Shown: piece after piece, positions 1-64,000 of the stretch
Layout of the letters: every line of letters begins with the position of its first letter
Position numbering within the stretch: position 1 is the stretch's first letter
Source of the DNA: Nitrososphaerota archaeon
Lineage (GTDB): Archaea; Thermoproteota; EX4484-205; JAAOZP01
DNA: 64,000 nucleotides
Reading direction: 5' to 3'
Assembly: GCA_011605725.1 (NCBI GenBank)
Contig: JAAOZP010000004.1
Span: 160,001-224,000 of the forward strand
Position numbers and translations under genes: made by a program
Notes under the pieces: model-generated
Database searches by the model: none
Told to the model about the DNA's origin: nothing
Seen by the model: only the letters and a program-made list of their open reading frames with translations

Positions 1-834
1 GTTTCCCTCGGAGGGTTTTCAAGTAGGTGTTCTCTCCAACTAGGGTCAGTTCAAGTCATAGCTGAGAGAACAGGCGTGACGACAGTAGGGAACTTCAGGG
101 TAAGGGATATTGCAGCCGGGGGGCAGGGGGCTCCGATAATAGCCTACGTTGACTACTCTTTACTCTCAGACCCAAGGAAGGGGAGGCTCGTGCAGAACAT
201 AGGAGGCATAGCCAACGTAACCGTGCTCCCCGCAGACTCTGGAGTCGGAAACGTATACGCTTTCGACACGGGCCCTGGAAACAGCCTGATAGACTTTGCA
301 GTAGCGATGCTGTATCCAGGTTTAACCTATGATCCTGAGGGCGAAATCGCTTCCAAGGGTTCCTGCGACGAGGAGGTTTTGAAAGAACTCATGGCCCACG
401 AATACGTTGCCAAGCCGCCTCCGAAAACCACTGGAAGAGAAGTTTTCAGCAGCTCTCTCGCCAAAAGGATTGTTGAGAAAGGGCTTGGTAAAGGCCTTTC
501 TAAGGAGGATGTTGTCGCTACTTTGACGATGTTCACCGTTAAAAGCATTGTTAAAAACTATGATCTTTTCATACTACCGAGGGTTAGGGTTGAGGAGGTT
601 ATCGTTGGGGGAGGAGGTGCTAGGAACAGGACTCTCATGAAGTATCTCGAAGAGGAATTGGAGGAAAGAGGCCTGAGGCTGCTTAGACACGAGGATGTGG
701 GAATCGACTCAAAGATTAAGGAGGCCCTTGGCATGGCTGTGCTCGCACACGCCACTCTAAGTGGTGTCCCCAACAATATACCTGGAGCCACTGGGGCTGG
801 GAGAAGCGTTGTAATGGGGGAGATCGCCCTATAG
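1..834 (+). CDS. anmK: Anhydro-N-acetylmuramic acid kinase (5' end outside window)
   Basis: Frame open from base 1 (SLQLGSVQVIAERTG); motifs NFRVRDIAAGGQGAP, NIGGIAN, FDTGPGN, PPKTTGRE, VGGGGARN, KEA. Confidence 0.93.
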   Translation, partial: VSLGGFSSRCSLQLGSVQVIAERTGVTTVGNFRVRDIAAGGQGAPIIAYVDYSLLSDPRKGRLVQNIGGIANVTVLPADSGVGNVYAFDTGPGNSLIDFAVAMLYPGLTYDPEGEIASKGSCDEEVLKELMAHEYVAKPPPKTTGREVFSSSLAKRIVEKGLGKGLSKEDVVATLTMFTVKSIVKNYDLFILPRVRVEEVIVGGGGARNRTLMKYLEEELEERGLRLLRHEDVGIDSKIKEALGMAVLAHATLSGVPNNIPGATGAGRSVVMGEIAL

Positions 835-1911
835 GGAGGACACTAATAGGTTGTGGAAAACAGGTCTAAACCTCATTATCTTATTGTTCTCCCTGCTTGG
901 GTGGACCCTGTTGCTTAAAAGGACAGCTACAAGCTTTTGCTCAACATCTATGCATATCGAGGTCCCTGTGAAACCCGTGTGACCGAAAGCCCTCCCATCC
1001 GTCATCAGGTCTCCAAATGCCTGTGTAACCGTCTTCCTGTAGACTTGCCACCCAAGCCCGTAGCAGTAATCGTCACCAACCCATGGGCTGAGCATTGTCG
1101 CCGCAGTAGCCTTTTTAACTAGGCAGTCGCTTTTACCAAGGTAGGCTTGAAGCAGTTGGTTCCCCACCAGCCCGACCTCTTTCGAAACGGAGAATAGTCC
1201 AGCATGACCCGACAACCCGCCCAGTGCCCTAGCGTTCTCATCGTGGACAACCCCGGTCAGGGGGAGGCCGGTCGCAGGATCGGTTTCCGTCGAAGCAATC
1301 TCGTTCTCTGAGAATCCATGGCTCAGAGGATTGTAAACCGTCTTTCTCAAGCCCAGGGGTTTAGCGACGAGCTTCTCGAAAAGCCTGTCTATCCTTTCCC
1401 CAGCGACTCTCTCCAGTATCGCTGTGAGAACAATGTAGCCTATGTCGCTGTAGACGACATTCGACCCCGGTGGACAGTTGATGAATGATCTCGCAGCCTC
1501 CTCGAGAAGCTCCTCCCTACTGCTCTTGCCCAGCTTGTATAATGGGGCCCACGCAGGGAGGCCGGCGGAGTGAGAGAGCAGCATCCATATCTCTGTCCTG
1601 CTTTTAAGCTCATCATGCCCTGCATTAGTTGCAGAGTATTCCGGCAGAACTTCTGAAACCCTCTGCTTCAAGTGCAGAAGACCCTCCTCCATAAGCCTGG
1701 CGGTAACGATCGATGCAGCAAGAGGTTTAGTTAAGGAGGCAAGGTCATACAGCGTCTCTATAGAGGTGTTTCTTCTCGAAGGAACAGTCTCGGCATATCC
1801 GAAAGCCTCCTCGTAAACAAGCTTATCGTCCTTATAGACCGCTACTGAAGCTCCTGGGAAAACGTCATTAACAGCATTGGCGAGAGCTATCCTTAGGCTG
1901 TCGAAGCTCAT
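829..1911 (-). CDS. Serine hydrolase, beta-lactamase/class C (AmiE-like) family
   Basis: SxxK (ASLTK), LLSHSAGL, YSD, VHDENA, GHAGLFS, FGHTGFTGT, SNRVHP. Confidence 0.88.
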   Translation of the reverse strand: MSFDSLRIALANAVNDVFPGASVAVYKDDKLVYEEAFGYAETVPSRRNTSIETLYDLASLTKPLAASIVTARLMEEGLLHLKQRVSEVLPEYSATNAGHDELKSRTEIWMLLSHSAGLPAWAPLYKLGKSSREELLEEAARSFINCPPGSNVVYSDIGYIVLTAILERVAGERIDRLFEKLVAKPLGLRKTVYNPLSHGFSENEIASTETDPATGLPLTGVVHDENARALGGLSGHAGLFSVSKEVGLVGNQLLQAYLGKSDCLVKKATAATMLSPWVGDDYCYGLGWQVYRKTVTQAFGDLMTDGRAFGHTGFTGTSICIDVEQKLVAVLLSNRVHPSRENNKIMRFRPVFHNLLVSSL

Positions 1912-2048
1912 TGCTCTGAGAGTTTTTAATCGAACCCACTACCTTATATTATTTGTGGCAGAAGCGCATCTGTTTATCCCTAAACAAACAGGGATTCTAT
2001 TCCTGTTCGCGGAGAGAGCGCGTTAAACTTAAGGAGACACAGTGTTTC

Positions 2049-3056
2049 TCATTGAGGATTGAAGCATGCGACGAAACGGCGGTTCCGGAGTTCTGCTAGT
2101 GGAGGAGTTTTCTTGCTGCATTCTTCGGTCCTGAATGGGCAACGCGGATGAAATCGACAGCCTTTAGGAGGATCTATAGCGCTTGCTATTTCTCCTGTTG
2201 CTCCCAATCTTCTTTTAGGCCGGTCGCCAAAGCCGAAGCTTGCAGAAGCCGATAGTAGGAGCTGTGAATATGGATGAAACTGGTGACTCATGAAGTCTTC
2301 TATCGGAGCTATCTCCATTATTTTTCCAAGGTACATTACTATTATTCTATCGCAAGTATAATATGCTACGCGAAGGTCATGTGTCGTAAGCAAGTATGTT
2401 AAGCCGTATTGATTCTTTAGTTCCATCAAAAGATTAAGAATACCCGACCTAATGCTGAGGTCAAGCATTGAAACGGGCTCGTCTGCTATGAGGAACTGTG
2501 GCTTAACGGCTAATGCTCTGGCTATTGCAACTCTTTGCCTTTCACCCCCACTAAGTTCATGCGGGTATTTATCTATAGCATCTTCAGAAAGACCGACACT
2601 TCTCAGCAGATCGATACAGTATTCTCTTATCTTATTCTTGTCTTTAACAATACCTTGTACGCGCAGTGGGAATGCTATCGTTGAGAAAACAGTTAGGCGC
2701 GGGTTTAACGATCCGTAAGGATCTTGAAAGATCATCTGAACCATCCTTCTATAGTTTTTCAAATCCTTGCCACGAAGAGACATGATATCCCTCCCCTGGA
2801 AAAGGACCTTGCCCTCAGTCGGAGGTGTGAGCCTTGCGATAACCCTTCCAATCGTAGTTTTGCCGCTCCCGCTCTCCCCAACAAGGCCGAGTACTTCACC
2901 AGAATCTATGAAGAATGATACATCGTCCACTGCATAAACATATTTTCTCCTGATAAGACTACTTGTCTGGGCTGGGAAATACACTTTAAGATTTTTTATT
3001 TCAAATAAATGAGGGTTTTTGCTTAAAAAACTAGCATTGCTCGCTTTCTCCATCAT
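2049..3056 (-). CDS. Oligopeptide/dipeptide ABC transporter ATP-binding subunit (OppF/DppF-like)
   Basis: GESGSGKT, LSGGERQR, ADEP, C-terminal GCRFHPRCP. Confidence 0.93.
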   Translation of the reverse strand: MMEKASNASFLSKNPHLFEIKNLKVYFPAQTSSLIRRKYVYAVDDVSFFIDSGEVLGLVGESGSGKTTIGRVIARLTPPTEGKVLFQGRDIMSLRGKDLKNYRRMVQMIFQDPYGSLNPRLTVFSTIAFPLRVQGIVKDKNKIREYCIDLLRSVGLSEDAIDKYPHELSGGERQRVAIARALAVKPQFLIADEPVSMLDLSIRSGILNLLMELKNQYGLTYLLTTHDLRVAYYTCDRIIVMYLGKIMEIAPIEDFMSHQFHPYSQLLLSASASFGFGDRPKRRLGATGEIASAIDPPKGCRFHPRCPFRTEECSKKTPPLAELRNRRFVACFNPQ

Positions 3057-4012
3057 GAAACCACCTTATGGCAGGCAACATAGTGGCCTTGCCCCACTTC
3101 AATAAACTCTGGTTTTTTGCTAAAGCATCTTTCCATGGCGATTGGGCAACGTGGCCTGAATCTACATCCTTTGATTTCAGCAGCAAGGTCAGGGGGAGAC
3201 CCGGGTATTGACCAGAGTTTCTCTCCTCTACGCGTAAGGCTCATTAAAGACTTGACTAAACCATCCGTATAAGGGTGAAGCGGGTTTGAAAGGAGGCTCT
3301 TCGTATCAGCCATTTCCACAAGCATTCCAGAGTACATTACTGCAATCCTATTGCTGAATTCGGCAAGAGTTGAGAGATCGTGAGTAATAAATAGTACTGA
3401 GAGACCAAACCTCTTCTTCATATCCCAAAGCACCTCTAGAACCTGTCTTGCAACCACCACATCCAGTGCCGTTGTAGGCTCATCGGCAATCAAGAGAACA
3501 GGGTTTAGAGCAAGAGCCATAGCTATGATCGCTCTTTGACGCATACCGCCGCTATACTGGTGAGGATAATCGTTCGCCCTTGACTCATCTATACCTACAA
3601 GAGAAAGTAGTTGCTTAGCTCTTGATATTGCATCACGCTTAGACACACTTTCATGCACCATAATCGCCTCAGCTATCTGATCGCTGACCCTATGCACAGG
3701 GTTTAAGCAGTTCATTGCATTTTGAAAGATCATTGATACTTTCTTCCACCGATAAGCTCTCAAATCCTCTTCCTTAAGGTTCAAAACATCTATACCGTCA
3801 CAAACAATTCTTCCACCTATTATCTTCCCAGGTGGCTTAATCAATCTCAGAATCGCGTAGGCAGTTGTACTTTTCCCACAACCAGATTCCCCGGCAAGAC
3901 CAAAAACTTCTCCTCTATCAACGTGAAATGTAACACCGTCAACAGCCTTAACCTCGCCTTTTCGAGTGAAGAAGCTTACGTGCAAATCTTGGATAGAGAG
4001 CACCTGACTCAT
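3053..4012 (-). CDS. Oligopeptide/dipeptide ABC transporter ATP-binding subunit (OppD/DppD-like)
   Basis: GESGCGKST, YSGGMRQR, ADEPTTALD, GCRFRPRCP. Confidence 0.93.
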   Translation of the reverse strand: MSQVLSIQDLHVSFFTRKGEVKAVDGVTFHVDRGEVFGLAGESGCGKSTTAYAILRLIKPPGKIIGGRIVCDGIDVLNLKEEDLRAYRWKKVSMIFQNAMNCLNPVHRVSDQIAEAIMVHESVSKRDAISRAKQLLSLVGIDESRANDYPHQYSGGMRQRAIIAMALALNPVLLIADEPTTALDVVVARQVLEVLWDMKKRFGLSVLFITHDLSTLAEFSNRIAVMYSGMLVEMADTKSLLSNPLHPYTDGLVKSLMSLTRRGEKLWSIPGSPPDLAAEIKGCRFRPRCPIAMERCFSKKPEFIEVGQGHYVACHKVVS

Positions 4013-4017
4013 TTTTC

Positions 4018-4528
4018 TCAGTAGCTCCTGAGCCTCGGATTAGCGATAGTATTTATTGCAGAACCAAGCAAGTGTATCCCTAAACCGATCAGTGCAATGC
4101 ACAAGCCTGGTGCCGTGACCCAAGCCCAGCCCATGTTATACACAGCTCCCCCCATGTTTGCAAAGTATATTACAGTCCCCCAACTCATTTGGGAAGGGTC
4201 TCCTAGACCAAGAAAGCTGAGGGATGCCTCTGACATGATTCCTGAGATGATCGTCAATATCGCATTTGCCATCACAAGTGGCAGTATGTTAGGCAATATA
4301 ATAGAAAAGGTTATTCGAAGTTGACTGGCACCACTCATCCTTGCAGCATCAACATATGCTCTTTGCTTGACAGTTAAGGCTTCAGATCTAACTATTCTAG
4401 CCATTGCGGGCCAACCGAATGCCGAAAGAACTATAATAATGTTGAAAACACCCCGGCCTAACAATGCCGCAGTGAAGATCGTTAATGGAAGCTTCGGTAT
4501 TATTATGAGCACATCACAGAACCTCATG
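4018..4528 (-). pseudogene. OppC/DppC-like ABC permease, N-terminal half missing
   Basis: ARIVRSE..YVDAARMSGAS (EAA loop), SEASLSFLGLG; begins mid-protein at the GC palindrome at 4529. Confidence 0.85.
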
Positions 4529-4543
4529 AGCGCGCGCGCGCTA
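4529..4543. repeat. GC palindromic junction motif, expanded copy (AGCGCGCGCGCGCTA); first of about 40 copies
   Basis: Read directly; joins two divergent gene fragments. Confidence 0.9.
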
Positions 4544-4944
4544 TTATTGCAAATGATTTTTCACCTAATCCGGATGATTATGAATCAGTGGTTAAGGCGC
4601 TGGGACAGGATTGGATCTCTTGGGTTAATGAGGGCCTACTAGACTTCGCTGAGCCTATGATATACTGGACCGAACCAAAGGATTTTGGAACGATTGTTAG
4701 AAATCTGATGAACAGGATAAGAGATAAGAGTTTTCCAATATATCCTGGTATCTTAGTGTCGAACGACTACGTTATTGAACCTAATAAGGTGATGGAGTAC
4801 GCCAAGAAGTCCATTGATGCTTCAGGTTCTGGAATTACACTGTTCCAGTATGCCAGCTGGTGTGCCTCTCATAGGAGGTCCTTAGGGCTACCTGAGATAA
4901 GGGACTATGATCAAGAACTTATCAGGTTAAGGGAATTACAATAA
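4543..4944 (+). pseudogene. C-terminal fragment of a glycosyl hydrolase-like (GHL10/DUF187-type) protein
   Basis: Frame open from 4543 (IIANDFSPNP...GQDWISWVNEGLLDFAEPMIY); starts at the palindrome with no N-terminus. Confidence 0.65.
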
Positions 4945-5076
4945 CTGACATCATCCTTTAAGTCAAAACATCCATGAAATAACTTGCTATGCTTAACTAG
5001 TGGGGCAAGCCCGGTAAAATAGCAAGATTATCATCTGACAACTTAGCGTGCTTACAAGCTGTGCATCAATCTTCTT

Positions 5077-7089
5077 CTATCTGCACCTATACAATATAAG
5101 CGTCGAATCAGGATTCTTAGCCAAATGAACCTTAAGCCCCTCATCCATGAGTTCCTTACCGGTCAGGGTTCTCTTCTCCCCCGTGTCCAGATCAGTTATT
5201 TCATAATGAGCATCAGGCTGTAGTTCACGAAGCCTGAAGACAGCGTCAGTCAAAGGGCTTAAGCGACGTTTCAGCACTACTACCAGTCCCTCAGCTAAAT
5301 CAGGGCGATCAAGCTGGTACGCCATCCAAGCCTCTTCAGACTGAGTGTAAGGGGTTAGCGGATAATAGTCGCCATAATAAAACTTTCTAATACTTAAGTA
5401 CTGGTTGAGCTTCTTTCTCACCGAGTTGAAAACCGTTTCTCCCCCAGAGATACTTTCTTCAATTCCTAGAGTAAAAACCATGCTTGCGCACATTACACTA
5501 CGGAACGCGTAGTCGTCAGCCTTCGCCATGTTTAAACCTCCTGCTCCGAAAAGCGGTATCCAAAGGAGTAGACCGTAAACATGACACTGGTTTGCAACAG
5601 GCCCGTCTATGAAATCCGTAGACCAAAATGGCGTGCTTCGTCCAATCGTTTCCAAGTCGATTCGACGACCCCCGCTTGCACAATTATCTATAATAAGATT
5701 AGGATGCTTTTGAAGAAGATCGTCCCAGAAAGCGTAAAGCCCTTCCACGTATCTGATTTCAGTAATCCCCTGCCTGTCTTCAGAGTCCGCATTACGCCAG
5801 AACCTTAATGGAGCAATATTAGCGTCATGCCTGTAGCAATCAATATGGAATTCAGCAATCCGATTCGAGATGAAATCCGTGAGGAAGCGGCGCGCCTCAG
5901 GATTACCAAGGTTAAACAGCGCGTCTCCTTCAGCAATCTGGTTCCGACGGCTTTCGAAGAAAACCCATGCTGGATCATTCTTGTCAAAGTAGTGCGGCCA
6001 GCTGAAAACCGTGTCCACACTTTTAATCTTAAGCAGCCAGTTGCAATGCTCACGATACCAGGGCGTATCTTTGCAGACTCGTTCAGGCTCAAACCAGAGT
6101 GAAAGCTTACGCCCAGATTTATGAAGCGTGGCAGCGATTTCTTTAAAGCCCTCCGGATAAAGATCCTCCCTAACCTCCCAGTTTCCCACGTTTTTCCACC
6201 AAGGTTGGCCTCCAAACCACTCCGCATCGATCCAGTAATATTCAACTGGAAGATCGTGATTAATTATTTTCCCTATAGTATCTAAATGGGTTTTTGCAGG
6301 AGTCCCACCCCAGCTTGAGAAAAATACTGGTGCAACTAGTGGTTTACCGTCTACGGAAGGACGGTGGTGAGTGAGAATAAATCGCCGCAACATGTTTTGA
6401 CCACGCATCCAATCCTTGCTCCAGAATAGCAGTAGAATTCGTGGAGACCTGATTTCCTCACCCGGGTAAAGCCTTAGATTCGTAGTCTCCATGCCGGCCT
6501 GCAAACGCAACTCGTTTCCACTGCTACGTTTGAACAGTGCTGCCCACTCGCCAGTCCAGCCGATCGCAAGTATTACGCCTTCCTCCTCCATTTCAATATT
6601 GAAAAACGGTAGGAATTCGCTGGAGGACCGTCCGCCACCGGGTCGAAGCAAGAATTCTTCGTCAAGATTAAGGTCTTTCTGAATAGGCATAAAATCGTCA
6701 ATTGAGGCGAGAGCACCTTTAGCATAATGAAGAGTAAACCGGTTTCTCTGACAATGCATTACGACATCCAGTGCCTGAATGCTCTTGATAATCGGCGTAG
6801 TTTCCACAGAAGCATTCTTAAAGTATAAAACCCATTCTAATGCTGGAAAATCACGATACTCGATTAAGATACATCTTACCTGTAACCCTGTCTCACTATC
6901 GTTATGAAGCATCACGTGTTCAATGCGTTCACCGTCCAGCTGCCGCGTGGCATGCGCGAAATCCCAGTTCCTCAATAGATCTTTAGAAAACCTGCCACCA
7001 TACGTGAATGAGAACGGAGGATCTGTACCGGATATAAACCTGGTTAAAACCCGTTGCACAGCAGCCGTTTCAACAGGAGAAACATTCAT
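5077..7089 (-). CDS. Alpha-galactosidase (GH36-like)
   Basis: FSSWG, YWIDAEW, LWFEPE, YRHDAN, IDNCASGGRRID. Confidence 0.85.
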   Translation of the reverse strand: MNVSPVETAAVQRVLTRFISGTDPPFSFTYGGRFSKDLLRNWDFAHATRQLDGERIEHVMLHNDSETGLQVRCILIEYRDFPALEWVLYFKNASVETTPIIKSIQALDVVMHCQRNRFTLHYAKGALASIDDFMPIQKDLNLDEEFLLRPGGGRSSSEFLPFFNIEMEEEGVILAIGWTGEWAALFKRSSGNELRLQAGMETTNLRLYPGEEIRSPRILLLFWSKDWMRGQNMLRRFILTHHRPSVDGKPLVAPVFFSSWGGTPAKTHLDTIGKIINHDLPVEYYWIDAEWFGGQPWWKNVGNWEVREDLYPEGFKEIAATLHKSGRKLSLWFEPERVCKDTPWYREHCNWLLKIKSVDTVFSWPHYFDKNDPAWVFFESRRNQIAEGDALFNLGNPEARRFLTDFISNRIAEFHIDCYRHDANIAPLRFWRNADSEDRQGITEIRYVEGLYAFWDDLLQKHPNLIIDNCASGGRRIDLETIGRSTPFWSTDFIDGPVANQCHVYGLLLWIPLFGAGGLNMAKADDYAFRSVMCASMVFTLGIEESISGGETVFNSVRKKLNQYLSIRKFYYGDYYPLTPYTQSEEAWMAYQLDRPDLAEGLVVVLKRRLSPLTDAVFRLRELQPDAHYEITDLDTGEKRTLTGKELMDEGLKVHLAKNPDSTLILYRCR

Positions 7090-7239
7090 CCTTACCGCCT
7101 CAGCTTGCAGGAAAGCCCTAACCGGATTTAAGGTTTAACAAGTATCCGCAACCAGACTGCAGCTTGAATAGAAATACGCATCATGAGAAACGGCTGATAC
7201 TGAGGAAGCAAATCCAGCTTTTTGAAAAACCCTAGTTGT

Positions 7240-9390
7240 TTAACTAACGATTAGCCTGTTTACGAGCCTAATGTCCCTTGAGGAAGAACCCACCCTTACC
7301 TCATACTCTCCCTTCTCGACAACCCATTTCTCACCATCATAGCTTGCAAGCATGTCAAAATCCAGCTCAACCCTTATCCCTTCCTTCTCACCAGGGTTTA
7401 GAAGCCTCGTCTTATGAAACCCTTTAAGCTCTTGAAAGGGCTTGTCCACCCTGCCCTTCGGCGCCCTGACATAGACTTGGGCAACCTCTTTCCCCGGGAG
7501 GCTTCCAGTGTTCTCAACCTCGAAGGAAACAATCACCCTATTGTTAACCACCTCAACCATTAGACCCCTGTATTCGAAGCTGGTGTAGGAAAGACCGAAG
7601 CCGAACTCGTAGGCAGGCTCAACCCCGAAACTATCGTAATACCTGTAGCCAACGTATATCCCCTCGTCGTACACGACTCTCTGCGGGTTCTCCCTCGGCT
7701 TCCCTGGGAAGCTCCAGGATGGAACATCAGAATAATCCATGGGGAAGGTTGTTGGAAGCTTGCCAGACGGGTTTCTCTCGCCCGAAACAATGTCGGCAAC
7801 TATCCTCCCCGTCTCCTGGCCAGCCTGCCACGTTAACAGGATTCCGTCAACCATGTTCCTCCAGCTGGCGACCTCTATCGGGGATCCTATGTTCAACAGT
7901 GCTACAACCTTCTTACCATGCTGATGAAAAGCTTTAGAAACCCTCTCCACCAGGGTTCTCTCGTCATCGCTCAAATAGAAGTCTCCCTTCTCAGGCTTCC
8001 TATCGTAGCCCTCACCCGATATCCTGCTTATCACGATGATTGCGACATCATTTCTCTCCGCAAACCTGCTTATCTCCTCCTCACCTAGAAAATCCTGGGG
8101 AACCGGTTTAAAGACTTCCCCGAACATTGTTTTCTCAATCCTGTATTCAGCCCTACTCCTGATCTCAGCCAAGTATTTCGCATGGGTCTCCGCAAGCTCC
8201 TCGTCTATCCTCAGGCGTTTCTCCCTCATCCCGTCGAGAATAGATATTACGTACCTCGGATGAGTGTCACCGCTTCCAGTCCCGCCTTTAATGGTCTCTA
8301 TCTGGCCTGTTCCGAAGAGAGCTATTTTAGCATCCTTTCCCACGGGCAATGCTCCATCGTTCTTAAGAAGGACAACTCCCTCCACGCCTGCCTCATAGGC
8401 AACCCTGGCGTGAGCATCGAGATCAGGCTTGTTAGAATACTCGTATCCTTTGAAGGAAGGGGTGTTGACTAGAACCCTTAGAATGTTCTTCACATTCCTT
8501 ATGAGGGTTTCCTCATTAAGCCTCCCTTCTCTAACAGCATTAATTATCGCCTCCACCTCGTCCTTCCTGCTGGGGTCGACCTGATTCGCCTTCCCAGGCA
8601 TTATCATATCGTTGCCAGCCCTCATCATCTCCACAGGATCGTCCTTCGCAAACCAGTCTGTCATCACGAAGCCTTCAAACCCCCAGTCGCACCTCAGAAC
8701 CCTCGTCAGAAGCCACTCGTTCTGCGAACAGTGTTCCCCGTTCAGCTTATTGTACGCGCTCATAACTGTCCACGGCTTAGACTTCTTAACAGCTATCTCG
8801 AAACCCTTAAGATATATTTCTCTAAGCGCTCTTTCAGAAACAAGCGTGTCGATCAGGAAACGGTTTGTCTCCTGATTATTGGCTGCAAAATGCTTCAAGC
8901 AGGCGCCGACGCCTTGAGACTGAACACCCTTAACGAAGGCTGCAGCCATCTCCCCGGTGAGAAGAGGATCCTCAGAATAGTATTCGAAATTCCTTCCACA
9001 TAAAGGATTCCTGTGAATATTCATCGCAGGCGCGAGAAGAATATCCACGCCATACTCCCTAACCTCCTCGCCGACACATCTGCCAACAGCCTCCAGCAAC
9101 TCCCTGTTCCAAGTTGAAGCGAGCATTGTCTCAACGGGGAAAGCCGTAGAGTGATACGTTTTATCATCATTCTCCCTCCGAGGGTTTATTCTCAATCCGG
9201 CGGGCCCGTCTGCCAAGACGGCTGAAGGTATTCCAAGTCTTTCAACAGGATGGGTCTCGCCAGCAGCACCTGGAACTCTTGGAGGAGGGTTGCCGAACAT
9301 GCCGGGTATGCCTATTCCAACAACGATCCTAGCCTTCTCCTCAAGAGTCATCCTAGAAACAATATCTGGAACCTCTTTCAGAGTCACCAA
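7240..9390 (-). CDS. Beta-glucosidase, GH3 with fibronectin III-like C-terminal domain
   Basis: DGPAGLR, RNPLCGRNFEYYSEDP, LKHFAANNQE, VMTDW, YEFGFGLSYTSFEY. Confidence 0.95.
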   Translation of the reverse strand: MVTLKEVPDIVSRMTLEEKARIVVGIGIPGMFGNPPPRVPGAAGETHPVERLGIPSAVLADGPAGLRINPRRENDDKTYHSTAFPVETMLASTWNRELLEAVGRCVGEEVREYGVDILLAPAMNIHRNPLCGRNFEYYSEDPLLTGEMAAAFVKGVQSQGVGACLKHFAANNQETNRFLIDTLVSERALREIYLKGFEIAVKKSKPWTVMSAYNKLNGEHCSQNEWLLTRVLRCDWGFEGFVMTDWFAKDDPVEMMRAGNDMIMPGKANQVDPSRKDEVEAIINAVREGRLNEETLIRNVKNILRVLVNTPSFKGYEYSNKPDLDAHARVAYEAGVEGVVLLKNDGALPVGKDAKIALFGTGQIETIKGGTGSGDTHPRYVISILDGMREKRLRIDEELAETHAKYLAEIRSRAEYRIEKTMFGEVFKPVPQDFLGEEEISRFAERNDVAIIVISRISGEGYDRKPEKGDFYLSDDERTLVERVSKAFHQHGKKVVALLNIGSPIEVASWRNMVDGILLTWQAGQETGRIVADIVSGERNPSGKLPTTFPMDYSDVPSWSFPGKPRENPQRVVYDEGIYVGYRYYDSFGVEPAYEFGFGLSYTSFEYRGLMVEVVNNRVIVSFEVENTGSLPGKEVAQVYVRAPKGRVDKPFQELKGFHKTRLLNPGEKEGIRVELDFDMLASYDGEKWVVEKGEYEVRVGSSSRDIRLVNRLIVS

Positions 9391-9648
9391 TCCTAATCCA
9401 CTGGAATGAACAGTTTAAAGATTATTTAAGTTTTTCATTCGATACGAGATTAAAGCTAGCCTTAAAGAATTAAACCATGTTGACCCTGATTAGAATGATT
9501 GCTTCCCATACCTCTGAAAAACTTACACGAAACCCGTAAGCCGAATTTTTAGCATCAAGACGCGAAGTTTTAAGGAGAACGGCTTTTTAGATGCAGCTTA
9601 TACTTGAACCTCCTTTAAACAGTTTTTGAAAACGGAAACATTACGATA

Positions 9649-9966
9649 TTATTCTCTTCTCTCCACGATTATCTTACACTTTGTCGCTATAGCTGCAATA
9701 ACTCCTAGGGCAGCCATCCATGGTGCTAAGATGGCACCTATCACTCCTACAGTAGCAGGGATTTCGAGCAGTGTTTCATCCTTCTCGCTTTTCACAATTA
9801 TTCTTGTAACATTCCCTTCATGAATAATGTTTTTAATCGTTTTAACAAGATCATCTGAAGAAACCGCGTATTCCTCTCTTGAAACCTTTCCAACGGGGGA
9901 GCCGCATGCGGAGCAGAAAGCAGCGTCATCAGGCAGTTCCCTACCGCACTTCTGACAATGCTTCAA
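9649..9966 (-). CDS. Zinc-ribbon plus DUF4342-like protein
   Basis: CQKCG..FCSACG, then KNIIHEGNVTRIIVK...LLEIPATVG. Confidence 0.75.
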   Translation of the reverse strand: MKHCQKCGRELPDDAAFCSACGSPVGKVSREEYAVSSDDLVKTIKNIIHEGNVTRIIVKSEKDETLLEIPATVGVIGAILAPWMAALGVIAAIATKCKIIVERRE

Positions 9967-10837
9967 ACATCTTCCACCTCATAATAGGATTCTAAAGAAA
10001 GTTTTTAAACTTTTTTAAGGACGCTAAGCCACTATTCTTCTCATGGAGCCACCTTAACCCTCCGGGCCAGCCTTTACTCGACATCCCAAGGATAAAGCGA
10101 TAATACTCGTTTATTTTGCTCACAGCATAGCTATAATCCTTCCAACGCCACAAGAAGTAGTTTGATACAGCCGCTCGCCTGAATTGACCGACTGTCGTGT
10201 AAAAAGTGGATTCTCCCCTCTAATGACGTTCGATAAGACTGTGATTATCCCAAGTGGATGCGGGCTTACCCTCACGGTATTGGTAAACAACATTAGCGCG
10301 CGCTTTAAGAATCAAGTGTTTCCAACAGTTCTATGTGCACGCGACGTTAACAGTGTATACCGCGTTCTTTGGCCCAAGAATACATGTACTTTGGGACTCA
10401 ATGTCTACACCAGAAGTACTCGTAGCTCTACCTGTTTTAATGCTTGCAACCCTGGTTCACAAGTACCTTATAAAGGAATTGAGCGCGCCGTATTCCAGTT
10501 CTTGGAAATCACGTTAGAGCCCCTGAACACCACAACCATCCTGCGACTCTTCAAGACTATTATTGTAGGTTCGTCAACGCCTCTTGAAGATTTGAGACCG
10601 GAGAACACAATACTATAGGGTTCGCAGCGGTATAGAGCGCATCACGCTACATGTCCACCAACCAGTCCAGGTTAGCAGCTGCTATTATCCTCCGGATAAC
10701 GAACATAATCTCGTCTTCATACTCCAACTCGCTTGTAGCACTGCTAACCTTCATCCTTTTTCAACCTGTTCCTGACTTAGCTCGGGTCTTTCAACGAATT
10801 GATTAACATAGCTAACCCACACCGGTTTTCCCTCGGC

Positions 10838-11290
10838 TTACTGCTTTCCCCTCCGGGACGAGAACACTGCCTCCGTGCCCAAATAGGAGTTTAAACCCTC
10901 TGAAGTCAACAGGATGAATACGATGCAGGTACTCAACACCCCGGTTAGCAGATTTACTAGATGAGGCATCATCCTTATGACAATGGTTTCGGAATCAATC
11001 TTTCCGGACGATATTTCAGAGAGAAACGGGATGAAACCGTAGAAAGTGGAAAATACCCCTAGGACTGCGAAAACCGTGAAAACAAGCAGGGAAACTGAGA
11101 ACGTTATTATTCCCCGCAGCCTGTAAAACATTATGATGAGAATAATGCAAAGGAATATGAGCAGCAAGTCACCAATCATCCACTTTTTAAAGAAATACGC
11201 TTTCAGAAGCCAAGAGACAAGCCAGGAAACCATTATTGCTGAAATGAATACGGCCACCAATCGGAGCTCCATGGGTTTCTGCTGGGACAA
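10838..11290 (-). CDS. Hypothetical membrane protein (about 4 TM)
   Basis: Four hydrophobic segments. Confidence 0.55.
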   Translation of the reverse strand: MSQQKPMELRLVAVFISAIMVSWLVSWLLKAYFFKKWMIGDLLLIFLCIILIIMFYRLRGIITFSVSLLVFTVFAVLGVFSTFYGFIPFLSEISSGKIDSETIVIRMMPHLVNLLTGVLSTCIVFILLTSEGLNSYLGTEAVFSSRRGKQ

Positions 11291-11444
11291 CCCCCGTTTA
11301 ACAGTATGAACGTTTTAAATAAAAGGTTTTCTTTAATTCGAATAAAACACTTGAAGGAACATAGCATTTTTCACATTCCCCTAGTTTCAGCAATGCTTGG
11401 AGAAAAGGAAAGGTTAATTTTACCAACCATCTCGGATTAAAGCA

Positions 11445-12587
11445 ATGAGAAAAAGGGCGCTTGAAGCTATAAGCCTTAAGCGGGTGGAAGCGCTTCTTCT
11501 CTCCGGAGCCCCGACTAGCGATGAAAGACTCGTTGAAAAGCTGACCGGAGTTAAAATCCATGGGAAAGACCAGAAGGAGAGGATGAAAGCAGTATTTGAA
11601 GCTTTAGACGTTGACCTGTTCTACCAGCTTGGAGTTAATTTAAACGTTGTATGGAGCGATATGAAGCCCAGGTTGATTGAAGGTTTTTTCGAAGACTTAA
11701 GAGAAGACTTTCCATTCACCGATGCTTTCCACGTGGCTTATAAAAACCTTAGGCTTAGAAGAACGGAAACAGCCTCACAGCTCTGGGTTTTGGAAAGACC
11801 TTTTAAAAACTATGAGGAACTGCTAAGCTATCTTAAGAATTATGATCCTCGCGAGCATGAGCCGAGGTCGACGAGTGAAATAGCTGACGAGTATGAGATG
11901 GTGTTTCAAGAATACCAGGAGTTGCTCGGCGAAACAACTTTGTATGCTGGAGAATTTTACTTAACACTCTTCACGTATCTAGATATTCACATCGGTTTGC
12001 AAATGATAGCTAGGCTGAGCCGTCAAAACCCAGATGCTTTAGACGAGCTCGTCTCCAAGTATGCTCAAGTAGCTAGAAAACATGTTGAAGCCTGGTCTAG
12101 AACCGGGATAAAAGTTTTCGTTTCGCATGACGACGTGGCTTGGAGAAACGGCTTATTCTTCCCGGCAGAATGGTTCAGGAAGCATGTTGTAAAATGGTGG
12201 AAGCATATTTGGGAGCCTGTTAAAGATAAGGATATAAAACTGATCTTTGTTTCAGACGGGGATTATAGAGGCATAATGGAGGACCTGGTTGAAATAGGCG
12301 TCGACGGCTTTCACGTAGAATGGGACCCGAGGTTTTCACGGAGAGACGTTGAAAAGCTTATGGAGAAATACGGTTGTGAAAAGATATTCCTCCTCCACCC
12401 GAGTTACGAGGTATTGTCGCATGGAAGTGTTTCGGATGTGGAGGAGGAGGCGAGATGGTTCACCACCCTGGCTAGAAAATATCCTGCAATATTTTTTGCA
12501 GGAACCCCGCCCAGTAATCCTGTAAACGAGGAAGTCTTTCTTAGAGCATGGTTTTCTGAAAGACATACTCATTTTAAGCAAGTGTAA
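11445..12587 (+). CDS. Uroporphyrinogen decarboxylase (URO-D/MtaA-like) family protein
   Basis: HDDVAWRNG..FFPAEWFRKHV, FVSDGD..MEDLVEIGVDGFH. Confidence 0.7.
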   Translation: MRKRALEAISLKRVEALLLSGAPTSDERLVEKLTGVKIHGKDQKERMKAVFEALDVDLFYQLGVNLNVVWSDMKPRLIEGFFEDLREDFPFTDAFHVAYKNLRLRRTETASQLWVLERPFKNYEELLSYLKNYDPREHEPRSTSEIADEYEMVFQEYQELLGETTLYAGEFYLTLFTYLDIHIGLQMIARLSRQNPDALDELVSKYAQVARKHVEAWSRTGIKVFVSHDDVAWRNGLFFPAEWFRKHVVKWWKHIWEPVKDKDIKLIFVSDGDYRGIMEDLVEIGVDGFHVEWDPRFSRRDVEKLMEKYGCEKIFLLHPSYEVLSHGSVSDVEEEARWFTTLARKYPAIFFAGTPPSNPVNEEVFLRAWFSERHTHFKQV

Positions 12588-12698
12588 AGAGCATTGAAGA
12601 AAAGCCACTCTGATGCACGCTATTTTTAATCGATCGGAAGCAGGAAACAGTGAGAATTAAGCTTTTAAGCCTGAGCACGGATCATAATACTGATTAAA

Positions 12699-13040
12699 AT
12701 GTGGAGGGTTATAGATTCCGAAACCATTCCTTTCACGCCTTATCCTAAGGGGGTTTCAAGCATAAAGAGGATTGTTGAAAAGGAGAAGATTGGAACCCAG
12801 CGTATTAGTGGATTCGGCCTAATCCAAGTACCTCCAGGAGGCTCCTTCGGCCCTCATGAGCATCCTGAAAGAGAAGAAATATACTACGTCCTCTCCAGCT
12901 CTGGAACACTCATAGTTGGCGATAAGGAGATTCCCGTCAAGGAAGGGCTGACCCTTTACGTTTCAGGAGAAGAACCTCACGGAATAAGGAACCAAGGTGA
13001 TAAGCCGCTCCTCGTAGTCTTCGTAACCGTCTATAAGTAG
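12699..13040 (+). CDS. Cupin domain protein
   Basis: HEHPEREEIYYVLSSSG and EPHGIRN cupin motifs. Confidence 0.88.
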   Translation: MWRVIDSETIPFTPYPKGVSSIKRIVEKEKIGTQRISGFGLIQVPPGGSFGPHEHPEREEIYYVLSSSGTLIVGDKEIPVKEGLTLYVSGEEPHGIRNQGDKPLLVVFVTVYK

Positions 13041-13065
13041 TTAAACCCAGTAGAGGCTGAGCAGA

Positions 13066-14091
13066 ATGAAGGCACTAGTATACCGTGATTTCAACGATTT
13101 CAAGTGGGAGGAGGTGGAAACCCCTGTCATCGGTCCAGACGAGATCCTGGTGAGGGTGATGGCCTGCGGCCTCTGTTCCACAGACGTTTGGAAAGCAATG
13201 TATCATGAAGCTAAGCCAGGCATGGTGCTTGGACACGAGGTCTCTGGAGAATTGGTGGAAACCGGTTTAAACGTTGCAAACCTGAGAATTGGCGACAGGG
13301 TTGCGGTGTTCCACCGTGCTGAATGCGGAGCATGCTACTATTGTAAGCATGGTGATGAAACGCTTTGCAGCGAGTACCGTCGACAGTCGATTTTCCCAGG
13401 CGCCTTCGCAGAGTATATTCGTGTCACCCCGAGGCTTGTGCAAAAATCCGTTGTTAAAATCCCGGATGAGATGACGTATGAAGAGGCTACGATGATAGAG
13501 CCTACAGCCTGCTGCGTAAGGGCTGTTTCAAAATGCGGAATATCTGTGGACGATAGTGTTCTGATCATCGGCGACGGCCCCATGGCTATGCTTAACGCTC
13601 AAGTCTCAAAGTCAGCTGGGGCCCTTGTGATTCTAAGCGGCCACCATGATTCCCGTGTCGAACCAGCCTTAAGACTCGGGGCAGACTATGCGTTCAACTC
13701 TAAAAAAATCAGCATTAGAGAGAAAGTGTTAGAGTTAACAGGAGGACGCGGGGCTGATGTAGTTATCGTTGCAGTCTCATCCACAGACGCTGTTCAACAA
13801 TCCTTGAAACTGGTTCGAGAAGGAGGCAAGATATGCGTTTTCGGCGATTTCAGAGATGTTCCCCAGCCTAGTCTCAGCCTAGATCTTAAACCAGTTGTTC
13901 ACAACGGTGTGAAAATCCTGGGAAGCTGGGGCTGCTCAACCAAGGATTATCACGCTGCATTCAACCTGTTGAAGAACAGGAAGGTAAGAGTTAAAGAAAT
14001 GATAACACACAGGTTCCCGCTGGAAAGGTTCACGGAGGCTCTTAACGTGTTCCTGAGTAAGGACTGTTTAAAGATCGTTCTTCACCCTTAA
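13066..14091 (+). CDS. Zinc-dependent alcohol/polyol dehydrogenase (MDR family)
   Basis: CGLCSTD, GHE, CGACYYC..C, ITHRFPL. Confidence 0.9.
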   Translation: MKALVYRDFNDFKWEEVETPVIGPDEILVRVMACGLCSTDVWKAMYHEAKPGMVLGHEVSGELVETGLNVANLRIGDRVAVFHRAECGACYYCKHGDETLCSEYRRQSIFPGAFAEYIRVTPRLVQKSVVKIPDEMTYEEATMIEPTACCVRAVSKCGISVDDSVLIIGDGPMAMLNAQVSKSAGALVILSGHHDSRVEPALRLGADYAFNSKKISIREKVLELTGGRGADVVIVAVSSTDAVQQSLKLVREGGKICVFGDFRDVPQPSLSLDLKPVVHNGVKILGSWGCSTKDYHAAFNLLKNRKVRVKEMITHRFPLERFTEALNVFLSKDCLKIVLHP

Positions 14092-14186
14092 CATTGTCAA
14101 CAGTGAGGAGTGTTTTTGAAACACTTAATAATTACCTGCAGGATTTTTAAACGTTTTTAAATAGAATACGCGTAAACGGAGAATAA

Positions 14187-15596
14187 ATGGGAAAACATGG
14201 TTTCCCACATCGAGAGCTCTATGCTCCAGGACACTTCGGAAACTCGTATGAGGTTGCTGGTCGCTTCGAAATGAGTGATATTCTGGCTGAAGCAAAATGG
14301 TGGGGGTTCAACTGGTATGGCGACTGGTTTGACACCGTAAACCTGACTAAAGCATCCCGTCTTCCTCCAATCGTATCCCACTGCTGGCTGACCAAGGTGC
14401 TCTGGGAAAACAAGAAAGCCCACTTTGAAGAAGCGCGGAGACTAGGGTTTAAGCTTGACCTACTAGTCACTCCGAACCATGTTTATGCAGACCAGGTTTC
14501 CAATGAGATTCTAGCCAAGGATGTTTCAGACAAGCAGGCGGAGCTTCGCAAGATCCGGTTCTTCGGCCACCTGGTATGCCCATCGATTCCCAATGCTCGA
14601 AGAATCATCCTGGAAAACTATGACGAGTTGTTCAAAGATTTAGCTAAGAGCGGTATAAACCTTGATGCGGTTACATATGCTGCTTACGATTTCGGCGGCT
14701 GCGCATGCCGAAAATGCAACCCATGGATCGTGACTTTCGCGGAACTGTGTAGGGAGATACATGATGTTGCTGCTAAATATTTCCCGCGTGTTGAAATGAG
14801 GTTTTGCTGCTGGTGGTGGGATTCTAAGGATCATAATCTTTTCGCCGACTGGGTTGATAAACATATTCCGGGTGAGGTTAAAGGCATGGCTCTATGGATA
14901 AAATACGACGAGGATAAGCCGGCGAGCGTACCGCCCGGTAGGCTTCCAGAAGAATGCGGGGAAGCATACTTCATTCATGTTGGGTATTCAGATGACAGGG
15001 CTGACAACGATGTTTACGGACAGTGGGGACCTGTGGTTGCTCCAAACCGGATACCTAGGACGCTGGAGAATCTGAAAAAAGCCAGGGGCGAAGGCTTCAT
15101 GGCTTATTCCGAGGGCATATTTGACGATGTTAACAAGGCGATTCTAGGTGGTTTAAGCAGTGGAAAGTTTTCAACAGTGCGAGAGGTTCTTGAAGAGTAT
15201 GCGAGAAGATACTTCGAAGCAGAGGGCCGGACGGTGGAAGATTGGGCAGAATGGATCCTTCAATGGGGGAAACCTGGCTCAGTGAACCTGGGGAAGGCGC
15301 GGCGCGTTTTCAGCCGGCTGGCGTCTAAGGCTCCGGACACATGGAGACTGAACCACTTTGCATCCAAAATAAGGCTGTTCGAGTTGAATAGAAAGTTGAT
15401 GAAGAAGGGAACCTGGACCCCTAGGCGCCTAGCCATGGTTGAAGCATTCTTAAGAGAACGCGAGGCTTTACGAAGAAAGATCTACGGACTGGCTCCACTG
15501 TACGAGCCTGTTTTCACAACGATTGTTGGAGAGCCAAACTGGTATCGGGAGCTTAAGGCAGCTAACACTTTTCTCAATAGGGCTTCTAATTTTTGA
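14187..15596 (+). CDS. Hypothetical protein, possibly glycoside-hydrolase-like TIM barrel
   Basis: Long ORF; VCPS, DFGGCACRKC, YSEG; family not identified. Confidence 0.6.
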   Translation: MGKHGFPHRELYAPGHFGNSYEVAGRFEMSDILAEAKWWGFNWYGDWFDTVNLTKASRLPPIVSHCWLTKVLWENKKAHFEEARRLGFKLDLLVTPNHVYADQVSNEILAKDVSDKQAELRKIRFFGHLVCPSIPNARRIILENYDELFKDLAKSGINLDAVTYAAYDFGGCACRKCNPWIVTFAELCREIHDVAAKYFPRVEMRFCCWWWDSKDHNLFADWVDKHIPGEVKGMALWIKYDEDKPASVPPGRLPEECGEAYFIHVGYSDDRADNDVYGQWGPVVAPNRIPRTLENLKKARGEGFMAYSEGIFDDVNKAILGGLSSGKFSTVREVLEEYARRYFEAEGRTVEDWAEWILQWGKPGSVNLGKARRVFSRLASKAPDTWRLNHFASKIRLFELNRKLMKKGTWTPRRLAMVEAFLREREALRRKIYGLAPLYEPVFTTIVGEPNWYRELKAANTFLNRASNF

Positions 15597-15750
15597 AGCG
15601 CAGAGGATAGAAAGAACTATCTGGGTTTGAGAAAATACGAGTTCCACCAGTTCTAGTATGAGAAAGAGTTTTCTCTTCTGAATGAGTTTTTAAACAAAAA
15701 ATGGGAAATCGTATTCGCGCGCTAAAAGCATTAATAGTAGTTATTATGGC

Positions 15751-16167
15751 TTGGTCTCCATGGTTCTTAGCGTAATAGAGGTGAGTTCAACATCTAGGCA
15801 ACAGTTTATCGACATTACTGACAGAGTTGAGGGAGTTGTTAATAAGAGTGGTGTTAAAAATGGCGTGTGCTTTCTCTACGTTCCGCACACAACCGCAGGC
15901 ATAACTATAAACGAGAATGCTGATCCGAGTGTAGTCACAGATATTATTGAGACTCTTGAACGCGTAATACCTTTAGACGGACGTTACAGACATTTAGAGG
16001 GGAATGCTCATGCTCACATAAAGTCCAGCATACTCGGACACTCGGCCTGCGTGTTGATTGAAGACGGTAGGCTCATGCTCGGGACATGGCAAGGCGTGTT
16101 CCTATGTGAATTCGATGGGCCGAGGAGGAGGAAAGTCTTAGTTAAAATAATCGAGGAAAAGGTTTGA
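15751..16167 (+). CDS. yjbQ: YjbQ/UPF0047 family protein
   Basis: [38 protein letters not shown]. Confidence 0.92.
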
Positions 16168-16363
16168 GTCTAGAACAGGCAGGGATTGTAGCAGTGCGCG
16201 CAGTTAACGTTTCCATGAGTCTCGAAAGCATAAGGATTTGAGATAGCGAGAGAGAAACATAGTTCATCCCACTACCTTGACTCTTATCGCAAGCTTTCTG
16301 GTGAGTACTGGAGCGTCAGGATTGTAGAGCCGGAGAAACTCTAAAAGCTCGATTCTTCCTTTT

Positions 16364-17155
16364 CTAATCCGCGTTTCTAAACCTAATCGGAACATATTCG
16401 CCGGCGAAAGGCCTGCTTCTCCGTTCGCACCCTTCCCTCGGGCAATACTTGCAGGCGACGTACTCGTTTAACGTTGCAGCGAACACGCCGGAGACAGATT
16501 TCCTTGGAACCATCAGGCAGCTGGACGTTAGGCGGACACCTATGTTTTTCAGCGGGTTCAAGATGCTGAACAGCACTCTCTGCTGCTCGATTCCGAAAAG
16601 CCTGCCGGAGCCTGTGCCGGGCCCGAAGCCAGAAACCGGGACCCCCAGCCTGTTCTCGACGAGGCGTCTCAGCTGAACACTGGCCTTGCTCAAAGCGTAG
16701 TCTCCCACTTTTTCCAAGACGAATGCTTCAAAAACGTTTGACACCCCCAGCCTGGAGGCCTCCTCCTCGAGTCTAGACCCTATGGTGACCACGTAGAGTG
16801 CAACCTCCTGTCCCCGGGTCAGAACATCCCCGAGCACGATGCTTTTCAAAGTGTGACCACTCTCCAAGGTAACCTCGTCACCCTCTATGCTCACAACCCT
16901 GGTGAACGCGTATACTGCTCTGGGCTCTATAAGGCTACGGCACTTATCCACGAGCGATTCCATCCCTCCCACCCTGTCCCTAAGCCTTCCTACCAGTATG
17001 CCCCTTAGAACCTCCTCCGTCACGATTTCGACAGCAATAGGGTTAACGACCTCTATAGACAGAGGGTTGTTCCGCCGGCTGCGCATATCTCGCTCCGGAT
17101 CGGGTGCTAGATAAAGTTTTGCGGCACATGAAGCATTAGCCTCCCCATCTTCCAC
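16364..17155 (-). CDS. Stand-alone B12-dependent methionine synthase activation-domain-like protein (true start probably later)
   Basis: YVVTIG, FGPG.G, QQRVLF, IGVRLTSSCLMVPRKSVSG, CKYCPREGC. Confidence 0.75.
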   Translation of the reverse strand: MEDGEANASCAAKLYLAPDPERDMRSRRNNPLSIEVVNPIAVEIVTEEVLRGILVGRLRDRVGGMESLVDKCRSLIEPRAVYAFTRVVSIEGDEVTLESGHTLKSIVLGDVLTRGQEVALYVVTIGSRLEEEASRLGVSNVFEAFVLEKVGDYALSKASVQLRRLVENRLGVPVSGFGPGTGSGRLFGIEQQRVLFSILNPLKNIGVRLTSSCLMVPRKSVSGVFAATLNEYVACKYCPREGCERRSRPFAGEYVPIRFRNAD

Positions 17156-17358
17156 ATACTGTTGACTGAGGCTTTCAAACGAGATCTCCTCAATTCTTAA
17201 AGAATGGTTTGGAACAGTTTACCTTAAGCCGCATCAAGCGCACTGTAGATGCGCATGCTAAACTTTTAAACAGCAGAGCACGCTCTCCCAGAAGAATAAC
17301 ACCTCTCAGAGCAATATTAAGCACAACCCGCTTAATAAACGGACGCTAGCGTGCGCTC

Positions 17359-17740
17359 ATGCCTCACGTTGAGATCGTCAACATAGTTATTCCGGGAGTT
17401 AACGATGACGAGGAGTGTTTAAGATGGTTGATCGAAAGGCATGTTGGGAAGCTTGGAACCTGATACGCCCCTTCACTTTACTCGTTACCATCATGAATAC
17501 AAGTTTAAACTTCTCCTAAAACCCGTGAAAACATTATAAAAAGCAAGAGAGCTAGCAGGGTCTATGGGAGTATTATTCTCCTGAATAGCGAATGTTCCGG
17601 GACACAAATATGAGAACACCTGGTGTCCTAGATGCGGAGAACTGTTAATAAAATGTTGGAGGTTCACTGTAGCAGGTAATAAGATGACTCTAGAGAGTAA
17701 ATGCCTGGATTTCGGCTTTAAGACGCCGGTAGACAAAATA
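17359..17740 (+). pseudogene. C-terminal fragment of AmmeMemoRadiSam-type radical SAM enzyme
   Basis: HVEIVNIVIPGVNDD, PDTPLHFTRY, NVPGHKYENTWCPRCGELLI; one frameshift and two stops; starts at motif 17347. Confidence 0.8.
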
Positions 17741-17744
17741 AACG

Positions 17745-17780
17745 TTTACCAGGGTTATACTTATATATAACCTAGGTAAA
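17745..17780. promoter_or_regulatory. Inverted-repeat operator over the TATA box of the AbiE operon
   Basis: TTTACCAGGGTTATA-N6-TATAACCTAGGTAAA, arms match at 13/15. Confidence 0.6.
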
Positions 17781-18430
17781 TGATACTCATGTCTCATAAA
17801 ATACCTCTCGCCAAAATATTAAAAGGCAAGCTTTTTCATGTCGCAGAGTTGCAGGATTTAATGATTATTGAGCTTTCTAAAAGCTTCGATTTCATTCTTC
17901 ATGGTGGTACCGCTGTATGGAGAATCTACGGTGGAAAAAGGTTTTCGTATGACGTAGATGTTTATCATAATAATCCGGATGAATTGGCTAGCCATTTTTC
18001 TTCAACAAGATTGTTCAAAGTGCTTAAGTCAAAAATTACACCTTCAAAAGTTCTTTATCTCAAGATAGGGAATGATGCGATCATTGAACTAGAGGCTTCT
18101 CCTACTCCCCGAAGTATTAAAGTTGTCGAAGCAAATTTTTGGCTTGTAGACGGGAGTAGCATGGTTGTGGTTACTCTCCCGCCTGAAAGCCTTTTGAGAG
18201 AGAAAGTGAACGCATTTGTAAACCGTAGGTCTGCTAAAGACCTGTACGACATATTCTATTTACTAGATTTATGTGACAAGAGTAAGATTGTTAAAGACGT
18301 AGAGAAAATAATTCCTCTCTTGAGAACTGAACCTAAGGATTTCGCAGGATTACCGGAGTTAATCCTAGTAGGTAAGTCTCCAAGTTTTGAGACGATTGTG
18401 AGGAAGGTGGAAACTTATGCCACGGGTTAA
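17780..18430 (+). CDS. AbiEii/AbiGii nucleotidyltransferase toxin (type IV TA)
   Basis: HGGTAVWRIYGGKRFSYDVD, EKVNAF..R..KDLYDI. Confidence 0.88.
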   Translation: MILMSHKIPLAKILKGKLFHVAELQDLMIIELSKSFDFILHGGTAVWRIYGGKRFSYDVDVYHNNPDELASHFSSTRLFKVLKSKITPSKVLYLKIGNDAIIELEASPTPRSIKVVEANFWLVDGSSMVVVTLPPESLLREKVNAFVNRRSAKDLYDIFYLLDLCDKSKIVKDVEKIIPLLRTEPKDFAGLPELILVGKSPSFETIVRKVETYATG

Positions 18431-19022
18431 GTATGATTCCTTTCTTAAAAAGCTTCAGACGACCAGCATGTTTACTTTTAAGACTGTTGAAAGCAAAGTT
18501 GGAAAAAGTTATGCAAAGGTATTGCTGCATAACTTAAAGAAAAAGGGGTTAGTGATAGAGTTGGTTAAAGGAGTGTATACTTTTAAAAAATCTCCGTACA
18601 TGTTTGCCAAAGCTATTCCCAAGTCCTATGTAGGCTTAGGAAGCGCTGCTTTTCTACATGGTCTTTGGGAACAAGTATCTAGGATCACAATTCTTTCTCC
18701 TTATGCTTCTCTGAAAGCCAGAGTAGGCGAGAGAGAAATCTCCGGCTTTAAAGTTGTTTTAAGGAAGATTTCTGAAAAAATGTTCTTCGGATACGAGCTC
18801 AAATACATGGAAGAAATAGGAGAATGGATAAGGGTTTCTGACCCTGAGAAAACGCTCATAGACCTTGTCTACTTCAACTACCCATTTAAAAAAGAGATAG
18901 TTCCTAAGCTCTTAGAGATTGTTGACAATGGGAAAGTCATGGAATACATGAGAGTGATGAAGCTGAGAAGGGTTAGAGGGTGGGTGAAAATTCTAAGAGA
19001 AATAAAGCCATACTTAAACTAG
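18417..19022 (+). CDS. AbiEi-like antitoxin / transcriptional regulator
   Basis: N-terminal wHTH (KGLVIELVKGVY), SYVGLGSAAFLHGL..Q, VSDPEKTLIDL. Confidence 0.85.
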   Translation: MPRVKYDSFLKKLQTTSMFTFKTVESKVGKSYAKVLLHNLKKKGLVIELVKGVYTFKKSPYMFAKAIPKSYVGLGSAAFLHGLWEQVSRITILSPYASLKARVGEREISGFKVVLRKISEKMFFGYELKYMEEIGEWIRVSDPEKTLIDLVYFNYPFKKEIVPKLLEIVDNGKVMEYMRVMKLRRVRGWVKILREIKPYLN

Positions 19023-19277
19023 TTTGAAAAACACGATAAATATTTTCATTCAGGCTCTTCGCTTAAAAAGGGATTCGTTCTTTTCTCCTTGCCGATGCTT
19101 GAAAAAGGTCCGTGACCAGCGTAACCGAAGTATCATCAGCCTATTCCTTATGTAGGGGACTATTTCTTCGAAAGATCCCCGAGAAGGTCGGTAGCGCGCG
19201 CTGCTTTTAATCAACAAATCTTCAAGGACATCAGTTTTTATAAAGCCTTAATAGACTGCTTAAACGCTTGGAAAAAG

Positions 19278-20195
19278 TTGACAAGCCTGGTTGAAACAGT
19301 GCTAGAAATAGTCGTCTCCATTTCCCTAGGGATAGTTCTAAAGCGGCTCTATATTCTCAATGAGTCTATCGGCAGAAAATTGCTGTCACTATCCCTAAAC
19401 ATTCTCCTCCCCCTTATAGTGTTCCACTCCTTTGTGACCGTCAAAATATCTATGAATGAGGCTCTTCTGCCGGTGGTCGGGCTTCTCATAAACCTCTCGC
19501 TCTTAGCCATTGCATATTTAGTGCTGGAGAGTATTGAAATGAGTAATGCTCGAAAAGGAGCTTTCCTACTTGCATGCAGCACTCTGAACATCGGCATAAT
19601 TGGATTGCCTTTCATAAGCCTATTCTTTAATACGGAGGGTGTTGCAACCGCTTCTCTAATAGATATAGGTAACTCCATATACGTTTTCGCCATCGCCTTC
19701 CTAGTCGCCTCACGCTTCAATCCCTCGAAGAGCGAAAGATCTCTGAAAAGCAGCGTTAAAAACCTGTTAGCACAGCCATACATCTTATCTATAATAGCTG
19801 GATCGATTGCCAACCTATTAAGATTAGATTTGCCCCCGCAAGCCAACGAATTAATAACTTTTATATCATTGGTTAACGCTGTAATGATGCTTATTGCAGC
19901 AGGGGTTTTCACCAGGCTTCCAAGGAGAAGCCTTTTACGGGAAATATTCTTATCAATATTTGTAAAAATATTGATTGGAAGCCTAATAGGCTTCGCTTTT
20001 GCAATCTTGCTTCAACTTACTCCGCAAGCAACGGGAGTCATGATAATCGTTGCTTCTCTACCCCCTGCCTTCATGACTCTTGTACATGCTAGTGCTGAAA
20101 ATCTCGACTTAGAGTTTGCCAGCACATTGTTGGGCTCAATGCTCGCCATAGGCATTCCTGTAATAGTTTTCTATGGCTTATTCTTCTCACTCTAA
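19278..20195 (+). CDS. AEC (auxin efflux carrier) family transporter
   Basis: NIGIIGLPF, about 10 TM, SLPPA; bracketed by motifs at 19192 and 20194. Confidence 0.85.
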   Translation: MTSLVETVLEIVVSISLGIVLKRLYILNESIGRKLLSLSLNILLPLIVFHSFVTVKISMNEALLPVVGLLINLSLLAIAYLVLESIEMSNARKGAFLLACSTLNIGIIGLPFISLFFNTEGVATASLIDIGNSIYVFAIAFLVASRFNPSKSERSLKSSVKNLLAQPYILSIIAGSIANLLRLDLPPQANELITFISLVNAVMMLIAAGVFTRLPRRSLLREIFLSIFVKILIGSLIGFAFAILLQLTPQATGVMIIVASLPPAFMTLVHASAENLDLEFASTLLGSMLAIGIPVIVFYGLFFSL

Positions 20196-20370
20196 GCGCA
20201 CGCTATCTGCAACATTAGACACTATGAGGACAAGCCGGTTCAGCAGCAGTGGAAGGCCGAGTCAAAAACGTTCTTAAGGCTTTTTATAAATCTTGAAGGC
20301 AGGGTTCTTAACTGAAGCTGGAATTGGAATCCGCCCGATTCCTAACCATCATAAGTTTTAGCGCGAGCCA

Positions 20371-20443
20371 ACATATAATTATTCACGCTTCTGAGTAAAA
20401 ATTTTCCGCATTTCCAAAATACTATATGGGTGCTTAAAAATAC
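20371..20443 (-). repeat. Diverged inverted copy of the promoter region at about 28893-28965
   Basis: Reverse complement TATTTTTAAGCACCCATA-TAGTATTTTGGAAAT...AAGCGTGAATAAT matches 28893 onward. Confidence 0.8.
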
Positions 20444-20589
20444 TTGATTAGCACGTGCTTTCGGCTGGGTGAGATAATAATCGTGTCTTTCAATCTTTCC
20501 TTTGGATTGACCTCAAGATGGATAAGCGCGCGCCGTCTTTCAGATTTCCTTGTTGAACCTTCTTTTGAAAGAGTTAAGTATCAGTACAG

Positions 20590-21888
20590 GTGTTAAGTAA
20601 TTGTATGGGGTGTAAAAAGCCATCTTTGAGAGTTCTTCCAGTCATAGTGTGTAGGGAGGAACAGGTTAGAGATATAGATTTTCAGAAAGGGATGGAGGAG
20701 CTGAGGAAGAATATTTCAACCGAGGTTCGAATTTTGAAGGAGTGTATTATCAACGGTGAAAAGGATCTTGTTAAGCTTGAAGAACGTGTTTCTGAAGCCG
20801 ATGTTATTCTCCTTCTTAAACCAGGATTAGGACTAGGAAGCTGTGTTGTCAAAATCGTTGAATCCAACCTTCCCGTGATTCTCTTCAACAAGGAGGGTTC
20901 GGTTTGGACTCCACTCGACGCTTTGGAATATGTTTATCCCAGAAACAATGTTTGGGTTGCTGCGGACTACGAGGACTTAGATTTTCGGCTGAAAATCTTA
21001 GAAGCAAGGAAAAACATAGGCAGTACGAAGCTGCTTGTTTTAAACGCGGATTATCCCCACTGGGAAAGATGGCTCATGCGCGTCCCCGGGGGATTAAACA
21101 CGATTAGGGAGAGGTTTGGAATAGAGGTTGAGTATGTTCGGAGCGAGGAAGTCGTGGAGAGGTGGCGTGGGGTCGAGGAGGAAAAAGTAAAGAAGGTTGC
21201 CGAGGAATGGATAGGGAATGCTGAGAAAATAATTGAGCCCTCGAGAAGCGATGTTGAGAAAGTTTCCAGACTGTATCTGGTGATGAAGGATCTTCTACGT
21301 GAAAAAGGTGCTCAAGGATTAACGATGGCTTACGGCGAAGATCCTTTACCTGTTCCCTGTTTCGCATACGTCAAGCTTAGGGATGAGGGTGTTCCAGCTG
21401 CGTGCGAGGCGGATATCATCTCGCTCATCACAATGGTTATTTTGCATTATGTTACGGGTAAACCCAGCTTCATGGGGAACTTAAGACATGTTGATCAGAA
21501 CAATAACACGCTCATGATTAGTCATTGCGTCGCGCCGACTAAGATGGCTGGCTATGATGAGCCAGCGCTTCCCTATGTTTTAAGAAGTCAGCACTGGGGT
21601 CCGCCGGCTGGCGTTTTAAGCGCCTTCGTCCCGATGAACACCAGCCAAGAAGTTACAGTCTGCCGCCTGGACGGTGAGTTGAAGAGTATGCTGATTACAA
21701 GAGGAGTTATTGAAGAATGCAGGGATCTAGAGGAGTATTGTCGCAACACGGTTCGCATAAAGGTCAGTAACGTTAAGAAGCTCATCCATAGCACATCGGG
21801 AAACCATCATGTCATGGTTTACGGCGATCATAGGGAAGAAATAAGGGAACTGAATAAATTGTTCGGAGTCGCTACAATTGAAGTATGA
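20590..21888 (+). CDS. L-fucose/L-arabinose isomerase-like protein
   Basis: PCFAY..L.DEGVPAACEAD, SHC, CRNTV, GNHHVMVYGDH. Confidence 0.8.
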   Translation: MLSNCMGCKKPSLRVLPVIVCREEQVRDIDFQKGMEELRKNISTEVRILKECIINGEKDLVKLEERVSEADVILLLKPGLGLGSCVVKIVESNLPVILFNKEGSVWTPLDALEYVYPRNNVWVAADYEDLDFRLKILEARKNIGSTKLLVLNADYPHWERWLMRVPGGLNTIRERFGIEVEYVRSEEVVERWRGVEEEKVKKVAEEWIGNAEKIIEPSRSDVEKVSRLYLVMKDLLREKGAQGLTMAYGEDPLPVPCFAYVKLRDEGVPAACEADIISLITMVILHYVTGKPSFMGNLRHVDQNNNTLMISHCVAPTKMAGYDEPALPYVLRSQHWGPPAGVLSAFVPMNTSQEVTVCRLDGELKSMLITRGVIEECRDLEEYCRNTVRIKVSNVKKLIHSTSGNHHVMVYGDHREEIRELNKLFGVATIEV

Positions 21889-22194
21889 AGTGATGTCGAA
21901 ACAGGTGTAAGGAGAAGGGTCTCGGCAATCTTTCAGCTGATAGAGACACGGCTCTCCATAGCTTCATGAAGCTTGGTTTCTGGTCTAAGCACCCTTGTTC
22001 CCTGCGAGAGAATATGGAAGAAGCAGTTAAGGGCGATTTGGTCAACGATGCTGAAACGGGGAAGAGGTTTAACAGGATGCGGAAACGATACTTAAAAGTT
22101 GAGAAGCAATGTTTTCCAACTTTAGGCATGACAAGTTTAGCGCGCGCTGACTCCAGATTTAAAAGCTTTAACTTTCCATCAGGAGTTTAGAAGC

Positions 22195-23319
22195 ATGAGT
22201 CCACTTGGGAAGGTGCATGTAGGAGTAGTAGGCGGAGGCTTCGGGTCTGTTTTCAAGTGGCATAGTCATCCGAATTGCATTGTGGAAGCAGTATGCGACC
22301 CTGTTCCTGAAAAACGTAAGCGTTTAATGCAGGTTTACAATTGTGAAAAGTCGTATGAGAATCTTGAGGAGCTTTTGCAGGACCGGAGGGTTGAAGCGGT
22401 CGCCCTCTTCACTCCCGCGCCCCTTCACGCTGAGCATGCTGTCGAGTGTTTGAAATCTGGGAAACACGTCTTATGCGCGGTTCCAGCCTGCATGACGCTG
22501 GAGGAGGCAAGTATGCTTCTCGAGACTGTTAGGGAGACAGGTTTGAACTACATGATGGCTGAGACTAGCTGGTATCATCAGGCAGTAATCTCGGCGAGAA
22601 AATGGTTTAAAGAGGGAAGGTTTGGCAGAATATTCTACACGGAGGCTGAATACTATCATCCAGGATTAGCGTCGCTATTCTTTGACAATAATGGCAATAA
22701 GACTTGGCGCTACGGGTTCCCCCCTATGCTTTACCCTACGCACTGCACTGCATACCTAGTTGGAGTTACTGGAGAGAAGATGGTTAGGGTTTCCTGCGTA
22801 GGATGGGGAGACGATTCTCCAATTCTCAAGAATAATGCTTACAACAATCCTTTCTGGAACGAGACCGCGTTTTTCATAACAGATAAGGGTAATGCCTTCA
22901 GGGTGGCCGTCTACTGGAACGCTCCCGTCGGCCCTTGTGAAAGAGGACAGTGGATTGGAGAGAAAATGAGTTTCTTCGAGCCTCACCCTAATGGCACTAA
23001 ACATATTGTCTGGAAGGCTGGAAGCAGCCCTTTAGACTTGCCGCAGATGGTAAGCTATGAACAGGCAGAATGGTGGAGGACAGATATTCTTCCAGAGTCT
23101 TTGCGTCATCCGAGTGGACACGATAATTCTCATAACTTCATAATTCATGAGTTCATTCAGTCCATTGTCGAGAAGCGTTCTCCAGCTGTCGGAGTCTACG
23201 AGGCTCTGGCCATGACTATTCCAGGCATAATTGCTCACCAATCGGCCTTAAGAGGAGGAGAACAGATGAGGATCCCAAGGCTTGAGCCTGGGAGCGCGCG
23301 CTTTCACGCCAGTTTCTAA
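22195..23319 (+). CDS. Gfo/Idh/MocA family oxidoreductase
   Basis: VGVVGGGFG, TPAPLHAEH, GKHVLCAVP, YPTH; last codons run through the motif at 23292. Confidence 0.9.
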   Translation: MSPLGKVHVGVVGGGFGSVFKWHSHPNCIVEAVCDPVPEKRKRLMQVYNCEKSYENLEELLQDRRVEAVALFTPAPLHAEHAVECLKSGKHVLCAVPACMTLEEASMLLETVRETGLNYMMAETSWYHQAVISARKWFKEGRFGRIFYTEAEYYHPGLASLFFDNNGNKTWRYGFPPMLYPTHCTAYLVGVTGEKMVRVSCVGWGDDSPILKNNAYNNPFWNETAFFITDKGNAFRVAVYWNAPVGPCERGQWIGEKMSFFEPHPNGTKHIVWKAGSSPLDLPQMVSYEQAEWWRTDILPESLRHPSGHDNSHNFIIHEFIQSIVEKRSPAVGVYEALAMTIPGIIAHQSALRGGEQMRIPRLEPGSARFHASF

Positions 23320-23384
23320 ATCGCTTTCGATTAGAACAAATTTTAAATTCTCCAGGGTTCTAAATCTTCGAGTGCTAGGGTTCA

Positions 23385-23790
23385 ATGGTTGAAGTATTCA
23401 AAATGAGGCTTGAGGATACAGCCTAGTCAACTTTACATTAGTTTCGAAAAGCTTTGCCACGTGACGAAAAGGTTTAACCCTAGTGATTTGGGGTCGATTG
23501 AGCCCATACCTATCAAGAAGCTTTGGAACGATATCATATTTGTTGACGGTCATACTAGGGCTTTCCCCGCCTACGTATGCGGGGTCAAGTCCCTGTTTAC
23601 TGGGAGAATGAAGAGCCCGACTGGAAGCTTACGAGATATGCGTAGAATGGTGCGAGGAAAGCGGGGATCCACAGGATTTCCGACCTGGAAAACAGGGTTG
23701 TGTCTCAAAAGGATTATGAGACACTGTGGTATAAGCGTTGTGAAGATATGCAGCGAGACCTGGAGAAAAGGAGATTGCAGGGGCTCGGCG
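23385..23790 (+). pseudogene. ParB-N-like domain protein, several frameshifts
   Basis: IQPSQLYIS, EPIPI, FVDGHTRAF; continues in other frames (ICVEWC, YETLWYKRCE). Confidence 0.55.
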
Positions 23791-23991
23791 AAAAACAGGC
23801 TTCGCGTTTTAAACCAGCAGATTAATTTCTCATGGAATAGGCGCGAGTAGGATCCTCCGGCCAGAGAACAAGGAGTGGAATCCGGATAGGCTTTTAGATC
23901 CTGTGTTTGAACCCAATCTTCCCCTTCTGTCTTTCTCGTCTGATGCTTTTAAGATTTCCACCGCTTAGGCTAGCCGAAGCTTCAAGCATGA

Positions 23992-24777
23992 TCAGGGTAT
24001 TATGCAGAGGGGGCCTAGGGTTGATGCTAAAACGTTCTCCTGTGGAAACGGATGGCCCCGGTGTTGGCGGAACGCTTCCGCGTATTTTCTTCCGGCTTCG
24101 CTGCCTCTTTCTCTTGCCCATCGCCTCATCTGAAGAATATATTCGTCTATGCCGTGTTGTGCACGCAGCCATTCTCTCTGACTCTTGTGTTGGGCAAGCA
24201 TTCTCTCTTTAACCCTGATTGACGAGCCTATGTCAACGTAGAAATCAACGCGGACTCTTTCCCCAAACCTGTTTCTCCCGCCTATCGCGTCAGCGTAGAA
24301 CAGGAAAGGTATCCGCCTCGTAGGCTTCGCAGGATTAGCCTGGTTTGTCACATAGTTTGGTATGGGTGCATTGAAGCATGCGTCCCACATAAGGTCTGCG
24401 GTCAACTGATGGTCCATCATATAGTCCTCCGGAAAATGGGTTATGACAATATCCGGGTCAACCCTTCTTACGAGTTCAACAGTCTTGAAGCGAGTCTTGT
24501 TGTCGAAAACTAGGTGTAGGTCAGACTCACCTAGGCAAATGTAGGGTGCGTCAAGAATCCTCGCGGATTTCTCCGCCTCTCTAAACCTGATGCTGGCAAT
24601 CTCCTGGCTTCTAAGCGTCATCGAACCCATATTGCCAGTGCAAACCGTCGCGATGAAAATCCTAAAGCCCTTCTTATGGAGAAGAGCTAAAGTACCAGCC
24701 ATCAAGAACTCAACGTCATCAGGGTGTGCACCTACGGCTAACACCACGTTGTTTCTAAACCCGCTTCTCCTCTTCAA
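23992..24777 (-). CDS. PIG-L/LmbE family N-acetylhexosamine deacetylase
   Basis: AHPDDVE, R..EAEKSA, THFPEDYMMDH, HKSQ, YAEAF. Confidence 0.9.
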   Translation of the reverse strand: MKRRSGFRNNVVLAVGAHPDDVEFLMAGTLALLHKKGFRIFIATVCTGNMGSMTLRSQEIASIRFREAEKSARILDAPYICLGESDLHLVFDNKTRFKTVELVRRVDPDIVITHFPEDYMMDHQLTADLMWDACFNAPIPNYVTNQANPAKPTRRIPFLFYADAIGGRNRFGERVRVDFYVDIGSSIRVKERMLAQHKSQREWLRAQHGIDEYILQMRRWARERGSEAGRKYAEAFRQHRGHPFPQENVLASTLGPLCIIP

Positions 24778-24915
24778 CCTTGATTGACCATCATTATTCT
24801 TGAAACTTATAAGGTTGAATTCGAGACCTTTTTGTTGACGCTACTGACTGCACGCAAGTGAAAACACATATAAGATTAGAAGGTTAATCGTCAACAGGCT
24901 GGTGATGGAGGAAAC

Positions 24916-26286
24916 TTGGGCAGCAGGCTCAGCCAAAGGGAAATAGGGTTAATAGCTTCAGAGATTGTTGATGAAACCCGGCCCAAGATAAATCTTGGAC
25001 TTAGAATAACTAGGAACGAGTATGAGAAAAGGTGGAGTATCCTCCAAGACAGGATGAGCATGAAAGGCTACGGTCTTGCATACGCGTGTGGCAGCGAGCT
25101 TGACAGGTCTGACATCGCTTGGCTTGCAGGCGTTTTCGACCCCATAATAGAGCGCTATGGAATACTGATCCCCCTGCAAGGCAGGCCTATCGTGCTGGCC
25201 GGCCCCGAGGGGGGCCACGTGATAGAGGAGGCTGTTGAAGAGTCGGGTGCAGACATTGTTTTCCTAAAAGAGTTCCAGATATCTGACGAGGACTATAGGC
25301 ACGCCCGGTTCACGTCTTTCCAAGAAGTATTGAGACGCATAGGGGTTTCAGAGGACAGTCGTGTGGCAATCCTGTCAAGCCCGCAAGCCATACCCTATGA
25401 GCAGGTTATGCTGCTCCACAAGACCTTCAGCCCAAGCAGAGTGTTTTTCGACGAGGAGCTTCTGCAGCGCATAAAATACGAGAAGTCTGAAAGGGAGCTG
25501 GCTATATGTGAGATGGCTAACCTCATTGCTGACGCTGCCTTCAGAGCTATGCTGGCTGTTTCAAGACCCGGGATGAGAGAGCTTGAGGTTGCAGGTGTTG
25601 GGGAATACGTTATGAGGGAACTGGGCGCAGGCAGAACTGGTTTCCCAACTATAGTTACGTCTGGCGAAAGAAACTATACTGTAATAGGTCCGGCGACGAA
25701 CAGGGTGATTCAGAAGGGAGACATGGTTTCCATGGGTGTCAGTCCAACCTTTAACGGTTACCATGGAGTTGTAAGGAGGACTTTCAGGGTTGGCGAACCG
25801 ATGACCCGGGGTCAGAGGGAGTTTCACGAGGCCGTTGAAGGACTATACAGCATTGTGATGGAAGCGGTTCAGACAGCGGCAAGAGAAGAATTGCCATCTA
25901 ACTATATTGACAAGCAGGGGAAGCAGTATCTTGAAAGCCTGAGGCTTAGGGGTTTTAACGGGGTTTCAACCCCGATTGAACCATACACGTTCATCCATAA
26001 CACGGGTTGCTCAGAGTGTCAAGAAGGATACGGGGCTGTAACGCCTTATACCACGCAGCCACTGGGCAACCAGGTTACGCTGATGATCGACGTTGCTCTG
26101 CTCGGCTTCAGGCAGAGGGGGAAACCACTTTTCGAAACCATTTACGACGTTATTGAGGACGCGTTCTGGAAGAAGGGCAGGGAAGTCGGGGTTTACAATA
26201 GGATGCCGTTAAACGTGGAGCCTCTGGTTGGAAACACAGAGCCCCTGGGCTCCAGTCTGAACCCTTACCATAAGAGTTTCACCTGA
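24916..26286 (+). CDS. M24 (pita-bread fold) family protein, creatinase/prolidase-like
   Basis: KSERE, RPGMRELEV, FPTIVTSG, GYHGVVRRT, HNTG, IED. Confidence 0.78.
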   Translation: MGSRLSQREIGLIASEIVDETRPKINLGLRITRNEYEKRWSILQDRMSMKGYGLAYACGSELDRSDIAWLAGVFDPIIERYGILIPLQGRPIVLAGPEGGHVIEEAVEESGADIVFLKEFQISDEDYRHARFTSFQEVLRRIGVSEDSRVAILSSPQAIPYEQVMLLHKTFSPSRVFFDEELLQRIKYEKSERELAICEMANLIADAAFRAMLAVSRPGMRELEVAGVGEYVMRELGAGRTGFPTIVTSGERNYTVIGPATNRVIQKGDMVSMGVSPTFNGYHGVVRRTFRVGEPMTRGQREFHEAVEGLYSIVMEAVQTAAREELPSNYIDKQGKQYLESLRLRGFNGVSTPIEPYTFIHNTGCSECQEGYGAVTPYTTQPLGNQVTLMIDVALLGFRQRGKPLFETIYDVIEDAFWKKGREVGVYNRMPLNVEPLVGNTEPLGSSLNPYHKSFT

Positions 26287-26325
26287 CGACTGTGTTCCAA
26301 TAGTTTGAAGCGGGTCTCAACCGGT

Positions 26326-26766
26326 TTAGAGCTTTCTCTTTTTTGCAACAATATGGAGGTGACCCCCGTAGCCCACTATGGATGGCTCCTCGCAAAGCAT
26401 CAACTCCAGCTCCAGGAGTTTCTCAGCCTTCTCCTCATTCTGGAGAAGCATCTCTGTTTCAGGCCTGGAGACGTAGACCACGGTCTTGCCGACTATCTTA
26501 ATGACTTCTAAACCGTTCTTCTCAAAAAGGCTTTTAAGGTCGGATGGTGAAAAAGCCCAACAGTAGAAACCCCACGCTTCAGCGAAAAACCTTCTCTCCT
26601 TAAGGACTTTGAAGGCCTCCTCCGGCCCCTTACGGACAAGCATACTCCTTACAATGTTGAAGAGGCTGTCGACCCCGGCAGCAATGAAGCATCCGGGTTT
26701 AAGAACCCTAGCCAGTTCCCCGACTGCCTTATCAGGATTACTGCAGTAAGATATTGGGTCTCCCTA
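26326..26766 (-). pseudogene. Class I SAM-dependent methyltransferase, C-terminal fragment
   Basis: GDPISYCSNPDKAVGELARVLKPG...GGHLHIVAKK; 5' part replaced by the duplicated oxidoreductase 3' end. Confidence 0.75.
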
Positions 26767-26934
26767 GGCGAGGGTAAAGCGCTACTGATCTTCGGCCCGC
26801 ATTATGCAAGCCTTGGAAGCATAGAGTACTTCTTGAAGAGAAGAATCGATGTTGAGGAAATGATGAGCAGGTTCCCACTTGCATGATTTTGCCATAGTCA
26901 AAACTGGTAGGAAAGTTTAGATTTGACAAACTAT
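26759..26934 (+). repeat. Diverged duplicate of the 3' end and downstream DNA of the FAD oxidoreductase (40692-40871)
   Basis: Direct nucleotide match, e.g. GCGCTACTGATCTTCGGCCCGCATTATGCAAGCCTTGGAAGCA. Confidence 0.92.
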
Positions 26935-27117
26935 TGCGCTGCTATTGTCAATTAATTAGGCATTATACATCCGTCTAGGACAGTTTTTATCCTAAGCCGC
27001 TCTCGCTTCATCGATAAAGATATCTAGTTTTCAGCTTTAGATAAGACTTCTCGCGCGAGCGCCGCTGATAAACCTGTTGCGTTTTTAAGCAGGCAAGTTC
27101 TCTACATCCTGAGCCTA

Positions 27118-27528
27118 ATGGCTGTCGAGAAGCTTTCACTAAGATTGGCGAGGACGATCTTCTATCTTAAAGGGTTTGTCTGGCTCCTCAAGAGGAGAAG
27201 AGCATACTCGATGCAAGACGTCTTAAACCTCTTCTACATGGATTTTCTAAAAATAGATGATAAGCATATCGAAGTCGTAAAGCTCGATGAGAACGAGCTC
27301 ATAACTAGGTGTAGCAATCCATGCCCTATTTTAGAGCTTGCTAAGCGTCTCAATCTAGACACTAAGTATGTGTGTAAAGAGGTTTCTGAACCAGTCTGCA
27401 AATTCGTATTGAACAAGCTTAATCCAAGACTGGTGTTTGAGAGAAACTATGAACACATAAGACCACATGTTGAGAGCTGCGAGGAACATATATATTGGAG
27501 ACGGGGTGAGAAACAAAGCGCACGCTAA
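27118..27528 (+). CDS. Hypothetical Cys-containing protein (CSNPCP, C..SEPVC, CEE)
   Basis: ORF; last codons and stop overlap motif copy AAGCGCACGCTA. Confidence 0.6.
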   Translation: MAVEKLSLRLARTIFYLKGFVWLLKRRRAYSMQDVLNLFYMDFLKIDDKHIEVVKLDENELITRCSNPCPILELAKRLNLDTKYVCKEVSEPVCKFVLNKLNPRLVFERNYEHIRPHVESCEEHIYWRRGEKQSAR

Positions 27529-27745
27529 ACAAAGAATCATTGAGAAAGCACTAGGCTAAGTCAGAACTGATCCGGAGCGCGCGCTAAACTAGTTGCATGG
27601 ATTCTTGAGCATGTCGGCAGATCTGAGTTTCGAAGTTTTAAAGCATCAAGTTTAGTTAAAGCGAATTCGAGTATTTTTAAAAAAGTAGAATCGATTTTTA
27701 CATTTTCTTAAGAGAAAAGTTTTTATAGTCTTTATAGTCTTTATA

Positions 27746-28003
27746 TTGATTGTGAGTACTATATCCGTTACTGAGGATGTTAAAGAAGCCCTTCTAAAGA
27801 TAGCTGCGGAACTACAAATAAAGCTAGGTAGGAGAGTCGATCTGAATGATGCGATAAGATACTTGCTTAGAACTCGTGTTAAACATCCAGTTCTTCTAGA
27901 TAACGCTTGTCGGCCTATTCCAGGCTTCGAGGATGCTTATAAGGAATTGAGAAAGGAAAGGATGAGAGATGAAGAGAGAACTCGAAGGAAGCTTGGTCTT
28001 TGA
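27746..28003 (+). CDS. VapB-type antitoxin
   Basis: STISVTEDVKEAL..DLNDAIRYLL; overlaps PIN gene; TTTATAGTC direct repeats upstream. Confidence 0.8.
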   Translation: MIVSTISVTEDVKEALLKIAAELQIKLGRRVDLNDAIRYLLRTRVKHPVLLDNACRPIPGFEDAYKELRKERMRDEERTRRKLGL

Positions 28004-28406
28004 CTCCAGTTCTATTCTCGAGCTATTATACTCTACAAGTAATGGAGTTAAACTGAAAGAAGCACTCAAGGCTGAGAAGGTTGAAGGAAATATTTCTGAA
28101 ATAACTGTCGCAGAAATTAGCTACATTCTTTGCAGAAAACTTGGTATTGAGGAAGCTCGAACCAGGGTTAAAAATTTATTGGACTCAGGTTACATCACGG
28201 TTCATGAAACTTTCAAGCTTATCGAATATGCTTCAAATTATAAATGTAAGAGGAATCTTTCATTAGCAGACTGTTTTTCATTAGCATTGGCTAAAAAACT
28301 GACCGTACCCGTCTTGTTTGCTAGAAGGGAGAAAGAGCTTCTGGAAGAGATATCCAGTGGGCCTTTCGATGTCGAAATACTGTTCCTAGAAGATTTTACA
28401 AAATAA
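27969..28406 (+). CDS. VapC/PIN domain toxin
   Basis: FDSS, TVAEISY, LSLADCFSLALA. Confidence 0.85.
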   Translation: MKRELEGSLVFDSSSILELLYSTSNGVKLKEALKAEKVEGNISEITVAEISYILCRKLGIEEARTRVKNLLDSGYITVHETFKLIEYASNYKCKRNLSLADCFSLALAKKLTVPVLFARREKELLEEISSGPFDVEILFLEDFTK

Positions 28407-28487
28407 TGATTAAAGCAATTATATGCTAAACCCATCGTTCTAAGTAAACTTTATCATGATTTTTATCGCGTGCTGTTTATTCCTCAA

Positions 28488-28865
28488 TTATCTTGAGACA
28501 ACCTTCGCCAACCGCGAACACTTTGCTTTTAAAAAATCTTTCACTTTCTCTAGAGGCAAAGCAGTTGCTTTCACAAGTCTTAGGTTTAGGAGGATGAATC
28601 GAGAAAACAACAATACCATAGTATTATTCGGCGGAAACATGTCAGAATTCAGGAAATCCGTGTCTCTTGTGAGCAACACATGTTTCTCCCTTCTTGCTAG
28701 CGGCGCAACTTCGCTATTCACTATTCCTTTCGGAACATATTCTGCCAGAAATCCTTTTGAGTTTAAAAACTCTCAAACTTGATGTTTTCATCGAGCAGAA
28801 ACCTGGAGCTCAACGTAACGTTCCCCCCTAGCATGCTTAGCAGCATACCTCAAAGCTTCATTGAT
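28488..28865 (-). pseudogene. Decayed DUF433 antitoxin tail plus DUF5615 PIN-like toxin
   Basis: EALRYAA, then RFLLDENI ... ARREKHVLLTRDTDF with frameshifts; cut at motif 28866. Confidence 0.7.
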
Positions 28866-28967
28866 CAGCGCGCGCGATCATTCCACGTGCACTATTTTTA
28901 AGCACCCATATTAGTATTTTGGAAATACAAAAACTTTTTTATTCAAGCGTGAATAATCACATGCATA

Positions 28968-30662
28968 TTGCAGCGTTGCCACGTATGCGGAAGAACGAAT
29001 GAAACATGTAAGCCCTGTCCCTACTGCAACTGGTGGTTCTGCGAACAGCACCTGGATCCGGAGCAGCATGACTGCACGGGTTTAAAAGCCTTGAGAAAAA
29101 CGGATTACAGCAAGGTTAAACTAGAGGAGACAGTCAAGAAGTCTACAATACAGCGTTGGAGAGAAAAGGCGCCGAGCCTTTTCCTAGAGCTCGGGATTCT
29201 TCTCCTAGCATTGGCTGTGATTTTTGGAGCCAGAACATCACCCTACATGAAGGTTCAGGCTGGAGAAGAACTCTGTCATAAGACTTTAGCGCTTGAACCT
29301 TTCAGCATCAAATGGTTTGAAATAGAAGTCATCCCTAGTCTTTCCACTAGGATGGAGAATCTGAGCCTCAGGATTGCGGCTTCTGAACAATTCTCCAGGA
29401 AGTTCAGCCTAGAGGTTTACGTGCTCACGCATGCTGATGAAAGAAGGAGTTTTCTAGAATGGTGGTTTAAGATCAAGGAGCAAGGTTACTACGAGGAGCC
29501 GAATTTCACGAAACCACTGTACGAAGCGGAAGACGTTTCTAGAGTAGCAGCCACTGTTCCGGTTAATAAATCCGGTCTCTTCGGGCTATACTACGTCTTC
29601 TTCAACTGGAATCTTTTCAAGAATGTGAGTGTCACCGTCTCATCCTCGTTAGTATGGCTTAAGCCAGGGTATGTTAATCTGAGCTACAGCCTTGACTCAC
29701 CTGGCTTGTACGCTGGGTTTCCTCTTTTAATACTCGACGCATGCCTCCTCATTAGGCGGGGACTAGGAGGACGGTTCCCCAAGTTTTCTCGACGCTGGAC
29801 AATGCTTTCCGACGCATTAATCTTCGCAGCAATACTGCTCCTGCCCTTCGTACTATACTTCTCCACGGAAGGGGATTTGAATAATGCGATAGTGTTCTTA
29901 TTCAACTCTTATAACCCTATAGATGCTTTGAGCCCAGAGTCCCTAGCAATATACGCAATAGCACTGCAATCGATACTGCTCCACGAGTACGGGCATTTTG
30001 CAGCAGCTAGAGCAGCAGGTTTAAAGGCGGAGATAAGAGCATCGGAGGAGCCTAATGCTCTCGCAGTCACCAGGGTTTCAACCGAGAAGCCTATGACGAT
30101 GCAGGATGTCTTCAGAATAAGGAGGATGGGGCCCTTATCCAACCTGCTTCTCATAATCGTCAACATACCCCTGTTCCTTCTGTACTGGAGGCAGATGTTC
30201 GGCTTCGCAGCATTTTGGAACCTCATCGTGCTAAGCTGGAACGCAAAGGAGCTTAGCGCACCACCCGGGTACAGGAGGAAGCTTGTGAAGGATGCAAGAA
30301 TACTGCCCGAGATCGCTGAGAAATACGTTAAGAGGGTAGAAGACAAGCTTGGTGTGAAGCTGGACTACAGCTTGGAATCCCTTAAAAACCTGGGAAACGT
30401 GACCAGCAGGCTTTTAGAAGACATTAAGGGCTCAAGAGATTCTGTGAACATCGCGCTAGCGCTCTATGCATTAAGCACAGCAAGCTACATCGGAGAAGTC
30501 ATCGTCAGAAACAAAAATGGGAAATGGGTTGAAGCGGATAACCGTCTCGGCTGGGCTGTGAGGTTTGACAGCAAAGAAGTCGACGTCCTCCAAATGGTTA
30601 TTGAAGGCTTCCTGACGCCAGAAAGGCTTAACGAACTACTTGAAAAGCTAAAAAGCATGTGA
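28968..30662 (+). CDS. Membrane protein: AN1-type Zn finger, HExxH (M50-like) peptidase and C-terminal DUF3806-like domain
   Basis: CHVCG..CPYC..FCEQH..EQHDC; LLHEYGH, GPLSN; LDYSLESL...YIGEVIVRN.NGKW. Confidence 0.65.
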   Translation: MQRCHVCGRTNETCKPCPYCNWWFCEQHLDPEQHDCTGLKALRKTDYSKVKLEETVKKSTIQRWREKAPSLFLELGILLLALAVIFGARTSPYMKVQAGEELCHKTLALEPFSIKWFEIEVIPSLSTRMENLSLRIAASEQFSRKFSLEVYVLTHADERRSFLEWWFKIKEQGYYEEPNFTKPLYEAEDVSRVAATVPVNKSGLFGLYYVFFNWNLFKNVSVTVSSSLVWLKPGYVNLSYSLDSPGLYAGFPLLILDACLLIRRGLGGRFPKFSRRWTMLSDALIFAAILLLPFVLYFSTEGDLNNAIVFLFNSYNPIDALSPESLAIYAIALQSILLHEYGHFAAARAAGLKAEIRASEEPNALAVTRVSTEKPMTMQDVFRIRRMGPLSNLLLIIVNIPLFLLYWRQMFGFAAFWNLIVLSWNAKELSAPPGYRRKLVKDARILPEIAEKYVKRVEDKLGVKLDYSLESLKNLGNVTSRLLEDIKGSRDSVNIALALYALSTASYIGEVIVRNKNGKWVEADNRLGWAVRFDSKEVDVLQMVIEGFLTPERLNELLEKLKSM

Positions 30663-31134
30663 AAATGGTAAAGCAGGAACTCTAGTTCAGTATCCTTCAG
30701 ATACTATGATTTCGACGGTAACAGGCCTTCACTTGTCTTTCCACCCTAGTGGTGTGAGCCATTGCGGACAATCAATCCTAAGACATCTTTTGACATCCGT
30801 ATGGACGAGCTCATAAAGACGTTACTCCCTTGATGGTGCGCGCTATTCCGTTTTTGCGATGTCTCCATGCTTTAAATAAACATGAGAATCCACAATCATA
30901 TTTTCTCAATAAGAATGCTATGTAAGAAAAATATTTAACCTTTTCTTAGACACGAAGCAATATGCGATTCTTAACCAGCTAAAGTAAATTAGTAGCCTTG
31001 GCGCGCTACAAGTATGGCAAACAGCATTATAAGTTATATGCAAGAAAAGAACATAGATCCGTAAAGAGGTGAAAATTCTAGAGTTACGCTTAGCTAACGA
31101 AATTGTAGAAAAACAAACACAGAATAAATTTTAT

Positions 31135-32185
31135 TCAGTAAGAAAGTTGTAGTGCTTTCATCCACTCTATGTATTTAGTTAGGTTAAACGGCGGGCTTCC
31201 AAGTAAGTAGTGATTCAAAAATTTTTTACCGTCTGTTTCCCATTCTATGACAAGCATTTTGTTCTCCTCTACTTACTCTAATTTTTCCTAGAGTAGCCTT
31301 GCTATAGGGACTAATTGAAAAATCGCCTGAGCTTAACTCTTCTTTTGTATCAGCATCAAAAACTCTGTGACTTCCTGTCTTTTCCAAAAAGGTATCGTTT
31401 ACCCCAACTACTTTTATATGCCACTCCTCAGGTTCGCTTACCATTATACAGAAAGGTTCTTGAACTCTCTTTACGTAATAATAAGCAAGCTTTTTTTGAA
31501 GTAGTAGTCGACAATAGCATCTGAAATTTGGGGCCAACAATCTATAACATTCCACCATATGATGCCCCAGATTTTGTTAGATAGTCGAGCTCTTTCTACG
31601 AAGAACTTTAATGCTTCGGCTTGAGTAATTTGACTTGCAAGTATAAAGTCGTTAAGGTTTTCGGGAATGAAACCGAAAAGTTCTTTCACCTGGTTAGCCA
31701 TAAGCTCAATTCTGTTGTACTCTCTTTTTCTTGTTTTCCAGTGATCTACTGCATGAGCTCTCCAGTATTCGTTATTCCAAGGCCATAAGTAACCTTCAGG
31801 AATGAACTTCTTTAGACTTTCTAGCCTTGGACAACCATGATAGCCTATCTCACTAATGAAGGAAGCTTTACTTTCTGTATAGAACCGGCTCTTGCAGTAA
31901 TCTCTAGGTCCCCACAAGTGCATTTCTGGTGGAGAAAACCTTTCACTTTGACCAACAACTTTATCAGAAAGATATGGCGAAGAAGGAACGTATGGCCTAT
32001 AAGGATCTAATTGCTTACATACTGATGGTAAGACTTTTCTCGTTAGCACGTTGTCTGAAGGTCGAAGATTCTCTGAAATGTATGCATAATCACACTCGTT
32101 ATCACCGCACCAAAGGATTAAGCTTGGATGATTTCTCAACCTTTTTATGATCTTCTTTGCCTCTTCATATATTTCCTTCTGAAAC
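31135..32185 (-). pseudogene. GH2 beta-mannosidase, C-terminal fragment with frameshifts
   Basis: RLRNHPSLILWCGDNE, FISEIGYHG, WWNVIDCWPQISDAIVDYY; cut at motif 32186. Confidence 0.85.
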
Positions 32186-32197
32186 TAGCGCGCGCGG

Positions 32198-32848
32198 GGG
32201 CTCCGGTTCATTCGACATAAAGGTAGAAGTCGGGAAGCACCTAGTTGGTGGAGGAATCTATTTTGAACTTCTTTCACTGGACTTCGAAGATGTTTTCTCA
32301 GAGTACAAGAGGGTTTTGACCAGTTTCATCCTAACCGGTAGAGAAGTGAAAGCAAAGGTTGCGTTTGAAAATGAATTTAAAAACCTGCTTGAAGAATACC
32401 TAATATTCGGCGGTTTCCCGCGATCGTTAAGGAAAATGACCAAGAGATTAAAAAAGAGCTTCTCAGAAACCTTGTGAGAACCTACTTGGAGAAAGACATC
32501 TTTTTCTTTCTGAACGTGAGGCATATTGAAAAATTCAGAAATCTGCTTCAATATCTAAGCTTAAACATCGGTTCCATGCTTGAAGTATCGTCAGTGATGA
32601 GTGAGCTCAAAATGGATTTCAGAACAGTCTAGTCTTATCTCGCCATCTTGGAAAATACCTATTTAATCTCCCTCGTCAAGCCTTTTCACAAAAACCTCAT
32701 AACCGAGCTTAAAAAGACGAGGAAGATTTACTTTAACGACCTTGGCTTGAGAAACGCGGCCATAAACAATTTCGTCCAAACCGGAAGCAGAACAGATAAG
32801 GGTAGTCTTATTGAAAACTTCATACTGAATGAGCTTAAGACAAGTTTC
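32198..32848 (+). pseudogene. Internal fragment of archaeal AAA+ ATPase (DUF4143-type)
   Basis: EYLIFGGFP, TYLEKDI, KIYFNDLGLRN, GSLIENFI; both ends are motif copies. Confidence 0.85.
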
Positions 32849-32885
32849 GAGCGCGCGCGTGCAGGCGGAATGCTTATAGCTCGAC

Positions 32886-33620
32886 TTGTCTAACGAACCA
32901 ACTATGAGAAAGCTGCTCCTAAAATGCACAGGACCATTTAGGTCGGGCAAGATAGTCGATAGACCAAATAGGTTCATTCTTCGCGTGAGGATGAACTCTT
33001 CCGTCGAAAGAGTTTACTTCCCAAATCCTGGCAAGCTACACACCGTCATAGCACCAGGCCGCGAGGTCCTCTGCAAGCCGGCAACAATTGAAGGACGCAA
33101 AACCAACTTCAGCGCCTTCGCCGTCCGGCTGAGCAAGTTCTATGTGACCGTGAACTCGTCTTTTGCAAATACCATTTTCTCAACTGCAGTTGATAAGGGA
33201 ATTCTAAGCGAGTTTAGAGGTTACGTGATATCTTCACGTGAACGCTTGGTTCCGAATTACGGGCGGATTGACTTCGTTCTCCGCAACACAAAAAATAGAC
33301 ATGTTTATGTGGAAGTGAAGTCCTGCACGCATGTTGAAAAAGGTGTTGCGAAGTTCCCAGATAGGCCGACTGTGCGGGGGAGGCGGCATCTTGCGATTTT
33401 GTCGAGGTTAGCTGAGAAAGGGGTGAGATGTTACGTAATCTTCATCATTCAGAGGCCCGATGCGCAGTCGTTTGAGCCCTTCAGGGAAGTTGACCCGGAA
33501 TTTGCAAGTCTGCTAGCAAATGCTGCCAGGGTCGGGGTCAAAATAATGGCAATGACGACTGAATTTATGCCACCAAACCTCTATCTTAAACGCGAGGACT
33601 TGCCAATAAAATTTGTATAA
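32886..33620 (+). CDS. sfsA: Sugar fermentation stimulation protein A (DNA-binding nuclease family)
   Basis: RPNRF, PNPG, RIDF, VEVKSCT, FPDRPTVRGRRHL. Confidence 0.92.
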   Translation: MSNEPTMRKLLLKCTGPFRSGKIVDRPNRFILRVRMNSSVERVYFPNPGKLHTVIAPGREVLCKPATIEGRKTNFSAFAVRLSKFYVTVNSSFANTIFSTAVDKGILSEFRGYVISSRERLVPNYGRIDFVLRNTKNRHVYVEVKSCTHVEKGVAKFPDRPTVRGRRHLAILSRLAEKGVRCYVIFIIQRPDAQSFEPFREVDPEFASLLANAARVGVKIMAMTTEFMPPNLYLKREDLPIKFV

Positions 33621-33645
33621 TATCTGGTGATCAGAACGCGCGCTA

Positions 33646-34005
33646 TGGTAGCTAAGCCGTAAACTGCGCCATAGAGGAAAATGCCGGTAAGACCCTTTCG
33701 TTTTTGGACCTTTATGCGTGCCCAAAAAGCTGGAAGTCTGATCTCTATTATCATGGCAACACCCATAAGGACCATGGCTGGACCTGCGACTAGTTCAAAG
33801 AGCGGCATGTACTGAGATACAAAATTGCCCAGTACGGAGGCGACAGTGCCAATCACAGAGAACACTGCGATTAGGCCTAGAGCGCAGGCAACTCCTCTTG
33901 GAACCGCCTTTTCCAAGGAAGGTTTAGTTCCTATATAATATGATATATAGCCTGGGAGCATTGGAAAGCCGCATGGAGAAAAAGCGCAAATATACCAGCA
34001 GTGAG
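33646..34005 (-). pseudogene. CcdA/DsbD-type cytochrome c biogenesis protein, internal fragment
   Basis: TAGIFAL-SPCGFPMLPGYISY...LYGAVYGLA; both ends are motif copies; one frameshift. Confidence 0.8.
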
Positions 34006-34092
34006 GAGCGCGCGCGCCGCAACAGCAGCGATGATAACTCCTAGAAGGATCAACATTTTCGGTTCATACTTCCATTTCCTTAGCATTCCAAC

Positions 34093-34698
34093 TCATCTCT
34101 TTACCATCTCTTTGGTTTGGATGTAGGCTCCGTGCCAGTTATGATACCAGACCTGACCCGTGTAGGCGTTCACGCTGAGCATACCATAGGTTTTCCCATC
34201 CTTTTCGACATGGATCGTGTAGTACCCGTAGAAGGGATGCACATCCCCAGCTATGGCGCCTGGAAGGTATGTGTCCATCCATCTCTGAGCGTACTCCTTC
34301 GCCTGATCCACACTGACCGATTTGTTTCCGATCCTTGCCATCCAGCCCATCATGCCATGCATCCCATACTTGGTGTTCCACATAATGTTCGGTCCCTGTT
34401 CGGGTCGAATGTAGTCGTTGCCCATCATTTTCATCATCCTTCCTGTGCCCGGCTTATCGATGATCATCTCAAACGCCCCAATGCCCGTGCTCCTCTCGTA
34501 ATAGACAACGTAGAAGTTAAGCTCGAACTCCATGATCTCGTCAATCGCCAAATCCTCGTTGTTTAATGACTTTAAATAGTTCTCAGCGATCCTGATCGCA
34601 TCGTCCATTGTGACTAGGCCTTGCCACCCAACCCCCACGCCCTGCATTGGACACATTATTCCAAGCCCCCACATGGCAAAGGGTGCCAGAGAAAACAT
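34093..34698 (-). CDS. Met/Gly-rich secreted protein with PepSY-like repeats (start may extend to about 34764)
   Basis: GAFEMIID, PEQGPNIMWNTKYGM, FYGYYTIH, GMLSVNAYTGQVWYHNWHG. Confidence 0.7.
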   Translation of the reverse strand: MFSLAPFAMWGLGIMCPMQGVGVGWQGLVTMDDAIRIAENYLKSLNNEDLAIDEIMEFELNFYVVYYERSTGIGAFEMIIDKPGTGRMMKMMGNDYIRPEQGPNIMWNTKYGMHGMMGWMARIGNKSVSVDQAKEYAQRWMDTYLPGAIAGDVHPFYGYYTIHVEKDGKTYGMLSVNAYTGQVWYHNWHGAYIQTKEMVKR

Positions 34699-34760
34699 AA
34701 GTCCAAGGGACCCCGCTATGATTAACGCTGTTCCTATCGTTATCCTGTTTTTGCTCCGGC

Positions 34761-34871
34761 TCAGGATTCCAACTCCTCCTTCATCTTCAGGTACTGTTCC
34801 CTCGTGATCTCGCCCCTAGCGTATCGTTCCTTTAGGATCTCAAGGGCCCTTCCCTCGCCCCTGGATTCTGA
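34761..34871 (-). pseudogene. SHOCT domain C-terminal fragment
   Basis: ALEILKERYARGEITREQYLKMKEEL*; cut at motif 34872. Confidence 0.8.
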
Positions 34872-35087
34872 TAGCGCGCGCCGGGATTCAAGATCCTTCC
34901 AAATCCCCCCAACCCCCTCGGGAACCCTTCAGAGTGCCCTCTTCATGGTGGCGCGCGGTGAGGCCCCACCAGAGCGCAAGCTACATTCAGCGTAGCTTAC
35001 GCATAGTCATCAAAAACCCATTTCAAGCAGCCTTGTATTAGCGAGGTAAAGTTAATTAAGCCTTGCCGCATAATTGAAGACAGAAGA

Positions 35088-35297
35088 ATGAGCGAAGTAA
35101 CTTTGAGTATGGTGTATGAAGAGGTTAGGAAGCTGAGTAAGAAGCTGGATTTCCTTGAGGAGATAATTGAAGAAATAGTGATAAGGGAGCTGCCGAAGGC
35201 TAGGCTGAGTGACGAGGAGGTTTCAGAGATTAAAAGCTCGCTGGAGCAGATGAAGAAGGGCGATTACGTTACTTTAGAGGAATTGATGAATGCCTGA
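35088..35297 (+). CDS. RelB-like antitoxin
   Basis: Small acidic ORF ending KGDYVTLEEL; overlaps relE. Confidence 0.75.
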   Translation: MSEVTLSMVYEEVRKLSKKLDFLEEIIEEIVIRELPKARLSDEEVSEIKSSLEQMKKGDYVTLEELMNA

Positions 35298-35573
35298 ATA
35301 TAGGGTTCTTGCCCATAGGAGAGTACTTAAATTCCTTAAACAACTGGAAGATGAGAATCTAAAAACAGGCTTAAAGAAACGATTCTTAGACTTAAAGACT
35401 ACCCGGTTATTCTGAGAAGGCTTGATGTCGAAAAACTTGAGAACCTAGAAGGAGGCTACAGGGTCCGCTCTGGGGAATATAGAATCATCTTCATAGTTGA
35501 TAAGAAGGAGAAGATAATCTTTATCACTCATATTGGTAAAAGAGAATCAATATACGAGAAAGAAATTAAATAG
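35290..35573 (+). pseudogene. RelE/ParE toxin, frameshifted in an A-run near 35362
   Basis: YRVLAHRRVLKFL / LDVEKLE..YRVRSGEYRIIF..GKRESIY. Confidence 0.8.
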
Positions 35574-35586
35574 CACATGAAACCCT

Positions 35587-35662
35587 TTACTCTTCGTCCG
35601 GGTCGGGCAGGTCCCAGTCAGGGTCAAGCTTGACTCGGCCTAGGGGCTTTCTTAAGCATTAT
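35587..35662 (-). pseudogene. ppsA: PEP synthase 3'-end fragment A
   Basis: [24 protein letters not shown]; matches tail of copy E. Confidence 0.75.
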
Positions 35663-35701
35663 GGAAACGCTTAAATTCTCCAAACTGATTGTCAATTAGA
35701 A

Positions 35702-35884
35702 GTGTCAGAGGTGGAGGCTACACTTAGGGAAATTAGGGAGGAGCTGAGGGAGATTAGGCTTCTGTATAAGGAGTTGATCGAGAGGCTCATACCTGTTGAG
35801 GAACCGTTAAGCGATGAGAAAGAGGCTATTGAGAGCAGCGATGAAACAGTAGGTGAGGAAGAACTCTTAAAGGCTCTGGATTAA
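35702..35884 (+). CDS. RelB-like antitoxin
   Basis: Small acidic ORF (LIPVEEPLSDEKEAI) directly upstream of relE. Confidence 0.75.
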   Translation: MSEVEATLREIREELREIRLLYKELIERLIPVEEPLSDEKEAIESSDETVGEEELLKALD

Positions 35885-35885
35885 A

Positions 35886-36149
35886 TTGATTAAAATAGAG
35901 GCTAAAAAGAGAGTATTAAAAACATTAAGAGATTTAGACAGGGATAGGAAAAACAGGATTAAAGAAGCCCTCCTCATCCTAAGCAACGATCCTCTACCTT
36001 TTAAAAAGCTTGATGTTATAAAGCTAAAAGGCTACGAGAACACGTATCGCATCAGGATCGGAGGCTTAAGAATAGTGTATGAGGTAAACTGGGACGAGAA
36101 AAAGATCATCATCCACTTCATAGGGCCCAGGGAGAAAGCCTATAAATAA
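35886..36149 (+). CDS. RelE/ParE toxin
   Basis: DVIKLKGYENTYRIRIGGLRIVY..IGPREKAY. Confidence 0.9.
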   Translation: MIKIEAKKRVLKTLRDLDRDRKNRIKEALLILSNDPLPFKKLDVIKLKGYENTYRIRIGGLRIVYEVNWDEKKIIIHFIGPREKAYK

Positions 36150-36154
36150 AGACT

Positions 36155-36250
36155 CTACTCTTTATCAGGAAGATCTCAGCCATGATCTGTTTTAACTTGG
36201 CCCAGTGCTTCTCCAGTATTATTCTTTGCTCAACGCTTGCAACGAGTTAT
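36155..36250 (-). pseudogene. ppsA: PEP synthase 3'-end fragment B
   Basis: LVASVEQRIILEK..GQVKTDH..DLPDKE*; cut by motif 36252. Confidence 0.75.
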
Positions 36251-36620
36251 GTAGCGCGCGCTTTCGAAGCTTATAAGGCCCTTATTAACTATGTTAGAGA
36301 GAGGCTGCTCCCTCTTCGCTTTTAACCTTCATAAACAGGCTTTTGACAGATAAAAAACGCTTAAAGCGCGCGCTCCTCCTCTTAAAAAACTGCTTCAAGA
36401 AATTCTGAAGCAATTAACAGGATAGAATTTAATTTTAGAATCTGTCGTTATTCAGTTACATTTTAAAATTTTAACTATGAATTATTAAAGCGCCGTTTTT
36501 AAGGCTTTCTTAGCGCGCGCACAGCAGGCTTTGCTCACAATACCCATTTGACACCATAGTTTTCTCTAGGCTTTCGTAAAAAGCTTATAGACCTAAACAT
36601 GTATACTAAACTGAAGCTGG

Positions 36621-38294
36621 ATGAACCATGAGTATTCCGTTCTTGTAGGTGGACAGGCAGGGGATGGAATAAGATTGGCAGGCTACGCTGTAGCAAAGCT
36701 TTTTAACAGACTTGGCTACTGGGTTTTTGCGTACAACGATTATCAGTCGCTAATAAGGGGGGGTCACAACTTCTCCATAATAAGAGCAGCTGAAAAGAGG
36801 ATAGAGGCGCATAAAGAAAGGGTCAACATAATTATAGCTATGAATCAGGACACTGTGGATAAGCATAATTGGAGGTTGGAGAATGAAAAACTGATTATTT
36901 TCGACTCAAACAACGTTAAGGCTGATGGGCTTGGTTTACCTCTAACCGAGATTGTGAAAAACAGGGGCTTGCCCCTAATCGCTAGGAACTCTGTTTCACT
37001 TGGCGCTTTAGCATCAGTGTTAGGTTTAGAATTTTCTTTGATCGAAAACGTGATAAGGAGTTCTTTAAGGAGGAGCATAGATGAGAACATAGCTGTAGCC
37101 AGAGAAGGATACGAGGCCGCCAGTAATCATAAGGGCTACTTCAGGATTCCTGTAGTTCACGGGTCTCAGCCAAAGCTGCTTCTTTCCGGAAACGAAGCTG
37201 TAGGGCTTGGTGCCGTCAGAGCCGGATTAAAACTATACGTGGCTTACCCTATGACGCCATCAACTCCTCTTCTTCACTATTTAGCCAATAATTCTGACGA
37301 ATTTGGACTACGAGCGATTCAACCAGAGAACGAAATCGCCGCCATAGGGATTGCTCAAGGTGCAGCATACGCCGGGATAAGATCAATGGTTGGAACCTCG
37401 GGCGGTGGCTTTTGCCTGATGGTAGAGCATTTAAGCCTAGCCGGCCAAGCCGAAATCCCCATTTTAATAATGATCGGTGAGAGGCCGGGACCGGCGATCG
37501 GGCTTCCCACCTATCACGCGCAGGGAGAGCTCTTGTTCTCGATATTCGCTGGACATGGAGAATTTCCAAGAATAGTTGCTTCCCCAGGCGATCCGGAAGA
37601 GGCATTCTACTTGTCTGCAGAAATGTTAAACTTAGCTTGGAAGTTTCAAGTTCCTGCAATACTGCTCGCAGATTACTGTCTTCTCGAAAGCACTTTCTCA
37701 ACAATTATAGATGAAGAAAAAGTAATTATTGAAAATCCAAAAATGTGGACAGGAGAAGGCGAATACAAGCGTTACTTGCAAACAGGAAATGGTGTTTCGC
37801 CTCTGGCTTTCCCAGGAATGGAGAAAGCGATAGTAAAATCAAACAGCTATGAGCATGACGAATTTGGCATAACGACAGAAGATCCAGAGTTAACTAAGCA
37901 GGGTGCTGAGAAAAGGATTAAAAAAAGCGTAGCAATAGAAAATGAGCTTAAGAAGAAAACGACTGTAAAAACATATGGGAACCCCATGAGTCAAATCGTT
38001 CTTATTACTTGGGGATCGACAAAAGGGGGTGTAGCTGAGATTGCAGAGAAGCATGGCCTTAGTGTTATTCAACCTTTGTATCTGAATCCTCTACCAGTCT
38101 GGGAAATTGAGAAATATCTCTCTAAAGCCGAGAAGACTATTTGCATTGAAGCAAATTCAACTGGTCAATTAGCTAAATGGATGAAATACCATGGCTTTAG
38201 GATTGATGAAACCATTCTAAAATATGATGGAAGACCATTCACTATAGACTACCTTGAGGAGAAAATTAAGAGGGTGATTAGCAATGAGCATTAA
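36621..38294 (+). CDS. 2-oxoacid:ferredoxin oxidoreductase alpha subunit (gamma-alpha fusion)
   Basis: GGQAGDG, YQSLIRGGHN, YPMTPST, ENEIAA, TSGGGF, EHDEFG. Confidence 0.93.
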   Translation: MNHEYSVLVGGQAGDGIRLAGYAVAKLFNRLGYWVFAYNDYQSLIRGGHNFSIIRAAEKRIEAHKERVNIIIAMNQDTVDKHNWRLENEKLIIFDSNNVKADGLGLPLTEIVKNRGLPLIARNSVSLGALASVLGLEFSLIENVIRSSLRRSIDENIAVAREGYEAASNHKGYFRIPVVHGSQPKLLLSGNEAVGLGAVRAGLKLYVAYPMTPSTPLLHYLANNSDEFGLRAIQPENEIAAIGIAQGAAYAGIRSMVGTSGGGFCLMVEHLSLAGQAEIPILIMIGERPGPAIGLPTYHAQGELLFSIFAGHGEFPRIVASPGDPEEAFYLSAEMLNLAWKFQVPAILLADYCLLESTFSTIIDEEKVIIENPKMWTGEGEYKRYLQTGNGVSPLAFPGMEKAIVKSNSYEHDEFGITTEDPELTKQGAEKRIKKSVAIENELKKKTTVKTYGNPMSQIVLITWGSTKGGVAEIAEKHGLSVIQPLYLNPLPVWEIEKYLSKAEKTICIEANSTGQLAKWMKYHGFRIDETILKYDGRPFTIDYLEEKIKRVISNEH

Positions 38295-39156
38295 GCTAGA
38301 GGATTTATCAACCTATGCTAAAAACACATGGTGCCCAGGATGCGGGAATTTTGGTATAGAAAGAGCAGCTAAGCAAGCTTTTATTGAACTCATAAACGAG
38401 GATAAAGTTAAAAGAGAAAAAATAGTAATGGTAACTGGTATAGGCTGCCATGGAAAAATCGCTGATTATATTAATGTAAATTCATTTTACTCTCTTCATG
38501 GAAGAGCTATTGCACCTGCAATTGGAATGAAGCTAGCAAACCCAACTCTGAATATTGTAGTATTCGTGGGAGACGGAGATGCCTTAGGGGAAGGATTGGA
38601 GCATACGGTATTTGCAGCTAAGAAAAATGTCGATATAACCGTAATAGTTCACGATAACAGAGTATATGCATTAACAACAGGCCAGTTTACCCCCACATCT
38701 CCAAAAGGATTCCGAGGAGGTTCGACACCTAAAGGTTCTCCTGAAGAACCATTGAACCCTATCGAACTAATGCTGGTTAGCGGGGCAACTTTTATAGCTA
38801 GAGCCTATAGCGCAAACCTGAACCACACGAAGGAACTCTTTAAGCAAGCAATATTGCATAAAGGTTTTGCGTTTGTAGATGTACTCCAACCATGCTACAC
38901 GTTCTTCGATACTTACAAGTATTATGGACCAAGGGTTTATGATCTTCAACAGGATGGTCATAATCCTTTAGATTGGGAGGCGGCGCTAGCAAGGGCAAAA
39001 GAATGGAATTATGGTGGGGAGGAGGCAAAGAGGATACCTATTGGGCTCTTCTTTAAAGCCGATAAAACTACATATGAGGATGCTGTGCTCTCCGGAAAGG
39101 ACTTGTATGATAAGAGTACACCTAGGATCAATATGGTCCTCCGGAGTCATGTGTAA
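38284..39156 (+). CDS. 2-oxoacid:ferredoxin oxidoreductase beta subunit
   Basis: WCPGCGNF, GIGC, HGRA, GDGD..N (TPP motif), LQPC. Confidence 0.93.
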   Translation: MSIKLEDLSTYAKNTWCPGCGNFGIERAAKQAFIELINEDKVKREKIVMVTGIGCHGKIADYINVNSFYSLHGRAIAPAIGMKLANPTLNIVVFVGDGDALGEGLEHTVFAAKKNVDITVIVHDNRVYALTTGQFTPTSPKGFRGGSTPKGSPEEPLNPIELMLVSGATFIARAYSANLNHTKELFKQAILHKGFAFVDVLQPCYTFFDTYKYYGPRVYDLQQDGHNPLDWEAALARAKEWNYGGEEAKRIPIGLFFKADKTTYEDAVLSGKDLYDKSTPRINMVLRSHV

Positions 39157-39694
39157 ACAAGCCGCTACCAAGTTGCATGAATCTCGGAACATATTGATGA
39201 ACTGGCTGAGAAAAAGAGCCTTCACTCCGGGTAAGCTTATTATGAGGGTAGAGAACAAGAAATAGACTAAAGCTAAATATAAAGGAGGCCGCATTAATTG
39301 ATATGATGGAACACGTGGAGAAGCCTAAAGAGGCGATTAGAATACGTGTGCTAGTTTTAGTAACTGTGATATAAAGTATACTTTTTGACTTAGCACGTGG
39401 TAGTATAACTCTGAATTTCAGTGGCGGCTTAGTTCGTGCAATTTTCATCATGTCTCTAGGCACCGTGTAGAATAAATTGGCAATTTTAGCCCCCTTGACT
39501 GTAGTTAGCAGCCTGACTTTATTGTTTATCGACATATGTACGGATGGCGTCGGCATGGTCCGGTTCAGCGTGATTCACACCACGCGCGCGCTAGTCCATT
39601 CCACTTCTTTTCTTTAGAAAGAAGTCTTCAGTTTGCAAGAAAAATTCGAAAAAACCTTATATTATACGCTATGCTCCCCCTATTTTTCCTCGGG

Positions 39695-40819
39695 ATGAAA
39701 AGAATTCTCATAATCGGTGGAGGCTACTCTGGTACAGAGATAATAAGGCAGCTTGTCCTAAGAGGGGTTAGAGGCATTGAGGTGGAACTCATATCTGTCG
39801 GGCGTTATTTTGAGAACACGATAGCTGGCACAGAAGTTATAAGCGAAAAACTGAGAGCAGAAGACCTCAGGTATGACTTACAGCTGCTCTCAGACTACTG
39901 GGGTTTCAGCCTAACAGCCGGCAGGGTCACTAAGATTAACCTAGACGAGAAGGTCGTTAAGCTAGAGAACGGTGAGAGAGAGTACGATGTTCTTGTAGTT
40001 GCTTCAGGTTCAGTTCCAAACTTTTACGACGTGAAGGGTTTCGACCTAGCGCTCCCTAGCTACCGTCTCTCCGATTTTGAGCAAATAAACAGAAGTTTAA
40101 AAAGATTAAACAATGATCGTCCGAGAGTTATAATAGTTGGAGCCGGGTATGTGGGTTTGGAAGTAGCCGCGGAGATAATGGACTTCTTCAAATCATCAGG
40201 AAGGAAGGCGGAGGTCATTGTTGTCGAGAAGACGGGCCACGTCCTTCCTGGTTTCAACAATGAGGCTGCTAGAAGAATGACTCTTGAAGCCATGAGCTCA
40301 AGGGGCATAGGCTTCAACTTCGGGAAGGGGGTTAAGCGCATAGCTGAGGGGAAAGTGGTGCTGGAGGACGGCAGTGAGCTTCAATCCGACTTGACGATCT
40401 GGTCAGGGGGTGTAAAGGGTTCTGAGCTCGCGTTGAACACTATTGGGGCCAGCCTGCATAATAGTTACATCCATGTTGATGAAAAGCTATTGATCAAGGG
40501 ACGGCTGGACGCCTTCGCGATCGGTGACGCGGCTTACGTAGAGACCGGTGGAAGCGTGGCCCAGAAGATGGCTGGCGAGGCCCTCGAGCAGGCCGTGACG
40601 ACTGCTAGGAACATAATTTCTATAATAGGCGGCCAGAAACCCAGCGTCGAGCATAAGATAAACTACTCTGTCAACTTCCCTAAGGTATTGCTCTCCCTTG
40701 GCGAGGGCAAAGCGCTACTGATCTTCGGCCCGCATTATGCAAGCCTTGGAAGCACTGAGTATTTCTTGAAGAGAAGAATCGACGTTGAGGAAATGATGGG
40801 AAGGTTCCCACGTGCATGA
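39695..40819 (+). CDS. NDH-2/SQR-like FAD-dependent oxidoreductase
   Basis: Likely start MKRILIIGGGYSG at 39695; IIVGAGYVGLEVAAE, FAIGD. Confidence 0.88.
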   Translation: MKRILIIGGGYSGTEIIRQLVLRGVRGIEVELISVGRYFENTIAGTEVISEKLRAEDLRYDLQLLSDYWGFSLTAGRVTKINLDEKVVKLENGEREYDVLVVASGSVPNFYDVKGFDLALPSYRLSDFEQINRSLKRLNNDRPRVIIVGAGYVGLEVAAEIMDFFKSSGRKAEVIVVEKTGHVLPGFNNEAARRMTLEAMSSRGIGFNFGKGVKRIAEGKVVLEDGSELQSDLTIWSGGVKGSELALNTIGASLHNSYIHVDEKLLIKGRLDAFAIGDAAYVETGGSVAQKMAGEALEQAVTTARNIISIIGGQKPSVEHKINYSVNFPKVLLSLGEGKALLIFGPHYASLGSTEYFLKRRIDVEEMMGRFPRA

Positions 40820-40915
40820 TTTTGCCATAGTCAAAAAAATGGTAGGATGAAGTTTCAATTCGACAAACTATGGCACCCTATTGTTGAAACCCCTCAGTAA
40901 TTGCCGATTAGTACG

Positions 40916-40927
40916 TAGCGCGCGCTA
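40916..40927. repeat. Perfect consensus palindrome TAGCGCGCGCTA (also at 42675, 43782; 14-bp version at 44682)
   Basis: Read directly. Confidence 0.95.
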
Positions 40928-41148
40928 AGCAAGGTTCCGAGAATGAGGTAATGAGTCAGTAGGCCGAAGGATTCGAACCCTACTAATTAGAAGCAGTCTT
41001 TTTTATCAAAATCCCTTTCGTTGATCAAAGATTGGGTTGTCATCTTTGTTTGAACTCTCAATATGGATTACAACTAGGCTTAATATGTAGCGTGCGCTAG
41101 TGGAGAAAATATATAAGAAACCTAAAGGAATTACAATATTGACCGAAT

Positions 41149-41649
41149 GTGTTTGATAGGACGCAGTATGTTGTAGAGAAAAAGTTGTTAACAGTGTTAA
41201 CGTTAGGGGAGACCTATGACATCAAGGATGTGAACGGGAACCTGTTGGGCTACATTAAAAGGAACTCAAAATTTTGGTTTGAGGGAATGGACGGATCCCG
41301 CCAAGGTGAAATCCGGGATGTGGGTGGTGCATACGAGGTTTACGATGCTCGAAATCAGCTTCGAGCTACTGTAGTATGGGCTGGGGGACTGGGGCTCCGA
41401 AGTAGTAAGTGGCAGATGAAAGATCCTCAGGGCCAGCAATTGGCCATAGCCGAGGGTGACTTTTTGGGACGTAATTATCGCATCCTAGCGCCAGACGGAA
41501 GCGCCATAGCCCAGATACACAAGAAATGGGCATCCACGAGCTGGCAATCCTATCGCATCGATATTTCACGCCAAGGTTTCGATCCCTTCTTGATCTTGAG
41601 TTACGTTGTAGTCGATATTTCACAACAAGTGACGGTGTACTACCCCTGA
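41149..41649 (+). CDS. LURP-one/scramblase (tubby-C-like) family protein
   Basis: Repeated YDIKDVNGNLLG / YEVYDARNQL / YRILAPDGSAIAQIHKKW, YRIDI. Confidence 0.75.
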   Translation: MFDRTQYVVEKKLLTVLTLGETYDIKDVNGNLLGYIKRNSKFWFEGMDGSRQGEIRDVGGAYEVYDARNQLRATVVWAGGLGLRSSKWQMKDPQGQQLAIAEGDFLGRNYRILAPDGSAIAQIHKKWASTSWQSYRIDISRQGFDPFLILSYVVVDISQQVTVYYP

Positions 41650-41852
41650 CCGATTTAGCTACAAGCAGAGGAAAACCTCTTTGAATGTCAGGGAACCAGA
41701 TGCCTCCAGCTCGCACCTGACCGTTGCAGAGAGCTTGGACTTTAACGACGCCATGATTCCTTCTGTTATAGCGCGCGCCTAACGTCAAAGGTACGCGAGT
41801 CCAACTAGAGCGTGCGTATGGAGATATTAAAAGCCAAAAAGATGATTCAAAA

Positions 41853-41960
41853 CTATTCCTTGTCATGGTCAACCTTGACTTGGCCGAGAGCCTTCTCAAG
41901 CATTATGCGTTGCTCAATAGATGCAACAAGCTTACGTGTAAACACCGCAGCGTCAGGATT
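41853..41960 (-). pseudogene. ppsA: PEP synthase 3'-end fragment C
   Basis: [35 protein letters not shown]. Confidence 0.85.
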
Positions 41961-41983
41961 TAAGCGAGAGAACGCGACTGTTG

Positions 41984-42205
41984 TTAATTTAAAAGCTTTA
42001 TGAATTCTTCTTTCGTGATTCCGACTTGAGCCATTATTTTTAATAACGTGGTTGGAGCTATGGTTTCGTGCCGTGGTACTACTGTGAACCGGTGTTCCGG
42101 CCCCTCTAGGATCAGGTGGCTTCCTCTCTGCCTAACCACTTTAAACCCTTTCTTGCTTAATGCCTTAACTACGTCTCTCCAAGAGAGAATTGGAAGCTTA
42201 CTCAA
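41984..42205 (-). CDS. HicA toxin
   Basis: KKGFKVVRQRGSHLIL..TVVPRH...TLLKIM. Confidence 0.92.
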   Translation of the reverse strand: MSKLPILSWRDVVKALSKKGFKVVRQRGSHLILEGPEHRFTVVPRHETIAPTTLLKIMAQVGITKEEFIKLLN

Positions 42206-42428
42206 TTGCTACCTCTACCGTCTTTTTCCCCTTCGCCACTCTTTCCTCCAAATGCTCCAAAGCCAGTTCGATAGCCTCTTTCACGTTTCTTATAGCCTCC
42301 TCCTCAGTTGCACCCTGCGATATCGCCTGAGGAATCTCGAGGCACTGAGCCACGTACAGGCCCGTTTCCTCATCCTTCTCCAGGGCGACGGTAAAGGTCT
42401 TCATGCGAGGAAAAAGGCTGAAAGGCAT
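42198..42428 (-). CDS. HicB antitoxin (short; true start probably MKTF)
   Basis: YVAQCLEIPQAISQGATEEEAIRNVKEAIEL. Confidence 0.9.
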   Translation of the reverse strand: MPFSLFPRMKTFTVALEKDEETGLYVAQCLEIPQAISQGATEEEAIRNVKEAIELALEHLEERVAKGKKTVEVAIE

Positions 42429-42857
42429 TATTAAGCTTTATGATACGTTGCTACTTCAAATACTGCGTCGGAACACTTTACGATGCTTATGCCATGCGCA
42501 TCGGTGGACCAAGCGAGACCGTAGGTCACATGGCGGTTGCACGCGCTCGCTACAATCATTCACCGAGACTAATTATATAAGCGTCAAGGGTCGGGTAGGT
42601 CCCTGCCGGGGTCTGTAGCGCACGCTAACAGCCTACCCGGATAGAAGTGAAGCATTAGAACTCATAATAATCTGTAGCGCGCGCTATCTCTGCCAAGGAG
42701 TATAGCAAGCTGTACAGAAAAATTTAGAAAGCGAATTCTCGTGAGAGCACGCGCTATTTTAAAAAGTCGGTTAATTCAGGAAAAATATACCACCGGCATT
42801 ATTCTGAAACTGCTTAATTCAAACTGTTTTATTTTTATCTTATCTCCAGCACGCTAC

Positions 42858-43325
42858 CTACCTGCTTATCATCACTACTTCATTCTTCAAGTCGGTGAAA
42901 TGCTTGTCTCCCGTAACTACCTTAGCATTTGCTCTTCGTGCTGTTGCCAATATTATCGAATCAGCTAAACCCCAATTGCTCACTTTGTTCTTTCTCTCGA
43001 CATCTATCTCGCCTGAGAGCTCCGCAATATCGCGCGACAGGTCTATGATCTCCGTAATGGTTCCAATGAACTCTAGCTTTGCCCTCCTGCCTTCAACCGT
43101 TTCCACTCCCCTTTCAATTTCCTTAAGCAGTTTTCTGCTCAGCTCTGCGATTACTACTGACGGGGTTGCTGAATCCTCCTCCTCGATATAGTGCTTCGCC
43201 GCCTCCCCTGGCTTCGAGCCTCTGAAGTACTCTATCCAAGCATATGCGTCAATCACATACTCATAGCTCATGAAATTCTGCTTCCTCCTCTTCCTTAAAC
43301 CGGGAAAGCTTAGGGTTCGAACCAA
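42858..43325 (-). CDS. VapC/PIN toxin (true start probably MSYEY, about 43271)
   Basis: VIDAYAWIEY, VIAEL, GLADSIILATA, VTGDKHF. Confidence 0.9.
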   Translation of the reverse strand: MVRTLSFPGLRKRRKQNFMSYEYVIDAYAWIEYFRGSKPGEAAKHYIEEEDSATPSVVIAELSRKLLKEIERGVETVEGRRAKLEFIGTITEIIDLSRDIAELSGEIDVERKNKVSNWGLADSIILATARRANAKVVTGDKHFTDLKNEVVMISR

Positions 43326-43461
43326 ACATAGAAGCAGGGATTTCCATCTTTTCAGCTAAGAGCTTTTGCAGGACTTCATCGTAGCTTTTCGCAAACAGCT
43401 TCTTCTTTAAAGCATCTAGGAGTTGCCTGGTTCTTCTACTGACTTGAATAGTAGTAGTCAT
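43261..43461 (-). CDS. VapB-type antitoxin
   Basis: MTTTIQVSRRT...SYDEVLQKLL. Confidence 0.85.
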   Translation of the reverse strand: MTTTIQVSRRTRQLLDALKKKLFAKSYDEVLQKLLAEKMEIPASMFGSNPKLSRFKEEEEAEFHEL

Positions 43462-43468
43462 AATTATA

Positions 43469-43482
43469 GTTATAGCTATAAC
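43469..43482. promoter_or_regulatory. Palindromic operator upstream of vapBC
   Basis: Perfect palindrome GTTATAGCTATAAC between the TATA-like element and start codon. Confidence 0.55.
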
Positions 43483-43883
43483 CCATACTTATATTTTTCT
43501 CTCCTGGGACTGGTGCAGAACCTGTCAAAAGCACCACAAACCATCTATGTATGGTTTAGCTCAGCCTTTCTTCTATAACAAGGCAGGGATTTGACACGAG
43601 TTTGTTTTCCGATCATTATCCGCTTAAACGAAGGCGTTTGATTGGAAGTAGGCTGAGCGTCTAAAAAGCAGCCCCCAAGATTCCGACTACTATTGCGACT
43701 ACACCGATTAGTGCTGAAACCCTCTTAGTCATTGACAAGCCTCGTTAAATCCTTCCCTATAAGGGGGTACGCTGGGTAAAATAGCGCGCGCTATACTATC
43801 TTGGGAAGCCCCACCCTTTAACGAACCTTTTTATTAGCTTAGGAGTTATGTTTTTAAGTCTCTGAAGAAATCAGTAATGCGAG

Positions 43884-44074
43884 ATGGGGAGAGCGACTCT
43901 GGAGCAGGTTTACCGTGAGATCCGGCTTCTTAGGGGGATTTGAACCGTTTGGAGAAGATGCTTATCCCCGAGGCAGAGCCTGAGGAAGATGAGGTAAGGG
44001 CAGTAAGAAGGGGCAGGAAAGAATTCCGGGAAAAGCGATGTGTCGAATGGAGCAAAATCAGGAAAAAGATTTAA
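43884..44074 (+). pseudogene. RelB-like antitoxin, frameshifted in a G-run
   Basis: MGRATLEQVYREIRLLRG / DLNRLEKMLIPEAEPEEDEVRAV. Confidence 0.7.
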
Positions 44075-44075
44075 C

Positions 44076-44338
44076 TTGGCTTTTAAAATCGTCTTAACGC
44101 ATCAAGCACTCAAAAGCTTCGAAAAGCTCCCCCTAAAGGTAAAAAACGCGTTTCAGAGGCCTTAGACGCTCTGGTTCAAACACCGGTTCCGTTCAGAAGC
44201 TTCGACGTTAACAAACTTAAAGGCTTTAGAAACACCTATAGAATAAGGATAGGCGACTGGAGAATAATCTATGAATATGATTCGAAAGCAAGAGTAATAA
44301 TCGTCCATGACATACTGACAAGGAAGAAAGCATACTGA
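44076..44338 (+). pseudogene. RelE toxin, frameshifted in an A-run
   Basis: FKIVLTHQALK / FDVNKLKGFRNTYRIRIGDWRIIY..RKKAY*. Confidence 0.82.
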
Positions 44339-44579
44339 TTTTCAATATTTCAAGCAGTGGATTCTTCAGTCTACCCTGAGTAAGAGTATCTCTTGGCTAT
44401 GACCTGCTTTCCTTTCCATATCTTTAGCTGTATGACATGTTCAGGTGTTACAAAGAATCAGCCCTTGGCTAATTATTGCTAGGCTAAGTACAGGTAAGTC
44501 AGACAATTCCTATGAGAAAAGAATTTAAAGGCTAGGACCCTATTTAGGGTAACGAGCTGCTATGTCGATTCCGCGCGCT

Positions 44580-44683
44580 AAAATATACGAAGTAAAAGCA
44601 AGAAGCGTAATGCATAAAACCAAAATTCTTGGTGCGGATTGGGGTATAAACTATTATCGTGGTTGTACCCATGGGTGCATTTA
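44580..44683 (+). pseudogene. About 100-bp N-terminal fragment of SplB-like radical SAM gene
   Basis: KIYEVKARSVMHKTKILGADWGINYYRGCTHGCI; cut inside CxxxCxxC; motif copy on each side. Confidence 0.75.
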
Positions 44684-44781
44684 GCGCGCGCGCTATCCTT
44701 CAGCAGGCGAAGGGCAATTTCACTTAACGTCCTGCGTATAAAAGAAGTTGCCGAAGGCAATTTGGGCGAAGCGCGCGTTAC

Positions 44782-44928
44782 CTAGTCAAGGGCTTTCTCA
44801 AGCATAATCCTTTGCTCAATAGATGCAATCAGCTTACGTGTAAACACTGCAACATCAGGATTGATTGAGACTGAGTCGATGCTGTATCTAACTAGGAACT
44901 CGTTAAACTCCCGATGGATATTTGGGGG
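44782..44928 (-). pseudogene. ppsA: PEP synthase 3'-end fragment D
   Basis: [47 protein letters not shown]. Confidence 0.85.
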
Positions 44929-45049
44929 CTACTTAAACAGCTCTAGGAAGTCCTCCTTAAGCAATTCTGATTTTGAATTCATAGCTGCTTCTACCCTCCA
45001 GCGCCCTTACTATCTTCGGGATAAGCATCTTCCACCTCTCGCCATTCAT
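44929..45049 (-). pseudogene. Internally deleted paralog of the 354-aa ORF at 52297-53361
   Basis: MNGERWKMLIPKIVRALEGRSSYEF aligns without gaps to MDAERRELLANRLAKELSERYGCEF; ends ELLKEDFLELFK* vs EFLKEDFPELFK*. Confidence 0.7.
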
Positions 45050-45162
45050 TGTGAAACGGGAAACTTAGCTCGGAAGAGGCGCAGAGCGGGCTCTATGAAA
45101 TGGGTGAAGAATCAAGGTGCGAAGAGCCGATAAAGTTTATATAGTAAGAAAAAGGTTACACA

Positions 45163-45378
45163 TTGAAGATGGAGTTTACAGTAATCATAGAGAGGGATGA
45201 AGACGGTTATTATGTGGCAGAGGTCCCTGATCTAAAAGGTTGCTACACTCAGGGAAAGACATTGGAAGAAGTTATGAGGAACATTAGAGAAGTTATAGAA
45301 CTTTGTTTAGAAGCTGAAAAAGGAAAAGAGTTTCCAAAGAAAGAACTAATAGGAGTTCAAAAGATAGAGATCGAGTAA
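45163..45378 (+). CDS. HicB antitoxin
   Basis: ERDEDGYYVAEVPDLKGCYTQGKTLEE. Confidence 0.92.
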   Translation: MKMEFTVIIERDEDGYYVAEVPDLKGCYTQGKTLEEVMRNIREVIELCLEAEKGKEFPKKELIGVQKIEIE

Positions 45379-45410
45379 AATACTGTCTTCATCAAGCGGG
45401 GGAATCTTTT

Positions 45411-45650
45411 ATGAGGCTTGTTCCGGTTTCCGGCGAAGAATTAGTGAAAATCCTCTATAAGAAAGGTTTCATAATAAAAAGGAGGAAGGGAAGCCATGTT
45501 CAACTGGAGGATGCTGAAGGAAGAAGAGTAACAGTGCCAATACACCCGGGAAGAGTTATTGGAAGAGGGCTGTTGAGAAAAATATTGAGAGACGCAGAGA
45601 TATCTATAGAAGAATATGAAAGGCTTAGACAAGGAAATACTGTGACTTAA
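45411..45650 (+). CDS. HicA toxin
   Basis: RRKGSHVQL..RVTVPIH...GLLRKILRDA. Confidence 0.92.
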   Translation: MRLVPVSGEELVKILYKKGFIIKRRKGSHVQLEDAEGRRVTVPIHPGRVIGRGLLRKILRDAEISIEEYERLRQGNTVT

Positions 45651-45707
45651 GGAGTAGAAGAGCTTATTCGATCTTCCGAGGTAGCCTAACCTTTATAGCG
45701 CGCGCTT

Positions 45708-45829
45708 CTATACGGGTATTCTCTATGTCTGAGTATGATGTGGCTACCAGTCTGATGGTCCACTTCATAGCCGATCTTGGACAGGGCCTTTACAACTTCT
45801 AGGCCGGAAACAACGGGAAGCTTAGACAT
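45708..45829 (-). pseudogene. HicA toxin truncated by the palindromic motif
   Basis: MSKLPVVSGLEVVKALSKIGYEVDHQTGSHIILRHREYPYR, then motif 45696-45707. Confidence 0.85.
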
Positions 45830-46055
45830 GAATCTCCACAAGCTCTTCCTCTATCGATGGAGGTATCGGCTCACCGTGTTTCTTCAGGCTTTCCAAGTAG
45901 CCTCGAATAGCATCCTTTATGTTTTCAATGGCTTCTTCCCTAGTCTTCCCCTGAGAAATACAGCCAGGCAACTCGGGAACCTGGGCCACGTAGAAACCAT
46001 CTTCATCCCGCTCCAGCAGTACTCTAAACTTCATGGAATAAGGTCTAGGGAACAA
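45822..46055 (-). CDS. HicB antitoxin
   Basis: ERDEDGFYVAQVPELPGCISQGKTREEA. Confidence 0.92.
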   Translation of the reverse strand: MFPRPYSMKFRVLLERDEDGFYVAQVPELPGCISQGKTREEAIENIKDAIRGYLESLKKHGEPIPPSIEEELVEIHV

Positions 46056-46223
46056 AATATTTAAGCATTACCAAAAAGACCTCCGGCGCGTGCTGGAGGA
46101 TGCAGTACCCGATGACAGTAGGCCGGAAAACTAAGAGTAATAAAATTTGGTAATCTCAATGCTAAAAAAGCATTTGACGGGGTAAAACTTATATTTTTGG
46201 GTTAAAAATTGAAAAATGGGTAA

Positions 46224-46472
46224 ATGGCAATAGTAAGGGTTGATGAAAGGGGGCGGATGACTATCCCGAGGGAAATGGGTATTAGAGATACAAGAGCAGT
46301 AGTGATACCTGCAGGAAACTTCTTCATCACAATACCGCTTCCAAAAGCACCTCGGGAAGAGGCTGAAGGATGGATGGCTACTGTAAAGGACAGGAGGCAG
46401 TTGAAGAAGCTGGCTGAGAGCGCTGCCAAGAGAGATGCTGTAAAACGTGTAAAAAGGAGGGGGCAACTTTGA
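46224..46472 (+). CDS. AbrB/MazE-type antitoxin
   Basis: VRVDERGRMTIPREMG. Confidence 0.85.
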   Translation: MAIVRVDERGRMTIPREMGIRDTRAVVIPAGNFFITIPLPKAPREEAEGWMATVKDRRQLKKLAESAAKRDAVKRVKRRGQL

Positions 46473-46885
46473 TGGTGGAAACCGATATACTTTACGCCTA
46501 TGTGAAGAAAGAAGACTGGTTAAAGAAAGTTGCTAGAAGCCTAATATTGAAAATTGAAAAAGGCGAGTTCGAAAAGGTATATGCATCGAGGGAGGCTCTC
46601 CATGAAATGTATTATGTGTCTAGAGAGGAAGGAGTCTCAGTAGACGAGTATATTTCCAGAGTGGTAGCACTAACCAATATAAAGAACTTAGTATTCTTAG
46701 AGACAACACATGAAATCGACCTTCTAGCGTTAACTCTGATGAAGCAATACGGCTTAGAATCGATTTTCGACGCTTACTATGCTGCAACTGCATTAAACCA
46801 GGTTCCAGACCACTCGATAATATCTACTGACACTGTTTTCGACAGGATACCTGGAATAACGAGAATCGATCCGCGTGAAATATAG
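46469..46885 (+). CDS. VapC/PIN toxin
   Basis: VETDILYA, ALHE, SIFDAYYAATA, IISTD..FDRI. Confidence 0.88.
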   Translation: MMVETDILYAYVKKEDWLKKVARSLILKIEKGEFEKVYASREALHEMYYVSREEGVSVDEYISRVVALTNIKNLVFLETTHEIDLLALTLMKQYGLESIFDAYYAATALNQVPDHSIISTDTVFDRIPGITRIDPREI

Positions 46886-46940
46886 GGTGCAAGTGTGCAT
46901 GTGGAATTTTTCACTCCTTTTTAATTTTCTTTTAAAGAGG

Positions 46941-47095
46941 CTAGACCCTCGTCTTCCTTGACTTTAATTCGAGTATGCTGTTGAGCCAATCAAGATAATC
47001 TGGGTTTCCCATGGTTATTGGGACAACTATTATCTCAGGAATATCGTATGGATGATTATCTTTAATAGTCTTCTCAAGCTCGTTGTAAAGGCTTT
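46941..47095 (-). pseudogene. cutA: CutA divalent-cation tolerance protein, C-terminal fragment
   Basis: KSLYNELEKTIKDNHPYDIPEIIVVPITMGNPDYLDWL; cut at motif 47096. Confidence 0.85.
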
Positions 47096-47176
47096 TAGCG
47101 TGCGCACAACTCTAACAACAGACGATAAAGGAGAGATAGATGTATATCTCTCTAACTATGGTTCTAGCGCGCGCGA

Positions 47177-47371
47177 CTAATTGGAGATTTTCGTAAGAAA
47201 GGGCTTTACACTTGCATAGCTAGAGACATAAGAGATCCGGAAAACACTAGGCTGATTCAGGAGATAATTAAAATCCAGCACAATGTAAGGTCTAACTTGA
47301 AGAAATATAGCCTAGGCTTGATAAGGATAATACATGAGCATGTGTTAATCTGGAGGAAGGAGTCTGTTTAA
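47177..47371 (+). pseudogene. C-terminal fragment of an N4/N6-type DNA methyltransferase-like protein
   Basis: LIGDFRKKG...EIIKIQHN...IIHEHVLIWRK; starts at motif 47165. Confidence 0.6.
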
Positions 47372-47380
47372 GATCAGGCT

Positions 47381-47902
47381 TTAAACTATTTTCTTGGCAG
47401 CTTCTATAGCCCTCTCCCTCTGCTTTCTACTAACGTAAAGGCCTTGACTTATGCAAGCGTCTAGAATTCGAACGTACTCGTCGACTGATTTTAAGTAGTT
47501 GCTTCTCAGCGCATCGTGAAGAATTTCCGTAAACCATCTTGTCTTCACACCCAGCTTCTTCGCGACTTCAATAGCCTGCTTATCGTTAGCAAGGAATATT
47601 TCTCCCAGCTCCTTTGCTAAGGCTATAGAGTAGGCTTCTCCAAGACCTAGGCCTCCCTCAATAAGGCTTTCCACAAGCTCGATTGAATGCTTTTCCTTAG
47701 GGTCTTGAAGAATAATCCATTCTTTTCTGGCTTGGGAGATTAGAGAGAAATCTTCATCGCTGAGAAAACCCCGTTTATAAAGGTGAACGATGTCCTGCCA
47801 AACTGGTGAGCAAACCCTTACCGATCCATAAACATTCTTAAGAAGATCCAGCCTTCTTATTTTCGCAAGGTAGATTATAGGGCTTGTGTTGGAAAGCGTC
47901 AA
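47381..47902 (-). CDS. DUF3368-type PIN domain protein
   Basis: SNTSPIIYLAKI..LDLLK, LGLGEAYSIALA, FLAND..A. Confidence 0.85.
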   Translation of the reverse strand: MTLSNTSPIIYLAKIRRLDLLKNVYGSVRVCSPVWQDIVHLYKRGFLSDEDFSLISQARKEWIILQDPKEKHSIELVESLIEGGLGLGEAYSIALAKELGEIFLANDKQAIEVAKKLGVKTRWFTEILHDALRSNYLKSVDEYVRILDACISQGLYVSRKQRERAIEAAKKIV

Positions 47903-47909
47903 ACCTTAT

Positions 47910-48155
47910 CTAATCATCTGGTCCCCTTACTGGGATCCTTGCCCTAGCCCTTATGTAGTCAAACTCTGTAACTGGTAAGCCGGCTATTTCAGCAGCCCTG
48001 CCTATGGATACTCTACCTTCCATGTAGAGCTCTAAGCCCAGTTTAATCCTGTTCGGAAGCGAGTTAACGTAATCCCAGTCTATGGGCACAAGTAAATCAT
48101 CCTCGGTAAACCAGTACTTCTTTGTCTTTAACGCCTCCTGAGACATGCAGTTCAA
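47910..48155 (-). CDS. UPF0175 family antitoxin-like protein
   Basis: LELYMEGRVSIGRAAEIAGLPVTEF. Confidence 0.85.
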   Translation of the reverse strand: MNCMSQEALKTKKYWFTEDDLLVPIDWDYVNSLPNRIKLGLELYMEGRVSIGRAAEIAGLPVTEFDYIRARARIPVRGPDD

Positions 48156-48255
48156 TGATTAAATACTATCCTCTCTTTAAATACTTTTTCCATATGCGCA
48201 AAATCTAGAAGGAAAGAAGAGCTGTATTATAACATGACTGATAAAACTCATAATT

Positions 48256-48540
48256 GTGAAATACTGGGTCTGCACAACATGCGGAAGATTAACTCCAGCC
48301 GTATCAGGATTCTGCACTTACTGTAAAGCTCCTTTGCCTAGCTTCATGAATTCTCCAGATCAAAACAATAACGGAATATTCCTAGGCTTTAATCAAGATA
48401 ATAAGTTTTTCCTACCGTTAGAATTCCTCCCTTACCATTTTGCTTTCTACGGCGTTACGGGAAGCGGGAAGACGAGGCTTGCCATGAAATTAGCGATAGA
48501 GGCTGAGAAAGTTGGCTTAAAGCTTCTCATACTTGATTAA
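48256..48540 (+). pseudogene. Zn-ribbon plus N-terminus of a HerA/VirB4-like ATPase, truncated
   Basis: CTTCG..FCTYC; HFAFYGVTGSGKT...LLILD then stop. Confidence 0.7.
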
Positions 48541-49465
48541 AGCTTTACATTATGAGTACAGTGGAGAGGTTCAACCATACATTTGGTGCCCTGAGACTGA
48601 AGCCATGTGGAAGGAGATAAAATGTGGAGGAGGTTGGCCTTCTGGAGGAAATGAAGGAGATTGGTGCAAAGTCTGGTGGCTAGATTGGACAGGCTGGAAA
48701 TGGAGGCAAGGAGTTTGGGATCCTGATCAAGGCTATTGCATAATAACAAGCGGGCAAGCTCCTAATAATGGTTGTACTGATGATAGAAGGGAAAGCACAG
48801 CTAGCGGAATAGCTGACCTTTGTCCAGGAAATACAGCAGGAGATGGAAAGTGTGAGCAAGCATGCGGAGCAGATGCAAGCTGTGATGAAAAAGATACTGG
48901 CGATACATGCGGAACAAACGGAAGATGTGCAAGCTATTGCTTGTGCTGCGAAGGAAGCGATAGCGATGGAGGTAAAGTCTACACAGTGAAAGGAACCACT
49001 TCTGGATATTATCAAGGGAGTTGCCAGAGCTTCAATGATACTTGCGTCTGGGAGCTTGGAAAACTATACTTGCAAGAATACTTCATTTCTGACAGGAGGA
49101 TAAATTCTGAACTTTATGACTGCAGCCAGAGGACTGATGGGTCGATAAGATGCATAGATGGAAAATGTGGTTGCATGTACGATTCAGACTGTCCTTCTAT
49201 AGCAGGAAGAAAAGGAACATGTGTGAATAATATTTGTCAATGGGGTCCTTGCAAAGAAAATTCTGATTGCGATCCTGGATATTGTTGTGAAGCAAAGGTT
49301 GGTTCTATCACTATCAACCCGCCATACGGCTGTGTTTCTCAAGGAACGATAAAAGATAATAAGTACCTATGTGACCCTCCTGAATGGAATGGTGCTTCAA
49401 AACAAACTATTTTTGGTTTGTTATTCTCCTATTTCAAGATTTTAATCCAAAAAATTATGGGTTAA
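48533..49465 (+). CDS. Cys-rich extracellular-type protein, probably N-terminally truncated
   Basis: Very high Cys content; DSDGGKVYTVKG; C..DSDC repeats; no signal peptide visible. Confidence 0.65.
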   Translation: MIKALHYEYSGEVQPYIWCPETEAMWKEIKCGGGWPSGGNEGDWCKVWWLDWTGWKWRQGVWDPDQGYCIITSGQAPNNGCTDDRRESTASGIADLCPGNTAGDGKCEQACGADASCDEKDTGDTCGTNGRCASYCLCCEGSDSDGGKVYTVKGTTSGYYQGSCQSFNDTCVWELGKLYLQEYFISDRRINSELYDCSQRTDGSIRCIDGKCGCMYDSDCPSIAGRKGTCVNNICQWGPCKENSDCDPGYCCEAKVGSITINPPYGCVSQGTIKDNKYLCDPPEWNGASKQTIFGLLFSYFKILIQKIMG

Positions 49466-51077
49466 TCCTTTCCCATTTCCCATCAGGCCTTGTAAGTTGA
49501 AGCTCTAATGCATACTTTCCTTCTACATGGTCTTTTATCAAAGGCTCAGCATACTGCCACCATCCAAACATGTAAGGCAAAGTTGTTTTTCCGTACTGAG
49601 AAATTTTTTCATGAAGCTGAGGAGAAATTATCACGTAAGGCTCGCTATGATAACCACCACTGTTTGGGTATTTATCAGTTAAAACAAGAGCAGCCCTTCC
49701 GAAAACTCTAGCAATTAGCACAGAATAGTATGGGCAAGTTTGTCCTTCCATAGGAACTACTGCTTCAAGTCGCCATGGAATAAACCCTCTTGATAGTGCC
49801 CTTGGATAACCTTGGATGAAAACAGCAACTTCATCCTCTTTCATTAAACCATCAAAAGAAACAATTATATGATCCTTTTCTACCGTATTGCCAAAAAGTT
49901 TTTTATAAGCTGCATCTGAATTTGGCCACTCACCATAAGCAGGATGCCCTCTAACCACTTCATCTATCGCAAGCAAATACCTAAGAGTTTTCTCCCTGAA
50001 ATCTTTTTTACTCATTTCATCCAGCCATTGCTGTGGAGTCTTTCCATCAATACTTGAGTCTGGCGACACATTCCTCCAACCTATTTCCAGGCTAGGTGTT
50101 ATTTTACCGTTAATGATGTTGTGCCACCCGCTTACAATATCAATCTCAAATAGATCTATAGGAAGAAGCCTTTGCCTCCTGTACCATGCTTCTATTTTTC
50201 CATCAGGTATATTCAAATCATACTCAGCTTCTCCACTATCAAGCTTATCCACAACATATTTTACAGCCTTTTCCACAACGCTCCAAAACTTTGCTTCATC
50301 TTGAGAAGCCATTCCAGTTCCATAGCCAACATCATCAACTTGTATAGCTCCTTCCCTCCATTCCTTCGGATATTTCAAAATATTCTCAACATGCTTCGCT
50401 AGCCTTAACATGTTAGCATGCTTTCTTGCATTATCAAAATCCTTGTTAACCCCATCGTTTTCACCAAGCTTCCTCACGCTTGCTGAAAGAGAATCATTTC
50501 CAATCTCATTTATCAGCTTAGAATAACTTCCAAAGTAAGAAGTAGCATTGTTCAAAGCATATATCTGCGAAAACTTTTGAACTTCTCTGCCAAGATTCTG
50601 GTAAATCTTCAAAGCCTCTAAGAACAATTCATTTCTGTCTAAATTTATCCTAGGGTCTCTCTGAAACTGGTCATAAACGATTTTAACTAGGCTTGAGTTA
50701 GCAGAGTAAGCTGGTAAAACTTCTTCATAATTCTTAGCAAACTGGGAAAAATCTTTAAGAAAGTTCAAACCATCATACTCATTACTATTAGCGAAATAAA
50801 GGTAATCCAAGCTATCTTTCAGATTGCCAAAAGTTTTCAAGCTCTCTTCAGCCAAAGCTCTATCATTAGCCCAAGACTTAGCAAAGCTTACCCAAGTAGA
50901 ATTACCATTCTGCTTAGGATATTTAGCTATGAACTCTTCAGCCTGCTCATCGCTAAGACCAGCATCCCTGTAGGGTCTTCTAGCCTGCTCACCCAGATAA
51001 TGGTTGTAGAGGAAAACCCCAGTGGCACCGGCAGTAAACAGGATGAGAACGATGCCTATTTCAAGCATCCTCCGCAA
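49455..51077 (-). CDS. Hypothetical membrane-anchored protein
   Basis: N-terminal TM followed by a 500-aa soluble region. Confidence 0.65.
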   Translation of the reverse strand: MRRMLEIGIVLILFTAGATGVFLYNHYLGEQARRPYRDAGLSDEQAEEFIAKYPKQNGNSTWVSFAKSWANDRALAEESLKTFGNLKDSLDYLYFANSNEYDGLNFLKDFSQFAKNYEEVLPAYSANSSLVKIVYDQFQRDPRINLDRNELFLEALKIYQNLGREVQKFSQIYALNNATSYFGSYSKLINEIGNDSLSASVRKLGENDGVNKDFDNARKHANMLRLAKHVENILKYPKEWREGAIQVDDVGYGTGMASQDEAKFWSVVEKAVKYVVDKLDSGEAEYDLNIPDGKIEAWYRRQRLLPIDLFEIDIVSGWHNIINGKITPSLEIGWRNVSPDSSIDGKTPQQWLDEMSKKDFREKTLRYLLAIDEVVRGHPAYGEWPNSDAAYKKLFGNTVEKDHIIVSFDGLMKEDEVAVFIQGYPRALSRGFIPWRLEAVVPMEGQTCPYYSVLIARVFGRAALVLTDKYPNSGGYHSEPYVIISPQLHEKISQYGKTTLPYMFGWWQYAEPLIKDHVEGKYALELQLTRPDGKWERINP

Positions 51078-51173
51078 CTCTAACAGGAATAGTCTTCACT
51101 CAGGCTTATTAGCTTTAACAGTAAGAGCCGGGGAAAATTAAATAGAATTGAGAAAAGCGGGTTTTGAAAAAAA

Positions 51174-51361
51174 TTACTCTTCGTCTGGATCGGGCAGGTC
51201 CCAGTCGGGGTCAGTTTTGACTTGACCTAAAGCTTTCTCAAGCATGATGCGTTGTTCAATTGATGCAACCAGCTTGCGTGTGAATACCGCGGCATCAGGA
51301 TTGATTGAGACAGAGTCGATTCCAGCTCTGACAAGGAACTCTGTAAACTCAGGATATATTA
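51174..51361 (-). pseudogene. ppsA: PEP synthase 3'-end fragment E
   Basis: [61 protein letters not shown]. Confidence 0.9.
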
Positions 51362-51478
51362 GGATGCTTATTTTAACATTTGAGGAGTCTTCACCAGGAA
51401 TTCCAAGATGCATGTTTCCTACTTGGGAAAAGGTTAAAATTAAGAATTCCGTGTCTTGATTGAAGAGGCTCGGTTAGG

Positions 51479-51790
51479 ATGAGGAGAAATTTGAAAAGAG
51501 TCGAGGAAATGAAGGACAAGTTAGAGAGGTTGAAGCCCGTGTTAAGGGAAAGGTTTAGGGTGAAGACTATTGGGGTTTTCGGCTCCTATATTAGGGGGGA
51601 GGAGAGGGAGGATAGTGACCTTGATATTCTAGTCGAGTTTGAGGAAGATGCTGAATTAAGCCTCCTAGATTTCATTGGCTTAGAGAATTATTTAAGTGAA
51701 GAATTAGGCGTCAAAGTGGACTTGGTGGAGAAAAACACGCTTAAACCCAGAATTGGAAAGCACATACTGGAGGAAGTAGAATACTTATGA
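51479..51790 (+). CDS. MNT (minimal nucleotidyltransferase) antitoxin
   Basis: VFGSYIRGE..DSDLDILVEF, KVDLV. Confidence 0.92.
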   Translation: MRRNLKRVEEMKDKLERLKPVLRERFRVKTIGVFGSYIRGEEREDSDLDILVEFEEDAELSLLDFIGLENYLSEELGVKVDLVEKNTLKPRIGKHILEEVEYL

Positions 51791-52128
51791 AAAGAGAATT
51801 TCTAGATTATGTTGACGATATAATTGGAGCTATGAATGATGCTATGGGCTTCGTGGAAGGAATGAGTTATGACGAGTTTGCAAGGGATAAGAAGACTATC
51901 TACGCGGTTGTGAGAGCAGTAGAAATCATTGGAGAGGCTGTTAAAAAGATACCGGATTCTATTAAAAAGAAATACCCTGAAATACCTTGGCGGGAAATGG
52001 CTGGGATGAGGGATAAATTAATCCATGAATACTTCGGCGTCAATTTGCAAAGGGTCTGGAGAACAGTCAGAGAAGACATGCCTGCCTTAAAACCTTTATT
52101 TGAGAAAATATTGAAAGATTTAGAGTAA
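51787..52128 (+). CDS. HEPN (DUF86/HepT) RNase toxin
   Basis: EIIGEAVK, IPWREMAGMRDKLIHEYFGV (RxxxxH). Confidence 0.93.
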   Translation: MKREFLDYVDDIIGAMNDAMGFVEGMSYDEFARDKKTIYAVVRAVEIIGEAVKKIPDSIKKKYPEIPWREMAGMRDKLIHEYFGVNLQRVWRTVREDMPALKPLFEKILKDLE

Positions 52129-52134
52129 GAAGTT

Positions 52135-52296
52135 CTATTCGTCAGAGTTGCTCATAAGGGCTTTCTCAAGCATTATGCGTTGCTCAATAGAAGTAACAAG
52201 CTTTCTAGTGAACACCGCAGCATCAGGATTAATAGACACGGAGTCGATGCCTGCTCTAACAAGGAACTCAGTGAACTCAGAGTAAACACTTGGGAG
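52135..52296 (-). pseudogene. ppsA: PEP synthase 3'-end fragment F
   Basis: [52 protein letters not shown]. Confidence 0.9.
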
Positions 52297-53361
52297 CTAC
52301 TTAAACAGCTCAGGGAAGTCTTCCTTGAGGAACTCTATTTTTTCAAGCGGAAACTTATAGAGTCTGGAGTGCTTATCTACTATTATCTTACCACCTTCGA
52401 TTTTTTCTTTCAAAATCTCGCGCTCAACCACCTTTTCGCTTTCTATTACTTTCGTTCTGACCTTTTCAGTGACAAGCTTGTAGTCAGCTAACCTAAGCTT
52501 GTAGCCGTCCAGATTATAGACCTTGTGTCTAGGATCCTTTAACGATTCTATCAATTCATCTCGCACGAAATCCTCGTATTTCTTGTCGAATTCCCGGTCT
52601 CTCTTCAACGGCCACTTGCAGATAACCCGGGACCAAATTCTTTCTCTAAACGGATCATCTCTAAATAGCTTCGTTTCCTCATAACATTTCCTCCTTTCCT
52701 CGCTCGGAAACCATTCAGTCTTCATCCTCTTTAAATGTTCCGTTAATGCTTCAATCCTCTTTAGGACCTCGTTGATTATCTGCTCATCATTCATTCCGAC
52801 TATATCGAACTTAAGACTAACTTCAAGTTCTGAGAAGTCGCATTTCGCCTCCCGTTGACTTACGTTCCATCTTTCTAGCGAGCTTCGTAGGGACTTCAAA
52901 AAGACCTCGATATCCTTTATCACGGCTGGCATTATCCTAGCAGCCTTCATCCTGTCCTCCCTCTCCGAAAGCATCACTGTCATTGAGTCTTCATTTGAAA
53001 AAAGGAGGAGCAACGGCCATAACGCATAGTAATACTTGCAGAGAAAATGAAGGTCAAAACCCTCCATCTCTATTTCTATTTGATCCCTTGAGATTGTTAC
53101 TGTCTCAACTGAGATAGGATATGGATCTATCCAATCATCAGGCCATTTTATAAACCTCTTTCCCTCAAAGTATACGTCGTTTATATCTGCCTGTGTATAT
53201 GTATACATTAGGCCCTGTCCTTTGAAATAATCCCTGTTAGGCCTCCGACAGATCCAAAAATCCCTGCGAGACACCACACCAAATTCGCATCCATACCTTT
53301 CACTCAATTCTTTCGCAAGCCTGTTTGCCAAGAGCTCCCTTCTTTCAGCATCCATGTCCAC
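52297..53361 (-). CDS. Hypothetical protein (candidate immunity or cargo gene)
   Basis: 354-aa ORF; start abuts the upstream stop, and its own stop abuts ppsA fragment F. Confidence 0.7.
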   Translation of the reverse strand: MDMDAERRELLANRLAKELSERYGCEFGVVSRRDFWICRRPNRDYFKGQGLMYTYTQADINDVYFEGKRFIKWPDDWIDPYPISVETVTISRDQIEIEMEGFDLHFLCKYYYALWPLLLLFSNEDSMTVMLSEREDRMKAARIMPAVIKDIEVFLKSLRSSLERWNVSQREAKCDFSELEVSLKFDIVGMNDEQIINEVLKRIEALTEHLKRMKTEWFPSEERRKCYEETKLFRDDPFRERIWSRVICKWPLKRDREFDKKYEDFVRDELIESLKDPRHKVYNLDGYKLRLADYKLVTEKVRTKVIESEKVVEREILKEKIEGGKIIVDKHSRLYKFPLEKIEFLKEDFPELFK

Positions 53362-54736
53362 TTAACCCCCGCTAAGTTCAATTGTCTCCCAGACTATTTT
53401 AACTTGATTATCTGTAATGCCGATTGCAAATGCATAACCGTATTTCGGGAGTTCTAAATTTATTCCAGTATACTCATTAAGCTTACTCCTAAGATCGCTG
53501 TTAAGGTAATTATATCTATCTTTGAGGTCTCTCTTAGCTTCGCTTAGACGTACGCTTAAGTCCTCTCCAGCAAAGGCTGACTTCCACTCGCTTATCCATG
53601 GAATTATGATCTTCTTGTTTCTTTCATTCTTAATCATGGTAAAGGCATCGGCATAGTATTCGCTCAGAATGCGACCACTTCTTTCATCTATCTTGACTAT
53701 ATTCTGGCCACTTCTGTCTATTATGATTTCGCCCTCTATTCCAAAATAACTCTTGTATTTCTTTAAAAGAACCTCATTACTGAGTTCACACCCTGCTATA
53801 CCTTTAGCATGGTCTCCGAAGCCGTGGGCAGCATCATTATACCATGTCAAGTATTCTCTAATGTTCTTCACTACCCTCATCGTCATGCTGCCTTTAGTCG
53901 CATCGCCTTCGAATTGTGGCTCTGAGAAGTAATCTTTGCTGAGAAATTCCTTCATGATGTTCTCGAGAAGCTCGCCGGGAAGCACCTTGTAATAAGTGAG
54001 TTCTCCTGAAGCCCACTTGACACGGGCAGTCTGATCGTAATCTGTCAACTCGAAAGTTATTTGGAGAACCTTGCCGTCTCCCGTGTCCGAGGCCTGGAAT
54101 TTCGTAACGTTTTCTTTTAAGGATGTTGTTTTAGAAATAGTTGATTCTGTGGGAAAAGGAGGCAACTTTCTTTGAAATGGAGAACAATATGTTGCTAGAA
54201 ACCCGATTCTTTTTTGAGGGAAATAGATTTTTGAGACTATTAGGAACCATTTACCTCGCTCTGTAAGTTGATATGTCTTCTCAACTCCTCGTTTTTTTCT
54301 CAGGTGGTTCAACTTTTAACAAGTTATGTTTAGCGAGTTCATCAACATAGGCAATGATTCGTGTTCTGGACAAACTTACTCCCCTTTTCTCAACCATTTC
54401 ACAGAGTTCAGTCTGGGATAGAGATTCCTCTTTATCCAGAATATCTATAATGATCCTGTTTATAGGCTCACCGTCCAGTGTAAGCTCTTTCATTTTCTCC
54501 TCAATAATTTTGGGGCACCCTAGGTTATCTAACTTTATTGATTTTAGAGTTGCCGGTAAGTAATCCATAGGTTGAGTTAGCCAGGCAATGAACGAATAGC
54601 CTACGATAAAAGTTACGATGAGGAGTAGCAGACGAGAAAAGGGGTCTGTTTGGAATATAAGAGGAATTATACAAATCGCTATAGCTAGCAGGCGTGAGAA
54701 AAGATCAACTAGGATGCTTTTCGCTTGTCGTAACAT
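53362..54736 (-). pseudogene. Split gene: 2 TM, winged HTH and putative PD-(D/E)xK nuclease C-terminus
   Basis: Frameshift in a 7-base run at 54292-54298 joins LLKVEPPEKK to RGVEKTYQLTERG; KGIAGCE..ADAF..EWK. Confidence 0.55.
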
Positions 54737-54853
54737 TAGCTATTTTATTCTTTATGCACAAATATAAGTAGGTTTAAAGTGGATTAAAAGTAGGTTTAAA
54801 CGGAAAGAGTAAAATAATTTGGGTGAAATAGTGGCTTCCGAGGTGATGGATGA

Positions 54854-55632
54854 ATGCCGTCTCTAAGAACAATGATCATTATCTTAGTATCACTACTAAT
54901 AGTAATCATAGCAACACTTATTGTGAACAACCCTTGGAAACCTCCTGTAGAAAAGCCTGCTGAATTGCATATTGACCTTGATTTTCCACCTCTACTTCCC
55001 GGAAGCCCTGTAAGGTACATGTCAATATAAACAATACTGGTGGAGATGCGAGGAACATTGTTTTGATGTTTAATTCCACAGCATTATCGCAAGTAAGCGA
55101 TAAATTCGATCTACGTGGCGGGCAGTCTACCAGCATTGAGGTTACAATTAATGCTAATGAAATAAAGAATGATTATTATGATGTTAACATCAGTTGGAAG
55201 TATGAGGATTCAAATGGTTCTCATACTGAAGGGCCAATTATCAAGAGAGTTTACATACTGCCGTTAGTCCAGCTCGTTGATATTAGATGGGAACCGACAG
55301 GTTTGTTTGGTCTTATTCCAAAAAATGAGATTAAGAGGACTGATGAGACAAAACTCTATTTCAGAGTTGAAAGTAAGAGCGAGGCTACCGTATATTCTAA
55401 CCTGTATTGCAAAGCTAACTTTACAATAAGCGAAGCCATGTTGAATATAGCTATAGAACCTTCTCTAATTAATATTGAAACAATAGGTCCTCGAGGAAAA
55501 AGCAGAGAATACAATTTCACAATTAAAACAAGAAATACTCCTCCAGGAACCTATGAAATAACTGTTTTCTTGTATTCTTCAGAATACGTGGTTACGAAAC
55601 AGACCTTGGAGCTGAAGGTTGCTCCAGATTAA
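54854..55632 (+). pseudogene. Membrane-anchored Ig-like/S-layer-domain protein, frameshifted near 55010
   Basis: MPSLRTMIIILVSLLIVII TM; second frame VNINNTGGDARNI continues into ORF 55063-55632. Confidence 0.55.
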
Positions 55633-55960
55633 AGACGCATCCTTGGGAAAAATGGAAAGGAGGTGATAAATAACGGAAATTCGGTTTAGCTTCTGGGCAT
55701 ATGGTATACTCGCTATCGCTGCACTCTGCATAATTCTCTATTTCTTTTCTACTATAGGGGGTCACCCGGAAATCGGTTTTAATCTCCGAAACATCGCGGT
55801 TTTAATAATCGGTGCGTCTATCCTCTACATGTTTATAAAACCATTATTACAGAAATTGTAGAAGTAAAATCCATTTGAGAGCACGTTCGCTAACTCCAAT
55901 GATGGCCAATGAAGAATTCAAGTAGTATATGCTCCTTCACCGGCCTTATTAACGCCCCTT

Positions 55961-56458
55961 TCAGCAAAGCAAGGATTCCTTAAGCATTTGAGATAGGTTT
56001 GAATTGGGTTCAATATTCTGGCTTTGATAAAGTATTGTTTCTAATATTTTACGGGTTTCCTCTAAGACTCCAAGAGTTATTTGCTCATCGTGAATCTTAT
56101 TTATTCCCAGTGAGGTGATTCTGCTATAGGTTTTTCCTCTCAAGAAAGGAGTATGGGAATGTGCATCTCTGATAGTAAATATCTTTTTGCATTTTTGTTT
56201 AGTCTCTGAATCAATTAAACCATGTTCTTCAGCTATTTTCAGAAGCTCCTTTCTTTCAGTGAGAAAAGGTGGGAAACCAGTTTTTGTTTTATCAAATTGT
56301 TCAACATGTTCCTTCTTAAGCGGATGAGATACTGCAATAATGTATAAAGCAGTCTCTAACGCACAAGCACAGTAAATAACGCAGGCTCCGTATAGCCTTG
56401 CAGCAAAGGATACTTTAGCACATTGAAGAAAGAATCGAGTTAGATTCTCTACCACCAT
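55961..56458 (-). CDS. HEPN-like (DUF4145/Abi-type) protein
   Basis: CALETAL, HGLID, IRDAHSH (RxxxxH). Confidence 0.55.
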   Translation of the reverse strand: MVVENLTRFFLQCAKVSFAARLYGACVIYCACALETALYIIAVSHPLKKEHVEQFDKTKTGFPPFLTERKELLKIAEEHGLIDSETKQKCKKIFTIRDAHSHTPFLRGKTYSRITSLGINKIHDEQITLGVLEETRKILETILYQSQNIEPNSNLSQMLKESLLC

Positions 56459-56689
56459 TTTTAAGCCATTAAACCACTTTTCTTTCTAGTTATAAAGATA
56501 TAACGGAAACTCTTCCCGTACGATAGCAAACACCCCGAGACACGTTCAACCATTTTTATATAAGATGACTATATTAACACTATTGATTAAACACTCTCTT
56601 CTTCCTCTTCGATCACTCAGGCCATAAGCTGTTTTAATGGCCATTTCTTCGGCTAGCGAAGCACATAGCTTAGCATGCTACCTGAAGGG

Positions 56690-56891
56690 CTATAGCCACT
56701 TGCTAAGTGGAGAAATTCCTTCATCCTCCTTCCTTCCTTTATTAGGAACCTTTATTCTTATCGCTTCTTCCCCACCTATTGCTTCTGGGGCTGCCTCCTC
56801 CGTTCTTGAAAGCCTCCTCTCCATCATTGCCTTTGCTAAAACCTTTGCCTCATTAGCTAATTTCTTTGGGAGACCCAGAATTCTTGCAACC
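56690..56891 (-). pseudogene. Possible MutS-family C-terminal fragment
   Basis: VARILGLPKKLANEAKVL resembles the MutS domain V end; starts at motif 56892. Confidence 0.4.
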
Positions 56892-56974
56892 TAGCGCGCG
56901 CGAGCCTTCCGAACCTCCTATGCACTTTCCAGCTCGGCGTTTGCGATCACCTACTTCTTACTATGCAGCACCCA

Positions 56975-57987
56975 TTATATATCTTCTTCCTCTTCTTCGA
57001 CTCTGCCTTCAGTCATTAGTTCCCTTAGTTGCTCAATCTCGTTGACCAGTGATTTGTAAAGCTTGTCGAGAAGATCATTTTCATCGCCTTCGTAACCTAA
57101 GAACCTTAACCAAGCTTTATCAATCGCCTGTCTAACAGGGTGTTTGCCCCTAAGTTGTTCAAGGATGCTGGGGACCTTTGTTTTCTTAAAGGTTTCAAAC
57201 ACCTTTAAAAGTTGCTGAGCCTCGCTATCCGTCATCTTTGAGAAATCTGGTGTGAATATTTGATCCAGCATGTAGTCATGAATCTTCATCTATGCCCCTC
57301 TGGTTTCAGTCCTTTGAATAAGGATTTGAAGCAGGCTTAACGAGCTGTTTAGCCATAATGTTAAGAGTTTAGCATTCCTACCAGTAATCTTACGTACGCA
57401 CCACATATCTACACCTACAACAGGCTTATCTGAATAGAAAGCGAGTAAAGACGTTCCTGGAGCGGACAGATCGAATCGCCTAGCTAGTAAAACGTGACAC
57501 ATTCTACCGTTAAATCTCTCCCTCCAGCTTTCTACCACCGGCCTCTTGAACCTATTAAGTTCTTTGCTAGATAAAGTGGCTTTAGCCATTTCTCTAACAT
57601 CGTCAAACCAGGAGAGGATAAGGTAATCAGATATGTTACCTAACATCTAATACATTAACATAGGAGATCCTTCTAAGCCCACGACTCAGAACGTTTAGAG
57701 GAATCTTGATTTTCCAATCGAGAGTCCCATGTCTAGCTACTAGATTCTCTTTCTCAACTTTTTCAACGATCCAAACATCAATTTTCTTTTGAGCCCTCAA
57801 CTCATCGTACATTATAAACCCATGAAAGTCATCAAACTTATAGTGCCTAAGATCCGATTCCTGTGCCTCTATGACCGATGATAACCGTACTAATTTATTA
57901 GACTTTAGTAATTCATCCATTAAATCATTAGGCTTGGATCACTTACAGCTATATGTTTGAACCAGTTTTCTACGTCCCTAAAGAGCT
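56975..57987 (-). pseudogene. C-terminal part of a type IIG-like restriction-modification protein
   Basis: Three collinear pieces; RRFDLSAPGT, LWLNSSL..QRTETRGA*MKI, IDKAWL; internal stop and frameshift; cut at motif 57988. Confidence 0.6.
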
Positions 57988-58095
57988 TAGCGTGCACTAG
58001 GAAGAGCCTAAGGAGCCCCAGTAGCAGGTTTTATCATGTTATAGAAACAGGTTTGTTGAAAGCTTAAATCCAGGTACAGGAGTGTCTACTCGGTC

Positions 58096-60246
58096 ATGAG
58101 CGAGGTTCAACTGGTTGTTGCCGAGGCTAGGCCTAGGGACGTGGGTAGGAGAATAGTGAGAATAGGCAGGAGGGAGATGGCTCAGCTTAAGGCTGAGACG
58201 GGAGATGTTGTTGAAATCCTAGGTAGGAAGTCTGCTTCAGCAGTAGTCTGGCCGGGCTACGCTGAGGATGAGGACCGTAAGATAGTTAGGATGGACGGCC
58301 TGATTAGAAAAAGTGCGGGTGTTGCAATAGGGGACTACGTGAAAATCAGGAAGGTGGATAAGGTTGAGAACGCTAGCGAAGTCGTGTTAGCCCCAATGGG
58401 TGCACGAATATCAAGTGTGGACGAGGATTTCCTGGACTACGTTAAGGATAAGCTGATAGACACTCCACTCACAGAGGGAGATATTGTTGCGATACCTGTT
58501 TTCGGAGGACAGGCTCTCGGTCTTACAACAGTCAGGGTTAAGCCGAGAGGATTCGTAAAAGTCACGGCCGATACAAGGATTCAGATAGTAAGCGAGGAGG
58601 CTGCTGAAAAACTTGCAATCCCAAGGGTTACTTACGAGGATATTGGCGGGCTGCACGAGGAGATTCAGCGAATAAGGGAGATGGTTGAGCTTCCGCTTAG
58701 ACATCCTGAGCTTTTCCAGAGGCTGGGAATTGAGCCGCCTAAAGGTGTGCTTCTTCACGGTCCTCCCGGCACGGGTAAAACGCTCTTGGCTAAGGCGGTT
58801 GCAAACGAGTCTGACGCTAACTTCCTTTCCATAAACGGCCCAGAGATAATGAGCAAGTTCTACGGAGAGTCTGAGGAGAGGCTTAGGAGGGTTTTCCAGG
58901 AGGCTCAGGAGAAGGCTCCCAGCATAATCTTCATAGACGAGATAGACGCTATAGCGCCGAAGAGGGAGGAGGTTGGCGGCGAGGTTGAGAGAAGAGTCGT
59001 TGCTCAACTTCTTGCCCTCATGGATGGTTTAAAGGCTAGGGGTGACGTTATAGTCATAGGTGCGACGAATGTTCCCAACATGATTGACCCTGCTCTACGC
59101 AGGCCCGGGAGATTCGACAGGGAGATAGAGATAGGCGTGCCAGATAAGCAGGGGAGGCTTGAAATACTTCAGATACATACTAGGTCGATGCCGCTTGACA
59201 AGGATGTTGACTTGAAGAAGCTGGCTGAAATAACGCACGGCTATACTGGTGCAGACCTGGCTGCACTATGCAGGGAGGCTGCGATGAAGGCTTTGAGAAG
59301 ATACTTGCCTGAGATAAAGCTGGATGAGAAGATTCCGCCATCAGTCCTGGAGAAAATGGTTGTTAAGGCTGAGGACTTCATGAACGCGTTTAAAGAGATA
59401 ACTCCGACCGCGATGAGAGAAGTGTACGTTGAGGTTCCCACAGTCAGGTGGAGCGATGTCGGGGGTCTTGAAGAGATTAAGAGGAGGCTGAGGGAGACTG
59501 TCGAGCTCCCGATAAAAGCTCCGGAGAAGTTTGAAAAACTAGGCATAACTCCTCCTAAAGCGATACTTCTCTACGGTCCACCGGGATGCGGGAAGACGCT
59601 TCTAGCTAGAGCAGTGGCGACTGAGAGCGAGGCCAACTTCATAAGCATTAAGGGCCCAGAGGTCTTCTCGAAATGGGTTGGAGAGTCTGAGAAAGCAATA
59701 AGGGAAGTTTTCAGAAAGGCTAGGCTCGCCTCCCCATCCATAATCTTCCTGGACGAGGTTGACGCGATCGCTCCGAGAAGGGGCATGAGCATGGCTGACA
59801 GCGGCGTCACGGAGAGGGTTGTAAGCCAGCTGCTCACCGAGATGGATGGGCTAACTCCTATTGAGAGGATCGTCATAATAGGGGCTACTAACAGGCCTGA
59901 GCTTCTCGACCCAGCGATAATGAGGCCGGGAAGGTTTGAGGTAGTGCTTTACGTTCCCCCGCCGGATGAGGCTTCAAGGCTCCAGATACTCAAGATTCAC
60001 ACGAGGAGAATGCCATTGGAGGGTGTTAGCCTGGAGGAGATTGCTAAGAGGACTGAGGGCTACTCCGGGGCTGACCTGGAGGCGCTTTGCAGGGAGGCTG
60101 GCCTCAACGCTTTAAGAAGAGATGCTGACAAGGTGACTTGGGAGGATTTTGAAAAGGCTCTTCAAACCGTTAAACCCAGTTTGAAAGAGGAAATGCTGGC
60201 TAAATATAAAAAGTTCGGCGAGAAGGAGGAGTTTTTTCTCGTCTAA
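58096..60246 (+). CDS. cdc48: CDC48/VAT family AAA+ ATPase
   Basis: N-domain plus two AAA domains ([22 protein letters not shown]). Confidence 0.97.
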
Positions 60247-60605
60247 GCTGAAAGAATAGCTTCATCTCCCCTTAGTTTTTCCGTCGCAAGTGTTTTTCAC
60301 GTCTGAGAAGGATGTTTTTCATTATTCCGGCTTCTTTTTGATGTTTTTAACTATCTCATCTAAATCGAGAGCATGTGAGCTCAAAATCCAGATTATATGG
60401 GTGTGTCTGCTTCCTACGTGTTTTCTTCCACTGATAAGACGGTGGAATGCACAGATGTATGTACTACCGGCTTTTAAACTTCTTTTTCAACTTCGATTTT
60501 ATAACTTTAGGAGGCTTTGGACATTTTCCTCGAAGAAATGCGTAGCTCTTTAATAGAAAATTTTAAATATTGCTTTAATCAAGACTTCTATCGGAGGTGG
60601 AAAAC

Positions 60606-60710
60606 ATGTCAGCACCTCAAGAGTTCAAGTGTCCCAACTGCGGAGCTACTTTCAAGACTAAAGATGAACTGGATAAGCACCTAAAGGGTTGCAAGCCCAA
60701 GAAGAAGTAA
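60606..60710 (+). CDS. 34-aa C2HC zinc-finger microprotein
   Basis: MSAPQEFKCPNCGATFKTKDELDKHLKGCKPKKK*; GGAGGTG RBS and TTTAAATA upstream. Confidence 0.8.
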   Translation: MSAPQEFKCPNCGATFKTKDELDKHLKGCKPKKK

Positions 60711-60734
60711 TTCTATCCTAAGGTTAATTATTAT

Positions 60735-60762
60735 TTTTTCTTTTCTTTTCTTTTCTTTTCTT
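60735..60762 (+). terminator. Oligo-T (TTTTC)n archaeal terminator
   Basis: TTTTTC(TTTTC)4 just after the microprotein stop. Confidence 0.55.
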
Positions 60763-61027
60763 GTATGAAGGTTTTAAGAGGAGTTATGTCTTTCTTCTGC
60801 GCGCTACCAGTTTAGATTGAAAGTTCAGCTAACGTTACAATGATGATGCATGCTATACCGGATGCCAGTACTGTTCAGCGCGTGCTATAATGTGCATCGG
60901 AGCCTTGTAAGCCGGATTTAAGCAGCCATCGCATTTCTAGGCTTAATCTAAGTGTTTTCAGCCGGTGGTTAACATGCGGGCGCGCTAGGTTCTTGAAGAG
61001 TACTTAACACTGTTCGAGAAAAGCTTA

Positions 61028-61063
61028 AATTTAGTACCATCCTAAATTAGGTTGTGCCTAAAT
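61028..61063. promoter_or_regulatory. Tandem TTAG-N7-CTAA palindromes, probable DtxR-family operator
   Basis: TTAGTACCATCCTAA and TTAGGTTGTGCCTAA, overlapping the regulator start. Confidence 0.6.
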
Positions 61064-61491
61064 CTGGAGCTTCGAAGAGTCTGACTGGTAAGGAGGTTGA
61101 GTATCTTAAGACGGTTTTCAAGCTGCTTCCAGGAAGAGATATTGTTGGAAGCCTTGAGGTGGCTGATGCGATGGGTGTTTCATGCGCGACTGCAAGCGAG
61201 TATCTTGAAAGGCTTGAGGAAAAAGGCATGCTTAAAAGGTATCGTTGGAGGGGAGTAGTACTTTCGAAAAAGGGGCTGGAGGAGGTAAACAGGATTATCC
61301 GGAATCATAGGATTTTCGAGACCTACGTCTACAGGTTTCTCTCGGTCAGCCTGGAGGACGCCTGTGAATGCGCGAGTATGGTTGAGCAGCATCTTTCGGA
61401 GAAGGTTGTGAACTCTATGTGTAGTGCTCTTGGTCATCCTAGGACCTGCCCCCATAAGAACCATATTCCTGGAGGAAGATCCTGTTGCTGA
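61054..61491 (+). CDS. DtxR/MntR family metal-dependent regulator
   Basis: EYLKTVF, HTH, RNHRIFETY, VEQHLS, PRTCPHKNHIP. Confidence 0.92.
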   Translation: MPKSGASKSLTGKEVEYLKTVFKLLPGRDIVGSLEVADAMGVSCATASEYLERLEEKGMLKRYRWRGVVLSKKGLEEVNRIIRNHRIFETYVYRFLSVSLEDACECASMVEQHLSEKVVNSMCSALGHPRTCPHKNHIPGGRSCC

Positions 61492-62504
61492 GGAAAACGA
61501 TTATAATCATGCTGCTCCTCGCATTTCCCTCGCCATGGTTAAAAACCTGCGGAGCCAGGCAGAACCAGATGGTTAGGATAGTCGTATCGATAGATGTTTT
61601 AAGGCCCATCGTCTCGTCTATAACAGGTAATGTAGGAGAGGTCTATTCGATTGTCCCGGAGAACGCTGAGCCTCATAGCTTCACTCTCACTCCCAGTGCT
61701 GTTAGAAACGCTTCTGACTCAGACCTGATCGTTATAACGGGCCACATGGAGTGGGAGGCCGATCTAGTTAACAGGGTTGCGGAGGAGAAGGGGGTTAATC
61801 CTGATTCAATATCCATAAACCTGCTCGACTTGATAGAGAGTAACGGTATACTGCTCGAGTTGGAGGGTGAGAGAAATATTCACGGCTTCTGGCTGCTACC
61901 CGATAATGCTCTACTCATAGCCAGTGCTTTAAAGGACAGGCTTTCAGCAATTAGGCCAGAATACTCTGAAGAGTTCTTATCCAACTACATTGTTTTCCAC
62001 TCAAAGGTTTCCAGTCTCAAGGCTTTTCTAAACAGGCTTTCAGAGAAGTATGCTTCCTCAGGGAGAAAAGTGGTCATAGGTTTCTACGCTGAGCAGTATG
62101 TTGTTGAAGCAATGGGTCTAAGAGTCGGCGCGGTCCTAGTCGGTGAGGAGGAGGTTATAAAGCCCGAGTCTCTAAGCAGGGTCTACGATGGATTTAAATC
62201 CGGGGAATACGCGTGTATCGTTATCTCTGACACTGCTCTTTTGATGAGCGGTGTCCAAAATGCTCTTCAACAGATCTCTAGGGAAACCGGTTGCTCCATA
62301 GCTTATGTTTCTGCTGTTTCAACCAACGGTATTGAGAACTATGATTCAATAATGTATTATAATGCTGGGCAGGTTTACAGTGCGCTCTCATCCGGGCGCG
62401 CGCCCGTTTCAAGCGGGTTCAACATTTATCTTCTGACGACGCTTGCAGCGCTGCTGGTGGTCACGCTTGAAACAATAATCCTGGTCAGGAGGGGTAAGGC
62501 ATGA
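61485..62504 (+). CDS. Metal ABC transporter substrate-binding protein (ZnuA/TroA family)
   Basis: EPHSFTLTP, NIHGFWL, signal peptide and C-terminal TM. Confidence 0.88.
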   Translation: MLRKTIIIMLLLAFPSPWLKTCGARQNQMVRIVVSIDVLRPIVSSITGNVGEVYSIVPENAEPHSFTLTPSAVRNASDSDLIVITGHMEWEADLVNRVAEEKGVNPDSISINLLDLIESNGILLELEGERNIHGFWLLPDNALLIASALKDRLSAIRPEYSEEFLSNYIVFHSKVSSLKAFLNRLSEKYASSGRKVVIGFYAEQYVVEAMGLRVGAVLVGEEEVIKPESLSRVYDGFKSGEYACIVISDTALLMSGVQNALQQISRETGCSIAYVSAVSTNGIENYDSIMYYNAGQVYSALSSGRAPVSSGFNIYLLTTLAALLVVTLETIILVRRGKA

Positions 62505-63280
62505 ATGTCCCAGTGGTATCTGTTGAAAACGTTTCAGTGAGGCTTGGTAGCAGCATAGTGTTGGAGGATGTTAGCTTCAGTATTGAGTCGCCACTGTTCG
62601 TAACTGTAGTCGGGCCGAACGGGGCTGGTAAAACCACGCTTTTAAAGCTTCTCCTAGGCATGGTTAAGCCTTTCAAGGGCAGTGTTAAAGTACTCGGTTT
62701 AAACCCGTTCACAGAGCACAGTAGGCTCAGGAGTCTAGTGGGCTATGTCCCGCAGAAAGATAAGGTTTCCTACGAGACCCCGTTGAAAGTGGGCGAGGTT
62801 GTATTGATGGGGATAGTTTTAAGGAAGGGTTTTCCCAGAGTTGTCTCCAAGGATGACGTTGAGTCCGCGAGAAGGGCTTTAGCATACGTAGGTATGGAGG
62901 ATCATTGGGAGTCTTTTTTCAACGAGCTCAGCGGGGGTCAGCAGAGGAGGGTTCTGATAGCGAGAGCACTCGCATCCGACCCGTTGCTACTGCTGCTGGA
63001 CGAGGTTTTCGCCGGGTTGGATTCCGAGAGCCAAGAGTACTTGATCAACGTTTTCAAAACATTAAGAATGAGGGGGAGAACTATAGTTATTGTTGAGCAT
63101 GAGGTCGACCCTATAATGGAGCTTACTGACAGGATTCTTGTTTTAAACAGGTTTGTCTGCGTATACGGGGATCCGGATGAGGTTTTAAGCGAGGACAAGT
63201 TGAAGCCAATCTATCCTTGTTTAAGAACTGTTGAAAGTGAGGGCCGGAGGGTCTTCATCCTGGGTGATACGCATGCTTGA
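62501..63280 (+). CDS. Metal ABC transporter ATP-binding protein (ZnuC-like)
   Basis: GPNGAGKTT, GYVPQ, LSGGQQRR, LLDE. Confidence 0.93.
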   Translation: MNVPVVSVENVSVRLGSSIVLEDVSFSIESPLFVTVVGPNGAGKTTLLKLLLGMVKPFKGSVKVLGLNPFTEHSRLRSLVGYVPQKDKVSYETPLKVGEVVLMGIVLRKGFPRVVSKDDVESARRALAYVGMEDHWESFFNELSGGQQRRVLIARALASDPLLLLLDEVFAGLDSESQEYLINVFKTLRMRGRTIVIVEHEVDPIMELTDRILVLNRFVCVYGDPDEVLSEDKLKPIYPCLRTVESEGRRVFILGDTHA

Positions 63281-64000
63281 CCCGTTTGTTTTAAGAGCCG
63301 TCCTCGGGGTTTTTTTCGCAGCTTTCTCAGCACCAATTTCAGTAATAATGCTTTTAAGAGGAGTTCTCTACGTTACTCCTGAGGTTTCACACGCCGCGCT
63401 AGGCGGCGCGGCAGTAGGCGTTTTAATCCAGGCGTTTCTCCCAGGAGCGGCGGACCCGTTTGTCTTCGCAATAATATTCTGCGTAGCAACATCCATATTC
63501 GTTTCCCGCATGGGTAAGAGCAGTCAGCAAGCCTTGGGCATGATGCTCAGTGTCTCCCTGGCTGTAAGCGTGACGCTATACGCCATTACAAGAAGCTACA
63601 TGCCGATGGAGAAAAGGGTTTTAGTGGACAGTTATCTGGTGAGCGACCCCCTACTCTTGTCGGATATGGATGTGCTCAGCCTAGCGGTTGCATCAACCGT
63701 TGCGCTCACCGTCACCGCAATATTCTACAGGGAGTTTATCTACATTTGCTTCGACATGGAGACTGCTGAATCATTCGGGCTTAAAACTGGGCTGTACGAC
63801 TCCCTGCTCTTCACGGTTTCCGCGGTAACCGCCGCTGTCGTTGCGAGAACCATGGGTATTCTGCTCTCCGTCACGCTTCTCATAATCCCGGCAGCCGTCT
63901 CAAGACTATTGGCGCGCCGCGTAAGCATGATGCTGGCAGTGTCCTTCACGGTGGCGACTCTATCTGGGCTTGGAGGCGTCGCAGTATCTTTGCTCTACGA
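63273..64000 (+). CDS. Metal ABC transporter permease (ZnuB-like), runs off window
   Basis: SHAALGGAA, FYREFIYICFDMETAESFG, LLIIPAAVS. Confidence 0.88.
   Translation, partial: MLDPFVLRAVLGVFFAAFSAPISVIMLLRGVLYVTPEVSHAALGGAAVGVLIQAFLPGAADPFVFAIIFCVATSIFVSRMGKSSQQALGMMLSVSLAVSVTLYAITRSYMPMEKRVLVDSYLVSDPLLLSDMDVLSLAVASTVALTVTAIFYREFIYICFDMETAESFGLKTGLYDSLLFTVSAVTAAVVARTMGILLSVTLLIIPAAVSRLLARRVSMMLAVSFTVATLSGLGGVAVSLLY

Follow-up and report, generated by a model that had tools for sequence, protein, structure and literature searches.

Alternating-GC linkers at DNA joins in Brockarchaeota and a stand-alone PriS-like primase as their candidate writer

We analysed a 64,000-nt stretch of DNA (the window) from a hot-spring archaeon of the Brockarchaeota lineage and found that a short alternating-GC motif recurring in it is very probably a linker written where DNA ends are joined. 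Wherever donor sequences could be found, whether in the same genome, in the sister species or in same-species strains, they lack the motif, and comparison of these genomes shows the linker to be new DNA set between two ends that did not carry it beforehand. We also describe a stand-alone PriS-like primase as candidate writer; the full reading, in which this protein writes the linkers used in end joining, appears to us slightly better than evenly supported.

Results

A preliminary description had counted by hand about 40 copies of a 12-bp palindrome, and each of the 40 starts has a 12-mer match with at most three mismatches no more than 3 bp away. Matches with two mismatches or fewer number 37 in the window (3 exact, 10 with one and 24 with two), compared with 1.5 expected from shuffles, the largest shuffle count being 5, and the estimate of about 25 intact cores agrees with the 25 sites that have an intact (GC)4 core. 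The genome-wide count proposed there as a check places the 8-bp core 31-fold over an order-2 Markov model. The motif is palindromic as described, but the fixed length did not hold: the linker varies in length, most often taking the form A(GC)3-6T, and has rule-bound flanks. A(GC)nT with n = 3, 4, 5 and 6 occurs 59, 88, 20 and 2 times (9, 2, 0 and 0 in the reversed control), and the GC run changes by twos, is centred on (GC)4 and reaches (GC)9 at its longest. The inserts measure 7-15 nt and have at most one informative base in common with the ends; tandem or extended forms are occasional (3 and 14 cases). Past the 12 bp the logo is flat, with neither a longer consensus nor an att hairpin, and no match was obtained from Rfam, in the window or at the primase locus, or from PADLOC.

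These sites mark breaks in homology. Between the genome carrying the window (G000) and its sister species (G002), 69 of 371 alignment ends fall on the motif, where 4.2 were expected (maximum 10 in 500 shifts), in line with the earlier proposal that it sits at rearrangement junctions; only 2 of the 69 have it in both genomes. The scarcity reported for intact genes also extends genome-wide, since ORFs of at least 200 aa (69.5% of the genome) contain 9 of 189 (GC)4+ runs, against 104 for nearby random positions. Linker sites are not conserved between relatives, and some cut genes midway. In the window, about 22 of 40 sites coincide with a homology end or a strain polymorphism, and the remainder have no usable homologue (Table 1). 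The list of truncated genes stood in part: oppC, GHL10 (weak, E 0.006), GH2, an internal ccdA/DsbD piece and cutA were recovered, and the DUF433, SHOCT, ppsA, hicA, MTase, MutS-like and R-M calls went unconfirmed with the fragments tried. A protein-level truncation test was noisy owing to frameshifts and had usable homologues for 6 of 41 sites. The OppC-type gene is N-terminally truncated, its homology to a 296-aa paralogue ending at 4530 with 122 aa missing.

Table 1. Linker sites and associated features in the window
Feature	Positions	Context
(GC)6 linker	4530-4541	truncated OppC-type permease (4018-4527, minus strand) joined to GHL10-like fragment (4546-4941, plus strand)
A(GC)4T linker	10295-10304	motif match
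Short or decayed linker	15713-15724	start of module common to relatives; matches begin at 15720-15723
Decayed linker	17348-17357	precedes internal gene fragment, 215 aa missing
Linker	19193-19202	left end of transporter module; G013 match 19202-20195
Decayed linker	20195-20204	right end of transporter module (G013 match 19202-20195)
Two decayed linkers	20359-20459	enclose captured 71 bp (20372-20442), 85% copy of window 28893-28963
(GC)4 linker	20526-20533	isomerase module start; G009 match from 20535
A(GC)4T linker	22139-22148	left of oxidoreductase module; G003 match 22161-23279
A(GC)4T linker	23293-23302	right of oxidoreductase module (G003 match 22161-23279)
Two linkers 59 bp apart	27517-27585	motif match
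(GC)4 linker	28868-28875	motif match
Decayed linker	30834-30845	motif match
Linker	32188-32195	GH2 fragment (left, minus strand) joined to internal gene piece (right, plus strand; 424 aa in G002)
Linker	32851-32858	other end of the piece of the 424-aa G002 gene; G002 donor lacks the motif here
Two linkers	33634-34017	enclose internal CcdA/DsbD fragment
Linker	34874-34881	paralogous donor on contig C4 lacks the motif
Three linkers (36253, 36365, 36512)	36253-36521	enclose two short pieces; G002 match from 36374
(GC)4 linker	39584-39591	motif match
Two linkers	40917-41098	exact 12-mer at 40916, decayed at 41088
Motif-free 55 bp	41398-41452	deleted in same-species strain (run X1), 9-nt linker instead
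Linker	41771-41778	G002 match from 41778
Three linkers, 59 and 70 bp apart	42617-42755	motif match; strain polymorphism
Exact 12-mer site	43783-43792	G013 match ends at 43782
Motif-free 115 bp	44291-44405	deleted in run X1, 8-nt linker instead
Three linkers	44569-44780	no motif in seven paralogous copies of the DNA to the right of 44780
Linker	45697-45706	G002 and G013 matches from 45705
Two linkers	47097-47174	first one cuts a cutA gene
(GC)4 linker	56894-56901	motif match
Decayed linker	57988-57999	motif match
Decayed linker	60877-60886	motif match

Same-species strains, compared on assembled contigs, differ at such linkers. Strain deletions have a linker between two motif-free points; another strain has 491 different letters in place of 34008-34017, and run X1 replaces 42601-42674 with some 1.07 kb of unrelated sequence. 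Both donors are known for two-sided junctions such as a 2.7-kb deletion closed by A(GC)4T, whose donors lack both the A and the T, a 1.4-kb deletion closed by (GC)7A at 100% identity, and a join between two loci 8 kb apart. Linkers thus close deletions (38 bp to kilobases), join distant loci and bracket captured pieces. The latter measure about 50-300 bp, with arrays in which copies lie about 65 bp apart. Matches were found for 19 of 69 short captured pieces, all chromosomal and about 10 of them internal copies, and on these 19 we rejected a role as defence spacers. The preliminary description took the motif for either the product or the substrate of a dedicated process of recombination, transposition or end joining; its absence from the donors narrows this to the product and makes end joining more likely than either transposition or site-specific recombination.

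The first added base is set by the last base of the donor, on both sides: T is followed by A, A by G, G by C and C by G. Among 76 ends we counted 22 A-to-G, 16 T-to-A, 13 G-to-C and about 7 C-to-G additions; all 16 ends with an added A had T as the last donor base (p ~1e-9), and exceptions amount to about 14, mostly at lower identity. There is no preference for donor ends that match the linker at two bases: of 22 A-ends, 5 have TA before the GC run, a background frequency. New DNA together with this dependence on one base points to tailing of ends and annealing of self-complementary tails, and the one-base rule suggests a base order set by protein without a nucleic-acid template.

The window had been reported to hold no recognisable enzyme, and the best candidate gene indeed lies on another contig (G000, C7, 379026-379796; protein P0002). 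It encodes a stand-alone PriS-like primase of about 270 aa. Its family has the fold of PriS, in which DxD, SG..H and a third Asp are invariant, matches PolDom structures in fold and scores far below the PriS equivalog cut-offs; in the motif that follows this Asp, the G000 and G016 proteins differ from the other members. In G000 the gene belongs to a dinB-radA2-primase cluster, radA2 adjoining it in Brockarchaeota only, and homologues elsewhere are often on integrative elements. No PriL adjoins the candidate, PriS itself occurs in scar-rich and scar-free genomes alike, and across lineages we found neither a conserved partner gene nor room for a cis RNA beside the primase. The viral contigs searched contain no homologue.

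Within the genus, the primase is found in 7 of 8 motif-bearing genomes (G000, G002, G016, G007, G006 and G012, and broken in G008) and in 0 of the other 9, which have 0-3 perfect motifs each; the scars of G010, a close relative without it, are mostly decayed (3 perfect of 64). Outside Brockarchaeota, 78 loci around homologues hold 102 (GC)4 sites in 488 kb versus 2.7 expected, about 38-fold, and housekeeping priS loci hold 0 in 92 kb. Among Bathyarchaeia, a genome-wide motif excess occurs in 7 of 14 carriers versus about 23 of 387 others, related genomes not being independent in this count. The linker flank is A in 51 of 72 ends in the Brockarchaeota enzyme clade, A in 0 of 30 and mostly T in two other clades, and AC in 12 of 24 ends around the G465 gene, with clades taken from a quick tree and their flanks confounded with host lineage. 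The match is imperfect in both directions. In the complete genome of Thermofilum adornatum (G105), perfect A(GC)4T scars number 22 (control 0), with no member of the family present; G009, G389, G395 and G455 are scar-rich without the primase (perhaps because they are MAGs, or through loss of a mobile gene); G023, G463, G495 and loci L316-L320 carry it without motif excess; and G006 and G012 have intact-looking genes but mostly decayed scars. This correlation makes it rather probable that the primase family writes the linker.

Discussion

In the mechanism that we propose, the 3' ends of a break would each be extended by a few nucleotides running into alternating GC, and any two such tails could anneal in variable register because (GC)n is self-complementary; gaps would then be filled and ligated. 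The 12-mer form would be the outcome when both ends finish in T. Less firmly, we propose the stand-alone, PriL-less PriS-like primase-polymerase as the writer. Scars would accumulate in accessory islands because selection removes joins within needed genes, and would decay afterwards by transitions.

The same written-linker joining may instead be the work of another enzyme, such as PriSL in an altered mode, a Thermofilum-type primase-like protein, DinB or an unrecognised protein, with the stand-alone primase as an island passenger or helper; we consider this rather unlikely. T. adornatum and several MAGs do have scars without the gene, a second primase-like family occurs in both T. adornatum and G000, and PriSL performs terminal transfer, anneals 2-4 GC pairs and makes GC-biased insertions in vivo (PMC12019639). 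However, PriS is universal and the scars are patchy, and a passenger would not be expected to co-occur with the scar in unrelated hosts or to predict the flank base by clade. The Thermofilum-type protein (300-450 aa) is widespread and was rejected as writer, being near universal in Thermofilaceae (20 of 23, scar-free complete genomes included) and failing to track the motif there. Less likely still, breaks may capture free palindromic oligonucleotides, or telomerase-style copies of a short RNA or DNA template, through one-base microhomology, their maker being the primase or another enzyme. Such junctions would be identical in sequence to those of written tails, tandem linkers occur, and the modal linker length of 8-10 nt resembles that of a primer. 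Pairing nevertheless predicts the favoured two-base matches that we did not see, the run length varies up to (GC)9, and a template is further disfavoured by the lack of a reverse transcriptase in the genus and of a conserved RNA beside the primase gene. With PF00078 in 0 of 17 genomes searched, an RT-templated linker was rejected. Oligonucleotide capture overlaps with tail writing by the primase and differs only in the origin of specificity.

A motif that existed before the joins, as the site of a site-specific recombinase, an integron-like att, or a transposase or Cas1-like target-site duplication, is highly improbable. Its palindromic form, and captured pieces flanked by two copies in arrays, would suit such a site, yet at neither end of a deletion is the motif present in the donor or the ancestral allele, its length varies, and no conserved sequence extends past 12 bp; the motif-free empty sites contradict it, and hidden motif-carrying intermediates would be needed. 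Target-site duplication was rejected because, in strain and sister-species comparisons, the empty site lacks even one copy of the duplicated sequence. Tyrosine integrases (none in G016, five in G010) do not track the motif, and an extra ligase was discarded as the cause, two ATP ligases being present in motif-rich and motif-poor genomes alike. We give almost no weight to library, amplification or assembly chimeras, or to a HIP1/REP-type regulatory or methylation-linked repeat, although the genome is a MAG and the sites are intergenic. The same junctions were found again in runs of 2017-2025, and the scar is present in a finished isolate genome. Assembly chimerism, a concern of the preliminary description, is countered because 27396-40202 lies on a single 12.8-kb contig from a 2025 run and different species share decayed orthologous linker copies. 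As for a functional repeat, the sites lack conservation among relatives and interrupt genes midway.

Among known repair routes, PriSL microhomology end joining/PADT in Sulfolobales (PMC12019639; PMC3333859) resembles our proposal in using an enzyme of the PriS fold, in terminal transfer after which short GC pairs anneal, and in repairing double-strand breaks with indels. That route is carried out by the replicative PriSL, with PriL as the limiting subunit, and most of its insertions are 1-2 bp long. Here, however, the candidate is an accessory PriL-less paralogue, and the stereotyped alternating inserts of 7-15 nt, with their one-base rule, depart from microhomology joins with 1-2 bp insertions. 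Ku-LigD NHEJ likewise has an AEP-fold polymerase available for end addition, recalling the PolDom match of our candidate, but we found no Ku in the five genomes searched and neither ligase nor Ku beside the candidate gene. NHEJ additions are not known to have a fixed sequence. TdT adds random nucleotides and Pol theta copies nearby DNA; telomerase also takes its extension register from the terminal base, but it works from an RNA template, and the ends it extends are capped, not joined. All three place new nucleotides at broken ends, whereas the product here is a linker of defined sequence at joins. The closest precedent for the one-base rule comes from DRT3b and DRT7, reverse transcriptases whose protein-templated synthesis yields free toxic DNA in phage defence (PMC13213688; bioRxiv 10.64898/2026.04.18.719102). 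They too make defined alternating or palindromic DNA without a nucleic-acid template, but in our case the candidate is a primase, no RT is present and the product ends up in the chromosome at the joins.

Cyanobacterial HIP1 is also a short GC-rich palindrome far over chance, and selection maintains it both within and outside coding DNA (PMC5861425). The preliminary description set the motif apart from it as tied to junctions, and our counts bear this out (69 of 371 alignment ends; 9 of 189 runs in long ORFs): the motif avoids intact genes, is unconserved and would be made anew at breaks. Integrons and CRISPR arrays resemble these loci in having captured pieces separated by a short repeat, and gene-sized modules bounded by it; here, in contrast, there is no att hairpin, leader, fixed spacer length or adjacent integrase or Cas1, and the repeat appears to be written, not duplicated. 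Our literature search, which was not exhaustive, found no description of the motif, the repair route or the stand-alone primase family.

The scars address the question of how broken DNA is rejoined in archaea without Ku. From the genomic patterns, they would record an end-joining route with a defined-sequence product that none of the repair routes compared produces. The same scars occur in a cultured organism, T. adornatum, and our proposal names one small protein with an exact prediction, the base added per end base, clade by clade. If it is true, the primase would be one of the very few enzymes that determine DNA sequence with no template to copy, and the linkers would provide a datable rearrangement marker and suggest a homology-free DNA joining tool. 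Tentatively, a mobile single-gene primase might act as a universal end joiner, putting a protein-dictated, self-complementary GC tail on any end with no homology required, and might thereby drive deletion, shuffling and foreign-DNA capture in Brockarchaeota, Bathyarchaeia and Thermofilum, as the first non-RT enzyme with a protein-encoded sequence output. Written-linker joining would explain the mosaic islands of these genomes, and perhaps also the larger genomes (2.0-2.3 Mb versus 1.2-1.8 Mb) of one Brockarchaeota lineage.

Results

The preliminary description had listed about 40 copies of a 12-bp palindrome in the window, and all 40 positions match a motif copy within 3 bp; matches with at most two mismatches number 37 versus 1.5 by chance. 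The palindromic motif is thus present, whereas the fixed length did not hold up: only three exact 12-mers occur in the window, and genome-wide the run length of A(GC)nT varies from n = 3 to 6 (59, 88, 20 and 2 copies, versus 9, 2, 0 and 0 in the reversed control). No sequence conservation was found past 12 bp around the motif. Across the 2.23-Mb archaeal MAG (G000), whose contig C4 holds the window and whose window proteins have close homologues named Candidatus Brockarchaeota, the (GC)4 core lies 31-fold above an order-2 Markov model and is grouped in islands. The reported near absence from gene interiors also stands, with 9 of 189 runs inside long ORFs versus 104 for random nearby positions.

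Where G000 retains an intact paralogue, homology breaks off within the first 0-4 bases of the motif, which the paralogue itself lacks. Pieces of 50-300 bp from other loci (identity up to 99%) are each flanked by two motifs. Comparison with the sister species (G002) bore out the association with breakpoints: of 371 alignment ends, 69 coincide with a motif, where 4.2 are expected (500 shifts, maximum 10), and at only 2 of these 69 do both genomes carry it. About 22 of the 40 window sites are homology ends or strain polymorphisms. These sites include the breakpoints of the truncated oppC, GH2, ccdA and cutA pieces, which were confirmed; the other gene names were not.

Contigs of the same species from two sequencing runs, X1 and X4, carry deletions between motif-free points, each sealed by an 8-10 nt GC linker. 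One two-sided junction is a 2.7-kb deletion sealed by A(GC)4T whose A and T are both missing from the donors; others comprise a 38-bp deletion, a 950-bp deletion and a join between loci that lie 8 kb from each other. A further one, from another lineage, is a deletion of 1.4 kb sealed by (GC)7A, the donors being 100% identical. Because the donor points at these deletions and joins are motif-free, both a pre-existing recombination site and a target duplication are excluded. Assembly or library chimerism does not account for the junctions either, since a 12.8-kb contig from an independent run covers window 27396-40202; moreover, orthologous motif copies are common to different species and decayed, and the same scars occur in a finished isolate genome. 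The motif is very probably a real, heritable and still active joining scar.

Among 76 ends with donor identity of at least 88%, the first new base follows from the donor's last base (A to G at 22 ends, T to A at 16, G to C at 13, C to G at about 7), although chance matches may move ends between these classes. About 14 of the 76 are off-rule, mostly at lower identity. For all 16 ends with an added A, the donor base before it is T (p ~1e-9), and donor ends show no preference for a two-base match to the linker. The rule is true on both sides of the linker, and the 12-mer is therefore the outcome when both ends finish in T. Eleven of the 16 donor ends finishing in T finish in TT, above the base-composition expectation; do breaks prefer TT?

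The exact 12-mer is confined to the larger genomes of the genus. We found no reverse transcriptase (RT) in 17 genomes, no Ku in five and no extra ligase, motif-rich and motif-poor genomes alike having two ATP ligases, and integrases did not track the motif across genomes. A second PriS-like gene of about 270 aa does track it: the gene is present in G000, G002 and four other genomes of the genus (G016, G007, G006, G012), broken in G008, and was not found in G009 or in nine genomes having 0-3 perfect motifs. A close relative without it, G010, has 64 decayed-or-perfect sites with 3 perfect, as expected after primase loss. The predicted fold is that of PriS (pLDDT 90) with invariant catalytic motifs, and scores lie far under the PriS equivalog cut-offs. 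In G000 the gene is placed downstream of both dinB and a paralogue of radA (radA2) and diverges from tfb; RadA2 accompanies it only in Brockarchaeota, no other conserved partner gene was found beside it, and an integrase is frequently near. Fragments of the gene also occur in G002, G006, G007 and G016. The family is small (48 representatives, E < 1e-30), its members being named from Brockarchaeota and Bathyarchaeia.

Outside Brockarchaeota, 78 homologue loci, some overlapping, hold 102 (GC)4 sites (92 distinct) in 488 kb versus 2.7 expected; housekeeping priS loci hold none in 92 kb. Of 401 Bathyarchaeia genomes, 14 carry the gene or what is left of it, and 7 of these show a genome-wide excess versus about 23 of the 387 others, a comparison in which kin are not independent and significance is overstated. 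The base beside the GC run varies with enzyme clade, itself confounded with host lineage: A flanks 51 of 72 ends in Brockarchaeota and 0 of 30 in two T-favouring clades, and C (as AC) flanks half of the ends around the G465 gene.

Coordinates of junctions, genes and associated features
Feature	Location	Description
Deletions, run X1	window 41397 to 41453; 44290 to 44406	
Deletion, run X4	window 43858 to 46180	
Independent-run contig	window 27396-40202	
432-aa ORF	window 20590-21888	linker at left edge; remotely sulfoquinovose isomerase-like (E 3.5e-15, far under cut-off)
Short repeated coding pieces	window 35579-35663, 41784-41962, 44780-45130, 51104-51392, 52156-52344; C4 38.2, 59.7, 69.8, 70.9 kb	match the C-terminal 60 residues of a C4 ORF of 802 aa; without Pfam match
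200-bp internal repeat	window 40681-40884; 26747-26948	88%
Connection in contigs from three runs	window 40836 back to 27001	
Linker array	L161:767-1750	at least 8 linkers spaced ~65 bp; CRISPR-like in look, but built from unrelated 50-60 bp pieces
Densest motif cluster	G000:C9:60500-74000	21 motifs in 20 kb; adjoins tRNA-Thr; contains pieces copied from beside other tRNA genes
Candidate primase gene	G000:C7:379026-379796	
Broken second radA2 + primase copy	G000:C12:18263-18857	starts at linker
Second primase-like family	G000:C7:146131-147045 (= L377:3131-4045); C1:1195-2535 (L378); L371:1153-2343	
Split LigD-Ku-PolDom NHEJ operon	L115 (G389:C92)	in a scarred Bathyarchaeia genome

Discussion

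The simplest reading of the junctions is tailing followed by annealing of the tails. Every 3' end would receive a tail running into alternating GC, two self-complementary tails would anneal in variable register, and fill-in and ligation would complete the join.

The primase is a named and testable candidate for the writer of the linker, a role in which we somewhat favour it. Several genomes, in which gene and scar do not coincide, speak against this role. The complete genome of Thermofilum adornatum (G105) has 22 perfect scars and yielded no member of the family, even with a broadened profile; the primase is also missing from scarred G009, G389, G395 and G455, and G503 and G142 keep only remnants. 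Conversely, G023, G463, G495 and loci L316-L320 carry the gene without a motif excess. These cases could reflect a mobile gene that was lost or only recently gained, scarred DNA acquired from elsewhere, or clades in which the enzyme is inactive. Alternatively, the writer could belong to a second primase-like family, which is common to T. adornatum and G000 but is the weaker candidate because it is widespread, scar-free genomes included. This family, unnamed and without a Pfam match, is spread widely among thermophilic archaea; in G000 a KaiC-like ATPase gene precedes one of the copies, and in T. adornatum the copy is placed between two tatC genes. The intergenic DNA of this cultured isolate has about 36 (GC)4 scars, likewise A-flanked (e.g. 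L351-L353).

Among known systems, the closest in working is Sulfolobales PriSL end joining, in which terminal transfer is followed by annealing of 2-4 GC pairs (PMC12019639); however, it leaves 1-2 bp indels. Closest in chemistry are Drt3b, whose alternating synthesis is dictated by protein (PMC13213688), and DRT7, but both are RTs of phage defence. The placement of HIP1, which is conserved within genes (PMC5861425), is the opposite of that of the archaeal motif. The motif fails the defining tests of HIP1, an att site, target duplication, Ku-LigD NHEJ and DRT alike. Our literature search for the motif or the primase family found no paper.

Follow-up and report, generated by a model that had tools for sequence, protein, structure and literature searches.

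A short GC palindrome in a hot-spring archaeon that looks like the mark of a cut-and-join process among accessory genes

In integrons the attC sites are imperfect inverted repeats of 55-140 nt with conserved R and L boxes, and the cassettes are promoterless, co-oriented and read from a common promoter; toxin-antitoxin genes are abundant in the chromosomal integrons. REPs are imperfect palindromes of 20-40 nt with a conserved head, mobilised by a Y1 HUH transposase (RAYT). Insertion sequences give rise to one-sided deletions from the element edge and to inversions bounded by two copies, and transposon excision footprints take the form of a short TA-flanked palindromic remnant. The cyanobacterial octamer HIP1 (GCGATCGC) is said to spread by substitution, a view attributed to Robinson in 1997. 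Two further papers report links of HIP1 to site-specific and illegitimate recombination (PMC4390886; PMC5861425), and a third describes the palindromic, GC-rich clusters of yeast mitochondria (e.g. GC42), which lie in A/T-rich spacers, are mobile with AG as their 2-nt target, leave footprints and undergo rapid turnover, merging and shuffling (PMC4478555).

The palindrome analysed here, TA(GC)4TA, lies in a window of 64,000 nt (the whole stretch of DNA under analysis) from the 93% complete genome of a hot-spring archaeon (G000). It is 8-12 nt long and has no conserved flanks; at the 189 sites of the genome, information falls to about zero more than 2 nt outside the core in both directions. The window contains 29 occurrences of the core GCGCGCGC where 0.29 would be expected (largest count in 100 shuffles, 2), and 35 of AGCGCGCGCT with at most one mismatch where 1.18 would be (largest shuffle, 6); across the genome the core is the top 8-mer by observed/expected ratio (12.2-fold). 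There are 162 (GC)3, 119 (GC)4 and 31 (GC)5 runs. The pair TA..TA flanks the runs most often, without being the rule (28 of the 119 (GC)4 runs), and the non-TA flanks of these runs follow no clear direct-repeat rule. Genome-wide, the sites are bunched in a few 20-kb bins, 129 of 189 are intergenic, distances to start codons are broad, and densities per kb of spacer are 0.48 (divergent), 0.65 (convergent) and 0.29-0.54 (tandem). Copy number ranges from 0 to 118 across 17 genomes of one genus, seven of which have none, and reversed-pattern controls give 0-3 copies in the same genomes; within the genus, the motif is a lineage-specific burst.

Several familiar classes of repeat were considered and set aside. 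Repeats of at least 300 nt are few in the genome, and among 940 motif flanks a single pair aligns from the motif edge, belonging to two paralogous genes; the common terminal repeats and internal sequence of a MITE or insertion sequence were thus not found. A CRISPR array would show a regular repeat-spacer period and a repeat of 24-40 nt; the spacings here, from 66 nt to more than 10 kb, are too irregular for one, and the CRISPR repeat of this genome is unrelated to the motif. A transcription-factor or promoter/terminator site was rejected on the similar densities across spacer types, the broad distances and the orthologous spacers of relatives that lack the motif.

Table 1. Features of the window that bear on the palindrome (positions counted from the first letter of the window)
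Feature	Position	Strand	Remarks
Motif copy, (GC)6 core	4529..4542		Adjoins 5'-truncated ABC permease gene
ABC permease gene, 5'-truncated	4018-4527	minus	BPD_transp_1 match from profile position 21; 169-aa ORF
Motif copy	10295..10304		Within segment ~10016-10859, missing from otherwise collinear relatives
yjbQ/UPF0047 unit	15716..16202	+	ORF 15751-16167; between two weak motif copies
Variable island, ~34 kb	17200..51200		Many motif copies and toxin-antitoxin genes
AEC transporter unit	19193..20204	+	ORF 19278-20195; Pfam Mem_trans; from exact motif to one-transition copy over stop codon
Isomerase-like unit	20525..22148	+	ORF 20590-21888; motifs 20525 and 22139; weak NCBIfam match
Gfo/Idh/MocA unit	22139..23302	+	ORF 22195-23319; Pfam GFO_IDH_MocA; right motif in last codons
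NDH-2-like 3' end, stray copy	26759..26903	+	94% identical to 40692-40836
Motif doublet	27517..27585		Encloses 49 nt; start-to-start 59 nt
AAA_14/DUF4143 ATPase pseudogene fragment	32187..32859	+	Fragment 32198-32850; both ends cut exactly at motif copies
sfsA unit	32850..33644	+	ORF 32886-33620; Pfam SfsA; from 32850 motif to 7-nt run at 33635
ParE toxin-antitoxin module	35588..36161		
Three motif copies (36253, 36365, 36512)	36253..36521		Enclose short non-coding pieces
OFOR operon unit	36512..39592	+	Operon 36621-39156 between motifs; Pfam POR/TPP (alpha and beta)
NDH-2-like unit	39583..40926	+	Between motifs; stop 40819, start probably 39671 or 39695; Pyr_redox_2
LURP-like unit	41089..41779	+	ORF 41149-41649; sub-threshold Pfam match (E 7e-4, partial)
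Motif copies 42617, 42676, 42746, 43783, 44683, 44770, 45697, 47166	42617..47175		Separate PIN, HicAB and small ORFs

An initial annotation had read the bracketed genes of Table 1 as cassettes packaged between copies of the palindrome. The palindrome is present at all 14 of the positions that it cited, as the exact GCGCGCGC core at nine (19192, 20524, 22138, 23292, 32849, 36511, 39582, 40916 and 41769), as one-transition variants at two (20194, AGCGCACGCT; 41088, AGCGTGCGCT) and as shorter alternating runs at three (15716 and 33634, 7 nt; 16193, 6 nt). Its gene identities are upheld by Pfam for yjbQ, AEC, Gfo, SfsA, OFOR and NDH-2-like, whereas the isomerase has weak NCBIfam support and the LURP-one assignment is sub-threshold. 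The motif does run over the AEC stop codon and into the last codons of Gfo, where it sits inside the final 26 nt of the ORF; at this place the G002 ortholog has AGCGCGTACT and that of G024 has 29 other nucleotides. In seven units TATA-like A/T boxes were read by eye in the interval that separates the start codon from the left motif, and it is plausible that the bracketed units have their own promoters. Gene fragments cut exactly at motif copies are also present: the piece at 32198-32850 is internal to, and frameshifted relative to, a 424-aa ATPase that is intact in G002, and contigs of one sequencing run (X2) continue past both of its ends with G002-like intact sequence.

The relatives are MAGs, and in comparisons covering the fetched parts of G002 and G016, 15 of 48 HSP ends between the window and G002, and 14 of 34 between contig C1 of G000 and G002, lie no more than 11 nt from a motif found in one genome only. 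Counted on the G000 side only, 18 of 79 HSP ends fall this close to a motif, where null placement gives a mean of 1.9 (uniform) or 4.5 (intergenic) and at most 13 in 2000 trials; about two thirds of homology breakpoints are without a motif. Only 2 of 83 motif tracts lie within DNA conserved with the closest relative, G002 (25% of the DNA), and 19 are at HSP boundaries. At orthologous places, some copies are shared by inheritance with other members of the genus. The order isomerase, Gfo, PIG-L, M24 is kept in relatives that have no motif at those spacers, and the motif therefore arrived between old neighbours there.

Around yjbQ, backbone HSPs to G002, G007, G008, G010 and G016 stop at 15555-15586 and restart at 16289-16352, and relatives have 1.6-5 kb of other DNA in this variable slot. 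The ~34-kb island is matched in G007:C53 by 3.6 kb between the same flanks (9925-10704 corresponds to 16352-17129 of the window, and 14349-15352 to 51217-52218). The AEC match to G013:C53 (19202-20195, 84% identity) spans the unit from one motif edge to the other, and the 6 kb of that contig that were compared showed no motif; the match of the isomerase-like unit to G009:C40 begins at 20535, just within the motif. Homology to G002 stops at 27516, at the first doublet, begins at 36374 (G002:C20), near the copy at 36365, and begins again at 45705, near that at 45697. A second doublet (42617-42685) has the same 59-nt start-to-start spacing as the first and an unrelated interior. The sfsA unit has no DNA match in G002, G007, G008, G010 or G016. 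The NDH-2-like gene and OFOR are in tandem here and convergent in G007, G008 and G010 (68-72% identity), and the junction of the stray NDH-2-like 3' end with the M24 block carries no motif.

Strain variants were taken from assembled contigs placed at 90% likeness rather than from raw reads. In one contig (X1; side 165, depth 24) the 55 nt at 41398-41452 of the LURP-like unit are replaced by the 9-nt GCGCGCGCT, and in another (X6; joint listed without a side length) the whole ParE module (574 nt) is replaced by the 10-nt AGCGCGCGCG. Within a single run (X5), one contig skips the block of OFOR, NDH-2 and LURP and another carries most of it (36544-41111). The expectation that presence/absence and order changes would break at the motif was borne out both between genomes and between strains. 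Excised circles, which had also been envisaged, are a matter on which contigs are mute; the sole joint that goes back (36083 to 27658) is not bounded by the motif.

Comparison of related genomes with both flanks collinear shows how the motif is gained. One gain is clean, with 10 nt added in a T-run and nothing lost between 94%-identical flanks, possibly with duplication of TT. Elsewhere 5 nt are replaced by a 10-nt motif, ~46 nt by 6-8 nt of motif filler, 457 nt (a PIN gene) by 8 nt, 341 nt by 13 nt, and 198 nt by 43 nt beginning with TAGCGCGCGCTA; wherever the allele without the motif is a whole gene, the direction of change is evident, several other events being without an outgroup. Native sequence makes up one flank in two of these events, and of the 16 small collinear indels listed, 13 lack a motif on the short side. 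The motif also appears between pieces of DNA that are not related to each other. Indels of 3.5 kb and 117 nt both begin at the edge of a motif common to G000 and G002, and one of ~75 nt lies at a motif that G016 also has, the core of this copy differing between the two genomes, (GC)4 against (GC)3. One-mismatch variants comprise 68 transitions and 23 transversions, beside 88 exact copies; once present, copies decay by C-to-T transitions. The claim that the process delivers motif-bounded functional modules found no support in these comparisons: the motif also inserts without cargo and marks plain deletions inside genes, which is not what a cassette system predicts, and survival of copies only where they are harmless accounts equally well for the bracketing.

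Enzymes that might act on the motif were sought by profile. A Pfam domain search found no recombinase in the window, and the one Phage_integrase (tyrosine recombinase) match of G000, on contig C17, has relatives in G013 (94% identity), G011 and G015 and a fragment in G007, with no real match in G002 or G016; it does not track the motif. Y1_Tnp of the RAYT type (PF01797) was found in none of the 17 genomes, while control genomes gave matches, and the profiles for resolvase and reverse transcriptase returned nothing; G000 has a TnpB fragment only. C5 methyltransferases (PF00145) occur only in G001 and G004, both motif-free, and N4/N6 methyltransferases (PF01555) are patchy and uncorrelated with the motif, so that no matching methyltransferase was found among these families in the 17 genomes.

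Since it is found where pieces of DNA have been excised, inserted or rejoined, the motif looks like the mark of a cut-and-join process by which accessory genes are reshuffled rather than a packaging signal for gene cassettes. TA(GC)4TA is best read as a joint sequence, short and lineage-specific, that is freshly written where two DNA ends are joined and is neither of integron type nor a fixed regulatory site, and it is probably a recently active junction mark, inserted de novo. As to mechanism, our tentative preference is for a self-complementary (GC)n linker or tail that bridges broken ends. Such a bridge would allow any two ends, whether chromosomal, duplicated or foreign, to be stitched in either orientation. 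Existing tracts would be broken again and remade, which would concentrate events in a few islands; after arrival, indels do start exactly at the motif edge, and the core shifts among (GC)3, (GC)4 and (GC)5. In gene-dense DNA the only surviving copies would be those that lie in spacers, in dead genes or where a gene ends, and for this reason intact genes with their own promoters would look packaged. We know of no process that leaves a constant palindromic filler, which counts against joining by a (GC)n linker, as do the breakpoints and small indels that lack a motif and the two events with a native flank. Plain tail annealing does not account for the preferred TA..TA flanks. The clean 10-nt insertion with its possible TT duplication fits a transposon-like insertion just as well.

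That last event leads to the rival that we regard as possible but rather doubtful, namely a 'nano-MITE' in which a putative transposase acts in trans to move or copy the 8-bp GC core, preferring TA-like targets and duplicating 2 bp; adjacent deletions, two-copy-bounded inversions and co-integrate-like insertions would follow as they do for insertion sequences. The insertion of core plus 2 nt into a T-run, the TA..TA preference, the one-sided indels that start at the motif edge and leave the motif in place, the NDH-2 unit, which is enclosed by two copies and has the opposite orientation in three relatives, and the burst-like copy number all speak for it. Yet most de novo events lose 5-574 nt of target, which is unusual for insertion, the non-TA flanks lack a clear repeat rule, and no transposase emerged from the searches described above. 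Two ends 8 bp apart could hardly meet in one complex, and 8-12 bp is far smaller than any element known to us. An integron-like platform, with the palindrome as a site-specific recombination site, genes moving as units or circles and selection keeping whole units, is unlikely. It would explain why copies bound single genes and operons, why the sequence beside one shared motif differs, on one side, between two genomes, why 'empty' alleles hold one motif where 'filled' alleles hold several motif-bounded segments, and the wealth of toxin-antitoxin genes; it sits badly with a motif that arises, even without cargo, inside motif-free collinear DNA, that has nothing conserved beyond 8-12 nt and no attC-like structure, and that flanks units lying on both strands with TATA-like boxes upstream. 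The gene order from isomerase to M24 is older than its motifs, the single tyrosine recombinase lies on another contig, and among the contigs no circle joint bounded by the motif was seen.

We think it improbable that the motif is a selected site of the HIP1 kind, maintained for binding, methylation, Z-DNA or a place beside promoters or terminators, with recombination merely incidental. The extreme over-representation of a GC-rich octameric palindrome, its intergenic bias, some copies directly upstream of TATA-like boxes and the reported link of HIP1 to site-specific and illegitimate recombination (PMC4390886) agree with such a site; near-absence from conserved DNA, absence from seven genomes, similar densities in all spacer types, broad start-codon distances, free decay by transitions and the distribution of the C5 and N4/N6 methyltransferases argue against it. 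Scarcely credible is a technical origin in linker or adapter chimeras or assembly joins, even though arbitrary pieces joined by a constant palindrome resemble linker ligation and the contigs of G000 keep Nextera adapter ends. The motif stands at the same places in other genomes of the genus and in contigs from several runs (depths 17-300), runs of 16 studies contain parts of the stretch, copies show evolutionary decay, and seven genomes have none; it is also shorter than the k-mers that assemblers normally use. Returning to the linker mechanism, an archaeal cut-and-join activity of a new type that stitches arbitrary ends through an 8-bp self-complementary GC linker is a possibility about which we remain doubtful. 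If true, islands of accessory genes would be built up and worn down by a natural 'adaptor ligation', no known self-propagating DNA insertion would be smaller than the motif, and the mark would let every such event in the lineage be read directly from genomes.

Set against the known systems, the motif resembles each in part. With insertion-sequence events and excision footprints it shares edge-exact one-sided deletions, two-copy-bounded inversions and a short TA-flanked palindrome, but it has no element body or common ends, and a transposase was not found in the families searched. Like integron cassettes, the units here are single genes between palindromic sites, with presence/absence polymorphism and many toxin-antitoxin genes; breaks at the sites were observed, but neither IntI beside the array, nor attC sites, nor promoterless co-oriented cassettes were, and the units lie in both orientations, apparently with their own promoters, among gene fragments and cargo-free motif gains. 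REP, BIME and REPIN sequences are likewise extragenic palindromes in many copies, sometimes doublets, and associated with rearrangement, but a perfect palindrome of 8-12 nt in a genus where none of the 17 genomes gave a Y1_Tnp match does not fit the REP/RAYT class. HIP1 is also a hugely over-represented octameric GC-rich palindrome with an extended palindromic consensus and lineage-dependent abundance. It occurs, however, in coding as well as non-coding DNA, shows conservation and periodicity, and is associated with the methyltransferases DmtA and DmtC, whereas our motif has no matching C5 methyltransferase, is not spread genome-wide with conserved copies, is all but missing from conserved DNA, forms clusters in islands and is gained by insertion or as deletion filler. 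Finally, the yeast GC clusters are hairpin-forming elements of 30-50 nt whose stems are under constraint, while the 8-bp core of the archaeal motif is too short for a hairpin, decays freely and fills deletions.

The GC palindrome TA(GC)4TA, with its core GCGCGCGC, or a near variant of it, was present at all 14 positions cited for it in the initial annotation: the exact core at nine, single-transition variants at two (AGCGCACGCT at w20194 and AGCGTGCGCT at w41088; w, position in the window) and shorter alternating runs at three (w15716, w16193 and w33634). The core occurs 29 times in the 64-kb window, against 0.29 expected from dinucleotide-preserving shuffles (shuffle maximum 2), and AGCGCGCGCT with at most one mismatch occurs 35 times against 1.18 expected. 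Across the genome to which the window belongs (G000; 2.23 Mb in 20 contigs, 46.4% G+C, 93% complete) there are 189 separate sites, and the core is the most over-represented 8-mer, at 12.2 times the mononucleotide expectation. In a position table of these sites the core is preceded by A in 144 cases and followed by T in 115, the T-A and T-A preference at the next position outward is weaker, and no information exists further out; the unit is therefore TA(GC)4TA, 8-12 nt in length. A longer element concealed around the core is ruled out by this table together with the clustering of 940 motif flanks, which returned one pair aligning from the motif edge, the flanks of a pair of paralogous genes, both of which end at a copy. 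These inverted paralogs (~195 aa, 72% identical over 797 nt) both terminate at the motif immediately 3' of the stop codon, and their last 73 nt are 96% identical, so that the motif-proximal end may recently have undergone conversion or exchange.

Alternating runs in G000 comprise 162 of (GC)3, 119 of (GC)4, 31 of (GC)5, two of (GC)6 and one of (GC)8, with only 12 of the opposite phase, (CG)4. Two doublets in the window, AGCGCACGCT followed by AGCGCGCGCT, share a start-to-start distance of 59 nt and have unrelated interiors; genome-wide, the closest copies are 66 nt or more apart, one overlapping pair excepted. Beside 88 exact A(GC)4T copies there are 91 with one mismatch, comprising 68 transitions and 23 transversions (8 transitions and 16 transversions being possible), most strongly at the central CpGs. 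Copies start exact and drift afterwards, and this free drift counts against strong selection on the motif sequence.

Homology was compared over parts of the relatives' genomes, the closest being G002, with ~91% identity where alignable. Relative to G002 the window is a mosaic. The backbone at w7.2-17.1 kb is collinear in G002, G007, G008, G010 and G016, while in G007 (contig C53) 3.6 kb stands in place of w17.2-51.2 kb. The initial annotation asked whether changes in gene presence and order between genomes break at the motif, and this is borne out: in blastn alignments of the window with the fetched G002 loci, 15 of 48 HSP ends fall no more than 10 nt from a motif that only one genome has, the other genome continuing without it. 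The figure for a second hot spot (G000:C1:16-36 kb) is 14 of 34 ends, at up to 11 nt from a motif. When only G000-side tracts of (GC)3 or longer were considered over three regions, 18 of 79 ends fell within 10 nt, compared with means of 1.9 for random and 4.5 for intergenic-only placement (maximum of the latter 13 in 2000 trials). Only two of 83 tracts lie inside G002-conserved sequence, though this makes up 25% of the 104 kb, a lower bound because only fetched loci were counted; 19 sit at HSP boundaries and 62 in G000-only DNA. About two thirds of breakpoints carry no motif, the junction at w26779 being an example. A duplicate of the NDH-2-like gene's 3' end, 94% identical to it, adjoins an M24 peptidase block, and the junction between duplicate and block has no motif.

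Eight units had been read as motif-bounded cassettes. Their gene names are upheld by Pfam, save that LURP-one rests on a sub-threshold partial match and the isomerase on a weak NCBIfam match. The order isomerase, Gfo, PIG-L, M24 is kept in G006, G007 and G010 and, in part, in G002 and G016; the spacers of these relatives have no motif and differ by indels at exactly those places, so that in the window the motif was inserted later between old neighbours. The yjbQ unit occupies a variable slot between conserved backbone genes, with breakpoints 95-160 nt from the weak copies. For AEC, homology to G013 reaches from the edge of one motif to that of the other, and no motif occurs in the G013 locus that was fetched; for sfsA there was no DNA match in five relatives. 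NDH-2 has two flanking copies and is inverted with respect to its arrangement beside OFOR in G007, G008 and G010, at an identity of only 68-72%, so that orthology is uncertain. Within the window, successive copies are separated by 49 nt to 4.2 kb of DNA, which contains whole genes, pieces of genes, toxin-antitoxin pairs or nothing; the fragment at w32198-32850 corresponds to about residues 119-345 of a 424-aa ATPase and has a frameshift and stop codons.

We defined a de novo event as one in which two genomes or strains are collinear on either flank and the motif is present in one only; eight such gains are listed in the table. The motif allele is the derived one wherever its motif-free counterpart is an intact gene, several of these events having no outgroup. 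Further small insertions bearing the motif were found in G016 (C6), G002 (C15) and G008 (C18). Among the 16 small collinear indels listed, the short side bears the motif in three, which means that indels of the ordinary sort happen too.

Table. Motif gains (a-h) and other features located in the analysis. X1 and X6 are public sequencing runs; C denotes a contig.
Feature	Location	Change or extent	Remarks
Gain a	G000:C3:21960	nothing lost; 10 nt TTGCGCGCGC gained	T-run; flanks 94% identical; TT duplication compatible
Gain b	G016:C10	5 nt replaced by GCACGCGCTT	
Gain c	G016:C16	~46 nt of G002 replaced by GCGCGC	adjoins native GCTA
Gain d	X1 contig	w41398-41452 replaced by GCGCGCGCT	in LURP-like ORF; depth 24, shorter side 165 nt
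Gain e	G000:C1	457 nt of G002 replaced by CGCGTGCT	PIN gene
Gain f	G000:C1	341 nt replaced by GCTAGCACGCGCT	
Gain g	X6 contig	w35588-36161 replaced by AGCGCGCGCG	ParE module; single listing, without side length
Gain h	G016:C29	198 nt replaced by 43 nt starting TAGCGCGCGCTA	469-aa ORF at w14248-14447; TA native
Motif doublets	w27517-27585; w42617-42685		
Inverted paralogous genes	G000:C19:6416-7201; 14124-14913		
NDH-2-like 3' duplication	w26759-26903; w40692-40836		
CRISPR arrays	G000:C11:137806-140140; C15:1-16423		contig end; contig start
Tyrosine recombinase	G000:C17:8672-9895	407 aa	C-terminal zinc ribbon
Multi-copy ORF	w49455-51077	540 aa	minus strand
Recurrences of its start	G000:C19:164132-164683; C7:437825-438352; C17:543-1079		
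Viral contig L086	5001-5106	three TAGCGCGCGCTA-type copies within 105 nt	contig end

Existing copies were also followed at their edges, in a cleaner region (G000:C3:14-34 kb against G002:C45). Homology there starts exactly at a common motif, (GC)3 in one and (GC)4 in the other, with different DNA to the left. A second common motif is followed in G000 by 3.5 kb holding a radical-SAM gene, an MFS transporter gene that is intact and two internal copies; in G002 the 3' part of the MFS gene directly adjoins it, and the difference is a one-sided deletion beginning at the motif edge. A 117-nt indel abuts the right edge of a further common motif in this region, and one of ~75 nt lies at the left edge of the motif at G000:C7:260169, common with G016 as (GC)4 versus (GC)3. 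The counterpart of the w23293 copy in the G002 ortholog is AGCGCGTACT. Shared copies, core-length shifts and edge indels together indicate that copies are inherited, vary in core length and are hot spots for change.

Parts of w32000-41999 were found in runs from 16 studies, all as assembled contigs; those of four runs were compared at 90% likeness, with joints below 95% treated with caution. One contig of run X5 joins w36170 to w41876, skipping OFOR, NDH-2 and LURP, with TAGCGCGCGA contained in the 33 nt between the two sides; a second spans w36544-41111, so that both alleles occur in one sample. Run X2 joins w35622 to w41875 and w41878 between paralogous repeats, without the motif, and its contigs continue beyond w32198 and w32850 with an intact G002-like gene. 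Several inversion joints are present, pairing w27549 with w35645 and w35600 with w36097. A joint leading back from w36083 to w27658 is not motif-bounded, and contigs of this kind are unable to show circles. Depth gaps in single runs (e.g. X5 and X6 at 33.2-34.5 kb) were left out of the evidence. Judged from assembled contigs, the process is still active among strains of the same hot springs.

On a crude ORF map of G000 (87% coding), 129 of the 189 sites are intergenic, and 36 of the 60 nominally genic sites are no more than 60 nt away from the end of an ORF. Motif density is alike in divergent (0.48 per kb), convergent (0.65) and tandem spacers (0.29-0.54), and distances to the start codon (5-656 nt) show no peak, which together rule out a purely promoter- or terminator-linked element. 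Sites cluster, with 8-13 in each of four 20-kb bins and 21 in the two densest bins of the window (C4:180-220 kb). The hot spots are rich in toxin-antitoxin genes (PIN, ParE, HicAB, AbiE, HEPN/MNT, CcdA) and truncated genes, and no recognisable transposase or integrase was found in them. The window yielded no tRNA or Rfam family, and a reading based on RNA or tRNA anchors was dropped. The CRISPR repeat of G000, GTAGAATCTCAAAGGAGAATTGAAAG, is unrelated to the motif, ruling out a connection; its two arrays are probably one, split by assembly. The sequence AGATGTGTATAAGAGACAG, at the start of contigs C5, C7 and C13 and in reverse complement at the end of C14, we take to be untrimmed Nextera mosaic-end adapter.

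Relatives of one window protein come from MAGs labelled Candidatus Brockarchaeota, Thermoproteota or Bathyarchaeia. Among 17 genomes of the genus, all MAGs, exact AGCGCGCGCT copies number 118 in G016, 88 in G000, 70 in G002, 33 in G008, 32 in G007, 18 in G006, 16 in G009, six in G012, three each in G010 and G013, and zero in each of the remaining seven, with 0-3 per genome in a reversed-sequence control. Outside the genus, counts do not exceed this control. Genomes rich in the motif are larger (2.0-2.3 Mb) than the seven motif-free genomes (0.6-1.8 Mb, some of them incomplete), and a link between motif number and accessory-genome size is possible, these kin not being independent. Motif doublets in viral contigs (57 loci) are mostly chance matches in high-GC DNA. 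Viral contig L086 (47% G+C), whose proteins are unrelated to the genus, has three clustered copies adjoining an alpha/beta hydrolase whose match begins at profile position 48, and may represent a joint of the same kind in another lineage.

No enzyme candidate tracking the motif emerged from the handful of families searched. Y1_Tnp is absent from all 17 genus genomes, Resolvase and RVT_1 are absent from G000, and TnpB is present there as a fragment only. C5 methyltransferase was found only in two motif-free genomes, and N4/N6 methyltransferases are patchy and do not track the motif. The sole tyrosine recombinase of G000 has a distribution uncorrelated with the motif; G013, in other respects a distant genome, has a copy 94% identical to it, which suggests that the two share an integrating element. 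Equally uncorrelated within the genus is a multi-copy 540-aa ORF family, for which Pfam, NCBIfam and Atlas gave no lead. Three other ORFs (487 aa, 820 aa and one cut by a contig end) match its first ~180 residues at 72-73% identity, and two of the three lie at the ends of contigs.

Taken together, the observations show that the motif appears de novo with loss of 0-574 nt of target, lies at joints of unrelated DNA, has indels anchored at its edges, changes in core length, decays freely and has multiplied in bursts in particular lineages. The most likely mode, which we favor tentatively, is break-and-join, in which a self-complementary (GC)n linker or tails would bridge DNA ends and existing tracts would be broken again. 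Such end bridging would cover in one step deletion with filler, fragments bounded on both sides and either orientation, as well as variable core length and the lack of element ends; the TA preference is unaccounted for, and there is no known enzyme for this activity. A minimal element mobilised in trans, with a TA-like 2-bp target, is the main rival and would explain the TA..TA flanks, clean insertion and edge-anchored deletions, but is strained by its tiny size and the frequent loss of target, and we consider it rather unlikely. The cassette exchange that a Cre/lox-like or integron-like site would provide is offset by the failure of such a site to explain gains at motif-free positions. Under all three models, the bracketing of intact genes results from survivorship.

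If the motif is truly written at DNA joints, it would be a legible scar by which the gain, loss and inversion of genes and the origin of pseudogenes could be dated and mapped in an archaeal lineage that is uncultured and has Brockarchaeota-labelled relatives. An enzyme activity without a described counterpart would also be indicated, as would a route by which toxin-antitoxin-rich archaeal islands form without recognisable transposases or integrases. Literature searches on GCGCGCGC as a palindrome in archaea, and on palindromes, mobile elements or islands in Brockarchaeota, returned no paper on the motif, and the main text of the Brockarchaeota description paper contains none of the terms palindrom, GCGCGC, transpos, mobile, repeat or toxin. 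Among known systems, integron attC, REP/RAYT, MITE and CRISPR are each set apart by a tested defining feature that the motif fails. From HIP1 of cyanobacteria, as described in excerpts of two accounts (PMC4390886, PMC5861425), the motif differs in how it is distributed, conserved and gained and in the methyltransferase link, and the palindromic GC clusters of yeast mitochondria differ in being 30-50 nt long and hairpin-forming (excerpt of PMC4478555). Even under the ordinary reading, as an archaeal analogue of HIP1 or of the mitochondrial GC clusters, this would be a palindrome gained by insertion, not by substitution.

Follow-up and report, generated by a model that had tools for sequence, protein, structure and literature searches.

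Copies of the PEP synthase 3' end mark a genus-wide island in Candidatus Brockarchaeota whose foreign gene blocks are apparently exchanged without an integrase

Background

Why should 64 kb of archaeal DNA carry six fragments of the 3' end of a single gene, all in the same orientation and alternating with toxin-antitoxin (TA) and other genes? This stretch (hereafter the window) comes from an uncultured hot-spring archaeon of Candidatus Brockarchaeota, whose genome is a metagenome-assembled genome (MAG) of 20 contigs, and the gene in question is that of PEP synthase, ppsA. The original prediction for this locus was that repeated acquisition of a ppsA 3' end together with its downstream cargo had built an integron-like TA array, the variable starts fitting homology-anchored illegitimate recombination better than one fixed att core. 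A literature search turned up no archaeal case of ppsA serving as a hotspot for integration or recombination.

Results

Six ppsA 3' fragments (hereafter tails) were located by tblastn and codon mapping on the minus strand of the window exactly where they had been predicted, and the peptide starts then reported (PSVY, PNIH, IYPE, NPD and IML) are correct. With the copy at 51174 as query the window tails match at E values of 1e-48 to 6e-8, the copy at 36155 being weaker (two pieces, E 1e-3). The peptide is indeed derived from PpsA, matching the last 22–64 residues of the intact protein at 80–96% amino-acid identity, while nucleotide identity to the genome's own intact gene is 72–90%. Tail 5 (51174..51368) is complete, with codons ~740–802 and the stop, and some 70 nt further downstream (51104–51173) are homologous to the region after intact ppsA. 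Tail 6 (52135..52296), comprising codons 740–785 and a short divergent end, most resembles the host's own gene, at 89.5% identity across 124 nt. Tail 1 (35587..35663; codons ~779–802 and stop) is truncated on its 5' side, and in metagenome strain L065 an allele of it at 97.5% identity forms the 3' part of a full tail adjoining ORF354, the gene that also precedes tail 6; the 5' part of the L065 tail is unlike tail 6, which lends no support to the idea that a 16.5-kb insertion divided a single tail into tails 6 and 1. Tail 2 (36155..36253) is decayed and frameshifted, contains one internal stop and abuts a GC palindrome at 36254 with its 5' end. Tail 3 (41853..41963; codons 760–793) ends in the short variant VDHDKE plus stop, and its 5' end abuts the stop of hicA, while tail 4 (44782..44928; codons 740–785) has 9 of 46 residues changed and a GC palindrome just beyond its 3' cut. 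An additional scrap of 47 nt, previously missed, lies on the minus strand at about 16290..16336 (codons ~757–772); it aligns with a score of 42, where shuffles reach at most 25. A candidate eighth fragment (27518–27577, plus strand), which has a GC palindrome on either side, was discarded as not significant (nucleotide score 20, shuffle maximum 25).

The intact gene lies on the same contig (C4:36021–38429, plus strand) and encodes an 802-aa product matching PF02896 (PEP-utilizers_C, E 7e-73) and PF01326 (E 2e-128). As predicted, the window itself contains neither an intact ppsA nor an integrase. Its array is not contiguous with the gene, being 122 kb from it and on the opposite strand; nor can a single large inversion joining it to ppsA unite all of the minus-strand tails, given their coordinates. 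Genome-wide tblastn revealed three further tails on C4 outside the window. In genome G000 intact ppsA is followed 21 kb downstream by a co-oriented tail, that is, a direct repeat of the target 3' end with the gene restored, and this hallmark of integrated islands was also found in L032 and G009.

Tails are a general feature of the genus. A 68-aa tail query gave a match in 16 of 16 relatives and at least two in 15 of them (1–15 per genome, counting the intact gene), corresponding to approximately 70 tails, mostly in co-oriented arrays. Behind ppsA, and oriented like it, stand four tails in G009 and one in G005, and the regions downstream of ppsA in relatives are, as anticipated, variable and furnished with stacked co-oriented tails. 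Since all of these genomes are MAGs, long-range order is uncertain, and contigs often stop within operon genes or 0.5–2.2 kb past ppsA; in an assembly of 20 contigs the repeated tails might therefore be chimeric joins introduced by assembly or binning. We consider such an artefact highly improbable, since the architecture recurs across 16 independent MAGs and is also seen on raw contigs from the metagenomes of several samples, and tail copies that are 72–90% identical are too diverged for misassembly. A search for circular metagenome contigs found no terminal repeats in 41 loci.

Most tails across the genus start at codon 739, immediately behind the stop of ORF354 or its decayed remnant. ORF354 (52297..53361, minus strand) is a lineage-specific gene of 354 aa that directly precedes tail 6, its TAG stop standing in place of ppsA Gln738, and this junction of ORF354 stop and codon 739 recurs in at least nine genomes and several metagenomes. 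An internally deleted member of the family, retaining ~28 N-terminal and ~13 C-terminal codons, lies at 44929..45050 (minus strand) with its stop abutting tail 4; positions 44966–45050 of this remnant are 93% identical to C4:72053–72137. Many starts that seem to lie further on reflect 9-nt slippage deletions in the codon-739 junction, or frameshifts of it, and putative separate start classes at codons 747 and 758 were abandoned because they are mostly such 9-nt GAGTTY deletions or frameshifts. Variable starts had been taken as evidence for illegitimate recombination, for which they are a poor argument, most tails sharing one start behind one gene family. Other tails have different left neighbours, namely hicA, palindromes, or longer ppsA fragments reaching codon ~730.

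ORF354 closes a four-gene envelope operon, in which it is preceded by a membrane protein of 540–624 aa, a membrane-anchored protein of ~400 aa and a giant protein of ~1,700 aa. The first gene is represented in the window by ORF540 (49455..51077, minus strand), directly downstream of tail 5, whose N-terminal 180 aa are 50% identical to a 624-aa gene after a tail in L032 and whose paralogues are located at contig ends. ORF316 (53362..54312, minus strand) is a C-terminal remnant of the giant protein that always precedes ORF354, and has a 640-aa version in the near-identical strain contig L064. The operon follows intact ppsA without any tail in a sister lineage (L067), which represents the ancestral synteny; in L032 a complete operon unit is bounded by two tails, and the predicted repeat unit of a ppsA tail plus downstream cargo is upheld. 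The operon family has 6–8 copies per genome, with contig breaks inside its genes, and several copies have no tail.

Such a sharp, gene-restoring junction in at least nine genomes and several metagenomes, together with co-oriented tandem tail arrays and a multi-copy operon that interrupts contigs, would be expected of true integrative elements inserting site-specifically into the ppsA 3' end, with the ORF354 stop and tail as attP and a recombinase of an unrecognised family or acting in trans, as for islands at tRNA genes. The absence of a known fold or family for several operon proteins is in keeping with this, as is the clustering of breakpoints and truncations at codons ~775–786, where few independent events are mapped. 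However, profile searches of 17 genomes placed no PF00589 integrase near the tails; seven of the 17 have no match anywhere, and two of these, G007 and G009, carry 14 and 13 tail matches. The sole PF00589 match of G000 is on contig C17, and this genome has no Y1 transposase and no serine recombinase, nor was an integrase, serine recombinase or Y1 transposase found near any tail. ORF354 occupies the usual place of an integrase, but its N-terminal 220 aa adopt a T3SS-chaperone/YbjN-like fold in a confident AlphaFold model (pLDDT 88). The protein matches only this and MotA double-wing folds (Z 5.5–7), and Foldseek and VIA searches gave no recombinase fold; we therefore rejected it as a hidden integrase. 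It has no relative among IMG/VR viral contigs, which also speaks against integrative elements. The ~400-aa protein was likewise rejected as a recombinase, having a signal sequence and a C-terminal membrane anchor. Sequence searches returned no matches for it or the giant protein in Pfam, NCBIfam, PHROGs and PDB, or for ORF540/624, ORF316 and ORF151 in the first three of these. No domain is recognisable in the giant protein or in three further proteins of the operon, and an unrecognised recombinase could therefore be hidden among these four. Since ORF354 remnants stand before most codon-739 junctions, one founding junction can suffice in place of many independent cuts, and the operon copies without a tail also speak against integrative elements, which we judge unlikely.

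Features specific to integrons were also sought. No intI lies next to an array in any of the 17 genomes, and four tails folded as single-stranded DNA gave z-scores of -1.24, -1.17, +0.04 and -0.10 relative to shuffles, with no attC-like structure.

The tails differ from the host gene by dN of 0.03–0.15 and dS of 0.5 to saturated (at least 1 in most), giving dN/dS of about 0.05, and both values are at the level seen between intact ppsA genes of different species. Since the differences are almost only synonymous, the tails derive from foreign functional alleles of different donors; with stops in 22 of 68, they are now dead. This bears on the proposal that tails are passive passengers, stemming from one old illegitimate fusion of a ppsA tail to the operon 3' flank and spread by duplication of the operon within each genome. 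The ORF354–tail junction common to most tails and the 6–8 operon copies per genome would fit, but drift predicts dN/dS near 1 rather than about 0.05 with saturated dS. Nor does the proposal accommodate the tails with hicA, palindromes or ppsA fragments to codon ~730 on their left, the arrays directly downstream of intact ppsA, or the several tailless operons, and it is accordingly disfavoured as quite improbable.

Recombination has left traces at the locus. In five species pairs the identity of codons for the same residue in ppsA falls from 0.71–0.84 (codons 1–360) to 0.48–0.68 (codons 361–802; Fisher p 6.9e-6 to 1.4e-12); the 3' half of the gene is a recombination mosaic in which synonymous divergence rises toward the island, as in flexible islands. 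One tail of G008 joins a left flank of 3.7 kb, 99.1% identical to its G002 counterpart, to a right flank of 740 nt (96.1%), whereas in G002 these flanks stand on two different tails; the left and right matches overlap by 112 nt inside the tail. Near-identical flanks have thus been reassorted in two species by crossover inside a tail. The crossover window of this one mapped recombinant, codons ~744–781, includes the most conserved nucleotides of the tail, and a site-specific core within it is therefore possible. One strain contig joins the ORF354 unit of the window to sequence from the island beside ppsA, and on another that ORF354 (97%) is coupled to a different tail. Of the original prediction, homology-based exchange is supported by the ppsA mosaic and by the crossover within a tail.

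Three convergent TA operons had been predicted to end 5–13 nt from ppsA tail stops, and we measured 13, 5 and 6 nt. Two relBE/parDE-type operons (35088..36149, plus strand) converge on tails 1 and 2: the first, whose relE-like toxin is frameshifted, stops at 35573 (tail 1 stop at 35587), and ParE stops at 36149 (tail 2 stop at 36155). An MNT-HEPN (HepT) pair (51479..52128, plus strand) converges on tail 6, its HEPN stop at 52128 facing that of the tail at 52135. Further TA cargo at 41984..48155 (hicAB, vapBC, hicBA, a truncated hicAB, vapBC and PIN/UPF0175) has GC palindromes between modules. Metabolic cargo between tails 2 and 3 (36621..41649, plus strand) comprises a KorAB-type 2-oxoacid:ferredoxin oxidoreductase and a flavoprotein resembling Ndh (NADH dehydrogenase), both named from their ORF translations, and a LURP-one-related (LOR) protein whose match (E 7e-4) is under Pfam's cut-off. 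KorAB DNA is present in 6 of 16 relatives and Ndh DNA in 5, at 68–73% nucleotide identity, and together with type I restriction-modification and OLD nuclease genes these are among the other cargo. The label of an integron-like TA array was thus overstated: TA operons are a minority of the cargo and a secondary part of it, its core being the four-gene envelope operon, intI is absent and the tails are not attC-like.

Discussion

We interpret the fragments as ppsA 3' ends that have been displaced and that mark an island found throughout this genus of Brockarchaeota, into which foreign gene blocks have apparently been swapped by recombination without an integrase. We favour, at a probability of roughly 0.55, a flexible island anchored on ppsA, with no recognisable integrase, in which the tails serve as portable homology arms. 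The mobile unit would be a ppsA tail from codon 739 to the stop plus downstream cargo, the founding cargo being the four-gene envelope operon, and the ~190-bp tail would act as the homology arm. A unit may enter as a circle inserted through a single crossover, or else through a double crossover involving two tails, with host homologous recombination as the probable enzyme system in place of a dedicated integrase; each entry would keep ppsA intact and leave one more tail. Units would later decay and receive TA, defence and metabolic genes, in many cases where GC palindromes form the joints. Rearrangement of the array by paralogous operons would explain why the window copy is inverted and 122 kb from ppsA.

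Some observations weigh against homology arms. The very common ORF354 stop/codon 739 junction has the sharpness of an att boundary. Like mobile elements, the operon families are present in several copies and disrupt the assembly, and recombination between tails that are 75–90% identical needs a permissive host system. We only tentatively extend the homology-arm reading to Brockarchaeota in general, where DNA between two ppsA tails might be a cassette moved between species by host recombination and loaded with genes by end-joining that leaves GC-palindrome scars, an integrase-free archaeal counterpart of the integron.

The locus illustrates how a large defence, envelope and TA island is still built and exchanged in a lineage of archaea that possesses hardly any recognisable integrases or transposases. 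The ppsA tail provides a simple sequence marker for such islands and explains assembly breaks in Brockarchaeota MAGs, and a novel four-gene operon encoding a giant protein with a chaperone-like partner is now tied to a ppsA hotspot. It also provides a natural setting in which to ask whether duplicated flank homology is enough by itself to mobilise cargo.

Several known systems share parts of this organisation. In Islander/TIGER islands and Prochlorococcus tycheposons, incoming DNA restores the target gene and a displaced 3' fragment marks the island end, and at tRNA/tmRNA genes or gene 3' ends repeated insertion moves older elements outward, scattering decayed remnants and partial target copies (PMC4383910; bioRxiv 10.1101/2020.12.28.424599). 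The ppsA island resembles tandem tRNA/tmRNA islands in its restored target, displaced 3' ends and stacked, decayed remnants. However, a tyrosine integrase is encoded on those islands and their short att core lies in an RNA gene, whereas here the target is protein-coding and the repeat measures ~190 bp; the arrays and their surroundings yielded no integrase, and one crossover was mapped within the repeat.

'Replacement' islands for O-antigen and capsule are exchanged by homologous recombination in conserved flanking genes. In them, as at ppsA, the flanking gene becomes synonymously more diverged as the island is approached, and envelope and defence content differs between close relatives. Classical replacement leaves no duplicated flank, whereas each event at ppsA leaves a tail, and the flank homology therefore joins the cargo and travels with it. 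In the orphan module arrays of Rhs/CdiA polymorphic toxin loci, a conserved gene body acquires new 3' ends by recombination and the former ones accumulate downstream, silent like the ppsA tails; there the 3' end encodes a variable toxin and drives the process, whereas the PpsA tail is conserved at the protein level and a mere handle. Integrons, finally, share with the ppsA arrays an ordered series of co-oriented modules split by a recurring sequence, and TA modules are common, as they are in chromosomal superintegrons, but the ppsA arrays lack intI, attI and folded attC and consist of multi-gene units of up to 21 kb.

Displaced ppsA 3' ends in the window and across the genus

The original prediction placed six 3' fragments of the PEP synthase gene ppsA (tails, numbered 1–6 by rising coordinate) on the minus strand of the window, at 35587, 36155, 41853, 44782, 51174 and 52135. 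All six encode clear PpsA C-terminal peptides on translation, and all were recovered by tblastn with the 51174 copy (E 1e-48 to 1e-3). The TA operons said to end close to three of the tail stops do so, at distances of 13, 5 and 6 nt, and their TA families were confirmed. A seventh ppsA scrap, of 47 nt, lies near 16290. The intact gene and other tails were also found by tblastn, outside the window on the same contig (C4, JAAOZP010000004.1): a sole full gene at C4:36021–38429 (+ strand, 802 aa, matching PF01326 and PF02896) and three further tails at C4:59700 (+), C4:69809 (-) and C4:70841 (-). As the window spans C4:160001–224000, the intact ppsA is 122 kb away and on the opposite strand.

The source is a MAG of Candidatus Brockarchaeota, and a search with the last 68 residues of PpsA gives matches in all 16 genus relatives, with at least two in 15 of them. 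Stacked extra tails were indeed present downstream of ppsA: four co-oriented tails lie within 12.5 kb past the gene in relative G009, a single tail lies 0.7 kb downstream in G005, and the first tail lies 21 kb downstream in the source genome, G000. In these genomes the assembly continues past ppsA; in four genomes the contig stops 0.5–2.2 kb past it. Co-orientation is near-universal inside single contigs. The relatives thus do not show the pattern that would have refuted the original prediction, conserved downstream regions free of additional copies. In relative G016 (locus L020, contig C21) a GC palindrome lies 8 nt past the intact ppsA stop, and beyond the palindrome is the short terminus of an old tail, VKVDPDKE*, the same end variant as in window tail 3.

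A repeat unit formed with an envelope operon

ORF354 (52297–53361), part of a four-gene envelope operon, has a final TAG that replaces Gln738 of ppsA, and the tail continues in frame. A paralogue at C4:71036 has the same ending despite just 35% identity, and this ending recurs in three relatives (G014, G002, G007) and several metagenome contigs. The family is tiny: 1.84 billion representative proteins gave 32 hits. A giant protein of ~1,700 aa always precedes ORF354, a ~400-aa protein is encoded further upstream, and a 540–624-aa membrane protein is the first gene past a tail. Locus L032 holds a complete 11.4-kb unit bounded by two tails. The window segment from tail 5 to tail 4 is a unit copy in decay, retaining ORF540 and an ORF354 remnant at 44929–45050; ORF316, ORF354 and tail 6 are the end of another unit. 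In a sister lineage (locus L067) an intact ppsA is followed by genes for the 400-aa protein, the giant protein and ORF381, with no tail behind ORF381; this gene order appears to be the ancestral one, from which the unit of tail plus operon was first closed.

The variable 5' starts noted in the original prediction lend poor support to the illegitimate recombination proposed there. When some 50 tails were aligned on codon 739, most started there, and on the left of most was a C-terminal remnant of ORF354, however badly decayed. Apparent starts at codon 747 mostly reflect a deletion of 9 nt between two GAGTTY repeats, and apparent starts near codon 758 mostly reflect frameshifts. True exceptions are a hicA stop abutting the tail at codons ~742–744 or 760, a GC palindrome abutting it at 739 or 759, and longer ppsA fragments extending to codon ~730. 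Tail starts thus comprise a few inherited junction types with secondary truncation, not a random spread.

The same hicBA pair (~88% amino-acid identity, judged by eye) adjoins an ORF354 remnant and tail both in the window (45163–45650) and in G009 (L019:11510–11978), thus the array is partly common to different species. The 400-aa/giant gene pair occurs in 6–8 copies per genome, in G000 at C10:59.6–62.6 kb, C15:20.5–23.4 kb, C19:1–12.7 kb, C8:1–1.8 kb, C4:112–117 kb and C1:31.5–35 kb, and several contigs break off within these genes. A signal sequence and a C-terminal anchor were recognised in the 400-aa protein; neither it nor the giant protein matched a family or solved structure.

Cargo and GC palindromes

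A defence island makes up the 21 kb from the intact ppsA to the first co-oriented tail (C4:38.4–59.7 kb); it contains type I RM (HsdR/M/S), an OLD-TOPRIM ATPase (OLD-family nuclease), a NERD nuclease and three neighbouring ORFs that match no family. Cargo in the window comprises TA modules (six complete, three decayed), KorAB, Ndh and an LOR protein; KorAB DNA is present in 6 of 16 relatives and Ndh DNA in 5, at ~70% identity. The two lie on opposite strands in the relatives and on the same strand in the window, where the Ndh segment is bounded by two GC palindromes (39584, 40918). Duplication of a gene tail is not confined to ppsA: the Ndh-like gene's 3' end, with 65 nt of downstream sequence, is present twice (26747–26948 and 40681–40884, 88% identity). 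At 48256–49465 a 94-aa HerA/DUF87 N-terminal fragment continues into a cysteine-rich ORF of 310 aa that matches no family.

The GC palindrome TAGCGCGCGCTA (core GCGCGCGC) occurs at 25 sites in the window (4530–62396) compared to ~0.4 by a composition estimate, an excess of ~60-fold. Its clusters on C4 are confined to the two islands with tails (30–70 kb and 170–210 kb), where it separates cargo modules and lies at several of the points where tails are truncated; in the C4:69735 tail, flanks that are otherwise colinear are separated by an inserted 9-nt GC patch.

Origin and exchange of the tails

Over codons 749–790, tails differ from the host ppsA with dN of 0.03–0.15 and dS running from 0.5 to saturation (≥1 for most tails compared), the same values as for intact ppsA of other species against the host gene. 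A tail's nearest neighbour usually sits in another genome, and the tail tree is star-like. Stops occur in 22 of 68 tails and gaps in 10. Duplication in place followed by drift is excluded as their source by this low dN with high dS, as between intact genes. Each tail thus evolved as a piece of a functional ppsA and was displaced rather recently.

The lack of an integrase in the window proved to hold more widely, no known recombinase being linked to tails. There was no PF00589 hit near tails in any of 17 genomes, and none anywhere in seven, including G007 and G009 (14 and 13 tail matches). The only one in G000 is a tyrosine recombinase at C17:8672–9895; G000 lacks Y1 transposases and serine recombinases, has one scrap of TnpB, and as a whole contains very few known mobility enzymes. 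ORF354 is ruled out as an integrase by its confidently predicted T3SS-chaperone/YbjN-like fold, and four tails folded as single strands formed no hairpins.

Synonymous identity within ppsA falls sharply past codon ~360–440 in five species pairs, making the gene a mosaic. Relatives G008 and G002 have two blocks in common (3.7 kb at 99.1%, 740 nt at 96.1%), which flank one tail in G008 and two different tails in G002, the matches overlapping by 112 nt within the tail. Near-identical strains differ in the tail behind ORF354 and in the sequence upstream of it. Given this mosaicism, reassortment and strain variation, and no known recombinase, our preferred reading is that the host's own machinery recombines DNA through the tails. 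Such recombination would proceed either by one crossover with a circle or by a double crossover involving two tails. A possible alternative is a cryptic enzyme that acts site-specifically, its core in a conserved 11-residue stretch of the tail.

Comparison with known systems

Of known systems, the closest to these ppsA tails are tandem islands in tRNA genes, tycheposons among them; these likewise regenerate their target and scatter partial copies of it, but rely on an integrase. Recombination logic is what the ppsA tails have in common with homologous replacement islands and with Rhs/CdiA orphan arrays. The ppsA case combines features of tRNA-type islands and homologous-recombination arrays: a protein-coding target, a 190-bp repeat that moves with cargo, and no recognisable integrase.
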